In this document: positions 1-64,000 of the stretch, one piece after another
How the letters are laid out: every line of letters begins with the position of its first letter
Position numbering within the stretch: the stretch's first letter is position 1
Source: Phoronis australis
Taxonomy: Eukaryota > Animalia > Phoronida
Assembly (NCBI GenBank): GCA_002633005.1
Contig: NMRA01000238.1
Coordinates: forward strand, 186,001 to 250,000
Direction of reading: 5' to 3'
DNA length: 64,000 bases
Notes under the pieces: generated by a model
The model's database searches: none
The model's input: the letters and a program-made list of their open reading frames with translations, nothing else
Told to the model about the DNA's origin: nothing
Made by a program: the position numbers and the translations under genes

Positions 1-999
1 ACCCACTTGTCCGTCAAAAGTTACCTCCTCTGGCCTCCTGCTGCCCTTCTCCACATTGAGGTAAAAAGCCATTTGCAATAAACAATAGCATTTTTTTGAA
101 GCAATTTCGGTGGAAATCGTGAAAATATAAGTAATATGAAAGACAAAGATGTGATAATCCATGCGCATTGGCATGAGCAAAAGGACAAAAGTTGAATATT
201 GATCAACATTGATCATTTGGACTACTAATTTGTACCCCTAAAGTGGTCTTTTTGAAAATTGCAATGTTCCAACATTTCAATAGTATATAAAGATGAAATG
301 ACTTGAATTATTGGCACCTGCATTTTTATGTGTTACAGGAATATGTAGCTGGGGCCACCCAACCCCAGCCATATTCAATAATCAGTAACAATACGATTTC
401 TGGGTAAATAAATGTTATATCATTTATTCATACAAGTGGTATTGTTCGTGGCAAAATCTCCTTTCTGGTGATAGTTTTGTTCAAAGTTGTCTTGGTAACG
501 AATTTTGTTCTTAAGTGACTGGGTAATATAAAATGCACACCAGCTAAACGTTAAATCTGGTGCTGTTCCATCAATAGCGTACATGTAGGTCATACCTGTC
601 ATACCATATGTAGAAGTACCAATAAACAACCATTTCGTTTGGCACATGTGAATATAAGTTACCATTATTTGCTGAAATGTTTGGATTTGTTGCGGAGAAT
701 ATAGGAGACGGTATGTGTGGGGTTACTTCTCCTTCCAAATGTGTTCTTTCAAGCAGTACTTCGGCTTCTCCAGTTTTTTAATCTTGAATGTTGTAACGCA
801 ATTGTGGTCACTTAGCTCCCAGGCAGTTAAAGATACATTGTTAGTTGGGCTTCATTCTCGTTAAAATCTGCACAAAATGAATTTTAAAGCAAACCGGCTT
901 TATTAAAACGTATCCTCAAATGATGTCCTTTTAGCAAGAAATCACTTTTTTAATAAACAGAACTTTTATATTAAAATATACAAATTTTCGAAATTCTAG

Positions 1000-1360
1000 G
1001 CCACACATTACTATTTAACTATTAAACTGGATCGTAGTTGCTAATAATAAAATTGGTTAAGAACCTGGAAAATGCTTGCAAAAAATGTGTTTTTATTATA
1101 TTTAGAGCAGAGACTGATATTTCGTTGTTGTTTATAAGTCGAGGAATCTCAAATCTAATACATGCTCTTGATGACAATTTGTTGGACGGAAGAATTAAAA
1201 TTTTGGGTTGTATTGTCGGAATAGCAGCTGAGTATTGATTCAGGTATGTAGGAGTTTTAATGTGTCTGGTTGGTTTATATTGGATGGGTTTACTAAAGAA
1301 GTTATTAGTGTAAAAACACTTAGGAAGCTGATTATTGAGGAATTTGTAGTAAAATGGTTA
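1000..1360 (-). mobile_element. 3' fragment of a non-LTR retrotransposon ORF2 (L2/Crack/Kiri-like C-terminus)
   Basis: Hand translation of minus strand: FYYKFLNNQLPKCF...RACIRFEIPRLINNNE...IIKTHFLQAFSRFLTNFIISNY, resembling the post-RT C-terminal segment of these LINEs; boundaries approximate. Confidence 0.55.
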
Positions 1361-2799
1361 TAATATATGGTTCAATAAATTTGGAGTACAGGGCGTGTTG
1401 AATCTTGTCATTTGAGAACGCCCTCAGAAGCGCTTCAACAATATTTTCGTCTTCTTCCCCATCTGTGTAACTTTGCAGGCGTATTTACTTCTCGTTGTTG
1501 AGGTCATAGTTAGATGAGTTAGTCGATATATTGAGGAATATGAAGTATATGCAGAAAATTTGAAGAGCAATTCGAATTAGCTTTTTGCGCTCAAACACAT
1601 CACGTAAAAAATCAAATTACCACACGAAAATACTCACAAATTACTAGACGAATGTACTCACAAAATGTTCTCTCACAGCTCAGGACCCGCTGATTACTGC
1701 AAGCTAATTAAGTTTCCCAGGTTCTAATTAAATATGCGCTGCACGCGACACTTCGGAAGAGACGTTTGTGACCGGAATCCTTCCCCGCCGTCTTTGTTTG
1801 TGCGAAAGTTTGTTTTGAAAAACTTGCATACCATTTACCAAAAATTGCCATTATCATTTGGCTTCGGCGAGTATTTTGGGACAACCTTAGATTGAACAAG
1901 AGCTCCGAGCCTACTACAATGACGCCGCATTATCACGCGTCACGTTGTTATTGTTGAACAATGCACCTGACGTCATGTAACAGTCAAACTTATCCAGCGC
2001 ATAATTTTGAAGTTTATGCAACCCAGATGAATAAAATTTGGTTACTGCTTGTTCCATTATGGAGAGGAAATGGCTGCAGTCGACGACCACAATTTGAGAC
2101 TAGATGACGGAAAACGATAAGCAGCGGAAGTGACGTTGGATTCTTTAACGAACACGCAGTTCCTTTAATTGAACCTAAGTGCACGGATTATTGCTGTACA
2201 AGTAGAACCTCAGGCAGTAACCGATGTCCACAAAATGTCGAGAGCGTACGAACTGGAACGTTTCGGTGCAAAATGCTCAAAAAGCATTGTCATGGCAATC
2301 TCAGTGAAGTGCAGGTGTAGTTGTGAATTAATGAGAAGAGGCGAAAACTCTGATGGAAAATGCAAGGCACTCCGAGCAGATTGCTACAGAGCATTGAAGG
2401 AAAATATGGATGGCATAAAATCCTTCTTCAGAACAAGTTTTGGAGGTAGCTTCATGATCTCTGCGTAGACTGTGTGTCCCTTTCGTAAATCGGAGGTAAT
2501 CATTCAACATCGGATCTGCGTGGTATTGTATTTAAACCACAAAGCGCTTCCGTTAAGAATTCACCATTCACAGTTAAATAGCGGCGAAATGCCCCCTTAA
2601 GTTTATTAGATTTGAGATTTTTCTAAGCCTGTTGGGACCGCTATTGGATAGCAAAGCGCTCTGGTAAATTCACCGACTCTGACAGACATCGATCAGAAAT
2701 GGCGATTTGTAGTGAAGACATAAAACTATTTTATTGTTTTATAACTCTTGTCAAAGCTAATAACTTCCAAACTCTATCTCATTCTAAAATAATCCCTAG

Positions 2800-3150
2800 T
2801 TCGCCTGTTGCAGAAGTGTCTGTAACAAACTTGCAGCCTCCTTATCTGACTACAGATGCACCAAGTTTCAAGTGGTGACTCCTGCTCGTTTACTCTTCAC
2901 TGAATACAGGAACATTGAATAAGGTGGACTTGAAGCTCTGTCATTCAGAAGTTTCCAAACTCCTTAGGAGCCTGGATACAAAAAAATCTCAGAACTCGTT
3001 CTGATGTTAACAACTTGTTAGATAACATTAACAATGACCTCACCAAGTCATTTGATAATTCCTGTCCCAAACGTCTAATCAAATCACTTGGAAATCAAAA
3101 CAGCAGATGTGATGGACCAAAAAACTGATGGCACTTCGGAGCAAGGCACG
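2800..3150 (+). mobile_element. Decayed LINE endonuclease-RT linker fragment
   Basis: Frameshifted pieces SLSDYRCTKF and DVNNLLDNINNDLTKSFDNSCPKRLIK..WTKKLMALRSKAR resemble the APE end (SDH) and the linker of non-LTR elements. Confidence 0.35.
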
Positions 3151-4677
3151 GTCTACCACCACTGTGCATACTACTTAAGGGCGAAACCATATGTGCAACA
3201 CTTCCTTTCGGTTGTAGTGGTCAGTGGATGAAAACTCATATCCCTGATTTTGTTACTCACACAAGTGGTAGGAACGAGTGTAATAAGCTAATTGGACGAC
3301 TATTGAACACGCCTACAGACGTCCAGACCACAGCTTTAAACCTTACAAACAGCTTCTTCACGAAGACTGCATGTTGGCGTGTAATAGCAAGCACTCCGTC
3401 ATTACCGTCCGCGTAAAAATCACACGCTTCCAAAGTATCGTCACCCTGGTCAACGCCTCTAAAAGTCGTCGACTGCCTCAGCAATCGTGTTTCAGATGGT
3501 CAGCTCTGGAATGCCCGCCGCATGCGAAATGTTTACGAAGAGGCGCCAAATACCTGCTGCAACTTTGCGTGTTGCAATGACCATTCCGAAATCCTGCGTC
3601 GGTCGTACAGCTCAGAGGAATGATACCGACTCGATTACCGCACTGACGCTTGATGAGCAGAGAAGGTTGATGTGCCGACCACACACCATTAAAACCATTT
3701 GTCTTGGATTGTTTATGTGACTCTTATCCTCACTCTCCAACCAGTGTAGTGAATGACTCCATAGTGTGAAGGTCTAGTTGGTATTGTTTCAACATCATAT
3801 GTAGTTTCTGTCCTTCTAACAAGCAAGTGATACGTGCAGTGTTAAGGCAATTTTGTCCCGGTGAGGTCACTGCAATATTAATTGAGCTGCTCAACTTGCA
3901 CGTCAAGAACACTGAGCTGTGCAATCAGACAACTATCATGCTATCTGATAGTCAATGATCAACAAATGTCCTACTTAAAGAAACCAAGGACCTAAACTCT
4001 CGTTGTGTTAATGCGTGCATTAATGACCTTAACGAGATTGAAATCCAAAGAACTGTCAATATAGGTCAGGTCTTATATGTAGGAAGCAGGGGCAGATCCA
4101 GAGGATTTTGAGTTATGGAGGGGGGGGGCATGGCAGAGTATTAGCCAGGATTTTGCCTGTCAGACATTCGCATCCCCGAACTGCCTAACTCGAATGTTCC
4201 ATGTGGGATGCGCGCGTCTCATGCACGGCAAAATAGGTCATAGTCCCAGCTCTCCTATCTTACACGTCCGTTTCTACTTCAGGAGGGCAACGGGAACTTT
4301 GAATCAAATCCTTCTCCAAGTGTTCGAAAGTCATTTTCAGTAAAGTTCCCAAGAAAACGCTTGCATGTTTAGTAAGAATCTTGGTGTGAAAGTTGGATAA
4401 CAAGCCTCAAATATTTTGCTAACCACTAGGTGCCAGTGCAGTATGATCAGAAAAGCCAATGAAATGACAGGAAAGTATTGTGTCCGTGGGATATCTAAGA
4501 TGTTTGCTTCCTGAATCCTTTTGTGTTTCTCAAACCAAACAGGAGTTGTGTACCAGCTGTGATGCTGCTGTGAAGCTGAATTATTATATGAGTGCATGAA
4601 TTATTGACACAGCAGTAGAGTGTCAAGATTTCTGCCCGTTGATACATTTAGATCTAGGATTCGATCTGCGCATAATT

Positions 4678-4920
4678 CATGCGCGCACACGAGGGGCTCG
4701 GGGGGCTCGTTCATTTGGCGAAGGAGGCAAAAACGTCCGCCTCAGAGAAACAAAAACTCAGAAAAAGTAGAAAACGAAAAAAAGTTCACTAAAAAGGCAG
4801 GAACTACCAAAATTCGGCGAATGCCCAATTCATAGCTCTGAACATGCCCCGTGAATCTTAGTAAAAAGTCCACATTCTCAAAAATTCGATCCTCCCATTT
4901 TTAGGCTGAGTGCACGCATG
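4678..4920. mobile_element. MITE, CATGCGCGCAC-TIR family, 5-bp TSD (TAATT)
   Basis: Termini catgcgcgcac...gtgcacgcatg; taatt on both sides; related copies at 7573, 10945, 20458, 61352, 63308. Confidence 0.75.
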
Positions 4921-6738
4921 TAATTATGAGCTTCTGGAATTTACAGACATGACCTTACTCCTGAGTCAATGATTTTGCAAACAAATGGATCGAAATTGAG
5001 TGCAAGGAAATCCTCATTGCTGAAAAGTTTTTAAGTTTTTGTGACAAAACAGAACTAATCTATCACAAACAGTCAGTTTTACAAAAATTTACTGGGGTCA
5101 CGATAAGTGAAAGTCCTGCTAGTGTTGGGTTCAACAATTGTGTTTCCTGAACAACTCGTGGAGGACACTGGGCACTTTGTATGGAAGCTCGGGTGACTCT
5201 TCACCTACCAGGAATCATGGCACCACATGTCCAGGTTGAAATCTGTGATGAATCACCTGAACTTCCTAATCATGATTGTCAAATGCCGAAAGTCAACTGT
5301 CAATGCGCGATTCGTAGACGAGCCTCGCAACAGTAACAGTGTCCCAAACAATTGAATCAATGACTGACGAAATAATGTAATGAATTTACAAATAAAACTG
5401 ACACCACTAAATGTATTAATCATAATTAAACCAGTAGTCTTACCACTCATTGTTATCTTTGAATTCTTCTTGAGAAACAAAAAATCCAATGATATACACG
5501 AATATGTAGTGTTACTATGCCTGACCAGCTGACAGCTCAACAACAACTCAAGAATGTTAATGCAGCCTGTAAAAGTGTTCACTTCTTAATGAAGTTATGT
5601 AACTTTTACAGGAGTGCTTGTACCCTAGCTTTGGACAGACGATTCTTGCCAGATGACTATGAAGACTTTTTACAACAATATTCCAGAAAGCTAAATGTTA
5701 CATGTATGTTTGGGACAAATGTAAGGTCTCGATCAGCCAGCACAGAGGAGGGTGCATGACTGTGAACAGGAAGTAGTTTAACAGTGTTAGCCTCGCTTTG
5801 GATTTCCGCTTAATATTCATGAGGTAATATTAAGAAAGATTTTTTAGTCGCCAGGATTACGACTGACGGCTTAACTGACCAATCACAACGCAGCATTCTT
5901 GACACACTTTCGTCTACGTTTCCAAGCCGCCATTTTACCCGACAAGCTATACGTTGTCGTATAAAACTTATTTTGGTCTATAGCTCAATAAATTACGTGA
6001 TAAGAATGGTGATACGGTGTTGATATGGCGTGTGTAATTCCGACAGCCTTTATTCAGCTCGAGAAGAATATCCCTTCAGTTTTTGGGCATCTCCTTGGAA
6101 CTAAGCCGAAAAGAGATATCAAAGGTTTAAACTATGTAGCGACTGTGCGAACGGCCACGTACGCGAACAGCTGAACTTGGCAATGTTGTTTGATTACTCG
6201 AAGGTTAAACACAACATATTTGTTCCAAGATCGGGACTTTTCAGTTTGGCGGGTACAGTGTATGCCTCGCTGATTTTGACTCCGGAATTTTACTCGTCTG
6301 GCCGCCTTTGTCTCGGCACCTGCTGGATCTCAGCACTACTAATGCTAGTCTAGCGAAAATCCTTGGAAATTGTTTTATTTTTACTATTTTTCAGTTATTT
6401 CGACATCGTTTTGATTCGTAGGAGAGGTGCATTTTTTGTCATTCATATACCCGTAAGCTGGCCTTCAACTGAACTTTTCTCCAAAATTGAGAGATTCGAT
6501 CGGCACAAGGAGTGGCACTGGATTACTGAACTCAAACCTTGTTCGAGCTGTTGTCACGAAAAAAATAACGGTAGAATTACTTTTTGATGAAAACTTTTAG
6601 TATACACTTCGCCTGTAGAGTTAAAAAGAGCTCATTTTAAAGTTGGTAAAACATGATATTTAGATTTATGAAGCTTTAAAAAAGGAATTTGAGTTATTTT
6701 TTGTAAATAGCCATTTTTGCAGCTGCACCAGACTTGTC

Positions 6739-7799
6739 ATTTTTTGTGACCATACACCAGTTTAATGATCGTGCTACGTTTAAAAATGAGCGTAAACAGT
6801 GCTATCGACTCGGCCTACTTTACTCGGGGAGTCCCACGAGCAGTTGTGACTGGCTTTTCATTTGGCGTATTTTAGCAGACGACAGACTAAAAATATTGCT
6901 TTACATGAACATATCGCATCAGAGGCCTTGTCATTTGATTTGTCAGGTGAAGGTGAACCCCGTGTGAGGTTGTTCGGATTTTCGATGGCTCCGAAATACT
7001 TTTCCTCGAACACTTATTTTTTCATCGTCACCTCTGAAAATTCATGCGCGCACCCAGCCTAAATTTTAGGAGGGCTCGAATTTTTCGGCATGTGGACCTT
7101 TTACTGAAAAAAGAAAACAAGGACTAAAAAAACGGGGTACTATGCTCAAACCTATGAATTCTGTATTCGCGCCGGATTCCTGTGAACTTTCGTCTCGTTT
7201 TCTGAGACTTTTACTTTGTCTGAGGCGGACCCTTTTGCCCAATTCGCTAGATGGGGAGATCGTTCGAANATTTTTTGTGACCATACACCAGTTTAATGAT
7301 CGTGCTACGTTTAAAAATGAGCGTAAACAGTGCTATCGACTCGGCCTACTTTACTCGGGGAGTCCCACGAGCAGTTGTGACTGGCTTTTCATTTGGCGTA
7401 TTTTAGCAGACGACAGACTAAAAATATTGCTTTACATGAACATATCGCATCAGAGGCATTGTCATTTGATTTGTCAGGTGAAGGTGAACCCCGTGTGAGG
7501 TTGTTCGGATTTTCGCTGGCTCCGAAATACTTTTCCTCGAACACTTATTTTTTCACGTCACCTCTGAAAATTCATGCGCGCACCCAGCCTAAATTTTAGG
7601 AGGGCTCGAATTTTTCGGCATGTGGACCTTTTAATGAAAAAAGGAAAACAAGGAGTAAAAAAACGGGGTACTATGCTCAAACCTATGAATTCTGTATTCG
7701 CGCCGGATTCCTGTGAACTTTCGTCTCGTTTTCTGGGACTTTTACTTTGTCTGAGGCGGACCCTTTTGCCCAATTCGCTAGATGGGGAGATCGTTCGAA
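6739..7799 (+). repeat. ~530-bp near-identical tandem duplication joined at a single N (7269); probable assembly/haplotype artefact
   Basis: ~6739-7268 matches ~7270-7799 with few differences; N at the junction. Confidence 0.8.
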
Positions 7800-7834
7800 C
7801 GCCAAGAGCCCCCCCCCTCCTGGGTGCGCGCATG
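7573..7834. mobile_element. MITE, CATGCGCGCAC-TIR family, 5-bp TSD (AAATT)
   Basis: catgcgcgcaccca...tgggtgcgcgcatg flanked by aaatt on both sides. Confidence 0.8.
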
Positions 7835-10800
7835 AAATTCCCACATCATAAACATAGGATTCCGTGCTGAAAAGCATCGCCTGTTGTCTTTGTCGAAGCG
7901 TTTTCGGATAGTGCAAAAAACACTCATAGATTCCACCAGGAACGTCGTTTAGCGTGTATTTGCCTCTAACATCTTGTTTGTTTGTTTGCCGGGTGTCACG
8001 TGACTTTTCGCAAGGGTGGGGAGCTTGCGATAGGTCAATTTGTTTGCTGACGACGATGATGATGTTGATGAAGCCACTTAATAAGTGTGTTGTGCTTTTT
8101 AAAGATTTCATTAATTGTAACTTTATGGAAAATGTTAACAGCATTCTGTCGTGCTCATTCTGTATTCAGTGTGACTGTTAGAACTGCATCCAGTGTCTTC
8201 TCCCCGCGCATTTGACAATGGGCGACAGTGTTGATATTGAGAATTATGACAATATTATAACGAAAATGATAATGGTGAATTCAATGAAAAAGTATTGGAA
8301 ATGTTAAGTTATCCATATTAATATTATTCCGATATCAAGCCTTTATCAAGTTCCAAATGGTTAAAAATATTGTTTTTGATATGTGCTCAGAACACAATAC
8401 CGTGAATAATACGCTTACAAGGAAGTCACGCATTTCTAAAGATATGTGGGAATTTTCACCGCTCGTCCTTCTGAGCGGCTTGTACCTGGATCAAAGAGGG
8501 CGCGGCACCGGAATCAGATACAATTGTGATGACAGCATTGCCCGATGCTAGCACGGCCCAATTAAATGTAATTATCCGACCATAAACTGTATTAAACATC
8601 TCTAACTGTACATAATAGCATATAGTCAGTGCCACCGAAATTGTCCAGAGATTCCAAATCTTCAGCTTGGTTATCACCATATTTGCACTTCTGTATATAT
8701 TTTATGATTTGAGTTCTATTAAAATTAAACTTTAATGACACGTGAAATGTTTAGTATACCTGTAATGTGGTAAGTTTAGGGATGGGCTCACCAGCGAAAC
8801 TTAAAAGTTTCGCTGGTGATCAAAATCTATCACTGTTTTGGTACTTCAAGTTCAAACTTAGATAAAAAGTTATCAACCCGTTTCCGGTAAGAAAAAAAAC
8901 AAGTGGGCAGAAGCATTAAAAATTGAATAAAGAAAACCAATATGAAACTCATCGTTCCTTTGGGAAGTGGGCCTTTGTGAAGATAAACACAAGTTAACCT
9001 TTTTAGTCATTTCGTATTATTTATAATGTACCAAGTTAATTACTTTCCAGATTTGCAGGCTGTAACTCTGCAAATGTCAGAGAAAAATAAAATGGGGATA
9101 CTAACAACAACCATTGTTGAGACAGTAATGCTAGCCATTACCTTTCCGCTTCATTAGCTCAGATCTACATCAATACAAAGGGCGTGCTGAATAGGCATCG
9201 TAAAAGTTGTATGGGGCTTAGGGAATCAGAGCGGTCACCAGTGTAAGCGAGAAATTCTCCACATGTACAATAGTGTGTTTGCCGGTCAACAGGAGGCGCT
9301 GCTAAAATAATTATTTTTCTTTTTCAACACTTTTTCAACTTATTTTATAATATTTATTACTTTTCTTATCTAGTAACCAAATCAAATTATCACTAAGCTT
9401 TTGCCAGTGTTGTTGGTTTTTAAATAATTGTTTTCTGTGCCAAATTTTGCAAAGTGTCAAATTTTTAGGTCATATTTCTCGAAAACATGCAAGCCAAACC
9501 TTGCGAACTTTTTTGATTCTTAAGGTATATCACTTAGTTACACTAAAACCCCGGACGTGATTTTCTACGCTTCCTAGAGTTGAATGGACTATGAACTAAA
9601 AAACACCAGACTGGCCTGAAGCGAATTTAAGGGTGGCCAAGGAGGCCATGGCCCCCCTAAAATTCAATTTGGCAGTACGGGTGTGCGACTGTCTGAAGGG
9701 CAAAATCCTGACCAATATTCTGCCATGGCCTCCCTAACTCAAAATCCTGAATCCGCCCCTGCTGACTGCACTCTTTTTAACCACAATCCCAACATTGCGT
9801 TTTTCGGTCGCGTAAACGATAACGTGCCTTAAAGATGACCACATCGGCATTCATCAAATCTAGCAGAGTTCTGCTAATGTATGATTTACATAGCCACATA
9901 AAAAAACTCGTTACCTAGACAACATTTAAGGAAAAATCACTAAAAGCACATTTTGCCATAAATGACAAATGTCAATACTTCCTTAACGTTACAAAAATCA
10001 AATAAATCAGCAATTTCTATTACGTCGATGCAATGCTCTCTTGAAAACTATTGAAATACTTTACCAATTTAACTCCAATAAGCTGGCAATTTTATAAGGG
10101 TACTAAACCCGGTTTTTGACTGTTGACTGATATCAAAGTCAAATTTACATTTAAACATTTGAAACTTAAATTATTGCTTTGTAAACCTTCACCAATCGTT
10201 AAAGGTGTTTTTCAAGTTTTACAACTCCTTATAAGTACGCTAAGCCGACCAGTGCTATTTACGCTGCAGACAAATTAATTGACGACTGTCGTTAGAGGGC
10301 GCGCGTCTCGAATCACAGAATCTCTGCGACATAGTGAGAACATTCAGAATCCTTTAAATCTTGCATGTCTCAATGGATTTTGGCTAAGACAACCTCCTTG
10401 TGTTTCATGTGAGGCCAAAAAGACTAGATGGTTCTGAACTGTTTTTTTCCGAAGATCGAATTTGTGGTGCAATATTTTTAGCTGGTCTACCATAGACGAG
10501 CAAAAATGATGCAGAATTTGTTTTTTACTCATGGCTTGGAAATCATGTCGTTTTAAGCATTGCTTTCGTGCCTTTGTGCAACCTTTTAAAAATAAAGAAA
10601 CACAAAACATTGGTCGACATTGATGTAGGCGGGCGTTTTGTTTTAGTTCGTGAGCGCAGGTCTTAATTGAGTAGGGTCACATACCAGAGCCAACTATGAT
10701 TATATTTGGCTTGACCTATGTTGTCACGTGGCTCACCCAAACTGTAACAAAAATTTTATTGTTGATTTTAAAAGACTTTTTACTTCAAAGTCGAGATGGA

Positions 10801-10944
10801 AATTGATGGCGAACCAGCTGATCAGTTTGACCAAGATGAATTTGTCTACTAGGTTTGAAACTTTTTGAGGCCCTGTGGTGTTTATTGATTGTTGTATGGG
10901 GTGCGTGTCTGGTAAAAGTCAACATAAACTAATCCTGAAATGAG

Positions 10945-11173
10945 CATGCGCGCACCCGGGGGGGGAGCTCGGGGGGCTCGAACGAGCCTCCCCCCATTTG
11001 GCGAAGTGAACAAAAAGGTCCTCCCCAGAGAAACAAATAGTTCGAGAAAACGAGACAAACTCACAATTCACAGCCCTGGACTTAGTTTTTTTTTAGTCCT
11101 TCGGCTTTTTGTCGGTAAAAGGTCAACATCGTCCGAAATTCGAGCCCCCCATATTAAAGGCTGGGTGCGCGCA
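10945..11173. mobile_element. MITE, CATGCGCGCAC-TIR family (right end clipped)
   Basis: catgcgcgcaccc...gggtgcgcgca; body similar to the other copies; no TSD seen. Confidence 0.7.
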
Positions 11174-11440
11174 CCACCCTTCGCATACGCATTCATTTAA
11201 AACAGGCTGGAAACCTTGATTCGTTGTTATTTAATATAAACCTCAAAACAGTCTAGGTGTCTGAAACTAAAGATAGTTTTGGATTTTACCGCTGAGTGCC
11301 GGTGTGGTTTTAGAAAAACGCTCATTCTTACTGATTGTCAGCAGTGGACTGACACTGATCTTAGTTTTATTTTGTTCTATTGTTCTGTTTGTGTTCTAGC
11401 AGATAGTTATTGCATGACCCTGAAGTCAGGAAAAAGACGG

Positions 11441-11901
11441 TGTAATTCGTTTTCCAAAAATAGTGTGGACCATTCTAGAAGATTCTAGCATGATTAATTC
11501 AACCTGGAACACTCTAGAGCGTAGTATACGTTTGTAGAATGTTTGGGCAGATTCAGGAAAGTTATAGAATGTGCTTGAATCGGTGAAAAGTTCTAGAACA
11601 TTGCATGAGGTGATAGAAACCCAAGCACGGGTTTGTGACAGTCAATCAGTCGAAAAGTCAGTTAAAGTTAGTTACAAGAGAGTTATCGTTGAGTTGCTGC
11701 ATTTCTCAGAAGTTCAACACAAGTCAAGGCTGGCTAGAACACAAAATAGACATTACGTCGGACGTTTTGTTTGAGTATGCTTGTGAACGTACGTTCGAGA
11801 CTAATAAAGTGAACCAGTCTTCAGTCTATCATCGCACCGAAAGCTATTAGCACCTGTCGCTAACCACCTGGGCCCACCCACACACGGGGAAAGGCGTGAC
11901 A
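11441..11901 (+). mobile_element. Possible solo LTR
   Basis: TG...CA ends, repeated tctaga/ttctagaa motifs, AATAAA near the 3' end, Gypsy RT remnant 1 kb downstream; no TSD found. Confidence 0.3.
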
Positions 11902-12859
11902 CTGCTACTTTAGTTTATTGGGACCAAACGTGTTTAAAGATACACGTTGGAATGCCTAAGACAGTATTTTCCGTCAGTAGTTACCCAATGTGGATGCTCT
12001 TTAAATTCCATCAGGTTTTCATTTTCATCAAATTCATTGGCGTATTACACAAAAATGTGCAACTTTAAACGCGGGAACATTTTAAAGTAACAAACATTAA
12101 AAAGTATACATATGAAAGGGATGGAAACGTCAAAATACAACCATACCAGCTCAAAGGGTGAAAGAACCATTTTAGATGTCACCTGCAATGCTAGCTTATG
12201 CGTGTGAGTCTCTCTCTACTGTGAAGTGCAGGTACTCGCAAATTTAGCTCGAGCCACTGGCGTTGTTGTAAACTTGTTATTTGTTGTATTTTCTTGATAA
12301 ATATTCCATTATTTTGACAGATAACAAAACTGTTGTTGGCGTTATTTAATAACTTGTGGGCGTTTGGAACTACAACCTTTTGACTAACTGCGCTTCGTAG
12401 ACGCAGTACTGATGGAAGTTAGTGTGATCACGTGCATCACTTGTAATGCAAAAGGGAAGTTCTCCTGGCTGCCCCTCCAATATAGGACCATATCAGAAAG
12501 GGGGGATCCTTCATATGAAATACCATATCAATAAGAGAGTGGCAAAGAATGTCAGTTACTCCCTTCACTTGGTGACATTCCTACATTTGGGCTCCCTAAC
12601 GTAAGTATTGTACGATCTCACAAATACAGGACAAGAAATGTAATGGATTTTTTCAGAAACGGCTGTTACGAAAAAAGATATCAATAAAAACAGGGAAAAC
12701 CTGGGAGCCTTCCCCTACAAAACACTTGGCCAGGGCCATTAAAGGTTAACTACAGCCCGCCGGTCGTTTGCCACCCTCCCCGTGTCAGTGTAGCAACTGT
12801 CGAGGTGCAGCACGAGCTACACCTCTGCGTCCACACTATGTTTCCTGTCCCAATTTATT

Positions 12860-13250
12860 TTCAAAACGGTGAAGGCGTGCTTTTAAAAGTAGAAACAAAC
12901 CTAATAGAAGTGAGATCTGACGCAGTGCCAAAAAGCATTTGTATGCCTCGTTCCGTACCCTTCTCTCTTCGCGATAAGGTTAAAAGGGAACATGGTTGCA
13001 GAAGACGTAATTTCCGGTAACCGGAATCAACTGATTGGGTATCTCTGACCGTAGTCGTATCCAAAGGCGAGCACGAGGAAAAAATTGCATATGTGTCGAT
13101 CCAACAGTCCTCAGCAAGGCTACAAAACTTGAAATTTACCCTTATGTCTTCAGTACACGAGAGTTTGGCTGAACCATGATGCTCAAGGCTGGGAAAAGTG
13201 TTTACGAAACTTGAAACTAATTCGGGTTTTGGCAAATCCCCTTAAATTAG
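12860..13250 (+). mobile_element. Ty3/Gypsy reverse-transcriptase remnant (frameshifted)
   Basis: IEVRSDAVPKSICMPRSVPFSLRDKVKRE / STDWVSLTVVVSK / KVFTKLETNSGF(W)QIPL match Gypsy RT N-terminal motifs. Confidence 0.75.
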
Positions 13251-14719
13251 CCGGTGTTTCGCGAAGTCTTGTCTCGTCTTCGCAAAGCAGGTGTGTCGTT
13301 AAACCTGAGCAAGCGTGTATTCGCGTCCATTGGTGTCACATTTCTCGGACATTATGTTGATACGTTTGGTATCCATTCAAGTGCCGTTTGGTCGACCAAG
13401 ACCATAGTGTGCTCATAAGTTAAGAATCAAATAAGCCATATACAAAATAAAGCGACTTTTAATAATTTAAAAATTATTTAATAAGCAGTTGAAACATCGA
13501 TTATTATTTCATTAAAGACATGTTTTGTGTATTTTGTTACAATTTGTTGACTATTTTGGAAAATCAAACAATTCTAACGAAATCGTTCGGTTTACTTGCA
13601 TCTGGAAACGCCCAATGATAAGTTCAACACGTCAACCCAGTTAGCGCCTTTCTCATGACAACAATTTTCTCCCAGCCGCAAAGCACAGATCCTACTGAAG
13701 CTGTGCCCAGCGTAATACACCTGATTGGTCAGTCAGTGGGAAACGGCGTCACGTTTGTTAGTTATAGTCGTTTCGCATGTGTTTGCACTGGTGGCACGCA
13801 GCCTGTAAACTCTGTTGAGAAGAATGTTAGCTACTTCCTTAAACAACAAAGGGGTCCCTTGGTCGTGACCCTTTTCGGCAAACCCGTTCTCTTCAAACAG
13901 AGACAATCGCCGATATTTCATCGATTTCCAGTACAATTGGCTAGATGCCAGCCTGAGAACCAGAGAACCCCTGCTACCCTATGACCCCTGGGCGGGGGCA
14001 ATTTATTGCAAGGGCTTCTCGATCTGGTTGGCGCCTTTCACCTGATTTCTATAATCTAGGGAGTTTTAGCAGTCTGCACGCAGTGCGCCTCAGTAGTCGC
14101 ATAAGTGGCTTTGGTGTAATTTTACTCGGTCTTTTAAGTGCTGCGGCTACACTTCCTGTAATCGTTAAAATGGGAACCTTCATTTTGAAATCCGTTGTAT
14201 TAAATTTTTGGTATTTTTTAAGTCTTAGTGACTGTATACTCCAGATATTTTCAGTTTTTGTGCTCCCTGTGAAACAGAAAGGTGGAACTGAGTGGGCCTG
14301 GTTTTTTAAATCCTATTCAGCCGCCTACACCTACACGCTACCAAAGGCAGATTATAATGTATCTCGAGTACCAGAGCAGGGCCGCCAATCAGAAACCAGT
14401 GTTACTCACGTCTTGCTGTTTGTGAGAACAGCGGTTTTCTATGGAATTTGGTATGTACTACTTCACGGTTGTTTCAAAACATGCCAGGATTATAAAGGCA
14501 TCGGCCTATGTTATGTTGCCTTCACAAGAGTTCGAAATCTAGTGTCAGTTTATAAAAAGGGCACTTGCAAAAACGCGACTCCTGTTTCCCCTTCTGCAAT
14601 AAGAAAATCTTGTAGTCTACTCTTGTTTCCAAATGTCATACAATAAAACGTTGTCAGTAAATTAACTTTTGCCATCTTTTCTCAAATCGCGACATTAACT
14701 TTAGGGTTGAGTAATCGGT

Positions 14720-14849
14720 GATAAAATGGCGCCGGAATATGTCATTTGTCTGGAAAATGTTGACACATTTCCTCATTAAGTGGCCTTTTCTGTGTCTCTT
14801 AACACCTGTTATTGAATTTTGGTTCACTTAGGCCTTGCAACCACCGCAG
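14720..14849 (+). promoter_or_regulatory. Candidate non-coding first exon/promoter of GPR19
   Basis: YY1-like AAAATGGCG near 14723; strong donor CAG|GTAAGG at 14849/14850; candidate acceptor tttttttcag ending 16393 upstream of the CDS. Confidence 0.35.
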
Positions 14850-15031
14850 GTAAGGTTGTTTCAATTTGCAAAATATAGGTTTAACTACGTTATCGAACGT
14901 TTCTGTAAATACTTAATTACAGGCGGGTTACGTGGCTAAAGGCTGCTTACACGCTAGCGTCACCAATAGAAGGCAGTTTTCAAGAATCTATCATCGTCTT
15001 TGCAGATAAAATTTAAGAATCCTTTACTGTT

Positions 15032-15152
15032 AACTTGCGACGTACCTGCGCGCATGCTCTAAACTTGCGACGTACCTGCGAGCATGCTCTATACTTGCGA
15101 CGTACCTGCGAGCATGCTCTAAACTTGCGACGTACCTGGGCGCATGCTTTAA
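15032..15152. repeat. 30-bp minisatellite x4 (aacttgcgacgtacctgcgagcatgctcta)
   Basis: Directly visible tandem units. Confidence 0.9.
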
Positions 15153-16842
15153 ACAGCTGCAGCCTTTGCAGCGAACTCCTTAATTGCCGTTAATCATAAA
15201 CGTGCCGTGAAGTCGACATAACAATCATGTGTTAATTATGCGGATGTCTGTCTTGGTGAAGGCTGCGAATTATTTACTGTTAATCACGAGCAAGGTAGAA
15301 ATCACAGGGAACAGTCATCGATATGATTATCTTCCGAATAGTACGAATAGAGATGAAAAATAATTATCTTGGAATGACATGAAGTTAATGAAGATAAGTA
15401 GTCCTCTCACTGTTAACTGAATTCAGAGCGATAGGTGGAAAAATGAGGGGCTGGTGCCACCACTCGCGCAGCCGTAGATTCCCTACCAGCCTTGTTCCTT
15501 GCCTTCTACGACTACATGTATGTACCCTGTTTTTAGACTTTTTGTATGAACCGCGCAAAAATATGAGTCAAGAACCCGATTCGAGCCCCTGTAGGGAGAG
15601 AGATATTTTCAGACTATAGCTCACGTGATGTGACCGACATATTGTGTGTTAGAAGACTAATAATGATATAATAATTACTTATGCGTTACCAACGCGCTCA
15701 TTTATAGCAGCAAAAATCTCGATTTGTTACGAAAACACGGTCACGTGAGTACAAACGATCACCGTGTATTTTTTCCACGGCCTACGTGACTGTTTGATTG
15801 TGGACATCCCATTAAAATGGCATTAAACCCGTGCTTTGTGAAAAAAGTGTTTCCGTTTTGAGGTTGACGTGATTCAGGAGGAAGGGACATTTGGGTATTT
15901 CCTGGGTCAATTCTTCCTGAGTCCTGAGATTGGTTCTAAACCAAGCACAGGACAAGACAGGACAGGACCAATTTTTAGCGGTAAGAGTGGTAAATCAAAC
16001 TTACATCTTACAGAAAGTAGGTGTTTGATACCGCTTTAAACGAAAAGGCATACCGATATGACAATTTATGTTATTCATGGTCTTCATGATAGGCTTTGAT
16101 TGGTGTTCTTACAATATTAAACTGACGATTTGTCAAACTGTTTATTCATGGACAGCGTGATTTCCGTCTCTGCCAAGTAGAATAATGTTCAGGTTTGCTG
16201 GAACTGAGAAAAGTGCTTTGTTTATTTGTGAGAATGATCATTAACCCCTGCGCGTGCATTATTTATTATTTTTTTCATGCCAAACGATGATCTAATAAGA
16301 TAAATGCATGTACGTTCTAAAAGCAGTAATAGGCTTATAGTCATATAGCATCTGAAAATGTCTCATTGTCAATAGCAACCTGTATTTTTTCAGGGTCACA
16401 CATGGACTAATTTACATCTAACGTCACGTGAGATTCATACACTCCTCTGCAGCGATAATTAGCAATGCGACTCTGAAGGCGAGTTGGACGACGTGACATG
16501 TTGAGATCTCATTTCCACAACATTCAGCGCTTTCGTATGCCATATGAAGACAGGAGCGTAGCATGCGGTGAAATGATATCTGCGAACGGTCTTAGACAAA
16601 CTTGTTGTGCAAGAAGACATCTCTGAACGAATAATTCGTGAAGCACTGTTAGAGAAATTTGTTGTGCTGGAAGGTGTCTTCGAAAGAATAATCAGTGTAG
16701 AACTCTTAGACAAGCTTGTTGCGCTGGATGATTGAATTGAAAATGCGCGTTCTAGATGAACTTCTTTATGGCTGTTCATATAAATTTATAAGGAACAAAC
16801 TTGCATGGAAAGCAGGCAAGTACGTGCAGACGGGAAACAAAC

Positions 16843-18003
16843 ATGACCTCAAGTTCTCGTGGAATGTCACCCTCGATCAGTTCCGATTTTCACGCTGGTT
16901 CTAACAGTTCCAACTGTCCCATGGTCTCGCCGAGCACGAAAATGGTCGTCGAATCATTCTGTGTGTTTGTAATATGGATTGTCTCTGTGTTCGGCAATAT
17001 CATAGTGTGCGTAGTCATCTACCGAAGTCGTCGAATGCAGAGCACTACAAACTATTTTGTGATATCTATTGCCTGTGTAGATTTATTAATCTCATTCTTG
17101 ACAATACCGTTTTACTTCGGAACCGTTGTATCGTGCACGTGGACGTTTGGCCGGATTCTTTGTCAACTTATATATTACGTTCAGTATGTTCTTCTTGGTG
17201 CTTCAATGTACATATTTGTGTCAGTATGCCTGGATAGGTTCTACACAATCATTTACCCTTTGAGTTTTAAAATTACGCGATCTACATCAAAAAAGATGAT
17301 CCTGGGGTGTTTAATGATTGCTGCCGTAGTCTCGATTCCCAGTGTATTTTATTTCGCCGATACGGATCCGCCAGAAACTTGCATGATGCTATCACCTGGT
17401 GGAACATGGGAAAGGATTTTGTTACGTCTATGTATGGTGGCGATTCTTTATGTAGTTCCGGTCGTGATATTATTTGTTGGATATTTCCGTGTCTTCAAAC
17501 ATATCTGGCGTTCAGGCGTTGGAGGCAGACGAATTCGGCGAACCTCCAATCCGGTACCTCGGAATAAAGTGAAAATGGTGAAAATGTTACTCGTTGTTAA
17601 TGTCGTAAATATCGTATTGTTGTTGCCGTATTTTGCCTACCAGTTCATCCACGGATTCGGGGAAATGCAGTTACTGCCTTTGGATCACCAGAAGATTTTA
17701 TTGACCACCATTTGGATAGCTTTTTCTGCGACAGCTGCTAAACCAGTTCTTTACATATGCTACAACGCCAACTTCAGGCGAGGTTGCAAGGAGCTACTTT
17801 GTTTGAGTAACTTAAAATGTTATCGTAGCAACACGTACATAGTGACGAAATTTGGGAAGAAAAATGCAGTCGGCATTATAGACGGGCCCACTAATAATTT
17901 TGTTCTACTAAGTGATGACCGATTCAAAAATTTCGATAGAACACATGGCCTAAATCAATCCTCATGGCCGTTAGATAATGGCATGATGTCGACATACGTG
18001 TGA
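16843..18003 (+). CDS. GPR19: G protein-coupled receptor 19 orthologue (class A GPCR, intronless CDS, ~386 aa)
   Basis: 7 hydrophobic segments; GPR19-diagnostic motifs RSRRMQSTTNYF, CLDRFYTIIYPLSFK, VPRNKVKMVKM, KPVLYICYNANFRRG, KCYRSN; C-terminal PDZ-type STYV; first in-frame ATG at 16843 (the ORF track starts at an upstream TTG). Confidence 0.93.
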   Translation: MTSSSRGMSPSISSDFHAGSNSSNCPMVSPSTKMVVESFCVFVIWIVSVFGNIIVCVVIYRSRRMQSTTNYFVISIACVDLLISFLTIPFYFGTVVSCTWTFGRILCQLIYYVQYVLLGASMYIFVSVCLDRFYTIIYPLSFKITRSTSKKMILGCLMIAAVVSIPSVFYFADTDPPETCMMLSPGGTWERILLRLCMVAILYVVPVVILFVGYFRVFKHIWRSGVGGRRIRRTSNPVPRNKVKMVKMLLVVNVVNIVLLLPYFAYQFIHGFGEMQLLPLDHQKILLTTIWIAFSATAAKPVLYICYNANFRRGCKELLCLSNLKCYRSNTYIVTKFGKKNAVGIIDGPTNNFVLLSDDRFKNFDRTHGLNQSSWPLDNGMMSTYV

Positions 18004-18276
18004 CATCAGCCATTGTAAGGTGCATGCAGTACGTATATAATCTTCCCTAGAATTTATAGACAAAATAAATTGGAACACCTGACGATGGCCGGAGAACAAA
18101 CCGACCGAAACGTCTTGACAGTGTAAATAGACAAGAGGTCGGTGTAGACCACGAAGAGATTTTAATGATAGTTGTAACACGCCACCACCTCAGAGCAGTT
18201 TTAGAAAGTCAATAAATTGAAAACCCGAAAGTGCTGTTTGTTTACTAGTTTAATGCCGTCGTTAACTGACCTATCA

Positions 18277-18434
18277 CCAGCCTCCCGTTCAGTAACGCTA
18301 GGACCTTGCTAAAAAGCAAGACTTCGCGAGATTACGTGAGATATTGCCGTGTAGTTTAAATGAGAACACGTGACTATGACTAGGTTTTAGCTAAGTCCTA
18401 GCGTAGGTCCTAGCGTCTACTGAACGCACGCCTG
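18277..18434. mobile_element. Short MITE-like inverted-repeat element
   Basis: cgttcagtaacgctaggacc ... ggtcctagcgtctactgaacg inverted ends. Confidence 0.55.
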
Positions 18435-19435
18435 GACTTTGAGTGACGGCTTAAGTGACCAATCAGAACGCAGCCTTCTTGACACACCTTCGCTTCCAAG
18501 TCGCCATTTTACCCGACAAGCAACACGTTGCGGGGTAAAACTTATTGTTTTTTGTCGACATTTCGCAAGGGAGCGAATCTTGCGATAGGTCAATTCGTAG
18601 ATGTTCCCTGTTCATTGGAAGATCGACGAATATAGGTCGAATTAATAAGCGAAAGTACCCAGACATATAAACAGACACCACTGTGTTCCCCAGAAAAATA
18701 AATTGTTTGTCACTAAGATTAAAATGAAATGTCTTTTGGAAGTTGTAAATTTTGTCTTGAACTCTCTAATCAGAGTAAGTGTCCTAGCAAAATAGAACTT
18801 GTATAAAACTGTCAGTCATGATCAGATGGAGCACGGTGACGTAATGCGTTTGATGTAATGAAGGAGTTTGTAAAAGCATGTCTTCAGGCAGACCGCTGGA
18901 ATTCTTCATAAATAAACGTTTTAGGTCATAGCTCTCCTATCTTTCACGTCCGTGGGTACTTCAGGGAGGGGGCAATAGGAACTTTGGTTCAAATCCTTCT
19001 ACAGATGTTCAAAAGTTAATTTCAACAAAGTTCCCCAAAATAATACACTTGCACGTTTCTATTGTAGTTTAAATGTTGGGAAAAACAATAATCAAATAAT
19101 TTGCAAGCCGATAATTTGTTTGGAATATGTGGTTAGAACTTTTCAAGCACTATCAGCGTTGTGAAACCCGTTTCATGCTATGACTTACGGTTCTAGGGAT
19201 ATTCGAGATTTACTGCTTAAATGATTGTTCTTTTATTGCCTCGTTATTTATGGTTGCCCTTTATTATCCTATCATGTTTGGGCTAGAGGTCGCATTTTTT
19301 TATCTGATCGACATAAGTACAGTGTATATTTGCATAGGTTTCTACAAACCCATTTTTGACACCAATCAAACCAATCATGGTCAATACAACAATGCTTGTT
19401 AACAAGTAACAAATTGATAGAATGTAACAAATATT

Positions 19436-19705
19436 TCAATACGTAACATGTAATAAAATTAACACCAGCACTGTCTTTAAAACCACTCGTTCGGTCACTT
19501 GACAACCCGTATTTTTTCCGTCACTAGATGGCGTCGTCGACAAAGGATTTCCGTCCCCTGTATTACAGAGACTGGACGAACAGCACGTGGTGCACTGGTT
19601 GAATCCTTCGTTAGTCACCAAACATTGTTCTTGACAGTCAGATTTGTAAGCACAGCCACGAAAATAAAATGGCTTGGAGTCTTGTCCGCGCTCTAATTTC
19701 ACAAC
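19436..19705 (-). CDS. ADAM-A terminal exon: second half of LU domain plus GPI-signal-like tail
   Basis: tttag|VVKLERGQDSKPFYFRGCAYKSDCQEQCLVTNEGFNQCTTCCSSSLCN...VLVLILLHVTY*; AATAAA on minus strand near 19232. Confidence 0.88.
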   Translation of the reverse strand, partial: VVKLERGQDSKPFYFRGCAYKSDCQEQCLVTNEGFNQCTTCCSSSLCNTGDGNPLSTTPSSDGKNTGCQVTERVVLKTVLVLILLHVTY

Positions 19706-22700
19706 CTAAAATTAGATTATAAACCATATTGTACATAGTTCAAATCTCGTACGATCAGAGGGCAAATCGAAGGGTGATCCACCGTTTGAAAGTGGCATGC
19801 GAACGCTTATCAGACGGCTGATCTGCCTTCTTACCCGTGTTGATGAACGGCCTTCCAAAAAGACTCTAATGGAGTGCCTTAGAGGAGAAAAATCGACACC
19901 CTCATAGAGAGTGGAATGATCAGATGGAATGTCACAGTTGGTACGGCCCCTATCTATGCTCTATGACATTTTAAGACTCCGAGGAACGCGTGAAATGCTT
20001 CCCCCAGAAAACGTACACTAACAAGGTGGCTATGGTGAAAAAGATATCCTTAATCATTACTCAAAATGACAGAAAAACAGCGAGTCCCAAAGAACGCAAC
20101 GCACATTACAGTAGCCCGGAACAGGAACGCGTTGTTTTGTTCAGCAAGCGTTCCAAAATTTTGGGTCTTTGTCCCCGGACGGTATGAGGTCACGTCAGTG
20201 TCTGCAACACAGTTGTCTGCATCACGGACTAGCAGCTAGTCAAGTCAGTGTCTGCAACATGGGTAGCGGCTACTCGGGTCAGAGTCTGCTATATGGGTAG
20301 TGGCTAGTCAAGCCAGTGTCTGCAGCACGGGTAGGGGCTAGTCAAATCAGTGTCTGCAATATGGGTAGTGGCAACTCAGTCAGTGTCTGCAACATGGGTA
20401 GCGGCTAGTCAAGCCTGTGTCTGCAACATGGGTAGTGGCTAGAAAGGCGTCCAACCGCATGCGCGCACACAGCCTTCAATGCGGGGGGGGCTCGAATTGC
20501 CGACGTCGCGGACCTTTTGGCTAACAAAAGAGTGGGCGGACTAAAAAAAAGGAGCACCACTGTGAATTGCGCGTTTGCGCTATTTAGAGTGGATTTTTGT
20601 CCCATTTTCTCGGACTTTTTTTCTCTCGGGGGCGGACCTTTTTGTCCACTTCGCCCCCCTGGGTGCGCACATGAATCGTACAATGATCTGGATTCGTGAA
20701 GTTAAAAAACGTGCGAAAAGTATGCTATGGACCCCTCTTCTAGAGTTTGTGGTAAAAAAGGCCTTTTGGAAACCTTATAACCGCCGAAATGAATCGTTTG
20801 AAACCAGCTGCATACAGACCAAATTAGACCACGCTTTCCCTATGTCTAAGCTAGTTAGGTCTACAGACCAAATTAGGCCATGCTTTCTCTATGTCTAAGC
20901 TTTCTTGGTCTATGAACCAAATTTGATTAAGCTTTCTCTATGTCTAAGTTTTCTAGGTCTATAGACCAAATTAGACTATGCTGTCTCTATATCTAAGTTT
21001 TCTAGGTCTATAGACCAAACTAGACCACGCTTTCTCTATGTCTAAGGTTTCTAGGACAATAGACCAAATTCGACTATGCTTTCTCTATGTCTAAGTTTTC
21101 TAGGTCTGTAAACCAAATTAGACCATGCTTTCTCTATGTCTAAGGTTTCTAGGTCTATAGACCAAATTAGACCATGTTTTCTGTGTGTCCAGGGTTTCTA
21201 GGTCTGCAGACCAAATTAGAAAATGCTTTCTCTATGTCTAAGGCTTCAAGATATATAGACTAAATTAGACCGTGTTTTCTCTGTGTCTGAGGTTCCTAGG
21301 TCTGTGGTTTCTAGGTCACCAATTTCCGTAACTGCGGGTTCTGGGTCTGTGAGGTCTGAGTTATCTAGCTTTGTGGTTAGAGACACATCTCCAAATTGCA
21401 GAAGGTTTTGAATAGTTGTCATTTCATGTCCAGTGCGTTCAACAACCTGGTGAGGCCTACCCTTTCGACATTAAGGCACTTTACGCGAACAAACAATGCT
21501 TTCTGGAAAGGATATTATACAAAGCAATAGCATGTTACAGGGTCGAGTGACTTGTATGCATAATACTCTGAGCAATCTCGAAAGCGTTAAACTCTAAGAT
21601 GTAGACAAAGGTTTACTTACAGTACAGATCTGGCTGTTGGACTGACATTTTTCTTTATTTGCTGAGGTAGAATTCGGAGTCAGAGCGCATTTGTCGTCAT
21701 CAGAACAGCCATAACAATCGACGAGTTTGGATGCTGAAAAGAAAGGGCGCCATTTTGTTTCCAATACTTTCAAGAGTTTAATGAATTCTAAAACGGATGC
21801 TTGTCATTGGCCCATTGTGACCAGGACCGACCGTGTCTGTGGCTCATAATACCAGATTAATTGATCAAAGAATAAAATTCATCCTTACCTACGTGAACAT
21901 TCGTAAAGCAATCTAGCGCCGGACTTTTGACCTTGTATTCAAACCCACAGTGCTGTGCTTTTCAACAATTATTGCACCTTAGTTTGCCACCCAAAGAGCA
22001 AGTTTTATTTATACGTGAACCCAGCATGGTCGACTTAACAGATTTATGGCCCCCAAGCAAAGCAGTGAACTGGGGTCCATTTTCGACATAAATGCTCAAA
22101 AGAATAAAAAACTGAAACAGCTGATAAACAGTTCGAAGTCCAGTAACGCACACAAGGAAGTTTAGGTGTCTTGTAAACTTATCAAGACATGTTGGACTTG
22201 AGTTTGTTCATAACTTGACACCGACAGAAGTACCTATTCACGAGGATGTTCAGATCTCTTGCGAACGAAGACAAAGTTGTTGTAAGTTTGTTCACATACA
22301 CTTCCAAACCATACTTGGTCGTCGTGACTTAGAAGTGCAAATTGCTTGTGTTTCAAGTGAATATTATGCTACTCGCACACTCTTTTGTTCGTGTCTTCAA
22401 CTAGTCACTTATCTGCTATTCGAAACCATAGAAACAGAGTCCCAGTGCAGGAATCATGAGGGAGGGGAGGTGTGGGGAGGGGAGGCAGTCATATTTTTTC
22501 GGATGGGGATGTAGCTAGGCTTTCAAAATCTGAGGCAATATTTCTACCTGAAGAAATGGAGACACGAGCTGGAACTGATTAAATATTTTTTACTAAAAAG
22601 GCCCATGTTCACACCTCATCTAGAAAAAGTATTCCCAAAGTATACCAAATCCTCTTGTCTCAATAACGCCCAGGGATTTCCACTTGACGCAATTTGAAGC

Positions 22701-25700
22701 ATAGATGTAATCTGTAATTGTGGTCGTCGTCTAGAATCTTCGTAGAAACGAAGGTTGACTTTTGAATTTTAGTCGGGATCACTAGATTTGTCCTCTTTCA
22801 AATCACGTCAGTATTCAGATCGACGTCTGTACCAAGCAAATATGGTGATCTCTCATCCTAGTTTTATAGCTGCTTAATCTTAACTGGCATCGCAAATTTT
22901 TATCAAAATAGTGAAAACTCGACCCAAACTTGCCCATCTCATCGACACCTACCCTTCATGCTATTAGATTTGACTGCAGCCTTCTAGGGTGCGCATAAAA
23001 TACTTACTGTCAATTACAGTTTCGCAGTTGGTGCCTGGATCATAATCTCCCGTGCATGCGCATTTCCCTGAGTTGCCACATGTCTAAAATTTACCAGTGA
23101 AAACACTTTTAACAAGATTTTGATGGACACTTCCTTTCACAAGCCACACAATTTGATATTGGAAGCTTTCAATAGAGTTAAAAATTGCACTAAAAATCTT
23201 TAATTTGAAACGATTGGTTTTTAAAACATTTTGTGTCATTTTCAATATGGATTCTATACCGTCTTTAAACAGCGTAATTAGAAAGATACGTCAACACATA
23301 GACTAATTAAGAATGTTCTTGCAATAATTGCACAAATACTTACTCCGTGACCAGCGCAAACTTTTCCATTGACTGACGTGCATGAGGTAGCTGTGAATGC
23401 CACACACTGCGCGTTCTTGCACCACTTTCCTTCTGCACACTTAGTGCCTTCAGACACCATACCAGACTCTTTGGTGTCTTTTCCAAAATCTGCCGAGCCC
23501 GCTCTAAAAGGGAATATTTATATTTGTGTATAAATTAAAGGAGAATACAACTAAAAACAATGTAACTTGTATCAATTTAGATTGAGAAGTTCCACTCGAT
23601 AACACCAAGTTTAGTTTTTTTACCTGACACAGACGGCAGACGGAGGTGCTGAAGTCAACCAATGACGTCACAAGTTCTAACACAGTCTGCTCAGCAGTTC
23701 ACGAGACGTTTCCTGGTGTCTGCTTATCGCTTAAATTCATCGTTTTACACAAATAAATTGTCAAAATTCGATGTAAAATCCTTACAAATACATTAAGTTT
23801 TTAAATAAATGAGTGGTTTTATTTCGCTGTTACGGAGTTCTATAAATTTTGAAAGTACCGTAGCTTACAAAGTTCTTCGGGGTAGGCCAACTTACCGAGG
23901 TCGGTCGCGGAAGTTTGGAGTCTGTTCGGTGATAAATTAGAATTATTCTTTCGTGAAATACAAACCCTGAGGAGAGCATAGCAGTGTGTTGTAATTTTAG
24001 ACTTGCGAATTTCATCTGTTCTAAACACAAAACGCTCGTTATAACCAAGTGGCTCGGAACACGATCTGACCCGTCGCAGCCGGACTGGAGACATTGCGAA
24101 CATAAACCAGCCGAGCTAGTCGGCTGCCAAACTTGAAAACTAAATTTCAGTCCCAAAAAGACTAGACTAGTGAACCAAAGAAATAATGTGCATGTGAATA
24201 TTTTGATGAATTCGCCGCGAAATTGCAAATCTACTTACTCGTCGGGAGCCCCGAAGCCAAGTTTCCCTTCCACAGAACAGTATGGGAAAATGGTGTACAA
24301 TAACAATGATTTGAATAACGTATATACATACATACAAACATACATACATACATACATATACATATACATAATACACTTACACATATATATATGTATGATT
24401 TATTGAGACATATACACATGGCCAATGGCCATAGGCCCCAAGTATATCATGTAGAAGACAGAACATTGTTAGGTGCCACGTTTCAAACTGGATAATACAT
24501 TATGACGCTTGAGAGCGTGATGGACGAATTTGATAAGTAGGCTATCCGGAGTTCTCATGAGAGAATCAAATTTAGATGTCGTGGGAGAATGACAAAAACG
24601 ATCACTTAAGTACTTAACCCGAAGGTCTTGGTACGCACTACAAACTTAAACAACGTGGTATTCGTCCTCTACAGACCCCGAATTAAATAACTCACACAAC
24701 CTGTTTTCATAGGGAATATTTGTGTGGCGACCTCTTTCCACTAGTAACGAATGATTTGAACATCGCAATCGAGTCAGAGACTGGATAAAAACACGTGGGA
24801 CACCAACCATTTCTAGATAATTCTCAAGATGATACATTGTTTTGTACCTCACATAGTAAGGCAGTTTTGCGTTACATTCGATATCAGCTTGCCAACCTTG
24901 CAAATAACAATCGTTGACACGTTGAGAAAAAACAGTCAAGAAATGCGCTTGATTTTCCACACCCTTATTAATCCACATATCTGAAAAAACCATACACAGA
25001 CAGAAGTTTCCTTACAAAACTTGCCCAATTATAGGAAGATCTTCCGATCAGGTCTGACTGAAAAAGCATATCATATGCAGCTTTTACCCCACGATTATTA
25101 GGCATCTCCAGTATTTTGAACCAGTATTTTATACAAGAAACAAAATATTTAGCTGACAGTGGGAATCGACCACATTCTCCCATAATTGCCGAGTTTGAAC
25201 AACAACTGCCTACTCCTAAAATGCGTTTACAAAACTTGATATGAACATTTTCCAATTGTTCATATTCCTTAAAGCCCCATATCTCAGCGCCGTAACACAG
25301 AGAGGGGTAAACTATTTTATCGAACAAGTGAAAGGCTATTGACGGGGGCAGATCACGACATCTTCGCTTTAATTTACAAATTGCAGAGGCAGCTTTATTC
25401 GCTTGACTAGATAAGGCTTTAATGGCTTTGGTCCACGAAACTTTTGGAGTAATAAGTAGTGCAAGGTAATTGTAATGAGACATTTATATGTATCAAATAA
25501 AGATTCCTCTAACATCTGACCATAGGATATAAAAACGAGTTATAGTTTCACAACAGCATGCGCTCACACGGTGGTCAATTAGTTTTATTGCATATGAAGC
25601 CGGTAACGCAGTATGAGTTATTTACTGTTGATTTCTCAAAATATTTGCACTCATGAACACTTTTAAGGCATTAAAATTGTATCTACTGAGACAGACTTTG

Positions 25701-28700
25701 ACACTTTGTTTCAGTTTTATATAAACATTGATTAGGTTGAAAATAATTCATTTTGAAACAGAACCGCTTTGCCGGCCACAGACACGGAGATATTTCATGG
25801 CCTAATACTTGATATTAAGGCATGCTTTTCCTTCTTTAGTATCGGGAACCACTTCCTAAGTATTTCGGGTTCTCGAGGATATCGAAAAAACGATATACCC
25901 GCTTTCCTCGTAAGACGATAACAAAAAGCAATTGAATCGGATGGCATTCTCCTTTGAAACTTTTCTACAGGCAGTATACGAGGAAGATGCGAACTGAATA
26001 AGTGACGTCACTTAGCTCAATTGTTTTTTTACCCAGAACGTTTCCTGCATGCACTTTAACGTTCAGTTACCGGTGTTTAGAGTTACCTGGACCTTGTTCT
26101 AAGGACCCAAGACACTTGCGGGAACAGGAGTGTGATTGATCACGTGTTTTGCTTGTAACGCTTGTTATCTTAAGATAATCCCTCCATGAGAATTACTTGT
26201 TAACCATGATGTGTTTCTTGACAATTGACTTAAAACTAAGACAGAACTTGGGTCTTGCGCTCACACGTCATAATTGTTGAATTGTGGTTTAGCCAAGAAA
26301 GTATAAGCGCATCACAGTCTAGAGATAAATTACAGAAATTATCTCGGTAACTAGCAAATGTGTTGATAGTCTTTGAAGCACTTTTTTCAAGTGAGATTTG
26401 ATTATTTTTCAGAAATAGTTGTGTGAAAGGTAAGAGCAAATTTCTGATTCAAGTGACTTTTCTTGAACCAAACCTCAAAAGCGTCAACGTTAGGCGATTT
26501 AGGCATTAAATGACCTACTTGCAATTGTATACTGTCGATACACCATTGATGGTTCTAGTGATCTTGTACATAGTTCCCGTCCGCGAAGTGCCTATTATGG
26601 GTAAAACCACTCCCGAGTCAGGATGACCACACTGTAGCTTGCCACACATGATATCTCTGAAATAGTTTTGACTTGATGTTACACACCAACAATGAAAATG
26701 TGTCATACTGCTTCGTAGAACCTGAAACTGGATCAGTCAACACTCACGTTTCACTCAACAAATCCTGAATAGATGTCAACATTCTTTAGGGGCGTAACTC
26801 CCACTTCGTGGTGGAAGGCTGCTAAAATTAAATGCCTTCATATTCGCAATCCCACCGACCGTTATCACTAACAGCCTCTCGGTCATGATAATCGAGACGG
26901 CAGATCCAAAAAAATAAAGTTGTATTCCAATTCATTACTTTAAAAGTTCAAGATGAAGTAATCTTCTGGCTTTATTTCAGTGTTTAGAACATAATCACTT
27001 TCACAAATTTTGGAACAAATAACTAGAAGGACAAAACAAGAAAACGACATACTTGCGACACACTGCTAAAAAAGAACACGGCAGGTCATGCAAGAATAGA
27101 GGAAGTTCTAATAAATTAGAACACCGTTATTTTTAAAGAGCTAACCGCTGTATCTTTTTGGAGAGAATCAAGAATCAAACATAGGAAACTATGTGTCCAC
27201 TCCTCAATAAGTCTGATAAGCTACATTAATTATTAAAGCTGGTGTCTTGTAACAAGTACAAAGCTATAGACTTTATTCACGCACTCGCCATGTCAGTAGT
27301 GAGCCTCTTTTTAGGTTTAAGACAGGAATGTAACGAGGCACGCAAAAAAATCGCGCTTTGCGTTGCATTTAAGCGCAAAATGTATTGTTTTTAAAACCTA
27401 AAAAGAGGCTCACTTTTAAAATGGCAAGTGCGTGAACACGGTGTATACTCACGTGGTCGTGCATGCCGTGTATGACCCGTCCGCCTTCTGCCCACAATGT
27501 CCAAACTGATTACCTTTCTTGTTGACGTAGTCGTAACAAAAGGGGTCACCAACTGTAGCATCTAACATTGCACGGAAGAAAAGAACTTGAGTTATCGATA
27601 ATTACCAACGATGTGAAGTCGTGCTGAAAATCCCGCCAAAAAGGAAGCCATGTCCGATATGACGAGATGTTTTATCAGAGACAACAATTTTTCTAAAATA
27701 TAGCGACATGTTTCGGCGGTGCATTTTAAAGAAATCGTTGTCTTTATTCAAATTCTACTTATATTCGTCAATGCGAAATCTTTCAATAGAATTGTGAAGA
27801 GAAGTGTGTTCAATGTACGTAAATGCAAAGTACTTATATCTGAAAATTGTTGATGATAAGGCCATTATTGTGTTCCACAGTCAAACGAATTGTTTGAAGT
27901 CAAAGTAACTGAAATATCACAGCTCCATAAAGCCATAGAATAAAAACGATTTCACGTCAGAAGAATATAGTTTTTGAACAATGTTTTACAGAAAAAAATG
28001 ATACTCTTATCAAGTTCACTCTTTAATTGATATTATGTGGAGACGTTACACTCAAAGCACATGGTTATGTAACAGTCAGATAATTTGAGCGGTCTAATGG
28101 TTTTTACTTAAGAAATGCGCATTGTTAGAAACTGACTACGTTGATTTAGGGCGTTGGTTATTCTAACACCATGACAGATCTATGCTATGCTTTTATAACA
28201 CCATAATGACAGATCTGTTATCACATTCAGTGGCTTATTTTATTAAAACCATAGTTTGATGTATGAATGGTTACATATCAAAATAATTCTGAACAATGTA
28301 ACAAGCTACTCGAATGTGAATGTCCTAGTGAAGAATGTTAACATAAAAGTAATGTGAAAAATAAACAACTGTGTTAGATAATTTGGAAATGGGCGTTAAC
28401 ATTCATGTGGATCAATGGATGCGAACAGAGGAGAATATTTGACAGTGGTTTTGTATGATTATGGTTACCCGATTACAGAGCCTTAAGCCCTCGGCCTTGC
28501 GACTATCGTAGGGAGCACAGAACATTTTCCACCAATGTTGCTGCCCCGTATCTGTTAAAATATCTCCCCCCGGATCTACGCAGAATTTATAATGCGAAGG
28601 ATATTAGAATAGCGCACACGCCTGTATGAACGCTCAGGAAGAGATTAGTGAACCCCTCAGCGTGGTGATGTCATTGGAGTGATGTATCACATTTTCAGTG

Positions 28701-31700
28701 ATTCTGACTTGTACATTGGTGAGACTGAACGACCGCAACGAAAGCGCACGGGTCAGAATCGCATGGTTGATGCCAGCAGTTTAAACTCCGCGGCGTTTGA
28801 TCACTTTTGGTGCGGGACACTCGTTTGAGACAGCGGGCGTGATATGAGAAACTTTTTGGTTTGAGCGAGGTGTCAGAGAGGCTTTATGGGTTAAAGCCAA
28901 GAACACTTCTTTGAATAGACACGGATGGATCAGATATAAGTTGTCTGACTCCTGGTCTAGGGCGTTGCCGTTGTTGTCTATGAACAGAGAGCCAAAAAAT
29001 TTTCACGGGAGCCAGTCAGTAACCAATCCCCAGGAGAATGAGCCAGGTAGCTGAGGAAAGTCGGGAAAATTAGTTTACCGGATGTTCCAGAAGTTGTGTC
29101 TTTCCGACCTTTTCCGGGAACTATTTATTAACTCGTGTTCGTAGAAGCATTTCCCTTTTCAGATCATAATAACAATCAACGTAATTAATTTCCGTCAAGT
29201 TGTCGTCTTGCTCAAGGTACTCACTTTCGCCAAACATGTACTTGCATTGCGCGTCCTTGTGTCTGCATGTCCCCGTGAGACAATACGCCTACAACGAAAA
29301 CAAGGAGATAGTTTTAATTTTTTGTCTAATTTAGTCATTGTTAATATCCGTCACTTTCTGCATTTTCATCACACTCACCGCCATGTTGCAGCATATATTG
29401 CCGCACTCGACAAATACTTTCTACGAATCCTCCTTTACAAGAGACTCACTCGGTAGTTGACGTAGACTCGATAGGGAAGGGGTCGAATATGCGGCTTTGA
29501 ATTTTGAGTGGGGTGCGATCGAAAGACCCCTGATTGCAAAGCCAACGTTCCCACAAACTAGGCCGGCACCAGGTGTGGTTATCATCATCACTAACTTCCA
29601 GATGTTTGCACTGTTCTATTTGCAATAGTGATACTTTGGCCACTTTACAATTTGCCTGGCCTCCCTCTCACTTTGGGTTCGCGCATTTGCCAAAGTTCTA
29701 ATAAATATAATAAGACAATTGGGGGGTAAAATGTGCCAAGTTTTGAGGCTCACATTATCCACCAGTGGGCGACAATATCTGCCGGTGACCTCTACTCATA
29801 TTGTCGGACTAGTATCTTCCACTGCGACAATATGTATAGATGTGACGTCACATATTATGGCACACAACACATATGTGTCGAGTGCTACACTTACGACCAC
29901 TGCAGTGACGACGACAACGACGACGACGACCACCACCACCACCACTACCACCGCAGCTATTAGAATCACAACCACAACGACCACCAAAATGAACACCTAC
30001 ACCACACGAACACCTCCAAAACCACCATCTCTACGCCATTAATCACCACCACAAGCAACACCATCACCACCACCATCACCATCACTGCCAATCACCAGCT
30101 CCACCACCACCATCACCACCATCACTACCAATCACCAGCGCCACCACCATCACCACCACGATCATTAGTAGTACCACAAGTTCTTGCAGCATCCATACCA
30201 TCTAACGTTTTCTCCGATATCAAGTAGTGACTGTAATCGTCGTCATCTTCGACATCCTTTGCATAACCATACACATACTTTCTTCACCGTTGTCATATTA
30301 CCGCCTTTTCGCCGGTTAATTAGAATATTTGAAACTAGCTAACAAAAAATCTTACATCGTTATTCTTGCATGGGGTGCCATCCGCCTTGTACTTATCTTC
30401 TGGGCACTGAAAAAGGATAATTGGAAAAGTTTTACAAAGGTGTGAGATATTGTTCATACAGTACCCTCAAATGATAAAGATGACTTTTGATTGGCAAAAA
30501 CACAAGACTTTAACATCCGTTATGACATGGCTCTGGTTCAGTCATGCTGCCTAGACAAAAGATGTATCCGTGACATATCTATCAAATAATGTAGAAACCA
30601 TAAATCCCAGACAGTGTAAAGAGAGTGCGCACACTATTAAAATATGGGAATCTAATTAGATTCGAAGAAATCAGAGGGAAGGAGTACAGTTGGCCGTATA
30701 ATATAGGAATATGAACCGATGCCGGACAGCGGGGCCCTCCCTATTAATATAGTTGGCCCTGCCGGAAGACTGCCGGAATTGTGACGGTGTTTTATAAGTA
30801 TAAATATAATCTTATTCAATAGTCAAGGCTCATGTGAGTGTTGAAATTTCATGTCTCGGCCTGATTTCTCTGTTGAGAAAAAACAAAAAATTAGGAAAAC
30901 AGTTCTCTGCGTACTGACAGCGAGAAAATTTTACAGTTCAAACGCGAAATCACCCACAATTTAGGTTTAGTTCAAACCAAAAATGGCAATTTTCGTAAAA
31001 AAGGTGGTCATGTAATGTTCAACAATTGCACAACCTTTCAAAGTATGACTTATTGCGTATTTCGAAAATCTATTCTTTTAGGGGTTCAGTTTGTTTTATG
31101 AAACGTGAAACGACGGATGAGAATTACTTTAATTAGTAATGCGTCTGTCACACGAAAATCAATAGGGTTCTGCGAGGTATCCAAAACTCTGGTCGGAATT
31201 CGTAACTTATTATCAAAGTTTGATCTTAAAACTTGATTGGTCAAAAATATAATCAAATTTTTGGTGAAAACAAGAGCGGCGGACCATGGAGGACGGCCGA
31301 TTGTCTGAATAAATATTGACTACGTAATTAGTACAGATATTTCCATTTATGTTATCTAAAATTTTGCATATGTAGTTACAAAACCATGGGGTCAAACTTG
31401 TTTACATGTATTTTGAGGTCATTATCTATTTTTAGATGATATTTACCACTTTGGTTTTGGGGCCAATGTACTCTAAAGATTCTAGAAATTTCTGAAAACA
31501 AATCATAACAGTCAATGATATGAATAGATAAGATCATGTGGTTTTTATTAGCCAATCATTAAGTAAGTACATCATTATAACTTGGTCAGAAGTCTTGAAA
31601 ATACTCAGATGGGATTAAGTAGTTGAAGCTAGAAGACTTGCTACAGTGTGCAGAAGAAGTTGTACAACAAAGCCATCCCGTGGAAGATTCTAAAGAGGAA

Positions 31701-34700
31701 TCGTGGGTAGAAGATACTGCCTGCAAGTTTGCGTCGTGGGTACAAGATACAGCCTGCAAGTGTGTTGCGTCACGAAAGGACTGTGACCAGCAAGTACACT
31801 GTCGCAGCACAGTATGTGTTAGTTCGAAGATTCACCAACAGGACTGTCATTTAACGAGTGTCGAGTCCTACAGGTTTGGATAGAAATAACTGACGTTTGA
31901 TTATTATAGTTAACTGATAGAAGTAATCGTTACAGAAGGTGCTAGCAGTTACAGTAACTCTTCTTCATTGTTAGTCTACTTATTTAACAAGAGGTTTCAC
32001 TTGTTTTAATTAGTGACTATCATATAACAAAATAAATTGGATTTAGTCATTCTCTCTCCATCCACGCACAATCTCAAAGCATAGGTACCTTTTAAACAAA
32101 CCCAGAGTCAACTTCTGACATCGGTATTACCAACAATACAAGCATATCTAAAGACATGAACACAAAGTAGTTTTACATGTGGTCTGTCATTCCCTTCCAC
32201 GCCCATGCACCGACACAGCCAAACCAAAGAGACTGAGAAATTGCATGTGCAAACTTACAGTGTTACTGTAACCCGTGCACACATCTTCTATATCACAGTC
32301 GGACGTGGCGTTGCGACAAACAGTACCGCGTGGCTTTAGTTTGCACCCACTGCAACACTCTCCCTCGGCACACTGGGAAGACGCCTTGAGTTTGCATCCT
32401 TTTACTTCACAACAAGGATCCACAGTTGGACACTCCTTTAAGGAAACGAAACACTTCATACAATGCAATCTGTCGTCGTAATCGATATTCTACAAGCATA
32501 TTAGAAATTGCACGAAATTGGTCTTCTTACTTTCAAATTTCTAAAGCTATATTTTCTCCTGACGTTAGCTGTCGATAATCATGTTGTATGGCACAAATGC
32601 TGACCATTTACAGGAGGTAGAAATTGCTGTAAAATTGTATTGAAAAAGAGACCCACCGCTTCCGTTCCACAATCACATTCCTCTCCCGTTTCCTTGATTT
32701 GGTTGCCACAGACAGGGTCTGTGTATGACGACGTAGGCTTGTCATTCAAACAGCCCATGAGGTTTTTCTTCATATCATCAGCGCTGCACTGGGTGAATGA
32801 TTTGGGGTCCGATGCCCTGAAACGGACAATAGGAATAGAAAACCAGATAAGTAACCAATGTTCTACATTTTACACGGCTCGTTTACTTCAGCAATGACTT
32901 ACGTACTGTTAGGGTTACAAGTGAGTTTCATGTCTGTGAACGCCACGCCCCGGCTTACTGAGAGTTAGCTCATGAAAGAGATATCGAATTTAATGAACCA
33001 GATCTAAAGCGTTTTTTTCACTCATGTCATTCAAAGCTCGGCTTCCGAAATCCATAGGACATATGATACAGCCACTGATGAAATGCAATTCTTACACACA
33101 AAAACACATACCTCGATAACTCCTGCTACGCATTTGGAAATCAAGACTTTCTTAATAATTCAGTAAAATGTTCGACGTGGAGATTTTCATAAAATTAATT
33201 TAATTACTTGGAAAGGCAATACGCAACTAAAGTCTAGGAATAGTTTTGTTTCCATACGGAGGGTCGTGAAAGATTTTGTCCAAACACTTGTGTTTTAGCG
33301 TTTCTCTGTTTGTGTGGAAACGCACGTCCATATGAAAAGTGTAATAAACATGGTCGTGTAATCAAGCGTTTCTGATACACTATCTGCTGGTACCTGCCAA
33401 TAGTTGCCACCCAACCTGAGGTAAGAACCAAACGCATTCAGCCGTAGTCTGGCTCCCAGACTAATGCAATTATAACTATTCTGCAGGATGACTAAAGCAC
33501 AGACTCAACTGTTTATAACCACTTTTTTAGTCAAGAAATCAAAATTTAATGCCGTGCAACTTACACAACGGCTGACATAATGCATCCACCGCTCCACGTG
33601 CAGGTGCCGCACGTGCGACCGTCGTCGTGTTGCATGCCAAGGTTATGTCCCATCTCGTGTGCCATTACTCGAGCAACCATCACAGGATTGGCGTCGTCCT
33701 GCAAGGAATGGTACACAACTGTACAACTTCTTCGCTAAACCTTTAAAATTCTGACTTCAGACATAAGTCACTGTTGATGAAACAGCTCCCCGGTGGATGT
33801 AGGACCTATTCGAGAGCTGGTGTAAATGAAATGTTCTAGAAGCCTTGACATGTCTTACCTCATTGATGGCACAGCTCAAAGGTCCACACATTGTGCCAAC
33901 GTAACCCAGCCCAGCTACTCCTCCAGTCAAGTCGATACCTCTGAAAGTGTAACATGCCATGTAGATGTCACGCAGACGATCTCATTGGTACTCATCGCTG
34001 CTATTACCATAAGTGATTCTTCACAGAATGAAAGCGGCAACTTTCGATGAATTAAGCATCCAAAATTACTATGGCATTAGGACAGATTACGAAATTTCAA
34101 ATTCATTTTTCAGTGTTAATAATTCCTGACATTGTTACGTCATACATTAATACTGACAGCTACTGTGGTAAAGCGATATGCAAGCTTATACTTTTTTGAA
34201 GCAATGAGGAACTCATCTATCGTAAATTACCATCGAATTTTCCTACTTTGTCCATTCCAAGAATCGCCTGGACCTTTTTCAAAATTTCTCTACAACGTTT
34301 TGCGTGAAATACTGGAAGTCCACTGACTAAGCGAGTGATGGATATACGATCGAAAACTCAAACTTACATGAATTACTTAACACTAGACTGCTGGTTTACA
34401 GACTCGGCCCCTCCTCGGCCATTTATACATTTTGAGGTCTGAAAACCAACATATTGACTTCGCTGAAAGCCAGTAAATGTATAATCCATTCCAGCAATGA
34501 GTTATGGCGTGATGCATTCGTGTTCGACCTCGATAACAACGTCTTTGTTTTAACATCGTTATTCACTAAAAGCACCTCCAAAAACAAAGATAAATTTATT
34601 AACTGCACCCGTTACAGGCAAAGTGCAACCACTAATTCAAACTCACGTGACAAGCTGTGCCACGTCGTAGTCGATGGTGTCAGACAGAATGTACTTTTCC

Positions 34701-37700
34701 TTATATTTTTGAAAGTTCTCCAGCGTCTTGGACTCGTCTGTCAAGACCGTGATCTTATCTTCTTTCGACCAATTTTCCACACCAGTCAGAACGACGCGCA
34801 TGTTCAAACTCTTGTAAAACTGTAAACAAAATAAAATTGAACAGCTTTCTGGAAGTAATGGTGACCTTGGTGCTTTGACCAAAGAGTGTTCCTTGCTTTG
34901 ACATACAACGCAAATCTTCTCTTTTTCATCTAATTCCCTAACGAACGTATGAGTTTTGTTTCTTTGGTAATCAAGTTCTTACCTCGTCCATCGTGTTAGC
35001 CACTTGAATTGTTCTTTCGCGCATTTTCTGTAGAGTTGGATTCGCTTGCCACTGAAACAAAAGAAAAGTGGCTCAGTGCTTCTTGATGTATGACATTCTT
35101 TTCGGCCCATGGTGTATATTAGTTGCTTCAAATAACCAAGGTCGTATTGAAAGACATCGGGCAGCGACATACACTAAGTTTGTGACTGTCAGACATTCGC
35201 CCTATGCTGTAATGCACCTTACCACCATGCAGTCTTGTGATCCGCAATGGTCAAAAGGTATTGCACATTCTTAGACAACTCAAAATTTTGACGTTTCAAA
35301 GCTCAATTTTTATTTCTTTTCAATTTTATAAAGGCTATTTTTCGAATGATTTTGACTCCGCAAGACCAACATCAACACCCAATTGCAGCACTTCAGAGGG
35401 TAACGCAGGCCGGTTGAAATCTTCTTGTGTCGGGTGCAAGTCGAAAACTAGACAAGATGTGCGTGCTAAAAGATCTTCATTTTCTGCAGGTCAACATCTC
35501 GACTATTAACGCTAATAAGTAAAAGGGCCTGTATGACAGAGTCGAAGTAACCAATCACTTACAATAAAACGCGTTACGACTAAGACACAACAGGAAACAT
35601 GAAAATCCTCGAACAAAGCAGTAATTCCAGGGAACATTGACAGCTGTTAGGTGTTGGTCATTTCCTCTCATTTAATGATTACAAATTTATAGATTTCAAA
35701 GCAATGCGCATTTGCTTACCAAGATTTTAGAAAATTATGTGTAACAAATTTTCAATGATGAATCCTTGGATACACACTTGCCATTACAATAGGACCGTCC
35801 CGGATTACACAGCGACACTCGAATCTCGTTGCATTCACCCACAATTGGCAATGCCGCACATTTGCTGCCTCGTTTTCGTTCCACTGGAGTTTCACATGTT
35901 ATTTTGTTGTTGTCTGATTCTCTACAAGATTTTTTGGTTGCATTACTCTACTGCTCCATCCAACGCCAACCAAGTGTTACTGACGTGCTGTGGGCTGCAA
36001 CGTGAGAAAGTTTGGTAAACTGGACAAATACCAGTGTATCAAGTTCTTCGCCTTCCCGACATCAATGAGACACAAAAATGTTCCTGATTCCAAACCGAGG
36101 TCACGCGCTTTTTCATCTCCCAGCCAAAGGAGAGTTCTATCGCCGAGTAATCCGAGACGGCCGTATTGCGCGAGAAGCACTTACCGTTCTGTAGTCGTTG
36201 ACAATGTAAACCTCGACGTATCTAGTCGCGACATCCTGGTTAAACTGGGATACGCTGCTTCGGATCTGAAAGAAAACACAAATGTTTCATCAGTTTATTC
36301 AGTGTTCACTGTATATTTAAAGAATGCGAAAGTTGTTTAANNNNNNNNNNNNNNNNNNNNNNNNNNNNNNNNNNNNNNNNNNNNNNNNNNNNNNNNNNNN
36401 NNNNNNNNNNNNNNNNNNNNNNNNNNNNNNNNNNNNNNNNNNNNNNNNNNNNNNNNNNNNNNNNNNNNNNNNNNNNNNNNNNNNNNNNNNNNNNNNNNNN
36501 NNNNNNNNNNNNNNNNNNNNNNNNNNNNNNNNNNNNNNNNNNNNNNNNNNNNNNNNNNNNNNNNNNNNNNNNNNNNNNNNNNNNNNNNNNNNNNNNNNNN
36601 NNNNNNNNNNNNNNNNNNNNNNNNNNNNNNNNNNNNNNNNNNNNNNNNNNNNNNNNNNNNNNNNNNNNNNNNNNNNNNNNNNNNNNNNNNNNNNNNNNNN
36701 NNNNNNNNNNNNNNNNNNNNNNNNNNNNNNNNNNNNNNNNNNNNNNNNNNNNNNNNNNNNNNNNNNNNNNNNNNNNNNNNNNNNNNNNNNNNNNNNNNNN
36801 NNNNNNNNNNNNNNNNNNNNNNNNNNNNNNNNNNNNNNNNNNNNNNNNNNNNNNNNNNNNNNNNNNNNNNNNNNNNNNNNNNNNNNNNNNNNNNNNNNNN
36901 NNNNNNNNNNNNNNNNNNNNNNNNNNNNNNNNNNNNNNNNNNNNNNNNNNNNNNNNNNNNNNNNNNNNNNNNNNNNNNNNNNNNNNNNNNNNNNNNNNNN
37001 NNNNNNNNNNNNNNNNNNNNNNNNNNNNNNNNNNNNNNNNNNNNNNNNNNNNNNNNNNNNNNNNNNNNNNNNNNNNNNNNNNNNNNNNNNNNNNNNNNNN
37101 NNNNNNNNNNNNNNNNNNNNNNNNNNNNNNNNNNNNNNNNNNNNNNNNNNNNNNNNNNNNNNNNNNNNNNNNNNNNNNNNNNNNNNNNNNNNNNNNNNNN
37201 NNNNNNNNNNNNNNNNNNNNNNNNNNNNNNNNNNNNNNNNNNNNNNNNNNNNNNNNNNNNNNNNNNNNNNNNNNNNNNNNNNNNNNNNNNNNNNNNNNNN
37301 NNNNNNNNNNNNNNNNNNNNNNNTTTTTCCTGTTTGACACGTTCTTCGTGTTTTGTTTTTTTTTTTTTCCTTTTTTCTTGGATAATACTTCAGGAATCAA
37401 GGAAAATGCTTGATTTTTAGAGGTAAAAACAGAAAAATTTCCTGAGCGGGAGGGGGGCAAACCCCCCTCCCGACCTCCCCCCATACGGTGCTATGCTTAT
37501 CAACAATCTTGGTTCAGTTTGCGCAAATGCTTACAGCCGGACAAAATGTTGGGCCCCCCTTGTGATATCCTAGATCCGCCACTGTTATGACCCACGCTTA
37601 CAGAGTGGACTAGGGAAAAGGAACCCATTGGTAAACGGATTTCATTAAAAACACCCTGTCGTAGGATTTTGTTCCAGAACACCACCTTTTTGTAGAGGTT

Positions 37701-39356
37701 AATTTCGAAAATATAATTTCTTTGGTAGGGATCACTAGGGGATGTTGTAAAACGAAAAACAATCTTCGTAAAAATTGTTCGCCGATAAAAATTAAAGGTA
37801 CGACGTGACTTTCCAACAATCAAACCGGTATAACAAATTTTATATGAGGAATCATTGAACACTTGGTAAACCAATACGTACCACACATCTGCACCGTTCG
37901 GTTTCCTACGTCACTCTCTTTATAAACGACGTGCAGATGGCGCTCCTGCCCATCGGCGTCTGTCATCTCTTTATGAGGCGTAATGTGGAAAGTTTCGTTC
38001 CCAGAGCTGAACATGCCACTGCAAGAAAAAACGAAGTGACTACTGTTAACGGATTGTAGTACAATGGGTATCAAGGTTCACTTCGAAGTTACACTCCCAT
38101 TTTCTGATATACAGAATTGGGGTTCGTCTGAAGAAAACAACCTAAACCAAAGACAAATTGTGCAGTTTTTGCTTTAAAAATTAAATTTAAGGTAAAACTT
38201 AAAATGATGTCAAGACTTTGTTCCAAGAACGAGGTCTTCAACCGTGTCTATTTAAATTTGTAGTAAGCACCACCTACTGACTTCCTGGAGTATTGTGTGT
38301 ACCAGTAAATTCACGACAAACAATTTGTTAGTAAATTGCGGTTTTAAAGAAAGCACTACAACTGATACACTTAAAAAGTGTGAGCATATAAAAACCATAG
38401 TAATTCAAAATATTACGCAATCGTTATTTGATAGTGAAATAAACAAATAATAAAAACTTTGCCTTGTTTCATTAGGGTAACAATGAAATATTACCATACT
38501 CATTTGCATAAAAATAGTCTGGCAAGACAAGACTTTCGCGAGATTGCAATGATAACTGGTTCTCGGATGGTTTTCGGCACACTGGAGGATCAGAGGTTGT
38601 TTGTAAATTAGTATTTCATATGAATATTCACAATTTAATGAGACTATGCATCTTTAAGTTTCTCGTAAGTTTCCGACCCAAGTATGTCTTGGCGGAGTTT
38701 TCTTCAGACAAGTCAGACAATATACAAATAAATACCACAATACACCCAGAGTTAAAATTGTGTATGGTGGAATTATTTAGTTTCCATAAAATACTATTCA
38801 CGAACACCGATTTTGGAGATGTATTGAATTTTATAAATTGAAAATATGATATCTAGCAAAAATGGATGTCCTATTTTCGTTTTAGAAATTAGAGACATGA
38901 CACCAGATTTTCAATTTTCGATTTGTATTAACGGAAGCTCAGACTTCATTGTGGTCCGAGACGGAATGCGGCGTGACTCTAAGTATTCTTTCAAGACTAA
39001 CCACATCTCTGTCAATCTGGACCTAGGTAGGCTTATGGCAATGGTATGCACTTTTTTGTAACTCTTCTTCATCGTGATTCGCAAATTGATGTTTCCCTGT
39101 ACTCACCTGATGATGGCTTTTAGTTAATAAACTGAAACGTCGTGACTATGGTTATTTTATTATTTTTGAGATGATGGAATGTAGAATATTACTTGATTTA
39201 GGTATGCATTATTCAAATCAGATCCAACTCCGAATAACTCTGATAACTTTTGATCAAATAATTGAGTGGATTCATTAGACAAGACAAACATTACGCATAT
39301 CAATCAATCAATCAATCAATCAATCACTCAATTAACCAACCAACCAATCAATCAAT

Positions 39357-39406
<50 letters not shown>

Positions 39407-41641
39407 TCATTTATTTTAGTGACCTGTAGCAATCGCTACCCAGCCACAACTTGAGTTTATAAGTCACCATTTCCAAAGAGAACGTACAAAGTATAGACAA
39501 GGCATACATGTACACAATGACAAAAAGAAAATCAGACCAACCTTCTCAATCATTATTAATTAACTAGTAAATAACAGCTTTTTTCGCCTGAGAAATGCAT
39601 TATGAATAAAGGTGATAACTAATTTACTCACAATGGTGTCAGTCATCAAGAAAATTTAATGACAATAAAATGAACAATCATGTTAAAAAATAAAATATAA
39701 ATGATAGTATCAGGGAGTGAAAGACTTGTCCACGTGACCCATTAAAAACAATATAATGAATAAAGAAACGTGAGAACGCTCAAAACATACACATTACTGA
39801 TATTAAAAGTAAAAAATATGCGCAGACTTTAACAGAAACATTACTAAGGAGACAGGATAAAATGAATATATAAATAAGTAAATATATCAAACCACATCAA
39901 TAACAAAAAATAAATACATAAAATCATCAATGAAAATAGCAAGGACCAAAAGTACTTAGAGAAGCAAATGCATGATCATTTAATTCATGGAATGACGTCA
40001 GTAAAGAACTAACGCTGAATTTGACTAAACAAATGCCATTTGTCTAGTAATTTTTGAATTACAAGGCAACGGCATTTCTTAAAAAACATTTCCCGATAAT
40101 ATTCAGTGTTTCTTGGAACGGATCCCAGTAGCCGGTTGCATGAAACAGTCCCAAATAAGGACTCAACTAAGATCCCTTTTTGTGTATTTGTGTCTTTAAG
40201 GACAAGAAGATGCCATATTTTTCTATCATTTCATCTTTATTGTGAGCTCCTCTTTTATTAATGACATTTTCTAATAATATAACTCAAAACTGAGCCCAAA
40301 GTTCATTGAAAATATATAGGGACTCAGTCCTTAAATTGGGGGTGTTGCATGAAAAGATCCCTAATTACTTTCGAAAATATTGACAATTCAACGTAGAGAT
40401 CACTCTCTATTTGCATCCAAATCAAAAGATGACTTAGTAATGAAACTAAAACAATACAAGAAAGGGCAATCGATGCTTTCACAAGTCCAAAAATACGCAG
40501 TAGATTTAGGAGACTTAGTTGACTCCCTATTTGGGAGTGTTTCATACAACCGGGCACAGGCTTCCATTCATGACCTACACGTTGCAGTTAAGCAATGCTC
40601 GTTGTCTAGTCACACGTGTCCATAATTGATTTTATTGCTGGTAAATAACATTAACAGGTATTTTACTCTTATGTAATGTTTTGTACATCATCAATACCTG
40701 TAGAACAATACGCTGGGACAAACACTGGAGCAATTATTGGTGATTTTGTAATAATCTTTGAATAATTTATGTAACATTTAAGACTACCAAAATAGTACAA
40801 CATTGCTGACTATTCTTGAAACATGCCAAGACGTGACAATCGGATTACCTCAAGATCTAACTGCTGCCTGGTGGTTTGTTAATTGGACCAATCATGTTGT
40901 ACACCCAGCAGAAGTAATGTGGAACATATTATTGGAACACTGAAAACGTTTTTAAACGTTTTCAGTGTTCTTAAAAGAGATAAAAGTCACATTTCTTGTT
41001 AAATTTTCAAAATCCAAAAACCTAATCACGTGTGCTTTTCACAAACTATTCAAATATGCTATTTACAAACTTTCAAAACGAAAATTCAAAAATACTATTG
41101 TCGTCCCTAATGTGTTTAGAGAACCATAACATCACCAGACTGATGCGATTTAATTAACTACAACAGCACGGTGTCTTTGATCTGAACCGGCAGATTCTGT
41201 GTTGCGCAAACAAGTCGAGTGCCTATAGCCCCAACTGGCTAAGGTGTCAACGTAGGTTACTGTTCTTGTATGATATTGTAATATCCCCTCCTGGTCACTG
41301 TTATTACTAGTAGGCATTGACATACGTGACGTCAGTCTTAACATGACGACAGATAAGAGATGACTTACCTAAGTCCCTTGCATGTACTCAAAACAACGCT
41401 TGACACATCATGACCACGAACTTTTCCGTGATAGTAACAATGTTCTGGCTTAACCTGAAACACGCATTGTCATTGATGGCGGTTAGATAAGAGACTATTC
41501 ATGGTTGGTAGCAGTAAGAAAAAATGTTAAAATAGTATCAAGTCTTGTGGACAGCACCAGTAATTACTTTGATTAATTACCACGTCTTTGTACGCGTCGT
41601 GTCTCTTCACTACTTATGCATTTGTCGATGAGAGTGTTGTC

Positions 41642-41683
<42 letters not shown>

Positions 41684-44292
41684 GACAACACTCTCATATA
41701 TATATATATATAAATAAATAAATAAATATATATATATATATATATTTATTTATTTATCTCACATATCACTAATTACTCATTATGTGTCACGGCGATGTCT
41801 TGTGATCACGTGCTTTAGTTTGTTGTTACATGACGTCATAATTATATTTACATTAAGCGTACCTGCGCCGGTCAAGCGACAACATTTTTCTAGACAAAAT
41901 CCTCAATATCACCGTCATTTAAAGCAAAGCCATATCTGTTTTGTTTTCGTTTGATTTGAAAATATAGATTTTGACAGGATCATGATTTTGTTGGGGAAGT
42001 TATCGATGTGATTAACCTGTTTCTAATGACCCTGGATTAAAGATAACGGTCTCATCACAATGCATCGGAATTTTCATCGGTAAATGTTGGTTATTAGATC
42101 ATGATCGTTTTAGGGAGTAAAATTGTTTTTAGGACCGAAGTCATGTACGAAAGATTTGGTAGTCCTGGTGAACAATTTGCTACCGTACACGGGAATTTAT
42201 TCCACCAGGTAAACAAACCGTGAAAAAAACGAGTCCACGACTTCGTCCACTGTCTTGAATATTTTTTTGTAATTTGGTAGAGCAAACGAACCGATTCACG
42301 TGCGTTTCCGTGTAAGTGGACGGGAGAGTGAGAACAGTTTAAGGTTGCCGACTAGACTGTTAAAAGGTTGTTATTATGCCGCATCCGAAATATTCAACAT
42401 TATGACAAGCTCCCTTTTTTGAGAACCACGTGTGCTTGAATTAGGAGCGCATTTAAAAACGCCGATGATTTCAGTACTAATTCCGTAATTTGCAAGACCA
42501 GACATGCTTTCACAGTACACTCCAAAGGCCAATAGTCATGCTGTTAATTAGCCGACAATACAAAGAAAAAGTCTTTAAATTACTGTAATTAAACTCTTAC
42601 TTCCATTACAATTGCAAGCTGTCACGAGCGCCGATTTCTACGGTACCGGCTGACCAGCGAAGCCGTGATCCGGAGGACAAAATTAGCTTAATGACAAACG
42701 AATGATAATACCCTAGGGATCAGATGGGTGCAGATGCAATGCATGTGTTTGTATATTGTGTTGCTTTGTAGAATGAATAAATGCACTAATTCTTGTACTG
42801 AATTAAAACGAAAGAAAAAGAACAGAATGAATGAAGTTAAACTGAAATGAACAAAGAACGACAACGTTGAACCTTTGGTATTATGAGAGGCGATATAATG
42901 TACCTGCTTTCGAACAGTGTTTCCGTTTTCGTCGTCAAAAATTTCCATGAACTTCTGTCCAATTAAGTTTCTGAAAGAAGAATGGGACATTCTTTATGAA
43001 GGAATCACGGATATCAAATTTCCTATGGAATGGGGCTTGAATAGCGCTTGGTATCCGGGAACTGTAGGACTCGCCTTAGGTAGAAAAATGCAAAATTAGT
43101 GAAACCCAATTCTTCAGCCCACTAAAACCTCAGCAAGATTTGTTGTGACGTATATTGTCACACTCGACAAAAACTGTCGTACAGGGGACATCTACCTTAT
43201 TGGTTACGGGCGTTTAGAAGAAAAGCATTATAATAATGTGCTTGCAGAAAACTAGGCCACCAACTTGACCAATATTACTATTTTTCATAAGCGCGCGAGC
43301 CACTCACTCGCTTTTTGTTGTTGACAAAGTGCGAAAAAACGGGTGTCGCTAGTGAATTTTTTTTATTAGAAGCTCGTTTTGCTGGTTACTGGATACTAAA
43401 GAAACACTCCAATGTGAAACCAGTTTGTATAATTTGTTGTGCACTTACGAAATCTTATGAAAAGAGAGTATTTTGTTGAAAAAATATGCAACAGGTAGCG
43501 CTCTATTTCTTAGGTGGCCCATACATCTACAATCGACCCGTTAATTGGCTGCAGAATGATGGAATAATGGCATTGTAACCAAAAGGCTTTGTCTACATAG
43601 GCAATCGCAGATACCTTGGTTATCAGTTGAGATTTCAGATTTATAAAGAATTACCATAAAACAGAGTGTTGAAAATATTGAAACTCACTTGTTAAGTTGT
43701 AAGTCAATAATAAACTCTTGATGGAATACCGGGATAACAAAGCTAACGCCTTCTGCGTGGTTGTATTCGGTTTCTTTGGTTGACAAGTCGCGGCGCCGCC
43801 TGTTGCCAACTAATCTGTTTGGCACCACAATATCATGAGCAAAGTCGTAATCGGAAGATTCTGCAAAATCAGATGTAGAACATATTTAGTTACGTACTAG
43901 TGCGGAAAAAACGAAATTATTCCCGATGTTTTTATCTTTATTCAGCGTAATAGACTATGTCAACTGATTATGCTCTGTTTGACTAAGGAAAATATACTAC
44001 AGTTTTAAGTGAACAGAACGTATTAAATTTTTGGTCGTCAAGAGTTGTGGCCTGGCTCGATGGCTTAGTCTTCTTGTATTTTGTCATTGTGACAAGCAGG
44101 GGTAACTTTGCTTTCGCGAGCACGCGCACATAAAGATAAAACCACTCACCAATTACAAGTACATACAATGGAGTTTAATTCAAATTTCTGTACAACGTAG
44201 CTACCTTCGGACAGAACGACTATTTCTTCTCCTGTAGCAGCCTCGAGTAGCCCCAGAAAGAATACTACGGTCATACAACATCGGCAGAACAT
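19436..44292 (-). CDS. ADAM-A: ADAM metalloprotease (signal-pro-M12B-disintegrin-Cys-rich-EGF) with C-terminal Ly6/uPAR domain and predicted GPI signal; multi-exon, ~800+ aa
   Basis: 20 GT-AG exons, phase-consistent except across the N gap: 44205-44292, 43689-43860, 42904-42970, 41369-41454, 37882-38018, [missing exon, likely in gap], 36185-36265, 34983-35051, 34647-34819, 33859-33940, 33565-33698, 32657-32816, 32259-32435, 30356-30406, 29225-29288, 27453-27561, 26519-26656, 23344-23503, 23008-23083, 21621-21733, 19436-19705; zinc motif HEMGHNLGMQHD and CIM Met-turn. Confidence 0.9.
20195..20441. repeat. ~35-bp minisatellite (gtcagtgtctgcaacatgggtagcggctagtcaa), ~7 units
   Basis: Visible degenerate tandem units. 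Confidence 0.85.
20458..20673. mobile_element. MITE, CATGCGCGCAC-TIR family (TSD aaccg/aatcg)
   Basis: catgcgcgcac...gtgcgcacatg; 5-bp flanks with one mismatch. Confidence 0.75.
20816..21310. repeat. ~49-bp minisatellite (agaccaaattagaccatgctttctctatgtctaagttttctaggtctat), ~10 units
   Basis: Visible tandem units in the intron between the two LU exons. Confidence 0.9.
21621..21733 (-). CDS. ADAM-A exon: first half of LU domain
   Basis: ttttcag|(T)SKLVDCYGCSDDDKCALTPNSTSANKEKCQSNSQICT|gtaagt; phase 1 in, phase 0 out. Confidence 0.88.
23008..23083 (-). CDS. ADAM-A exon: end of EGF-like domain
   Basis: TCGNSGKCACTGDYDPGTNCETVID; ends phase 1, gtaagt donor. Confidence 0.88.
23344..23503 (-). 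CDS. ADAM-A exon: end of Cys-rich domain/start of EGF
   Basis: AGSADFGKDTKESGMVSEGTKCAEGKWCKNAQC...VCAGHG. Confidence 0.9.
23539..25953. mobile_element. Kolobok-like non-autonomous DNA transposon (degenerate copy) with nested LINE
   Basis: ttaa|aggagaatac...atggcattctcct|ttga ends; body homologous to 46641-48197. Confidence 0.75.
24326..25485 (-). mobile_element. 5'-truncated non-LTR retrotransposon (RTE-X-like ORF2 C-terminus) with a (TATG)n tail
   Basis: ORFs 24968-25483 and 24646-24993: LCYGAEIWG, HIKFCKRILG, GECGRFPL, LRCSNHSLLVERGR, EDEYHV; absent from the sister element near 47385. Confidence 0.85.
26519..26656 (-). CDS. ADAM-A exon: Cys-rich domain
   Basis: DIMCGKLQCGHPDSGVVLPIIG...YNC. 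Confidence 0.9.
27276..27437. mobile_element. Fold-back MITE with ~50-bp imperfect TIRs
   Basis: ttcacgcactcgccat..gtgagcctctttttaggttt ... aaacctaaaaagaggctcac..atggcaagtgcgtgaa. Confidence 0.65.
27453..27561 (-). CDS. ADAM-A exon: Cys-rich domain
   Basis: ATVGDPFCYDYVNKKGNQFGHCGQKADGSYTACT. Confidence 0.9.
28670..29130 (+). mobile_element. Penelope-like element remnant (GIY-YIG endonuclease end plus decayed 3' repeat)
   Basis: GVMYHI...LYIGETERP...SAAFDH...WFERGVREALWVKAKNTSLNR, frameshifted. Confidence 0.7.
29225..29288 (-). CDS. ADAM-A exon: Cys-rich domain
   Basis: AYCLTGTCRHKDAQCKYMFGE. Confidence 0.9.
29908..30160. repeat. (CAC/GAC/CAT)n trinucleotide low-complexity tract
   Basis: Directly visible; explains the poly-T/V/H ORFs. 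Confidence 0.9.
30356..30406 (-). CDS. ADAM-A exon: disintegrin end/Cys-rich start
   Basis: CPEDKYKADGTPCKNND. Confidence 0.9.
32259..32435 (-). CDS. ADAM-A exon: disintegrin domain
   Basis: ECPTVDPCCEVKGCKLK...GECCSGCKLKPRGTVCRNATSDCDIEDVCTG. Confidence 0.93.
32657..32816 (-). CDS. ADAM-A exon: catalytic domain end/disintegrin start
   Basis: SFTQCS...CLNDKP...PVCGNQIKETGEECDCG. Confidence 0.93.
33565..33698 (-). CDS. ADAM-A exon: zinc-binding active site
   Basis: VMAHEMGHNLGMQHDDGRTC...GGCIMSA (HExxHxxGxxHD plus Met-turn); absent from the ORF track because it is short. Confidence 0.95.
33859..33940 (-). CDS. ADAM-A exon: catalytic domain
   Basis: GIDLTGGVAGLGYVGTMCGPLSCAINE. Confidence 0.92.
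34647..34819 (-). CDS. ADAM-A exon: catalytic domain
   Basis: FYKSLNMRVVLTGVENWSKEDKI...DYDVAQLV. Confidence 0.92.
34983..35051 (-). CDS. ADAM-A exon: catalytic domain
   Basis: WQANPTLQKMRERTIQVANTMDE, phase 0/0. Confidence 0.82.
35791..36164. mobile_element. MITE with AGG.CCGTC.CGGATTAC TIRs
   Basis: aggaccgtcccggattac...gtaatccgagacggccgt; sister copy 55793-56131. Confidence 0.7.
36185..36265 (-). CDS. ADAM-A exon: start of catalytic domain
   Basis: IRSSVSQFNQDVATRYVEVYIVNDYRT (reprolysin RYVE..IV.D). Confidence 0.9.
36341..37323. other. Assembly gap (983 N), probably hiding one ADAM-A exon
   Basis: Upstream exon ends phase 1, downstream exon begins phase 0. Confidence 0.95.
37882..38018 (-). 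CDS. ADAM-A exon: prodomain with candidate cysteine switch
   Basis: GMFSSGNETFHITP...HLHVVYKESD...QMC(G). Confidence 0.88.
39300..39403. repeat. (TCAA)n microsatellite, possibly the tail of an adjacent LINE
   Basis: Directly visible. Confidence 0.9.
39404..40900 (-). mobile_element. Highly decayed L1/Tx1-like 3' fragment
   Basis: Minus-strand AATAAA followed by (TTGA)n tail; LIWDC remnant resembling the HLFWDC zinc knuckle near 40150; boundaries approximate. Confidence 0.3.
41369..41454 (-). CDS. ADAM-A exon: prodomain
   Basis: VKPEHCYYHGKVRGHDVSSVVLSTCKGL (classic ADAM propeptide motif). Confidence 0.93.
41628..41745. repeat. (TA)n microsatellite inside a near-perfect palindrome
   Basis: atgagagtgttgtcgtgtgt-(TA)n-acacacgacaacactctcat, followed by more TA/TAAA. 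Confidence 0.85.
42904..42970 (-). CDS. ADAM-A exon: prodomain
   Basis: NLIGQKFMEIFDDENGNTVRKQ; phase 2 in, 0 out. Confidence 0.85.
43689..43860 (-). CDS. ADAM-A exon: prodomain N-terminus
   Basis: HDIVVPNRLVGNRRRRDLST...FVIPVFHQEFIIDLQLN. Confidence 0.88.
44205..44292 (-). CDS. ADAM-A first coding exon: signal peptide
   Basis: MFCRCCMTVVFFLGLLEAATG-EEIVVLSE; acceptor directly before ATG; phase-1 donor matches the next exon. Confidence 0.75.
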
Positions 44293-46199
44293 CTTTGGAA
44301 AAGAAAATTCAAGCATATTGATCAACATTGTCAGAACAACGCAGTATCTTAAGCAATCGGGGAAATGTAGACAATACCAGTTACAGACAAACACTGTGTA
44401 CACAATATGACTTTCGGCGATGGTTCTCCAGATCGCAAATAAGACTTTCGTTTACCTACTGGATAAATTGCTAATAGCCACCCGAGTAAAATTCCATGCT
44501 AGCTTAGGGGGACAAATCGCCCCCCCCCCCCCNTCGCCCCCCCCCCCCCCGGCGATCGTTGCCACGATTCTGCTAACCCCTATGGAATAGAAATGACGTT
44601 GGCGTAACGGGATTTCGGATTATCGGCACTTCGATATTTAGAACATTCCCGAATCTATTCAGTTTCAAAATCATTTACTACAAAAAATACTGTATTCAGG
44701 CAAATCCAAGTACAATTTATTGTACCGTGTAAAACCACACACTGAGGAAATTAGGCGTACTCGCCACATCTCATAATTAAAGATTTAGAGAGACTCATCA
44801 ATTTATTTTGTTTGTACAAGATCTATATTGTGGTAGTTGTTATTGCAGTGATATTAGTTTTAATAATTTTAACGAACATTGTGATATCAGTCAGCCATTC
44901 AAATAAATTGAATACCAACAACATACGCTTGTCTCATACACCATCGTAATACAAATCAAATGTCATTTTATTCAACAATATCAACCACAAAATTACACCA
45001 CGCTGTACTAAAACGATGGTTCCAAACAAACGTGTTAAGGTATTCAGCGAAAACAGTGAGTTTTACAAATATACGCTTCAGGAAGCCACTGGCTGAATGT
45101 GTGTCCGGCAACACTGCTAGATACTTACCTTTATATGTTATTACTGAACGAACTTCCCTACTGACCACTACAGACGTAATCACGGTCCTGTCGTCAAGTG
45201 GACCACTCACTGGACAGCACACAGAGAGGTGCATTCATGTACAGGATTTTATCATCAAGTCTTAGTTTCTCCTCTAAGCACTTCTTTGTATATTGGAAGC
45301 ATAAAATCAAATGAGAAGTATCCCCTCGTGTTGTAAAGCTGAATGCGACAGTTAAAGAAAGTCTCTATTATTGGGCGGTCGAGTGCAAACAATTGCCTTT
45401 GAGAAGAGTGTGCTGTTGTCAAAGGCGTCGTTAACACAAACAATAACAAGAATTGGATAGTTTTGATCGACAACATTGGACAGAATTAGGGTAACTCCAA
45501 ACATGTTAGATTTGAATACAACCTTTCAGAGATGTACCACTGACAATATGCGATTTTCTTATACCTGTGCAGATCAGGTGATTCTGTAAGCACCGGTGAG
45601 AAACAACATGACCACAGCTGACTCAAAACACGACGACACGGCAGAACTGGACCGCGTGTAAAATTTTAAGTTGTGAAATAAAGCTCATAGTAATAAATCC
45701 AGAAACACTCAGTATCTTAATTCCAAAAGTTTACACGGACTTCAACTGCATTTTCAGACTCAACGGGAAGTCAGCTTTCGACCTTGAGTTCACGCAAAAT
45801 GGACGAAACCAGCAAGTGCCATGTTATGCACTTGAAGCTCCGGTTACGAGCAAAAACTTTTTTCAAACATTTTTAGAGTATCCCAATCGTTTAAATAACT
45901 TGAGATGCCAGGCAGTTTTATTCTAGCTGGTTTATAAAGGATATGTATATTACGCCCTTGCAGCATTCATCAAATGGTCCAATATATGTATTAGCAATTC
46001 GATGAAGAACAAACACAAATTGCAAGTATTTTTCAGCTGATTTAGGCTCAGACAGAAATAATATTAAGATCCAAATTAGTTTGAAGGTTTCAGTGTTGGC
46101 AGAACAGCTATACTGAACTTTTTAAAGGAACATTGTCGAAACGAAATTTTCCGAGATAAGCCTCAGGTGGGAATGCCATCAAGTTACTGTAGCGCAAGT

Positions 46200-46400
46200 T
46201 GCCCTGGAGTAGGTTACTCACATGGTGTGGATATGACTTATCCTTCTTCTGGCGGAGTTAAATCCCACTCGATAACCGCCGGGGTCTTTTAAGCGTATTT
46301 AACTGGTACAGTCACCGACCTTGGTTTCAACGAATGTCCGTCAGACTAGGGCGAGAATCGGCGATTTGCAATAAAATCACAGCCACGACGGACTTTGATA
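46200..46400 (-). mobile_element. Possible SINE fragment (Meta-SINE-like central domain)
   Basis: Minus strand cgttgaaaccaaggtc...acgcttaaaagaccccggc resembles, from memory, the Meta-SINE core. Confidence 0.35.
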
Positions 46401-46640
46401 TTTTATTGCTCTGGTCAAAGTTAATAGGTCGCAGAAGTCCCATCCAGGACGGATCCACAAAATGCATTTTCGGCGGTAAAATCCATAATTATCCGCTTTA
46501 AGGCTTCTGGGAATGATTCACAACTAGCTTTGACCAGAGCTATAAAAACAACCTCTGTTGTGCTTTTTGTAATTTTATTACAAATCGCCGATGTCTCCCT
46601 GACATTTGGTGAAATCACGGCGGATATCTTTACCATTTAA

Positions 46641-48197
46641 AGGAGAATGCCACCCAAAAACAACCTATTTTGTATCAATTTAGACCGAGTAGTTCCACTC
46701 GATAACAGCAAGTTCAGTTGTTTTACCTGACACCTAACGGCAGACGGAGGTGTTGAAATTGACCAATGACGTAATCGGTTCGAACGCAGTCTGCCTTCAG
46801 CCGTTCACAACACTCTTACTGATGTCAACTTATCGCTTGAATTCATCGTTTTACACCAATAAATCACCAAAATTCTAAGTAAACCCCTCGCAAAAAATGA
46901 AAAAAATGTGTTGTTTTATTTCACTGTTACAGATTAATAGGTATTTGAACGTGCCGTAGCCTACAGAGTTCGGTAGGCCAATTTACCATGGTCGATCGCG
47001 GGAGTTTGGGTCTGTTTGACGATAAATTCGAATTATTTTTCCGTGAAATACAGACGAGGGAACATAGCTCTGTGTTGCACTTATGTACTTGGGATTTTTT
47101 CAGTTCTGAACACACAAAACACCTGTTACTCCCCGCCAGTGGCTCGGAACCCGATCAGGCCCGTCGCGGCCGCCGGGACTGGACATCACGGACATAAACC
47201 AGTTTAAGTTGGAAACTAAACCTCCAGTCACGAAAAGACTATAATGTTGAGCCAACAAAATAATGTGCACGTAATTATTTGGGTGAATTAGTCACGAAAC
47301 TGAAAAAATCTTCTTACCTGTCAGGTTTCCCTTCCACAGAACCGTCAGGGCAAAGGTCGTACAGTAACAATGATTTGAATAATGTATATCTAAATAAAGA
47401 TTCCTCTGACATATGTTACTATAGCTTACTGTCAGCAAACACTGAATTAGCATGCGATCACCCTGCCTCAGTGCCCGGTCAATTACCTTTATTGCATCTA
47501 AAGCCGGTAACACAGTGGTTTATTCGTTGCTGGCTTCTCAAAACATTTGCACTCACGAATACCCCAAAAGCAAGCATTACAAATTGTATCTAATGAGAGA
47601 GTTTGTTTCATTTTATATAAACATTGGTTAGGGTGAAAATAATTCATGTTGAAACAGAACGCAGAATAATAAACGTCTACATGGCAACTCGCCCGGTGCC
47701 AATCCCGACTTAATCGAGAGCTCATCCGACGAAGACTTCACGGGTCGGATCGTTAGGTTTCACAGGCTGTCAGTTCGTACAGGAATACACTGATCAAGAA
47801 CTATTAGAAAGGCGCCGTGAACATACACAGGCAACGGAAGGTATGGATAGTTCTTTGGTAAGCTGGAATTCGTCAGAGAAATCACTGTCGACAAAATGCC
47901 GGTCACAGACACGGAGATGTTTCACGGCCTCATACTTGCTATTAACAGCGTACTTTTCATTCTTCACTGCCGCGAGCCACATCCTAAGCATTTCGGGCTC
48001 TGGAGGAAGTCGAAAAAACGATATATAGCGGCATTCACTCTGCAGATGAACCACTGACGTCGATGCATCGTTTCTCGCCTTCCTCACAGGTTAACGCGAC
48101 ACCTCTCAGCAAAGTGAGGTTGACCGTATAAGAGGCAATGTGGATATAGACTGATTAAGACGGTAAAAAGACTAATTAAATCAGGTGGCATTCTCCT
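46641..48197. mobile_element. Kolobok-like non-autonomous DNA transposon with THAP-domain remnant
   Basis: Perfect 14-bp TIR AGGAGAATGCCACC/GGTGGCATTCTCCT; TTAA on both sides; minus ORF 47794-48087 SFFRLP...WLAAVK...RVCDRHFVDSDF (THAP). Confidence 0.85.
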
Positions 48198-50238
48198 TTA
48201 AATGCTCTTAAATACTGTAGATCATAAACACTTGAGATTTGGCTCAACGGCAGGGCGTTCGGCTACTATTGGGAAGCTAGTGATTCCACGCATCTGCTCA
48301 TTCTGTGAAATTACTTTTTGCGGGAGTGTCACTTTAAACTTGCATAGCAGTGTTTGTTTGTTCTTGCCTGTTCACATTACGGCAGGTTGTGTACATGTAA
48401 TTCAACTATGACTATCTGTTGGACTAAAATTGATTTATTATTCTGTTTGCACAAATATATTGTCTTAGTATCTATCGAGTGTACCAAGAAATCACTCAAA
48501 AGAAAGTGTTCCATTATGACTCAGTGAACTAGCCTTGTGCACTTCCCTTCATTTTGTGATACGTAGCCACGTGGAGTAGTGAGTCTTGGTCTATTTCAAA
48601 GGAAAAGTTTTTAAAGATTGTTAACCGCTAACTTCGGAATGAAATTCTAATAATTTTGAAATGTCACTATTTAGTGCAACATTCAATGACGGATAACTAC
48701 AAAGTTTTAATTTACCTAGTATAGGTCGGTAGCAGTCCTTCGTTAACGCGTCGTTTACAGTGTATGCCGGTATTTAGGCCCATGGGCCTACATTCGAACC
48801 TACGTCTATAGGCGCATGCGCTTATACGCTAACAAACAACTGAGTAAAGCCATGGTGAATTTGATGCTGTGACCTATCCCATCATCTCAAAATACACACT
48901 GTTACTTGGCTCCTTGAATTTTTTTCATGTTTATCTGAAATTTGTTGATTCTTTTGGGAATAACACTTATTAATCAAGGAAATCACTCTGTTTAATTGCA
49001 ACAACTGGAGGCTATCATCTTGTGGCTACACTGACCTCCTGAGTCGGCAACAGGTCCATGGTCGATCTTGAATAGCTAAGTTCGAAGATCAATGGTTTGA
49101 CCATAGCGGTTGATAAGGGGCATTCACTGCACTTGCAGCTGTGATGACCACAAGTTTCAAGCTGAAAACGGCTGTTAACCACCCTTTTGAAGATATCGCA
49201 CTAAAACATTTCCTCAAACTTGCCGAGACTCTATATTTTCACCGTGACCAAAAAAATGGAAGACGCACTTACGTGAATTATATGTTGCCCGCTTCACGTT
49301 GACGCAAACCGGGGACAGCTTCTAGAGATCAAGTGCCCTAATGTAGGGCTGCCAATCTCCCTCCCTCACGGTCCGCACGGGTACCTCATTAACAGCGCTC
49401 TTTTGCACGTATCAGATACCTATTCGCGGTATTAACGGCAGTTTATAAAATGCATTAGTTCATCATACATCAAATTTTATCGGTTGATAGTGAACTTGTT
49501 TCGCTCTCGAAATTACACCACCGGTAGAACGCGTGCTCTGGTACAGAAAAGAGCCGCCATCACGACGAGAAACGAAATAAGTGTTTAATGAGAACAGGAA
49601 TGAGTAAGAATTGAATAGCGGTTGGTGAGAAGAGAAGTACAGCACTGGTGGGAGAGCGACACTTGAACGCTCTTGCGGACAGTCGATGAGGAAGAATGGA
49701 AACCCTGTAGATCCTATCAGGCAAAAATTATATGATGCTTCTTCGGTAATTTCTGTTCATGATCAAATGGGTAGCAAACTGACACGCATTGCCATTAAAT
49801 AAACTATATTTGAACACCGCAGAACAGTAACAACAATAATATAAAATATCACAATAGCTGAACATCAATGATCCCAGGTAAAGTTTTATGATAAACGTAC
49901 ATTTTAAACATCAGCGCTGATTCGGTTAAAGTACATTCGCAAACTTTGAAACTTTTGTGAGTCTGCGTTGAAACAATCAATGAACTTCTTTGTATACATA
50001 CTTTAATAAAGGTTTCAAGTATGGCACAACACGCGCTCAAAATATCTGTTTGTTTTGATTGATTGATTTCTTATTCTATCATTATCATCGCAAAGTCATA
50101 AGTTCAGAATCGACCAGAAAAACAAGGATTCAGTCACAACCAGAGATTTAGAATAAGTAACTGCTAAATCAAAACTGTCGGTTACATGTTCGCCAATAAA
50201 ATGTTGCATGGCAATCCAAACGTTTGCTAATGTTTAAT

Positions 50239-50514
50239 TCATTGATGTATGGCAAACAAAAACACGAGTGCTAACATTGGAATAGTATTCCTGGCACCAC
50301 CAGTTTGGTAACTGATCCCAACATTTTCGCTACCAGAGGGCGTTGTCGAAAAGAAGTTTGCGTCCCCTGTATTACAAAGACTGGAAGAACAGCACGTGGT
50401 GCACTGGTTGAAGCTTTGGCTGGTCACCAGACACTGTTCTTGGCAAGCGGATTTGTAGACACAACCTCGAGAGTAAAACGGTTTTGAACCTTGTCCGCGC
50501 TCCAGCTTTACAAC
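50239..50514 (-). CDS. ADAM-B terminal exon: LU second half plus GPI-signal-like tail
   Basis: VVKLERGQGSKPFYSRGCVYKSACQEQC...CTTCCSSSLCN...TGGARNTIPMLALVFLFAIHQ*. Confidence 0.88.
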   Translation of the reverse strand, partial: VVKLERGQGSKPFYSRGCVYKSACQEQCLVTSQSFNQCTTCCSSSLCNTGDANFFSTTPSGSENVGISYQTGGARNTIPMLALVFLFAIHQ

Positions 50515-53500
50515 CTGAAAAAGGCCGCTGTCTTTGTTTAACTGACCATTACACTGACAACTTGACAAGCAGCGGGAGTTGAACACTACTCGCGAACATA
50601 AGACAGCGTGCGACCTACGGAGGTCTACGGACCCCTCTCCATTTCATATGGCTATGAGCTTTCGTTGGATCATAAATTTTCTAAAGCGCCATGATTCGCC
50701 AATAAATGACTACTAATTGATACCAGGGGTGCAACAACGTCGGGTATCAGGGTTACATCATTATTTTTTACAGGTTTGGTGACGCCACGCAAACAACAAT
50801 TCTAATTCAGCAATACAAAGCAAAACTTTACAAGAGCAACGTAAAAGTTGAAATGCGCCCGCGACTGCACCACAAACGGTATGCTTCTGAACTGTAGAGA
50901 TGTTAAATAGTATATCTAAAATAACATACTATGTCCAAAAACAGGAACGCGTGTTAGAGTCCTTTTTATTAAAATCAAAACTTCATCAAAGCTTATCTCA
51001 CTATGGAACGAAGCGGTGGTTGGATTGGTCTGAAACTCGTCGTCGTCAGTTGTCAGCTTCATAGGAACACATCTGTCAAATCTCATCAAGACGTTGCTAG
51101 GGGTTTCATAGATACAGCACCACACGCCACACGCCAGACGTCCAGGCATAAGTCAGTGGAGGCAGTATGCACCCACATATATTTTTGTGGGCGCATTAAC
51201 AGTGTTGGTAGCTTTACGTTTTAACTTACCACTAAATCAAAGTAAAAATTTCAACAAATGAATAAAGAGTGACACAAAAAGGACACATGGCTAGGTAGGC
51301 CTAAACAAATTCGTCTATTGGTTGTGTCGGACGCGGGGTACATTAAAATTGCCCTACACCGTCAAATACCTCTCTGGCACGTTTCAATGGAATCCTTCAA
51401 TTGGTTCTCTAGATATTACCCGGAAACTCCTTCAAATATACTTAAGCAATACCAGAATGATCTTTATGGGGTACTGTAGCAATATAATCCACCTGGAATC
51501 GATTGGTGCCGGTGCATTGCCGTCGCATACTATTCATCAAGTTATATGGACATCCGTTGATCGGTTTCCTGCCTATCGCTCGGAAACGCTTTTCCCAAAA
51601 GTACTGGAAGCCCCTTTGTCGGTGGAGACCTAAGTTGGAACTAAAAGGTGCTGCAGTAATCCAATCCACCCCCAAATTGACTGGTGCCAGCAATTCGCCG
51701 TCATGTACCTGTCTTAAATTGCATTGTTCTCTAGTCTATATTAGATTTATTATAAAATAATTGATGCTTTGTTCCTCAGAATTTTTCGTCTCTCATTACA
51801 TTGACATGTTTTATACTTGTTTAATGTACATGTACAGTCCAGTCATCGTCTAATAGTTTGGTTTGCACGGTCAAGGGATTGTGGTTTCTCAAGCTTGCTG
51901 TTGGTCAGATCAAGAATAGCGGGCGGAATGACTGGAACACCACATTCCAATGGCCAGGCCGTCAACAGTATCCTGTTCTTCCCGGGGCAAGTGCTTCATG
52001 GGGCCATGCAATAAGACGACCCTGACACGAGGGATACTTACTGTACAAATCTGACTGTTGGATGAACATTTCTGTTTACTTGCTGTCGTAGAGTTTGGAG
52101 ACAGGGCGCAATTATCGTCGTCGGAACAGCTATAGCAGTCGAGAAGGTTGGCGGCTAGAAAAAAGTCTTGCAATGAGAAAATAGTGTATATAACACAAAT
52201 GTTATTGTTGTGTTCGTAACATAACATTAACATTACGAAATGTTCACACTACTAAATTATCTGATAAAGCAAACTTACAGTCAATTTTGGTCTCACAATT
52301 GCTGCCGGGATCGTAGTCACCTGTACAAGCGCATTTACCGGATTGGTCACACGACTGAAATAAACAAAACAAATTCTCTTTAGCTCTTTCCGCTTTTAGC
52401 CATTCACCAATTTTTATACCCCTACATCAGTAATCGGATCGGTTCAAAACTCGACATATATGGGAGCATGCAATTGTCACAACCCAAAGGTTTTTATTAC
52501 TACAGGTGTGTTTGCATAAAAAAGCTCAAAAGAGTTACTTTTTCAAGAAAGATTCCTAAACATAGTTCACATTCTTCTAACCCATTTCCTAAATGGATGT
52601 AAATAATGCAGATGTGTACTCCCTGTAAATAGGAATGTGTGAACGTTTTGTAATTTCATATTGTATATTTTGTTTGATCACATGATGTTGTATACTTGGT
52701 TTCATGACCTGTATTTTTTCATTTCAGGTGATGTTCTTTGTAATTTGCATCTCTACACACTATGGAAGGCCATTACACACAGCTGTGAACATTTTTTTTC
52801 ACTGTTGAAACCTGACCACAAAGGTGTCATCATATTTCAAATCTTTAGAAAATTAGATAAGCTTTCACAAGCACCATCGTTGCTCTTTAATGCTCAGTAA
52901 AACCCTTACCCCGTGCCCGGCACACTCTTTTCCATTTACAATAGCGCACGTAGGAACTGTGAACGCCACACACTGTTGATTCTTACACCACTTTCCTTCA
53001 GCACATTTGGTCCCGTCCTTCACCATACCTGCCTGTTTAATGTCCTTTCCAAAATCAGCTGTCCCAGCTCTGAGAAAGGCAAATGCCTCTAAGTTTACAT
53101 TGTAGCTAGTCCAAAATGAATGCGCGTGATAATTCCCAACTTCCACCGTGAACACATGTTATTACGAGGTTTCCCTTTGATGACCAAAGGTTTGTTTTAC
53201 AAAACAATTGTACTATCTTACAAAACATGGTCACCCATCTGGTTTTCAAGGCACAGCTCTAAACTATGTCTCGTATCTGCAATAAACTTTTCAATTCTGA
53301 AGGCCAGTATAACATGCCGTTACTTGTTGAACTTCACATGTGCTGTATTTGGCAAGACTTGTCTGCATATGGGGATGCTTTGTTGTTCTCTACATGTATA
53401 TATGTTCTAAGACTAAGCTCCTATGCCTGGCACGATGTTCTACTCTACTTGTGACTTGTACTCGAGATGTGAAAACGTTGTGAGACTCAGTTGCATAGAG

Positions 53501-53780
53501 GACTGCTGTACTTCGCAGGTACATTTCCCTCATCAAGAAAAACGGTGAGTATGTAGAACTTACTTGCAATTGTATTCTTTTGGCACCCCGTTGATAGTCT
53601 CGGTGTAAACGAGTAAGGTTCCTGTACTCGATGTACCGATGACAGGCACAACGACACCAGGATCGCTGTGTCCACACTGAAGCTTACCGCACTTAACGTT
53701 TCTGGAATAAACCAGGATGTAGAAAAATCCTCCTGTTCTTTTAAAGACTGTCTGATGTCAATAACATCATATAACATAAC

Positions 53781-53820
<40 letters not shown>

Positions 53821-56800
53821 ACATACACACACNCACACACACACACACACACACACACCCACACACACACTTGTATAAAATTTCTGGAATGTTTCTGAAT
53901 GGAGACATAGGTCATAGACATTTCCAACACGTTTGTAATGTTAGCCTCAAAAGGTTCGTACATGCTGTGTTATCCCGTAGTTTTGACAATTTATAACAAG
54001 TTTGTAAACGCCCTCTATAGGTAGAACAGAAACAGAAGTAGACGAGAGTACGCTCATTGTCAATAGAGGCAGTAAGTTGTTCTAATGTACTACTGGTCAG
54101 CGTAGAATTAACTTGTCAATAAAAATGTCACCAGAGTAATTGTTTTTATCTGCATTTAATAAATATAGATTATTACATGACGAAGTCGTTATCCCCCGTT
54201 ATGCAGAGCCCGAGTGGATTTTGGAGAATTATCGGCCGAGGGGCGTTAGCCCCGAGGGTGATAATTCTACAAAATCCACGAGGGCTCTAGATAAGGGGGA
54301 TAACGACTGAGAACATGTAATAATCTATTTATACCACATACTGAACGAGAAACATTGCATCCTTTCTCGACTCGCCTCGGCTTTGTAACTACTCTCTATG
54401 TCAGAGGCCCGGGGTCGGAGGTCGTGACCGTTTAAGAAAAGCCGAGCTATTTTTGTCAAATAATGCTTTTACTCAAAGCATATTGAAAATTTAAACAAAA
54501 TAGAAATAAAGTGAATCTATAAATTAAGGTTTAGCAACTATTATAGCTTACAACACATTTTTTCACGCTAAGCTTCGACCGGGAAAATATCGTCTGCTAA
54601 AGTAGGTTACCACTAGTAACTGACTATGATGCTCAAGTCAAAGGATCCCGACGACACGATACCCGCATTCAAATTTGAGATCGGTGATTTACAAGTGAGA
54701 GAACACGAGAGAAAAATTTCACTGAATTAAAATATCGTTTTTATGGAAATTATGCGTCTTATTTTTCACAGCGTATAAATGTCTGTGCAATGCCCTTTGC
54801 TGAACATGCGATTGTTGCGCGTGCTCATTCAAGTATTCTATTTTCACGTTCGACGACGTCAGCCGCTCAGTGGTGTAGTGGTAAAGTCGGCGACTCGAAA
54901 TTTTGAGGCCTAGGTTCGAATCCGGCTTCGGTTTCCTGCCAAATTGTTATCTCACTAGTGAGATAACTTTATGGGTTATTACACGGTTTTATCTGCCATT
55001 CGAGGCTAATATTGTGGTATAAATGTTGGTACAATGCCCTTTGCTGAACATGCGATTGTTGCGCGTGCTCATTTAAGTATTCTATTTTCACTTTCGATGG
55101 CGTCAGCCGCTTAGTGGTGTAGTGGTAAAGTCGGCGACTAGAAACTCTTGAGGCCCGGGTTCGAAACCCGCCTCGATTTACCGCCAAAATGTTATCTCAC
55201 TAGTGAGATAACTAAATGGGTTATTACACGGTTGTATCTGCCATTCGACGCTAATATTGTGGTCGCAAGTTATACTATGATTTTTGATCATGCGCACTTA
55301 CCCGACAGAGCACTTCACGTATGCGCCGGATGATAGTTGTCCACAATGACCATATTCGTCTCCTATCTTGTTGACTTGTTCAAAGCAATAGTCATCGGCA
55401 TTAGTAGCATCTGAAAAATAACGATTATAAGCTATTAATAATCTGATACAACGAATGATTCCACATATAATTAAATTAGAAGCACAAAATGCTAATAACA
55501 AGCCAGTGTTTCATTTTTAAATCAACTCCAACACACAAAAACGCTCCGACAGCATTTTTGTAGAGCGGGAAAGCGTCCGACAGCGTTTTTTTATTTTTGT
55601 TTAAGTCGAACGGGAAATTGTGGGTGCCAAAAAAACCCATAGAAAGCCCAGTTTTTTCTTTTTAGTCGACGGAAAAGTTGACCTATGTCGCTTGGGAAAT
55701 TAGAATAGTTTACGATAATATGTCAATCAAGTTCGCCGTATGTCAAAAAGCGGGACATTTTGGTGGAATTCAAAAAGTGCGACAGTCAGTCAAGGACCGT
55801 CCCGGATTACACGGCAATGTTTTGGAAATCAGGCACATTTTCATGTCTCTCATTGGTGTCGGGAAGGCGAAGAATATTCACATCACGCACAAGGGTATTT
55901 GTCCAGTTTATAAAACTTTCTCACGCCGGAGTTGCAACCCAGAGCAGAGCAGTAATACTTTATTAGCGTTGCTGGGACGAATAGAGTAATGCAACCGAGA
56001 AAAGCATATAAATAATCAGACAACAAGTAACATGTGAAACTCCAATGGCACAAAAACGAGGCAGCAAATGTGCCTGACGGATGTTTACGGCATTGTTACA
56101 GCGAGATTCGAGTGTAATCCGTGACGGCCCTGCAGATGCAACGTACGCTATCAGTAACACGAAATATTGGATCGGATTCTTTCACGGGTACAGGTAAATA
56201 CTACAGATAACATCATTGCACAGAAATCCAATTAAAAAGTATATGGGTAACAGGTAAACATTGCACATACGAATTACTGTAGAATTCCATGATAGCAAAT
56301 AGCAGCATATATTAAAGAAAACAACAACGGTTTTAAGACTTGACATGTTTCGGTGTCATTTATTCAACACAATATTCAGAAGTGAGAATACAGTGGCCAC
56401 CTAGCTAGGCCCAGCAACAAGTAATGAAGAGCAGATACCGTCAGTTACAGGGAGTGACAATGAACTGGACCAACAATGACAACCTGTGGTGTGTCAGTTG
56501 CCTATTGAGATTGGGCTTGCACCAACTGATGTGTAAAGCCTCACGAATTTTAAGCTCCTTTGTTGTTACTGCCTGGTCTATTACTGCAAAGTCATTGAAA
56601 GAGCACTGCTGATAACAATGACTGGAGCTTTGTAGGTGAAGATTTACATGTGAATTTCTGTCAGAATTTAGATCTTCCAATCATTGTTATCAGCAGTGCT
56701 CTTTCTATGACTTTGCAGTAATAGACCAGGCAGTAACAACAAAGGAGCTTTAAATTCGTACGGGCCAGAAACTACTTCCCGTATTTGAATGATGACGTCA

Positions 56801-59800
56801 TTCCAATACGGGCCAGATTCCAATACGGGTCGGAGCAAGACTTTACACATCAGTTGGTGCAAGCCCAATCTCAATAGGCAACTGACACACATCAGGTTGT
56901 CATTGTTGGTCTAGTTCATTGTCACTCCTTGTAACTGACTGTTTCTGTGCTTCATTACTTGTTGCTGGGCCTAGCTAGGTGGCCGCTGTATTCTCACTTC
57001 TGAAGATGGTGTTGCCGAATAAATGACACCGAAACATGTCAAGTCTTAAAACCGTTGTTGTTTTCTTTAATAATTACTGTAGAAACGATATAAAACAATA
57101 ATTATATTTGCATATACATACACTCACACACAAACGCACACGCACGCACACACATACACACACCAAACACGCACGTGCACGCACGCACGCATTTAGCTGC
57201 GCAAATAAATACAGGAGTAGTTACGTAAAAACACCTGTTCGTAGAGTCTAAAGTTTTCAATAATTACAGAACAAACACTCAGAAACCAAATGTCAATTCT
57301 TAAAGTAAAACACTGTAACCCCATCAGTTGTGTAGTTTGTTAGGTTGTCGAAAAAGTCTCTATGAATGAAACTGAAAAGATATCAGAGGCCACATTATTC
57401 CTGGCATCCAGGGGCACAGGGGGTTTAAAGAATATAACCAGTGTAATTGTCGCGTTTGTTGACTAATTATGCCGAGAAATCCGTGGCACACTCGATCGAA
57501 ACTCAATTGAGACAACCGGCAATTCACAGTAAAAACTCTCGCGTGTAATCTTGGGGTCGCAAGCGGGTCACGTGCGGGAGTTAGCATTCCATTTCAAGAA
57601 CTCTATTAAAATTTGGTCACGTCAGACGCCATGTAGCTACTGATAGTGAAATCAAGAGCGCTCGCTCTGTAAAACCTGTTCAAGAAGAGAGCGCTTGCGG
57701 CGCTCCACGCCTTGGACAGGCTTCGGTACTGGCACAACAGCTACACTTCCAATGTTAAACGTAAGATTACTCACTGGCGCCAAACATGTATTTGCATTGC
57801 GACAGCCTGGTTTTGCAAGTTCCAGTGACGCAGTAAGCCTGAAACGGAGCAACGTTCTTTAATCATTTTGAAAATATATAGCTCTAAATATATTATGGCT
57901 TTAAACGGAGTGGATATGATTGGTACCAGTCTAAATCAAATTGTTACTTCCTTCCTAATTAGGGCCTCGGAAATCACCATGAAACTTGTCACTTCAACCA
58001 AAGAGAGTGGCTTCTAGCCCTTACATGCCATACAAACAACTGGGTAGCACCAGAAAGTCAATTCAGCTATTAAATTTAGCCAATCAAGATGCGAGAAAAT
58101 GTAAATGCTACGATGGTCCACCTTAGTTATTGCCCACAAACATTCGTTGCTAACGAAAGTGAAAAGGTGGTTTTTCGATGAGCTTGGAACTCTAACACTG
58201 CAGATTAACAATTGGGCAACACGAAAAAGAAAAAAGTGCCACAGAGATTTAAAAATCATGTTGCATATCCCACGGCAAATTGAAAAATGGCCTGGAAACA
58301 TACGTCATTTGCCAAACTGAAATTGAAATAAGTTCAACCCCTAACGTTTCACAATACATATTTCCTTTTTTACTGGTGTATGATGTGAGTTAGGCTACCA
58401 ATCAAATACGTGGTATTTTGGTGGCAGCACATGTGACTTCCGGAAACGCAACTCTCCTACAAGACGCGTGTATTCATATTCTCGTGCATCAGACCATCAT
58501 CAGTGCATCAGTGGCCTCTAACAAAACTTCATGGTGTCTAATGTCGTGAAAACATTTTTTTTCTATTCGTCATTAGAGTTTGGAGTAGATTATAAGAGCT
58601 GGCAGCCCTTTGTGTCGTCGAATTTAAAATGTAGTGCAATAACGAGCAATCAAGACAGAGATATTAATTGGATCTGATATCTGAATGAGGCTCAGGTGAT
58701 ACGAATGGATTCAGTAATCTGTGAATGGGTTCGATTATGGGAAATCATAGAAATTCCGTTAGGTGTATAAAAATAATTGCAGGTGGTCTGGTACACGTTG
58801 TACCAGACGTGTGCAGGGTGCTCATGTGGCCCTATTTCACTGATCACCTAGAGCCATTTTTAACATATAGGTAAAACTGAGCTGATGATCTAGAGACCTG
58901 ACTCAGGGGTCTAGCAGTGGGACTCGAACCCACGACCTGGAGAAAAAGGAAGCAACACTTATCCCACTAGGCCACACTGCCTCCTTTGCCTTTATGTGTA
59001 ACTGGAACATTTTAAATTAACATTTTTTCCAGCAGGGCCCTTTGTCTTTGTGTGGCTCCTTGTCGGTAGCAGATTCGTGAAGTATTATCGGGAACAAATA
59101 GAAAACTTGTGTTGCTGTCGTGCGTATGCAGAGAACTGCGCTTGTGGGACTTCATATGGTAACTATGGCGCACCAGGCTATGTGCCCTAACTATATTTGT
59201 CGGATCTATCTATTGGCATTATTTCTGAAGCTTTTGATATTAGCTTTTAACATCTCATACTCTGAATGATCTTTATGATAAGGAGAACTATTTGTTATGG
59301 TGTTACAGAAATTCGAAACAAATTTTCAGTGGTTGAGTAAACTAAACATAACTAATGTAGTATAGATAGCAAACAAGAAGAAAATGCCTGTTCAACAGGC
59401 AAATGAGCACATGTTATCCTGCCATAAAACTCGACTTATATCAAGGCTTGGTAAGTTTAAGACATTACTTAGAGATGATTCAAACTACGTCCATGGAATG
59501 AATAAACGTTTCCAATATTCATAGTGAAAGATTCTCTTTAAAATAACTATAATAATTAACGAGCTTATAACAGTATTCTAGTTCTGTTACTATTACTAGA
59601 CTTTGTATATGAACCAGTTAAACTTACAGAGTTATTACCGCACGCTGCTCCATTGGGCTTGTACTTATCCTCGGGACACTGTAAATGGACAAAATTTCTG
59701 TGTTACACAAGGAAGGTCTTTTAAGCTCTAAAAAACCAACAGGTTAAAGGCCAAATATTCCATATTCTGGTGTCAAAAACATTTTTTCACAGGTGTAATG

Positions 59801-62800
59801 GTTCTTCCGAAGCATCGTCTTTGTCCTGAGTTGCAACTGGTCACAATGAATTTCCAATAAACCGCCGGAAATTCCACTGACAGTTATCAAGAGCTTCTAT
59901 GGCTGAAACTAACTCGTCGTGACAAGCAACGTGATGATTTAGGTCTTTGAGGTGATGTCGAACGTAAACACGTTTGTAACCTTTAGTGATTAACAGGAAA
60001 GTGTCGATGTTGCAGCAGTGGCCTAAGTGAGAAGTTCGTTTATCTCATAGATGGCGCGGCATCATTACAGGTTTTATACAATGTAAACGTCGTTGCGTAC
60101 AAATTAACAGTCAATAATGCAGCGATAGACACCAATAGCTCATCACTTACTGTTTGGACATGCGTCCCCGAAGCAATGAAACCGTCAACATCGAACCAGC
60201 AACAAATAGGCACGCACACAAATATAATCCGACACATTTTTCAGCACTTAGTAGATAGATGTGTTTGCACTACACTTACACTCCTGTGTGCCGTGCCTTG
60301 AAACTTTGTCATGGGAGTCACGAAAACCGGCTTCCCCTACCCAACATCATGGTTTTCAAGCGATCCCACTTGCAATGTAAAACTGAACAGTCGATTACTG
60401 TATGAAAGGGTTGGCGTATAAACGCAACTCACATGTCCAGTATCGGTCATAAGGACTACTCAGTTGAAAACGAAAACGGCCGTCAGTCGAAAGATGTTTG
60501 GGACTGGTCCGTTAATGACTTAAAAGTAATAGCTGGATAGAACAAATCAACAAGGCAAGTGGAGATATGTAAGAAGAACCATATATTTGCTATTCGATCT
60601 AAGTTTCATGAACCACTGAGACGAGTGAACAACCATAACATGTGGATTCAAATATTCATAATTTGTGTCACCAAAATTTCCCCTGAAGGGATGAGGGTAT
60701 AGTTGTGCCTATCGAATCCATATAAGTGTGGCTAATGCGGCGGGTGTGGAAAAATAACTTTGGTGCCGTGATCCGAATATACGAAGATTTGCGCACATTT
60801 TTGCAATGTAATTAAAAAAGAAGAAAATTAAACTAGTATTTCTTTTCAACACAACGAACTGAGAGTAGAACAAACAATGCTGTTTGCAAGAGTCTGCCTA
60901 AAAGTACGCACAGCGAAATAATATTTTGCGTTGACTGAGCATCTTTGATTTGGCGCGTCAATTTTTGCAACTATGGTAACGTCCACAGATTCATCAAGTC
61001 ACGTGAAAGAATCGGTCATAAAAATTACGACGTTTAGGATGCTTAGAACTAAACTTTCTAATAATGCGACAGGCAGCACACTGTCACATTGAAAATCAAG
61101 TGATTGTTACTAAAGATAGTTGGTTAAATTGCCACATTGTTTGAATTAAAATTTTTCAATTGTTTTCATGTCTTGTTGATAACCGAAATGCTGAAAATGT
61201 TAGAAAACAATCTCTGACACCCTCATGACGTTGGAGTTTTATGGGAACAGTTATACTGTACCTTCCAAAATTGCAATACACCTGTTGTCGCGAGGGCGGA
61301 TCCAGGATTTTGAGTTGGGGGCAGGGCACAGGAATAACCAGAATTTCGCCACATGCGCGCGTCCAGCCTAAAATGTAGGGATGCAGGGTTCTCTAATATT
61401 TGCGTTTAATTGCGGACCTTATTACTAAAAAAGAAAAAACGTTAAACGGGGTTTGCTCAAGGCCTATGCATTGTGCATTCGCCCCCCACCCCCGAACCCC
61501 CTGCGCGCATATGCTACTCAGCAATTCCCACCCCGAACTCCCAAATGGTATCTGGGAGAATATTAGGGGGGCATGGCCACTTTGGATATGACAATAAGTA
61601 ATCAAATCTCCTCTATTCTGGCAAACATTTTACAGGATTACCCACCGTGTTACTAAAACCAGTGCACATGTCATCTATGTCACACTCGGAGACAGCACTG
61701 CGGCACACACTACCACGTGCTTTCAGCTTGCAGCTAATGCAACAATCTCCTGCGGCGCACTCTGACGACGCTTTAAGCTTACATCCCTTAACTTCACAAC
61801 ATGGATCAGCAGTTGGACATTCCTGCAAAGGAAATGTATTTTGCATTTTTCCCAAATGACCATCGGATTAGAATTGAAACGAAATAACCAGGGGTCAAAG
61901 TTGATCGACAAAATCACCGCCCATGGTCCCACAAGGGCGCTCTTCAACAAAGGTGATGGGAGAAGCATCAGGAGGAGACAAAGCAAAGCATGGTTGCAAA
62001 ATATGACTATTTAATGATACTTCTAGTACCCACGTAACTTTAAGAAGCCAAATGTATCACAGAGGTTATTAGCCTGTTGCTTCAGTTACTTGCTGACATT
62101 GTTTATATAATATTCAGGTATTTTCCATCAGTTACCAACATGCCTTAGTCTGAAACCAGGGATCACTCTCTCCGAACTCGAACACAGTATTCGAAACTGG
62201 TTTTCATGTGTTCCGCTCTACTTTTGTGCGAACTCCGGATAAGTGTCGATTATTCTGTACCCGTGTTTATTACGGTTTACGCAGATGAGAAACACACTGT
62301 TTTGAGATCGAAATTTTTGTTTTGTTTGTTAGAAAATCACCATGTGTGGATATTTTTTTACCGACTTAAATTTTCAATGGCAAACAAGCTAGGCCGGTGC
62401 CGTTTCGTTACGAAGTGCGTTGTCGGTAGCCGTGGCAACATACGGGTGCTTTGCAACAGTTTCACAATTTATTTCTCTCATTAATTAGCCGAATGCCTGG
62501 GTCCTAATGTTGAAATTTGATGTACTTTGGCTGTGAGTCAGGGCACTTAGTGCTGGCTCCGGCCGGTGCGACAAGCAAGTTAGTACAAAATGAACTACAC
62601 AAAATAACTTACAATAATTTTGCACTCAGGTGGTATCAAAACATTTTCAAGGACAACATGGCTGGCATTCAGGAATAGTTCATGAACTAGAAGGAAGTCA
62701 GCTCACAGACATAAACGGGGATAGGCGATGAGCTTCTGATTTCGGCTGAGGTACAAATTTTGTTCAAATGGCTTGTAACTTGATAACAAAAAAAGGGAAC

Positions 62801-63233
62801 GTTACACCATGTTACATAATTTGATATATATTTTCAAGTGTTTGAACTCTTGAGGAGTATCACCTATTTTTCATCTCATATAAATTTCATGGGCCAGTGA
62901 GACTAGTAAACAACTTTCAAGAAATGTGTTGTCAGTCGCACCAGGGTGATGAGAGGAAACCATGTTGGACAGTGAAAAGCTGATACATTCTGAATTCGAC
63001 TTTTAGCAACACTAATGCTTGAAGTTCTAAATCTGATAAAGGAGACATCACTAGTTGTGATGTTAGAACTCACTGCCTCTGATCCGCAGTCACATTGTTC
63101 CCCGGCTTCCTTAATACCATTGCCACACACGGGGTCGGTGTAGGAAGAGGTTGGTTTATTGTTTAAGCACCCCATCTTGTTCTTTTTCATGTCATCGACA
63201 TTGCATTGGGTGAAAGACCTTGGATCAGAGGTA
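50239..63233 (-). CDS. ADAM-B: tandem paralogue, 3' portion (catalytic end-disintegrin-Cys-rich-EGF-LU-GPI signal); 5' exons beyond the window
   Basis: Exons 63074-63233, 61646-61822, 59628-59678, 57775-57838, 55302-55410, 53564-53701, 52910-53069, 52279-52354, 52042-52154, 50239-50514; all GT-AG; internal exon lengths and phases identical to ADAM-A. Confidence 0.9.
52042..52154 (-). CDS. ADAM-B exon: LU first half
   Basis: ANLLDCYSCSDDDNCALSPNSTTASKQKCSSNSQICT. Confidence 0.88.
52279..52354 (-). CDS. ADAM-B exon: EGF end
   Basis: SCDQSGKCACTGDYDPGSNCETKID. Confidence 0.88.
52910..53069 (-). CDS. ADAM-B exon: Cys-rich end/EGF start
   Basis: AGTADFGKDIKQAGMVKDGTKCAEGKWCKNQQC...ECAGHG. Confidence 0.9.
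53564..53701 (-). CDS. ADAM-B exon: Cys-rich domain
   Basis: NVKCGKLQCGHSDPGVVVPVIG...YNC. Confidence 0.9.
53785..53870. repeat. (CA)n microsatellite
   Basis: Directly visible. Confidence 0.95.
54165..55263. mobile_element. Non-autonomous element: 164-bp imperfect palindrome, subterminal inverted repeat and duplicated 244-bp tRNA-like end
   Basis: Palindrome 54165-54328; atttataccaca (~54327) vs tgtggtataaat (~55014); tandem units starting 54788 and 55032. Confidence 0.6.
55302..55410 (-). CDS. ADAM-B exon: Cys-rich domain
   Basis: ATNADDYCFEQVNKIGDEYGHCGQLSSGAYVKCSV. Confidence 0.9.
55793..56131. mobile_element. MITE with AGG.CCGTC.CGGATTAC TIRs
   Basis: aggaccgtcccggattacac...gtgtaatccgtgacggccct. 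Confidence 0.7.
56285..57071. mobile_element. Penelope-like element remnant in inverted arrangement, 13-bp flanking direct repeat
   Basis: GIY-YIG C-terminus FAVIDQAVTTKELKIREALHISWCKPNLNRQ; ~56311-56540 inverted at ~56841-57071; AATTACTGTAGAA at 56272-56284 and 57072-57084. Confidence 0.8.
56996..57044 (+). ncRNA. Minimal type I hammerhead ribozyme motif (Penelope-associated)
   Basis: ACTT-CTGAAGA-T-GGTGT-loop-ACACC-GAAAC-AT-GTC-AAGT: core, stem II, palindromic stem III and stem I present; predicted cleavage after C57040. Confidence 0.7.
57775..57838 (-). CDS. ADAM-B exon: Cys-rich domain
   Basis: AYCVTGTCKTRLSQCKYMFGA. Confidence 0.9.
58780..58983 (-). mobile_element. tRNA-derived SINE
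   Basis: Minus strand: A-box TGGCCTAGTGG, B-box GGTTCGAGTCC, followed by a non-tRNA body; no proper cloverleaf. Confidence 0.65.
59628..59678 (-). CDS. ADAM-B exon: disintegrin end
   Basis: CPEDKYKPNGAACGNNS. Confidence 0.9.
61352..61513. mobile_element. Short CATGCGCGC-family MITE inside a GGCGGATCC-ended repeat
   Basis: catgcgcgc...tgcgcgcatatg; flanking repeat resembles ~4088 and 9640-9762; no TSD seen. Confidence 0.5.
61646..61822 (-). CDS. ADAM-B exon: disintegrin domain
   Basis: ECPTADPCCEVKGCKLK...VCRSAVSECDIDDMCTG. Confidence 0.93.
63074..63233 (-). CDS. ADAM-B exon: catalytic end/disintegrin start
   Basis: SFTQCN...CLNNKP...PVCGNGIKEAGEQCDCG. Confidence 0.93.
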
Positions 63234-63307
63234 CTGAAATAAAGATAATATGAAGCACATTTATAAAGTTGCGACTTTCTAAATGTGTGAAAACATGTAA
63301 TGCATCT

Positions 63308-63559
63308 CATGCGCGCACCCAGCCTAAAAAGTGGGAGGCTCGATTTTTTTAGAATGAGGACCATTTACTAAGTTTCATAGGGTACTTTCAGAGCTATGAA
63401 TTGTACATTCGCCGAATTCTGGCAGTGCCTGCCTTTTTAGTCGACTTTTGTCTCAATTCCTATTTTTTTCGCAGTTTTTGTTTCCCTGAGGTGGAATTTT
63501 TTGCCCACTTCGCCAAATGGGGGGATTCCCCGAACCCCCTCCCCATGGGTGCACACATG
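63308..63559. mobile_element. MITE, CATGCGCGCAC-TIR family, 5-bp TSD (CATCT)
   Basis: catct|catgcgcgcaccca...tgggtgcacacatg|catct. Confidence 0.8.
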
Positions 63560-64000
63560 CATCTATCGTTGGAATAACACTTGCGGCGAGAAAGCGTTCA
63601 TAAGTGTTTTTTGAATCCATGAAGGTTCAAATAAAAAGCCAGCGTATGTTTCTGTGACGATGGCCAAACAGATATGTAGTTTAATCTACGGATGATTTAA
63701 ATAGGGTCTACCCAAAGTGTGGTTGCACTTGCTTACAGAGACACAAATATCAACGAAATCAAACAAGTAGGAAACAAGTTTGGAATAATTTATCTCTGGC
63801 TGCAGGTACTCCCTATGATCTCCACTTATGTCAAAAATTAAAAAACTGTAATTTCAGACTCGAACTATTCTTCTGAAAAACACAAAATGACGAAAGACTC
63901 GTAATTATATTACAACTTACCAGTGTCATTTTATTTAATCGTGTAACTAGTTTTTTCCAATTAATTGTTTTGGAATCGGTATTTATAGCACAATATTAGC

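Follow-up and report, generated by a model that had tools for sequence, protein, structure and literature searches.

The stretch of DNA analysed here, referred to as the window, comprises 64,000 nucleotides of a contig of the phoronid Phoronis australis; it is animal-type DNA with a GC content of about 40%. On its minus strand lies an intron-exon gene for an ADAM metalloprotease, here called gene B. A second gene on the same strand, paralog A, ends about 5.9 kb upstream of the start codon of gene B. The exon ends of gene B were set from the sequence and then translated, and the splice sites are canonical throughout, with AG at every acceptor and GT at every donor. Fifteen exons, from 36265 down to 19436, give 618 residues without a stop, and five exons at the 5′ end (44292-37882) give 183 residues made up of a hydrophobic N-terminus and a propeptide. 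Beyond the last exon AATAAA is found at 19265 and 19237. The coordinates are collected in the table.

Features of the window, with positions counted from its first nucleotide. LU, Ly6/uPAR-type domain; Cys-rich, cysteine-rich domain.
Feature	Position	Strand	Basis
Gene B exon 1: start codon and probable signal peptide (hydrophobic N-terminus)	44205-44292	-	by eye
Gene B exon 2: reprolysin propeptide	43689-43860	-	Pfam Pep_M12B_propep E 8.3e-5, 23.6 bits; 49% identity to Lingula P0012
Gene B exons 3-5: remaining propeptide	42970-42904, 41454-41369, 38018-37882	-	in frame, AG/GT ends
Assembly gap, 983 N	36341-37323	.	phases of flanking exons, relatives
Gene B catalytic domain	36265-36185, 35051-34983, 34819-34647, 33940-33859, 33698-33565, 32816-32657	-	Pfam Reprolysin, motifs
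Gene B disintegrin	32435-32259, 30406-30356	-	Pfam Disintegrin 54.1 bits (cut-off 35.1)
Gene B Cys-rich and start of EGF	29288-29225, 27561-27453, 26656-26519, 23503-23344	-	Pfam, ADAM9 alignment
Gene B EGF exon, ending in phase 1	23008-23083	-	aligned to fish ADAM9 EGF
Gene B LU exon 1: first five Cys, phase 1 to 0	21621-21733	-	acceptor score, RNA depth in X1 and X2
Gene B LU exon 2: last seven Cys with CCxxxxCN, spacer of Ser/Thr/Gly, predicted GPI signal and stop	19436-19705	-	
Paralog A, late catalytic to Cys-rich	63233-63074, 61822-61646, 59678-59628, 57838-57775, 55410-55302, 53701-53564, 53069-52910	-	
Paralog A EGF exon	52354-52279	-	
Paralog A LU exon 1	52154-52042	-	
Paralog A LU exon 2 and predicted GPI signal	50514-50239	-	
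Rhodopsin-family GPCR, intronless, 385 residues	16843-18000	+	Pfam 7tm_1 E 6e-41
Repeat element, two partial copies	23535-25897, 46637-48025		74-83% alike
Minisatellites in the intron splitting the gene B LU domain	20214-20442 (34 bases x 6.7), 20816-21303 (49 bases x 10)		
tRNA-like element, two nearby copies, in an intron of paralog A	about 54790-55230	-	by eye

The original prediction treated 44292-19436 as one gene. The exons do lie in order, but the frame is broken as assembled: exon 5 ends in phase 1, exon 6 begins in phase 0, and the gap of Ns lies between them. At the corresponding position the relatives described below have about 25-55 residues that include a furin-type RKKR site, and none of five candidate exons outside the gap resembles the relatives. 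Because the 5′ and 3′ parts are out of phase, with the gap between them and an RKKR segment in the relatives, one propeptide exon of gene B (phase 1 to 0, with the processing site) is probably missing from the assembly and lies inside the gap.

Other features accompany the two genes. Tail to tail with gene B is an intronless GPCR gene, whose nearest solved relatives are the tachykinin, NPFF and orexin receptors and which may resemble GPR19. The two partial copies of the repeat element carry heavy, repeat-derived RNA cover. Two frames in the repeat (25483-24971 and 25011-24649) have no Pfam match and are presumably the end of a decayed non-LTR retrotransposon protein. ARAGORN called no tRNAs in the window.

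The ectodomain of gene B has the intact catalytic motifs that had been predicted for it. The zinc motif HEMGHNLGMQHD is found at 33659-33624 and the Met-turn CIM at 33584-33576, both on the minus strand and within a single exon. The same HExxHxxGxxHD motif and Met-turn are present in two relatives outside the window, a Lingula protein and P0015; that of paralog A falls beyond the window. Pfam was run on 12 single exons. Two of them match Reprolysin (E 2.5e-14 and 3.2e-10), and in the Cys-rich region a 35-residue exon matches ADAM_CR (E 5.2e-6) and another match is to ADAMTS_CR_2 (E 3.4e-5). The propeptide match falls just short on its single exon, given a cut-off of 23.7 bits, and reaches 48.7 bits in P0012, the 805-residue form of the Lingula protein. 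Exons 3-5 finish at the likely cysteine-switch cysteine, and the 5′ part as a whole is 42% identical to P0012. There was no match for the 25-residue EGF exon, which is assigned by the ADAM9 alignment, for one Cys-rich exon or for either LU exon 2. The RKKR site is present in both P0012 and P0015, and the exon matching it in gene B is probably the one missing at the gap.

The EGF exon ends in phase 1 and LU exon 1 begins in phase 1, giving an in-frame join to two exons that together encode 12 cysteines, as the original prediction had it. The ADAM ectodomain, the LU-type domain and the terminal hydrophobic signal thus share one reading frame. The acceptor of LU exon 1 scores within the top 1% of 3,395 AG sites. 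A scan for a phase-1 exon resembling a transmembrane segment found none at 104 acceptors downstream of the EGF exon of gene B, nor at 36 between the EGF exon of paralog A and the start of gene B, and no separate signal exon was found in the EGF-LU intron of either gene. By its predicted ectodomain the gene B product is an ADAM, but it is not a canonical type-I membrane ADAM.

RNA was taken from three raw runs (X1, X2 and X3) and one contig set with the same species label. About 18-19% of each raw run was examined, a joint was reported only at three or more reads, and depth was computed over gene B from exon 6 onwards. In X2 the depth amounts to 150 bases over the EGF exon, 317 over LU exon 1 and 131 over LU exon 2, which corresponds to some four reads (145-151 bases each); of 214 reads, 4 were placed whole. 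X1 gives 83 bases in LU exon 1 and 219 in LU exon 2, equivalent to two reads, and X3 also has depth over LU exon 2. X1 and X2 each have 26 bases in the bin that holds the last 11 bases of LU exon 1, which fits two reads crossing the donor, since both sides begin with GT. The flanking intron bins and the upstream exon have zero depth, barring a repeat (20318-20755) and, near 19800, three X3 reads with mismatches. For all reads of this region the first mate lies on the plus strand, as expected of minus-strand RNA if the library is stranded. Overall the depth over gene B is at trace level and most placed reads are repeat-derived. Of the two predicted junctions, 23008 to 21733 and 21621 to 19705, it can be said that the depth sums fit splicing of EGF to LU exon 1 to LU exon 2, at one or two molecules per run, but in the fraction of the runs examined no joint over the exons tested reached three reads.

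Paralog A repeats the arrangement. Its ten 3′ exons have the phases of those of gene B, nine of the ten agree in length, and the aligned proteins are identical at 302 of 432 residues. Its EGF and LU exons lie 124 bases apart. Between the two genes the Cys-rich exons are 46-75% identical and the whole LU domain 82%; of the ten exons, LU exon 2 has the highest identity, 86% over the 50 codons of its domain part. Differences between the two genes are mostly at third codon positions; in LU exon 2 there are 4, 5 and 19 at the first, second and third positions. The acceptor of LU exon 1 in paralog A is weak (score 2.5, under all 25 training sites), and two in-frame acceptors, 12 bases apart at 52166 and 52154, precede this exon. 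Together with an 11-residue difference at the start of the Lingula LU domain, these two acceptors suggest that the EGF-LU junction may be alternatively spliced. The 5′ half of paralog A lies beyond the window and the array of ADAM-LU genes may be longer than two.

With LU exon 2 as query, phmmer gave five matches at E up to 0.001 among 1.84 billion representatives. One of these, P0006, is Lingula anatina XP_013399533.1 (named ‘ADAM12-like’), a single model with a zinc motif, disintegrin, Cys-rich and EGF regions, a 12-cysteine LU domain and a GPI-type tail. Its cluster also holds an N-terminal fragment, XP_013399538.1, and P0012, which lacks 11 residues at the LU start, including LU cysteines 1 and 2. 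Two further matches (P0003 and P0004) are multi-LU proteins without a protease, and P0003 passes three LU-clan cut-offs. The remaining two, P0005 and P0007, are Ig-repeat proteins and were dropped as chance. When residues 560-805 of P0012 were used for searching, 2 of 1,571 candidates matched, P0006 and P0015. The latter is a 909-residue open reading frame on a 3,886-base Logan contig that encodes an ADAM, an EGF region, two LU domains joined by a Gly/Asn-rich linker and a GPI-type tail. Since a frame of this length on so short a contig spans at least 10 intron positions of the window, the contig is most simply read as a spliced transcript. A word-based homologue search with LU exon 2 matched none of 14 candidates; with the disintegrin exon 2 of 4 matched, both fish ADAM9. 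A tree of six proteins was too small to place the subfamily, had an implausible zero branch and was set aside.

Gene B is 51-54% identical to the Lingula protein and P0015 (54% to XP_013399533.1) and 41-42% identical to two fish ADAM9 over about 445 residues. Its LU domain is 52% identical to that of Lingula, against 54% for the whole protein, and such agreement is expected for joint inheritance. In all, four proteins from three sources (gene B, paralog A, Lingula anatina and P0015) have the ADAM-LU-GPI-type layout, which supports the architecture first predicted from gene B alone. The recurrence in Lingula and P0015 indicates an old conserved subfamily, not an artefact of the gene model; as far as sequence can tell, the fusion is old and kept by selection.

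These relatives also bear on whether the window holds two neighbouring genes, an ADAM whose 3′ end lies elsewhere and an independent Ly6 gene, or a modelling artefact. The RNA result at the three-read threshold and the confinement of the exon scan to the 64-kb window leave some room for this. Against it, the in-frame junction is identical in both paralogs, where in paralog A it bridges only those 124 bases, the join is repeated in Lingula and in the one continuous frame of P0015, and no transmembrane or signal exon was found. We regard two genes or an artefact as very improbable, and gene B almost certainly encodes one fused ADAM-LU protein.

The identity of the added domain was investigated by comparing five LU domains, those of gene B, paralog A and Lingula and the two of P0015. 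Each has 80-87 residues and 12 cysteines at nearly fixed spacing (2,5,13,6,18,5,3,9,2,0,4 in gene B). The LU motif begins LxCxxC and ends CCxxxxCN (PMC4839075). All five domains have this ending. An LxCYxC start had been predicted for gene B, and CYxC is indeed present, but gene B has valine at the leucine position (VDCYGC, compared with LDCYSC in paralog A) and is the exception among the five. Ten of the cysteines map to the CD59 pattern (PMC4839075) and the extra pair is located in the third finger. According to the same source, a typical Ly6 gene has three exons, with the LU domain over the last two and the GPI signal in the final one. Gene B follows this layout, with its LU domain split across two exons and the GPI-type signal in the last.

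When tested alone, the second LU domain of P0015 matches Pfam QVR at 29.5 bits, above the cut-off of 27.3, with weaker matches to Toxin_TOLIP, UPAR_LY6 and Activin_recp. The Lingula domain alone reaches 22.1 bits and the halves from gene B and paralog A E 0.0064-0.13, all under the cut-off; the extremes are one LU exon 1 run as a single exon (E 0.13) and the frame with LU exon 1 of paralog A (E 0.0064). A profile built from the five domains gives all 13 LU repeats in P0003 and P0004 scores of 12.1-24.9 bits, with 260 shuffled sequences at no more than 3.5, and hhalign of the LU alignment against P0003 gives a probability of 59.7 (E 8.9e-5). Sequence matches in the PDB at E up to 10 were of three-finger type in 10 of 10 cases, at E 0.27-2.9 and none significant. 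Nine of these ten are BMP type I receptor ectodomains, and an origin of the domain from BMP/activin receptors was considered and rejected, as Pfam favours QVR (E 1.6e-6 to 3e-4) over Activin_recp (E 0.15-2.2). Structure models from single sequences, made without alignments, have a mean pLDDT of 49.8 and 38.4, which is too low to judge the fold, and Foldseek with the latter found only ADAM22 at E<0.01. In the ESM Atlas the neighbours of LU exon 2 are LU-family clusters at 0.85-0.89, which we treat as a lead only. Taken together, the profile, the cysteine pattern and the exon layout support the assignment of the predicted domain to the LU family, as a quiver-like member, and it is likely to be three-fingered. 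Profile searches miss the 12-cysteine LU type, so further fusions are probably hidden in lophotrochozoan gene sets. P0003 is an uncharacterised crinoid protein (Anneissia japonica XP_033115318.1) with nine tandem 12-cysteine LU repeats, which share the extra cysteine pair with the ADAM-LU domains.

After the LU domain of gene B there are 41 residues, and the best hydrophobic 11-mer (Kyte-Doolittle, KD, 2.9) ends five residues before the stop, so that the modelled product has the hydrophobic C-terminus without a cytosolic tail that was originally proposed. The two fish ADAM9 used as controls have 107-121 residues after the transmembrane helix. By a hand heuristic, all four ADAM-LU tails have 0-5 residues beyond the hydrophobic core, and in each of them small residues 20-33 positions before the C-terminus are omega candidates. 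The omega rule alone is also positive in both ADAM9 controls, where the terminal hydrophobic core is absent. Gene B has the least typical of the four tails, with an extra cysteine and charged residues ahead of the core. The tail might instead be a short C-terminal membrane anchor, or the protein might be secreted like soluble ADAM isoforms. P0015, whose best 19-mer has a KD of 2.37, comes near to a membrane span, but in the other three proteins the value is 1.35-1.66 (1.66 in gene B), compared with 2.86-2.94 in ADAM9, where 107-113 residues follow the 19-mer; this, the omega-like residues and core-terminal ending in all four, and the fact that such an ending is usual for Ly6 proteins (PMC4839075), make either outcome quite improbable. 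The gene B product is very probably GPI-anchored, judging from these features of its tail.

We consider it most likely, at a probability of about 58%, that gene B encodes a lipid-tethered surface ADAM protease whose LU domain would bind a partner or substrate beside the membrane. The protein would be secreted and transferred to GPI in the ER, and its propeptide would be removed at a furin-type site such as the RKKR of the relatives. It would then sit in the outer leaflet and lack the inside-out control exerted on ordinary ADAMs through the cytosolic tail, and the surface enzyme could be released by GPI phospholipases. The LU fingers would form an added exosite, docking the enzyme on a membrane protein or ligand that the catalytic domain would then cut. 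There is a precedent for an exosite appended to the same scaffold in the lectin domains of RVV-X (PMC4885070).

Alternatively, the Ly6 exons may have been captured for their GPI signal, with the LU domain serving as a folded stalk that holds the enzyme at a given height above the membrane and has no specific binding partner. The signal does share an exon with the second half of the domain, and LU copy number varies, P0015 having two with their Gly/Asn linker. A stalk of this kind is less easily squared with LU exon 2 being the best kept of the ten exons between the paralogs, including non-cysteine positions of the second finger, or with the LU domain being conserved like the rest of the protein against Lingula, in contrast to the spacer and tail. 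In a disulfide-rich domain the demands of folding can by themselves account for conservation. We only lean towards the LU domain being a putative partner-binding module rather than a mere stalk, and think it unlikely that it was captured for the anchor.

Gene fusions often unite interacting proteins, which counts in favour of another possibility, that the LU domain folds back on the ADAM domains as a built-in chaperone or regulator of maturation, stability or activity, in the manner of TEX101/LY6K and ADAM3 in mouse sperm. ADAM3, which is mammalian and catalytically inactive, is far from the clade of gene B, and the EGF-LU spacing of only about five residues limits fold-back. The GPI protein TEX101, a member of the LU family, is presumed to act as a chaperone of ADAM3, and mice null for Tex101, Ly6k or Adam3 have a common phenotype (PMC7555588), but the same authors advise caution over the TEX101-ADAM3 link at the protein level (PMC7555588; PMC4804279). 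Such a built-in chaperone seems improbable, rather more so than the stalk.

With respect to origin, Ly6 signal exons typically end in phase 1. An ADAM ectodomain may have taken the position of the signal-peptide exon in a Ly6 gene of three exons, so that domain and anchor would have been gained in one step, and the fusion would predate the split of the gene B lineage from Lingula. This is the simplest route, given that the LU exons of gene B correspond to exons two and three of a typical Ly6 gene (PMC4839075).

Returning to the surface protease with a docking LU domain, a more specific proposal, which we put forward tentatively and as somewhat less probable than its negation, is that the ADAM-LU proteins are ancient, undescribed ‘guided’ GPI-anchored ADAMs. 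By analogy with Lynx, quiver and BMP-receptor ectodomains, the enzyme's own three-finger module would dock a receptor, channel or growth factor and deliver it to the catalytic site. If true, it would give the first case of an LU protein being an extracellular protease in its own right, and would unite in one chain the mammalian LU-ADAM and uPAR-uPA partnerships. In the textbook view, ADAMs are type-I membrane proteins regulated by way of their tails. How they choose their substrates is an open question (PMC4885070). An ADAM with intact motifs, in which span and tail are swapped for an LU domain and a predicted lipid anchor, offers a natural test of what a module and raft-type anchoring do to shedding, and it extends the small set of known LU domain partners to a protease.

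The architecture had been thought novel, and a full-text literature search, which covered mostly journals other than subscription ones, found no published description of an ADAM-LU protein. The sequence is already present in RefSeq for Lingula, but it is unrecognised. LU architectures were surveyed in 2026 across 387 invertebrate genomes, Lingula included; the survey lists kinase, 7TM, Kunitz, C1q, fibrinogen, Ig, MAM, thioredoxin and permease partners, and its main text names no protease (PMC13719153). The Lingula protein could be in the supplement, or could have been dropped for want of a second brachiopod, the threshold being loose. In term searches, ‘disintegrin’, ‘Ly6’ and ‘uPAR’ were absent from the text and one supplement of the Lingula genome paper (PMC4595640), and ‘Ly6’ and ‘uPAR’ from PMC13425148 and PMC9848320. 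The ADAM-LU architecture is apparently undescribed, conserved and a new variant within the ADAM family. This novelty is tempered, in that LU domains are known to shuffle onto many invertebrate proteins and that fold, anchor and function are here predicted.

Among known systems, the canonical MDC-EGF ADAMs (ADAM9/12/19/33 type) have the same order of propeptide, metalloprotease, disintegrin, Cys-rich and EGF regions as gene B, and the nearest solved ectodomain is that of ADAM22, which the Lingula relative matches at E 2e-79. ADAMs in general end in a transmembrane segment and cytoplasmic tail, and ‘GPI’ does not occur in the review that describes this (PMC4885070); the ADAM-LU proteins end instead in one or two LU domains and a GPI-type signal. 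The Lingula entries (XP_013399533.1 and XP_013399538.1, ‘ADAM12-like’ and ‘ADAM23-like’, and UPI00078A2669) have the architecture of gene B, its 12-cysteine spacing and 52-54% identity, but were deposited in RefSeq under pipeline names and split into two fragments, and Pfam run on the whole protein misses the LU domain.

CD59, Lynx1 and quiver/sleepless resemble the LU part of gene B in their ten CD59-spaced cysteines, the CCxxxxCN ending, two coding exons and a GPI signal in the last, and QVR is the best Pfam family of the ADAM-LU domains. Gene B differs from these single-domain GPI-anchored Ly6/uPAR proteins in the extra cysteine pair of the third finger and in having a protease in place of the signal exon. 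Pericellular proteolysis from a lipid anchor, as proposed here, is known from the GPI-anchored MMPs, which belong to another protease family; MMP17 (MT4) is one such enzyme. MMP-25 (MT6) is described as ‘potentially GPI-anchored’ (PMC5187769). In uPAR, which binds uPA (PMC4215179), an LU protein likewise localises a protease, but the two are separate chains whereas gene B is one, and the protease families differ.

The original prediction also drew a parallel with snake venoms. The scaffolds do match, the P-III metalloproteinases sharing theirs with the Lingula relative (E 1e-54 to 1e-82) and one three-finger venom protein matching the LU domain in the PDB sequence comparison at E 0.9, but the parallel tells nothing of function and is an analogy only. 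The anchor signal and trace expression of gene B do not suggest a use in venom. P-III enzymes and three-finger toxins are separate, secreted proteins without EGF or anchor, whereas gene B has both an EGF region and an anchor signal in the chain that carries protease and LU domain.

What the first reader, a model, noticed from the sequence alone, without database searches (positions are those of the whole stretch)
50239..52354. Paralogue B supports the EGF-LU fusion: only 124 bp separate the two exons
In ADAM-B the intron between the EGF exon (ends 52279) and the first LU exon (starts 52154) is 124 bp, with a GTAAGT donor, a TTCTAG acceptor and matching phase 1. That leaves essentially no room for a TM/tail exon, poly(A) site, promoter and signal exon of an independent Ly6 gene. 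The LU exons are therefore best read as part of the ADAM, and the same junction is conserved in ADAM-A.
Basis: seen in the sequence. Interest (0 to 1): 0.8.

Follow-up and report, generated by a model that had tools for sequence, protein, structure and literature searches.

The report
ADAM protease fused to Ly6 domain
Two neighbouring genes likely encode cell-surface zinc proteases of the ADAM family whose usual membrane-spanning tail is replaced by a three-finger (Ly6/uPAR) domain and a predicted lipid anchor, a layout that also appears in protein records of an annelid and a brachiopod and that I found described nowhere.

Summary
Observation confirmed. On the minus strand the EGF exon ends at 52279; a 124-bp GTAAGT..TTCTAG phase-1 intron follows; the first LU exon starts at 52154. 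Paralogue A has the same junction with a 1274-bp intron. Intron length alone does not prove the fusion, but homologues strongly support it. The window's disintegrin exon and its LU exon independently retrieve the same Owenia fusiformis protein. Lingula anatina and an unnamed 909-aa ORF on one 3.9-kb contig (probably a transcript, two LU domains) share the ADAM-EGF-LU-hydrophobic-tail layout, with an invariant 11-residue EGF-LU linker and about 48% identity in both parts. The domain models as a three-finger fold (top hit GPIHBP1). No transmembrane exon or cytoplasmic tail was found; a GPI anchor is inferred by eye. Gene A keeps the zinc motif. RNA from this organism was too shallow to list a junction. 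Pfam misses this LU domain, and a 2026 survey of LU architectures in 387 invertebrate genomes does not list it. Verdict: an old, apparently undescribed, probably GPI-anchored ADAM-LU subfamily; new variant of a known kind.

The parts
52279..52354 (-). ADAM-B EGF exon (76 nt, phase 0 to 1)
52155..52278 (-). 124-bp phase-1 intron joining EGF to LU in ADAM-B; no poly(A) hexamer; in-frame ATG at 52233
52042..52154 (-). ADAM-B LU exon 1 (5 Cys)
50239..50514 (-). ADAM-B LU exon 2 (7 Cys, ends CCxxxxCN) plus Ser/Thr/Gly spacer, GPI-signal-like hydrophobic tail and stop
52910..63233 (-). ADAM-B upstream exons: 63233-63074 (end of catalytic/start of disintegrin), 61822-61646 (disintegrin), 59678-59628, 57838-57775, 55410-55302, 53701-53564, 53069-52910 (cysteine-rich). 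The 5' part, with the zinc motif, lies beyond the window end
23008..23083 (-). ADAM-A EGF exon (76 nt, phase 0 to 1)
21621..21733 (-). ADAM-A LU exon 1, after a 1274-bp phase-1 intron
19436..19705 (-). ADAM-A LU exon 2 plus hydrophobic tail and stop; AATAAA at 19265 and 19237
23344..32816 (-). ADAM-A disintegrin and cysteine-rich exons: 32816-32657, 32435-32259, 30406-30356, 29288-29225, 27561-27453, 26656-26519, 23503-23344
33565..36265 (-). ADAM-A catalytic exons 36265-36185, 35051-34983, 34819-34647, 33940-33859, 33698-33565 (HEMGHNLGMQHD and the Met-turn CIM)
   Evidence: Reprolysin E 3e-10 and 2.5e-14
36341..37334 (.). Assembly gap (N) where the last prodomain exon of ADAM-A is expected (about 22 residues ending in the RKKR site in the Lingula model)
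   Evidence: inference
37882..44328 (-). ADAM-A signal exon (in-frame ATGs at 44328, 44316, 44292, 44274; ends 44205) and prodomain exons 43860-43689, 42970-42904, 41454-41369, 38018-37882 (ends VQMC, cysteine-switch-like)

Best explanation
Two tandem ADAM genes here carry an EGF exon followed in frame by two Ly6/uPAR (LU) exons and a short hydrophobic end, and each likely makes one zinc protease that is predicted to hang on the cell surface by a GPI anchor instead of a transmembrane helix and cytoplasmic tail. SHOWN: exon chain, splice signals and phases; signal peptide, prodomain and zinc motif HEMGHNLGMQHD with Met-turn in gene A; a 12-cysteine domain after EGF; no transmembrane exon found; the same layout in three external records. 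PREDICTED: three-finger fold. INFERRED (odds): splicing of EGF to LU in this organism (0.95); GPI attachment (0.85); catalytic activity after prodomain removal (0.85 for A; B's zinc exon lies outside the window). Likely working: the LU module supplies the anchor, so the protease sits in lipid-raft-type membrane, gets no signals through a cytoplasmic tail, and can be released by GPI-cleaving enzymes. The LU domain also likely acts as a membrane-proximal docking site for a partner or substrate (0.5), as the LU proteins GPIHBP1 and uPAR do for enzymes. Likely origin: capture of a Ly6 gene's two LU exons through a phase-1 intron in place of the transmembrane exon, before annelids and brachiopods split; the tandem pair here is a later duplication.
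For: Gene structure. Selection on LU exons as strong as on ADAM exons. The disintegrin exon's best hit is Owenia CAH1796798.1, which ends EGF-LU-hydrophobic tail; the LU2 exon independently retrieves the same protein. Of the 9 hits, 3 are ADAM-LU proteins (P0004 Owenia, P0011 Lingula XP_013399533.1, P0009), 3 other LU-like sequences and 3 unrelated repeat proteins. P0009 is a 909-aa ORF on a 3886-nt contig, so it is probably spliced cDNA. Identity of B to the three: LU 39/82, 41/81, 39/78; disintegrin + cysteine-rich 108/224, 111/230, 116/233. Eleven residues between the last EGF Cys and the first LU Cys in 5 of 5 proteins, with near-identical Cys spacing. Fold: AF2 pLDDT 85.7; Foldseek top hit GPIHBP1, E 6e-4, TM 0.69-0.72 by target; a profile of ADAM-LU rows only hits uPAR (E 1.2e-5) and LYPD6B; the Atlas's own model of P0004 matches Ly6/uPAR clusters over residues 693-787. 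The hydrophobic 13-mer ends 0-4 residues from the C-terminus in 5 of 5, against 112 in fugu ADAM9. In run X2, gene A shows 317 nt laid in the LU1 bin and 116 + 35 nt in the EGF bins, with zero in the three bins between, which fits one or two spliced reads (arithmetic only).
Against: No EGF-LU joint was listed in 4 of 4 RNA sources for either gene; exon depth was 1.3 or less and about 18-19% of each raw run was read. Run X2 has about 300 nt laid inside the LU1-LU2 intron of B, so unspliced or alternative RNA exists. The B LU1 acceptor is the weakest of 29. The Owenia and Lingula records are gene models, and an older Lingula model (P0018) lacks 11 residues at this very junction, though it is still fused. 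No GPI predictor was available. My signal-exon scan failed its positive control, so it excludes nothing. No evidence here bears on the substrate or on what the LU domain binds.
Confidence: 0.8

Rival explanations
1. Two separate genes: a secreted ADAM that ends by reading into the intron, and an independent GPI-anchored Ly6 gene next to it; gene predictors merged them.
For: Read-through gives a stop after about 11 (B) or 14 (A) intronic codons. B has an in-frame ATG at 52233 before a partly hydrophobic stretch. A's intron has AATAAA at 22009. No junction was listed in RNA.
Against: A single ORF with the junction on a 3.9-kb contig (P0009); invariant 11-residue linker in 5 of 5 proteins; strong EGF donors in both genes (10.2 and 10.8 bits); the ATG and read-through peptides differ between A and B; no poly(A) hexamer in B's intron.
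Confidence: 0.04
2. The fusion is the main product, but intron retention or an internal promoter also gives a secreted ADAM or a free Ly6 isoform (not exclusive of the best explanation).
For: Weak B acceptor; short intron; in-frame ATG; secreted splice forms of vertebrate ADAMs are known (recalled).
Against: Zero depth in bin 52157-52276 in 4 of 4 sources, though at trivial depth; features not conserved in A.
Confidence: 0.2
3. The fusion is real but the hydrophobic end is a short membrane anchor, or the protein is secreted, rather than GPI-linked.
For: No GPI predictor was run; gene A's tail is about 16 residues with one Lys and a less obvious small-residue cleavage site.
Against: The hydrophobic run ends the protein in 5 of 5 records, after a Ser/Thr/Gly/Asn spacer, as in GPI-anchored LU proteins.
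Confidence: 0.12
4. The LU domain is only a spacer and anchor carrier with no binding role, or gene B is a non-catalytic adhesion protein like ADAM22.
For: The closest solved structure by sequence is ADAM22; B's zinc exon lies outside the window.
Against: A, Owenia, Lingula and P0009 all keep the three zinc histidines and Glu; the LU domain is more conserved than the ADAM part between A and B (68/83 against 157/233).
Confidence: 0.3

Closest known systems
Canonical ADAMs of the EGF-bearing type (ADAM9/12/19/22 group, MEROPS M12B)
   Same: Signal, prodomain, reprolysin, disintegrin, cysteine-rich and EGF order; 37-38% identity to fugu ADAM9; ADAM22 best solved relative of the Owenia protein, E 3e-78.
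   Different: ADAMs are defined as type-1 transmembrane proteins (PMC4963849, passages); here LU and a terminal hydrophobic run replace the helix and tail.
GPI-anchored Ly6/uPAR proteins (GPIHBP1, uPAR, LYPD3/C4.4A, LYPD6B)
   Same: Three-finger fold, CCxxxxCN end, terminal hydrophobic signal.
   Different: 12 rather than 10 cysteines; below Pfam detection; covalently joined to the enzyme rather than binding it in trans.
Mouse TEX101/LY6K-ADAM3 complex
   Same: An ADAM and GPI-anchored LU proteins work together; PMC5955741 (passages) reports a transient interaction needed for ADAM3 maturation.
   Different: Separate genes, sperm-specific. Analogy only: orthology and germ-line expression were not tested.
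Non-standard LU architectures of invertebrates (PMC13719153)
   Same: LU joined to other extracellular modules (Kunitz, C1q, fibrinogen, Ig, MAM, thioredoxin, 7TM).
   Different: No ADAM, disintegrin or peptidase partner in its main text; it calls such architectures phylum-restricted, whereas this one spans at least Annelida and Brachiopoda.
Snake-venom PIII metalloproteinases, ADAMDEC1, GPI-anchored MT4/MT6-MMP
   Same: Metzincins that lost or replaced the transmembrane end (SVMP and ADAMDEC1; MMP-25 'potentially GPI-anchored'; MT4-MMP recalled).
   Different: SVMPs lost EGF and are secreted; the MMPs are another family and have no LU domain.

Membership tests
ADAM (M12B) | Signal peptide and prodomain | tested here: met
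   Gene A: hydrophobic exon 1, Pep_M12B_propep E 8e-5 on one exon, 43% to the Lingula model over 156 columns; B's lie outside the window
ADAM (M12B) | Reprolysin domain with HExGHxxGxxH and Met-turn | tested here: met
   Gene A HEMGHNLGMQHD...CIM; not testable for B
ADAM (M12B) | Disintegrin, cysteine-rich and EGF domains | tested here: met
   Disintegrin E 4e-13; ADAM_CR on homologues; EGF by alignment to ADAM9 and ADAM22; the EGF exon alone has no Pfam hit
ADAM (M12B) | Type-1 transmembrane helix and cytoplasmic tail | tested here: not met
   No phase-1 exon with 19-mer hydropathy above 1.68 in the scanned stretches from EGF to 3 kb past each stop; tail of 0-4 residues. So: ADAM-derived variant, not a canonical ADAM
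ADAM (M12B) | Proprotein-convertase site after the prodomain | tested here: inconclusive
   Expected exon falls in the N gap 36341-37334; present in the Lingula, Owenia and P0009 records
ADAM (M12B) | Proteolytic activity | not testable with these tools
   Needs an assay
Ly6/uPAR (LU) domain | Three-finger fold | tested here: met
   Model of the Lingula homologue, pLDDT 85.7, GPIHBP1 TM 0.69-0.72 by target; Atlas model of the Owenia homologue; the window's own spliced domain was not folded
Ly6/uPAR (LU) domain | Ten conserved cysteines with CCxxxxCN end (PMC6337849) | tested here: met
   12 cysteines with the CxxC start and CCxxxxCN end; the extra pair is a variant
Ly6/uPAR (LU) domain | Pfam LU-clan match above cut-off | tested here: not met
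   None for P0004 (E up to 1), P0011 and P0018 (E up to 10); QVR under cut-off for P0009's second LU (E 3e-4) and B's LU1 exon (E 0.13)
GPI-anchored proteins | C-terminal small-residue site, spacer and terminal hydrophobic run | tested here: inconclusive
   Pattern seen by hydropathy in 5 of 5; no predictor, no experiment

The most novel reading that the evidence does not exclude
An ancient, overlooked subfamily of GPI-anchored ADAM-Ly6 proteases, at least as old as the annelid-brachiopod split and possibly bilaterian-wide (the window's pair falls outside the Owenia-Lingula group in a weakly rooted tree). It fuses in one chain the two partners that work in trans in mammalian sperm (TEX101/LY6K with ADAM3), and the LU domain is the exosite that picks the substrate.
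Probability: 0.3. Interest if true: 0.8.

Novelty: new variant of a known kind. Interest (0 to 1): 0.6.

Why it matters
ADAMs are defined by a transmembrane helix and a regulatory tail. A conserved, catalytically intact form with a likely GPI anchor and a three-finger domain gives a natural test of what an ADAM does without inside-out control, and of whether LU domains act as protease docking modules. It also shows a blind spot: the LU domain falls below Pfam detection, so databases call these proteins 'ADAM12-like' or 'uncharacterized', and a genome-wide LU survey that included Lingula lists no such architecture. Owenia and Lingula are workable animals, so expression and anchoring can be tested directly.

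Tried and rejected
No whole genome is held, so B's 5' half and further paralogues could not be seen. No RNA holder was listed. Three raw runs and one contig set were laid on B's 3' end and on A 21320-30020; depth on exons was too low to list a joint, and most reads came from repeats. The word-indexed search with the LU2 exon found nothing among 43 candidates. The search with P0004 560-790 found only itself among 2171 candidates and missed known relatives, so the range is under-sampled. Single-sequence AF2 of P0004 failed (pLDDT 34.2) and was not used. VIA-align jobs did not run. The signal-exon scan failed its positive control and was discarded. The tree (6 rows, one long-branched outgroup) cannot place the window's lineage. 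In one search my script cut P0009's first LU one cysteine short (11 counted); one search shows the twelfth. Three of the nine hits (P0006, P0008, P0010) were unrelated repeat proteins and were dropped. Atlas feature searches gave nothing usable for the LU part and only scores under 0.9 for P0011. Four look-ups of earlier findings returned nothing. No tRNA genes. No complex prediction was run, since no binding between separate chains is claimed.

Full report
OBSERVATION. The window is animal genomic DNA (about 40% G+C) with two tandem ADAM genes on the minus strand. In gene B the EGF exon spans 52354-52279, a 124-nt intron (GTAAGT...TTCTAG, phase 1) spans 52278-52155, and the next exon starts at 52154. 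That exon (113 nt) and the last exon (50514-50239) encode one 83-residue, 12-cysteine domain, a Ser/Thr/Gly spacer, a hydrophobic run and a stop. Gene A has the same junction with a 1274-nt intron. Nine of nine shared internal exons match in length and phase, and the spliced products are 302/433 identical. Between A and B the LU part has pN 0.096 against pS 0.674, and the ADAM part 0.172 against 0.807, so both are maintained coding sequence.

IS THE SHORT INTRON PROOF? Not alone. The intron has no AATAAA or ATTAAA, but read-through stops after about 11 codons, which would give a secreted ADAM, and an ATG at 52233 is in frame with the LU exon. The acceptor at 52154 scores lowest of 29 in a leave-one-out matrix, while the EGF donors are strong in both genes. 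A scan for phase-1 exons with a membrane helix found none above 1.68 mean hydropathy in the scanned stretches from EGF to 3 kb past each stop (33 candidate frames listed). A scan for signal exons failed its positive control and is not used.

HOMOLOGUES CARRY THE CASE. A profile of the two disintegrin exons gave 2 hits among 12 candidates: Owenia fusiformis CAH1796798.1 (P0004) and Takifugu ADAM9. P0004 ends EGF-LU-hydrophobic tail. A profile of the two LU2 exons against 1.84 billion representatives gave 9 hits. Three are ADAM-LU proteins: P0004 again, Lingula anatina XP_013399533.1 (P0011), and P0009, a 909-aa ORF with two LU domains on a single 3886-nt contig. Gene A needs about 25 kb and at least 20 exons, so P0009 is probably spliced cDNA (inference). 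Three hits are other LU-like sequences and three are unrelated repeats. Gene B is 39/82, 41/81 and 39/78 identical to the three in the LU domain, and 108/224, 111/230 and 116/233 in the disintegrin and cysteine-rich part: the two parts have diverged together. The EGF-to-LU linker is 11 residues in 5 of 5 proteins. Against: the Owenia and Lingula records are gene models; an older Lingula model (P0018) drops 11 residues at this junction; and two word-indexed searches missed known relatives, so the range is unknown.

RNA OF THIS ORGANISM. No RNA holder was listed. Three raw runs (about 18-19% of each read) and one contig set gave exon depth of 1.3 or less and no listed joint on either gene. By arithmetic, run X2 has 46 + 36 + 70 nt on B's LU1 and LU2, which fits one spliced read. 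On A it has 317 nt in the LU1 bin and 116 + 35 nt in the EGF bins, with zero in the three bins between, which fits one or two EGF-LU reads. All lie on the strand expected for a minus-strand transcript. The bin inside the 124-bp intron is empty in 4 of 4 sources. X2 also has about 300 nt inside B's LU1-LU2 intron. This is suggestive, not proof.

THE DOMAIN. Pfam finds no LU-clan family in P0004, P0011 or P0018, and only sub-threshold QVR matches elsewhere. A profile of ADAM-LU rows alone hits uPAR (E 1.2e-5) and LYPD6B among solved structures (with two extra LU rows gave E 1e-7). An AF2 model of Lingula EGF+LU (pLDDT 85.7, 11 rows) matches GPIHBP1 first (E 6e-4, TM 0.69-0.72 by target), then C4.4A, TGF-beta receptor II and uPAR. 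The Atlas's own model of P0004 matches Ly6/uPAR clusters over residues 693-787, all under that service's bar for naming a family. In 5 of 5 proteins the most hydrophobic 13-mer ends 0-4 residues from the C-terminus, against 112 in ADAM9: a GPI-signal pattern, judged without a predictor.

HOW IT LIKELY WORKS. Gene A has a signal exon, a prodomain ending in a cysteine-switch-like VQMC (motif recalled), and HEMGHNLGMQHD with the Met-turn. The exon with the convertase site is expected in the N gap at 36341-37334. B's zinc exon is outside the window. I infer a zymogen that is activated in the secretory path, receives a GPI anchor, and cleaves neighbouring surface or matrix proteins without control by a cytoplasmic tail, with release by GPI-cleaving enzymes as a likely off-switch. 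The LU domain is more conserved than the rest between A and B, so I favour a docking role (0.5) over a mere spacer. The origin by capture of a Ly6 gene's LU exons through a phase-1 intron is inferred; that canonical ADAM and Ly6 genes have phase-1 introns at these places is recalled and was not tested. The 6-row tree groups Lingula with P0009 (99/98) and then Owenia (85/95) and leaves the window's pair outside, but its only outgroup is a long branch. The phylum of the window was not determined.

LITERATURE. Ten searches listed no paper whose title or abstract start describes an ADAM-LU protein; I opened six of the listed papers, and most subscription papers are not in the library. PMC13719153 (2026; parts 1-3 of 4 of the text read; figures not seen; supplement unreadable) surveyed 387 invertebrate genomes, including Lingula and five annelid genomes. 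It lists only plain LU and receptor-kinase forms for those phyla, and its main text has no occurrence of ADAM, disintegrin, metalloprote-, reprolysin, peptidase or EGF. Its sequence supplement could still hold these proteins. PMC5955741 (passages): the GPI-anchored LY6K/TEX101 complex interacts transiently with ADAM3. PMC6337849 (passages): LU definition, with TEX101 as a multi-LU protein. PMC4963849 (passages): ADAMs as type-1 membrane proteins. [quoted passage not shown] PMC13425148 (passages): nothing relevant.

VERDICT. Observation confirmed and interpretation supported, mainly by homologues. It works like an ADAM but fails the transmembrane criterion, so I file it as a new variant: a probably GPI-anchored ADAM-LU subfamily found in at least four lineages of records (window, Owenia, Lingula, P0009). 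Interest 0.6.

Noticed in passing
window 16792-18000 (+): Intronless rhodopsin-family GPCR ORF (7tm_1 E 6e-41; GPR19-like by recall), convergent with the 3' end of ADAM-A; a possible synteny marker.
   Followed up: partly
P0009 residues about 674-880: This ADAM-LU record has two LU domains in tandem, separated by a Gly/Asn/Thr-rich linker: the module can duplicate.
   Followed up: partly
P0011, P0017, P0018: Lingula RefSeq appears to split one ADAM-LU gene into two models inside the catalytic domain (315 aa 'ADAM23-like' and 462 aa 'ADAM12-like'); an older 805-aa model joins them.
   Followed up: partly
P0012: A lone 118-aa ORF on a 559-nt contig resembling the LU2 terminal exon; it could belong to another ADAM-LU gene.
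   Followed up: no
window 24600-25500 (-): Degraded LINE-like reverse-transcriptase-end fragment (by recall of the motifs) in an ADAM-A intron, covered by reads of other copies.
   Followed up: no
window 23550-24330 and 46650-47390; 25700-26000, 47500-48170, 35700-36000, 55700-56100: Dispersed copies of non-autonomous elements, some with short CxxC (THAP-like, by recall) ORF remnants.
   Followed up: no
window 56303-57079: Fold-back element with nested inverted arms of 63, 177 and 84 nt (93-96% complementary) in an ADAM-B intron.
   Followed up: no
window 54773-55263; 20816-21303; 20214-20442: Tandem pair of about 245-nt tRNA-like SINE copies (not called by ARAGORN); 49-nt and 34-nt minisatellites in the last intron of ADAM-A.
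   Followed up: no
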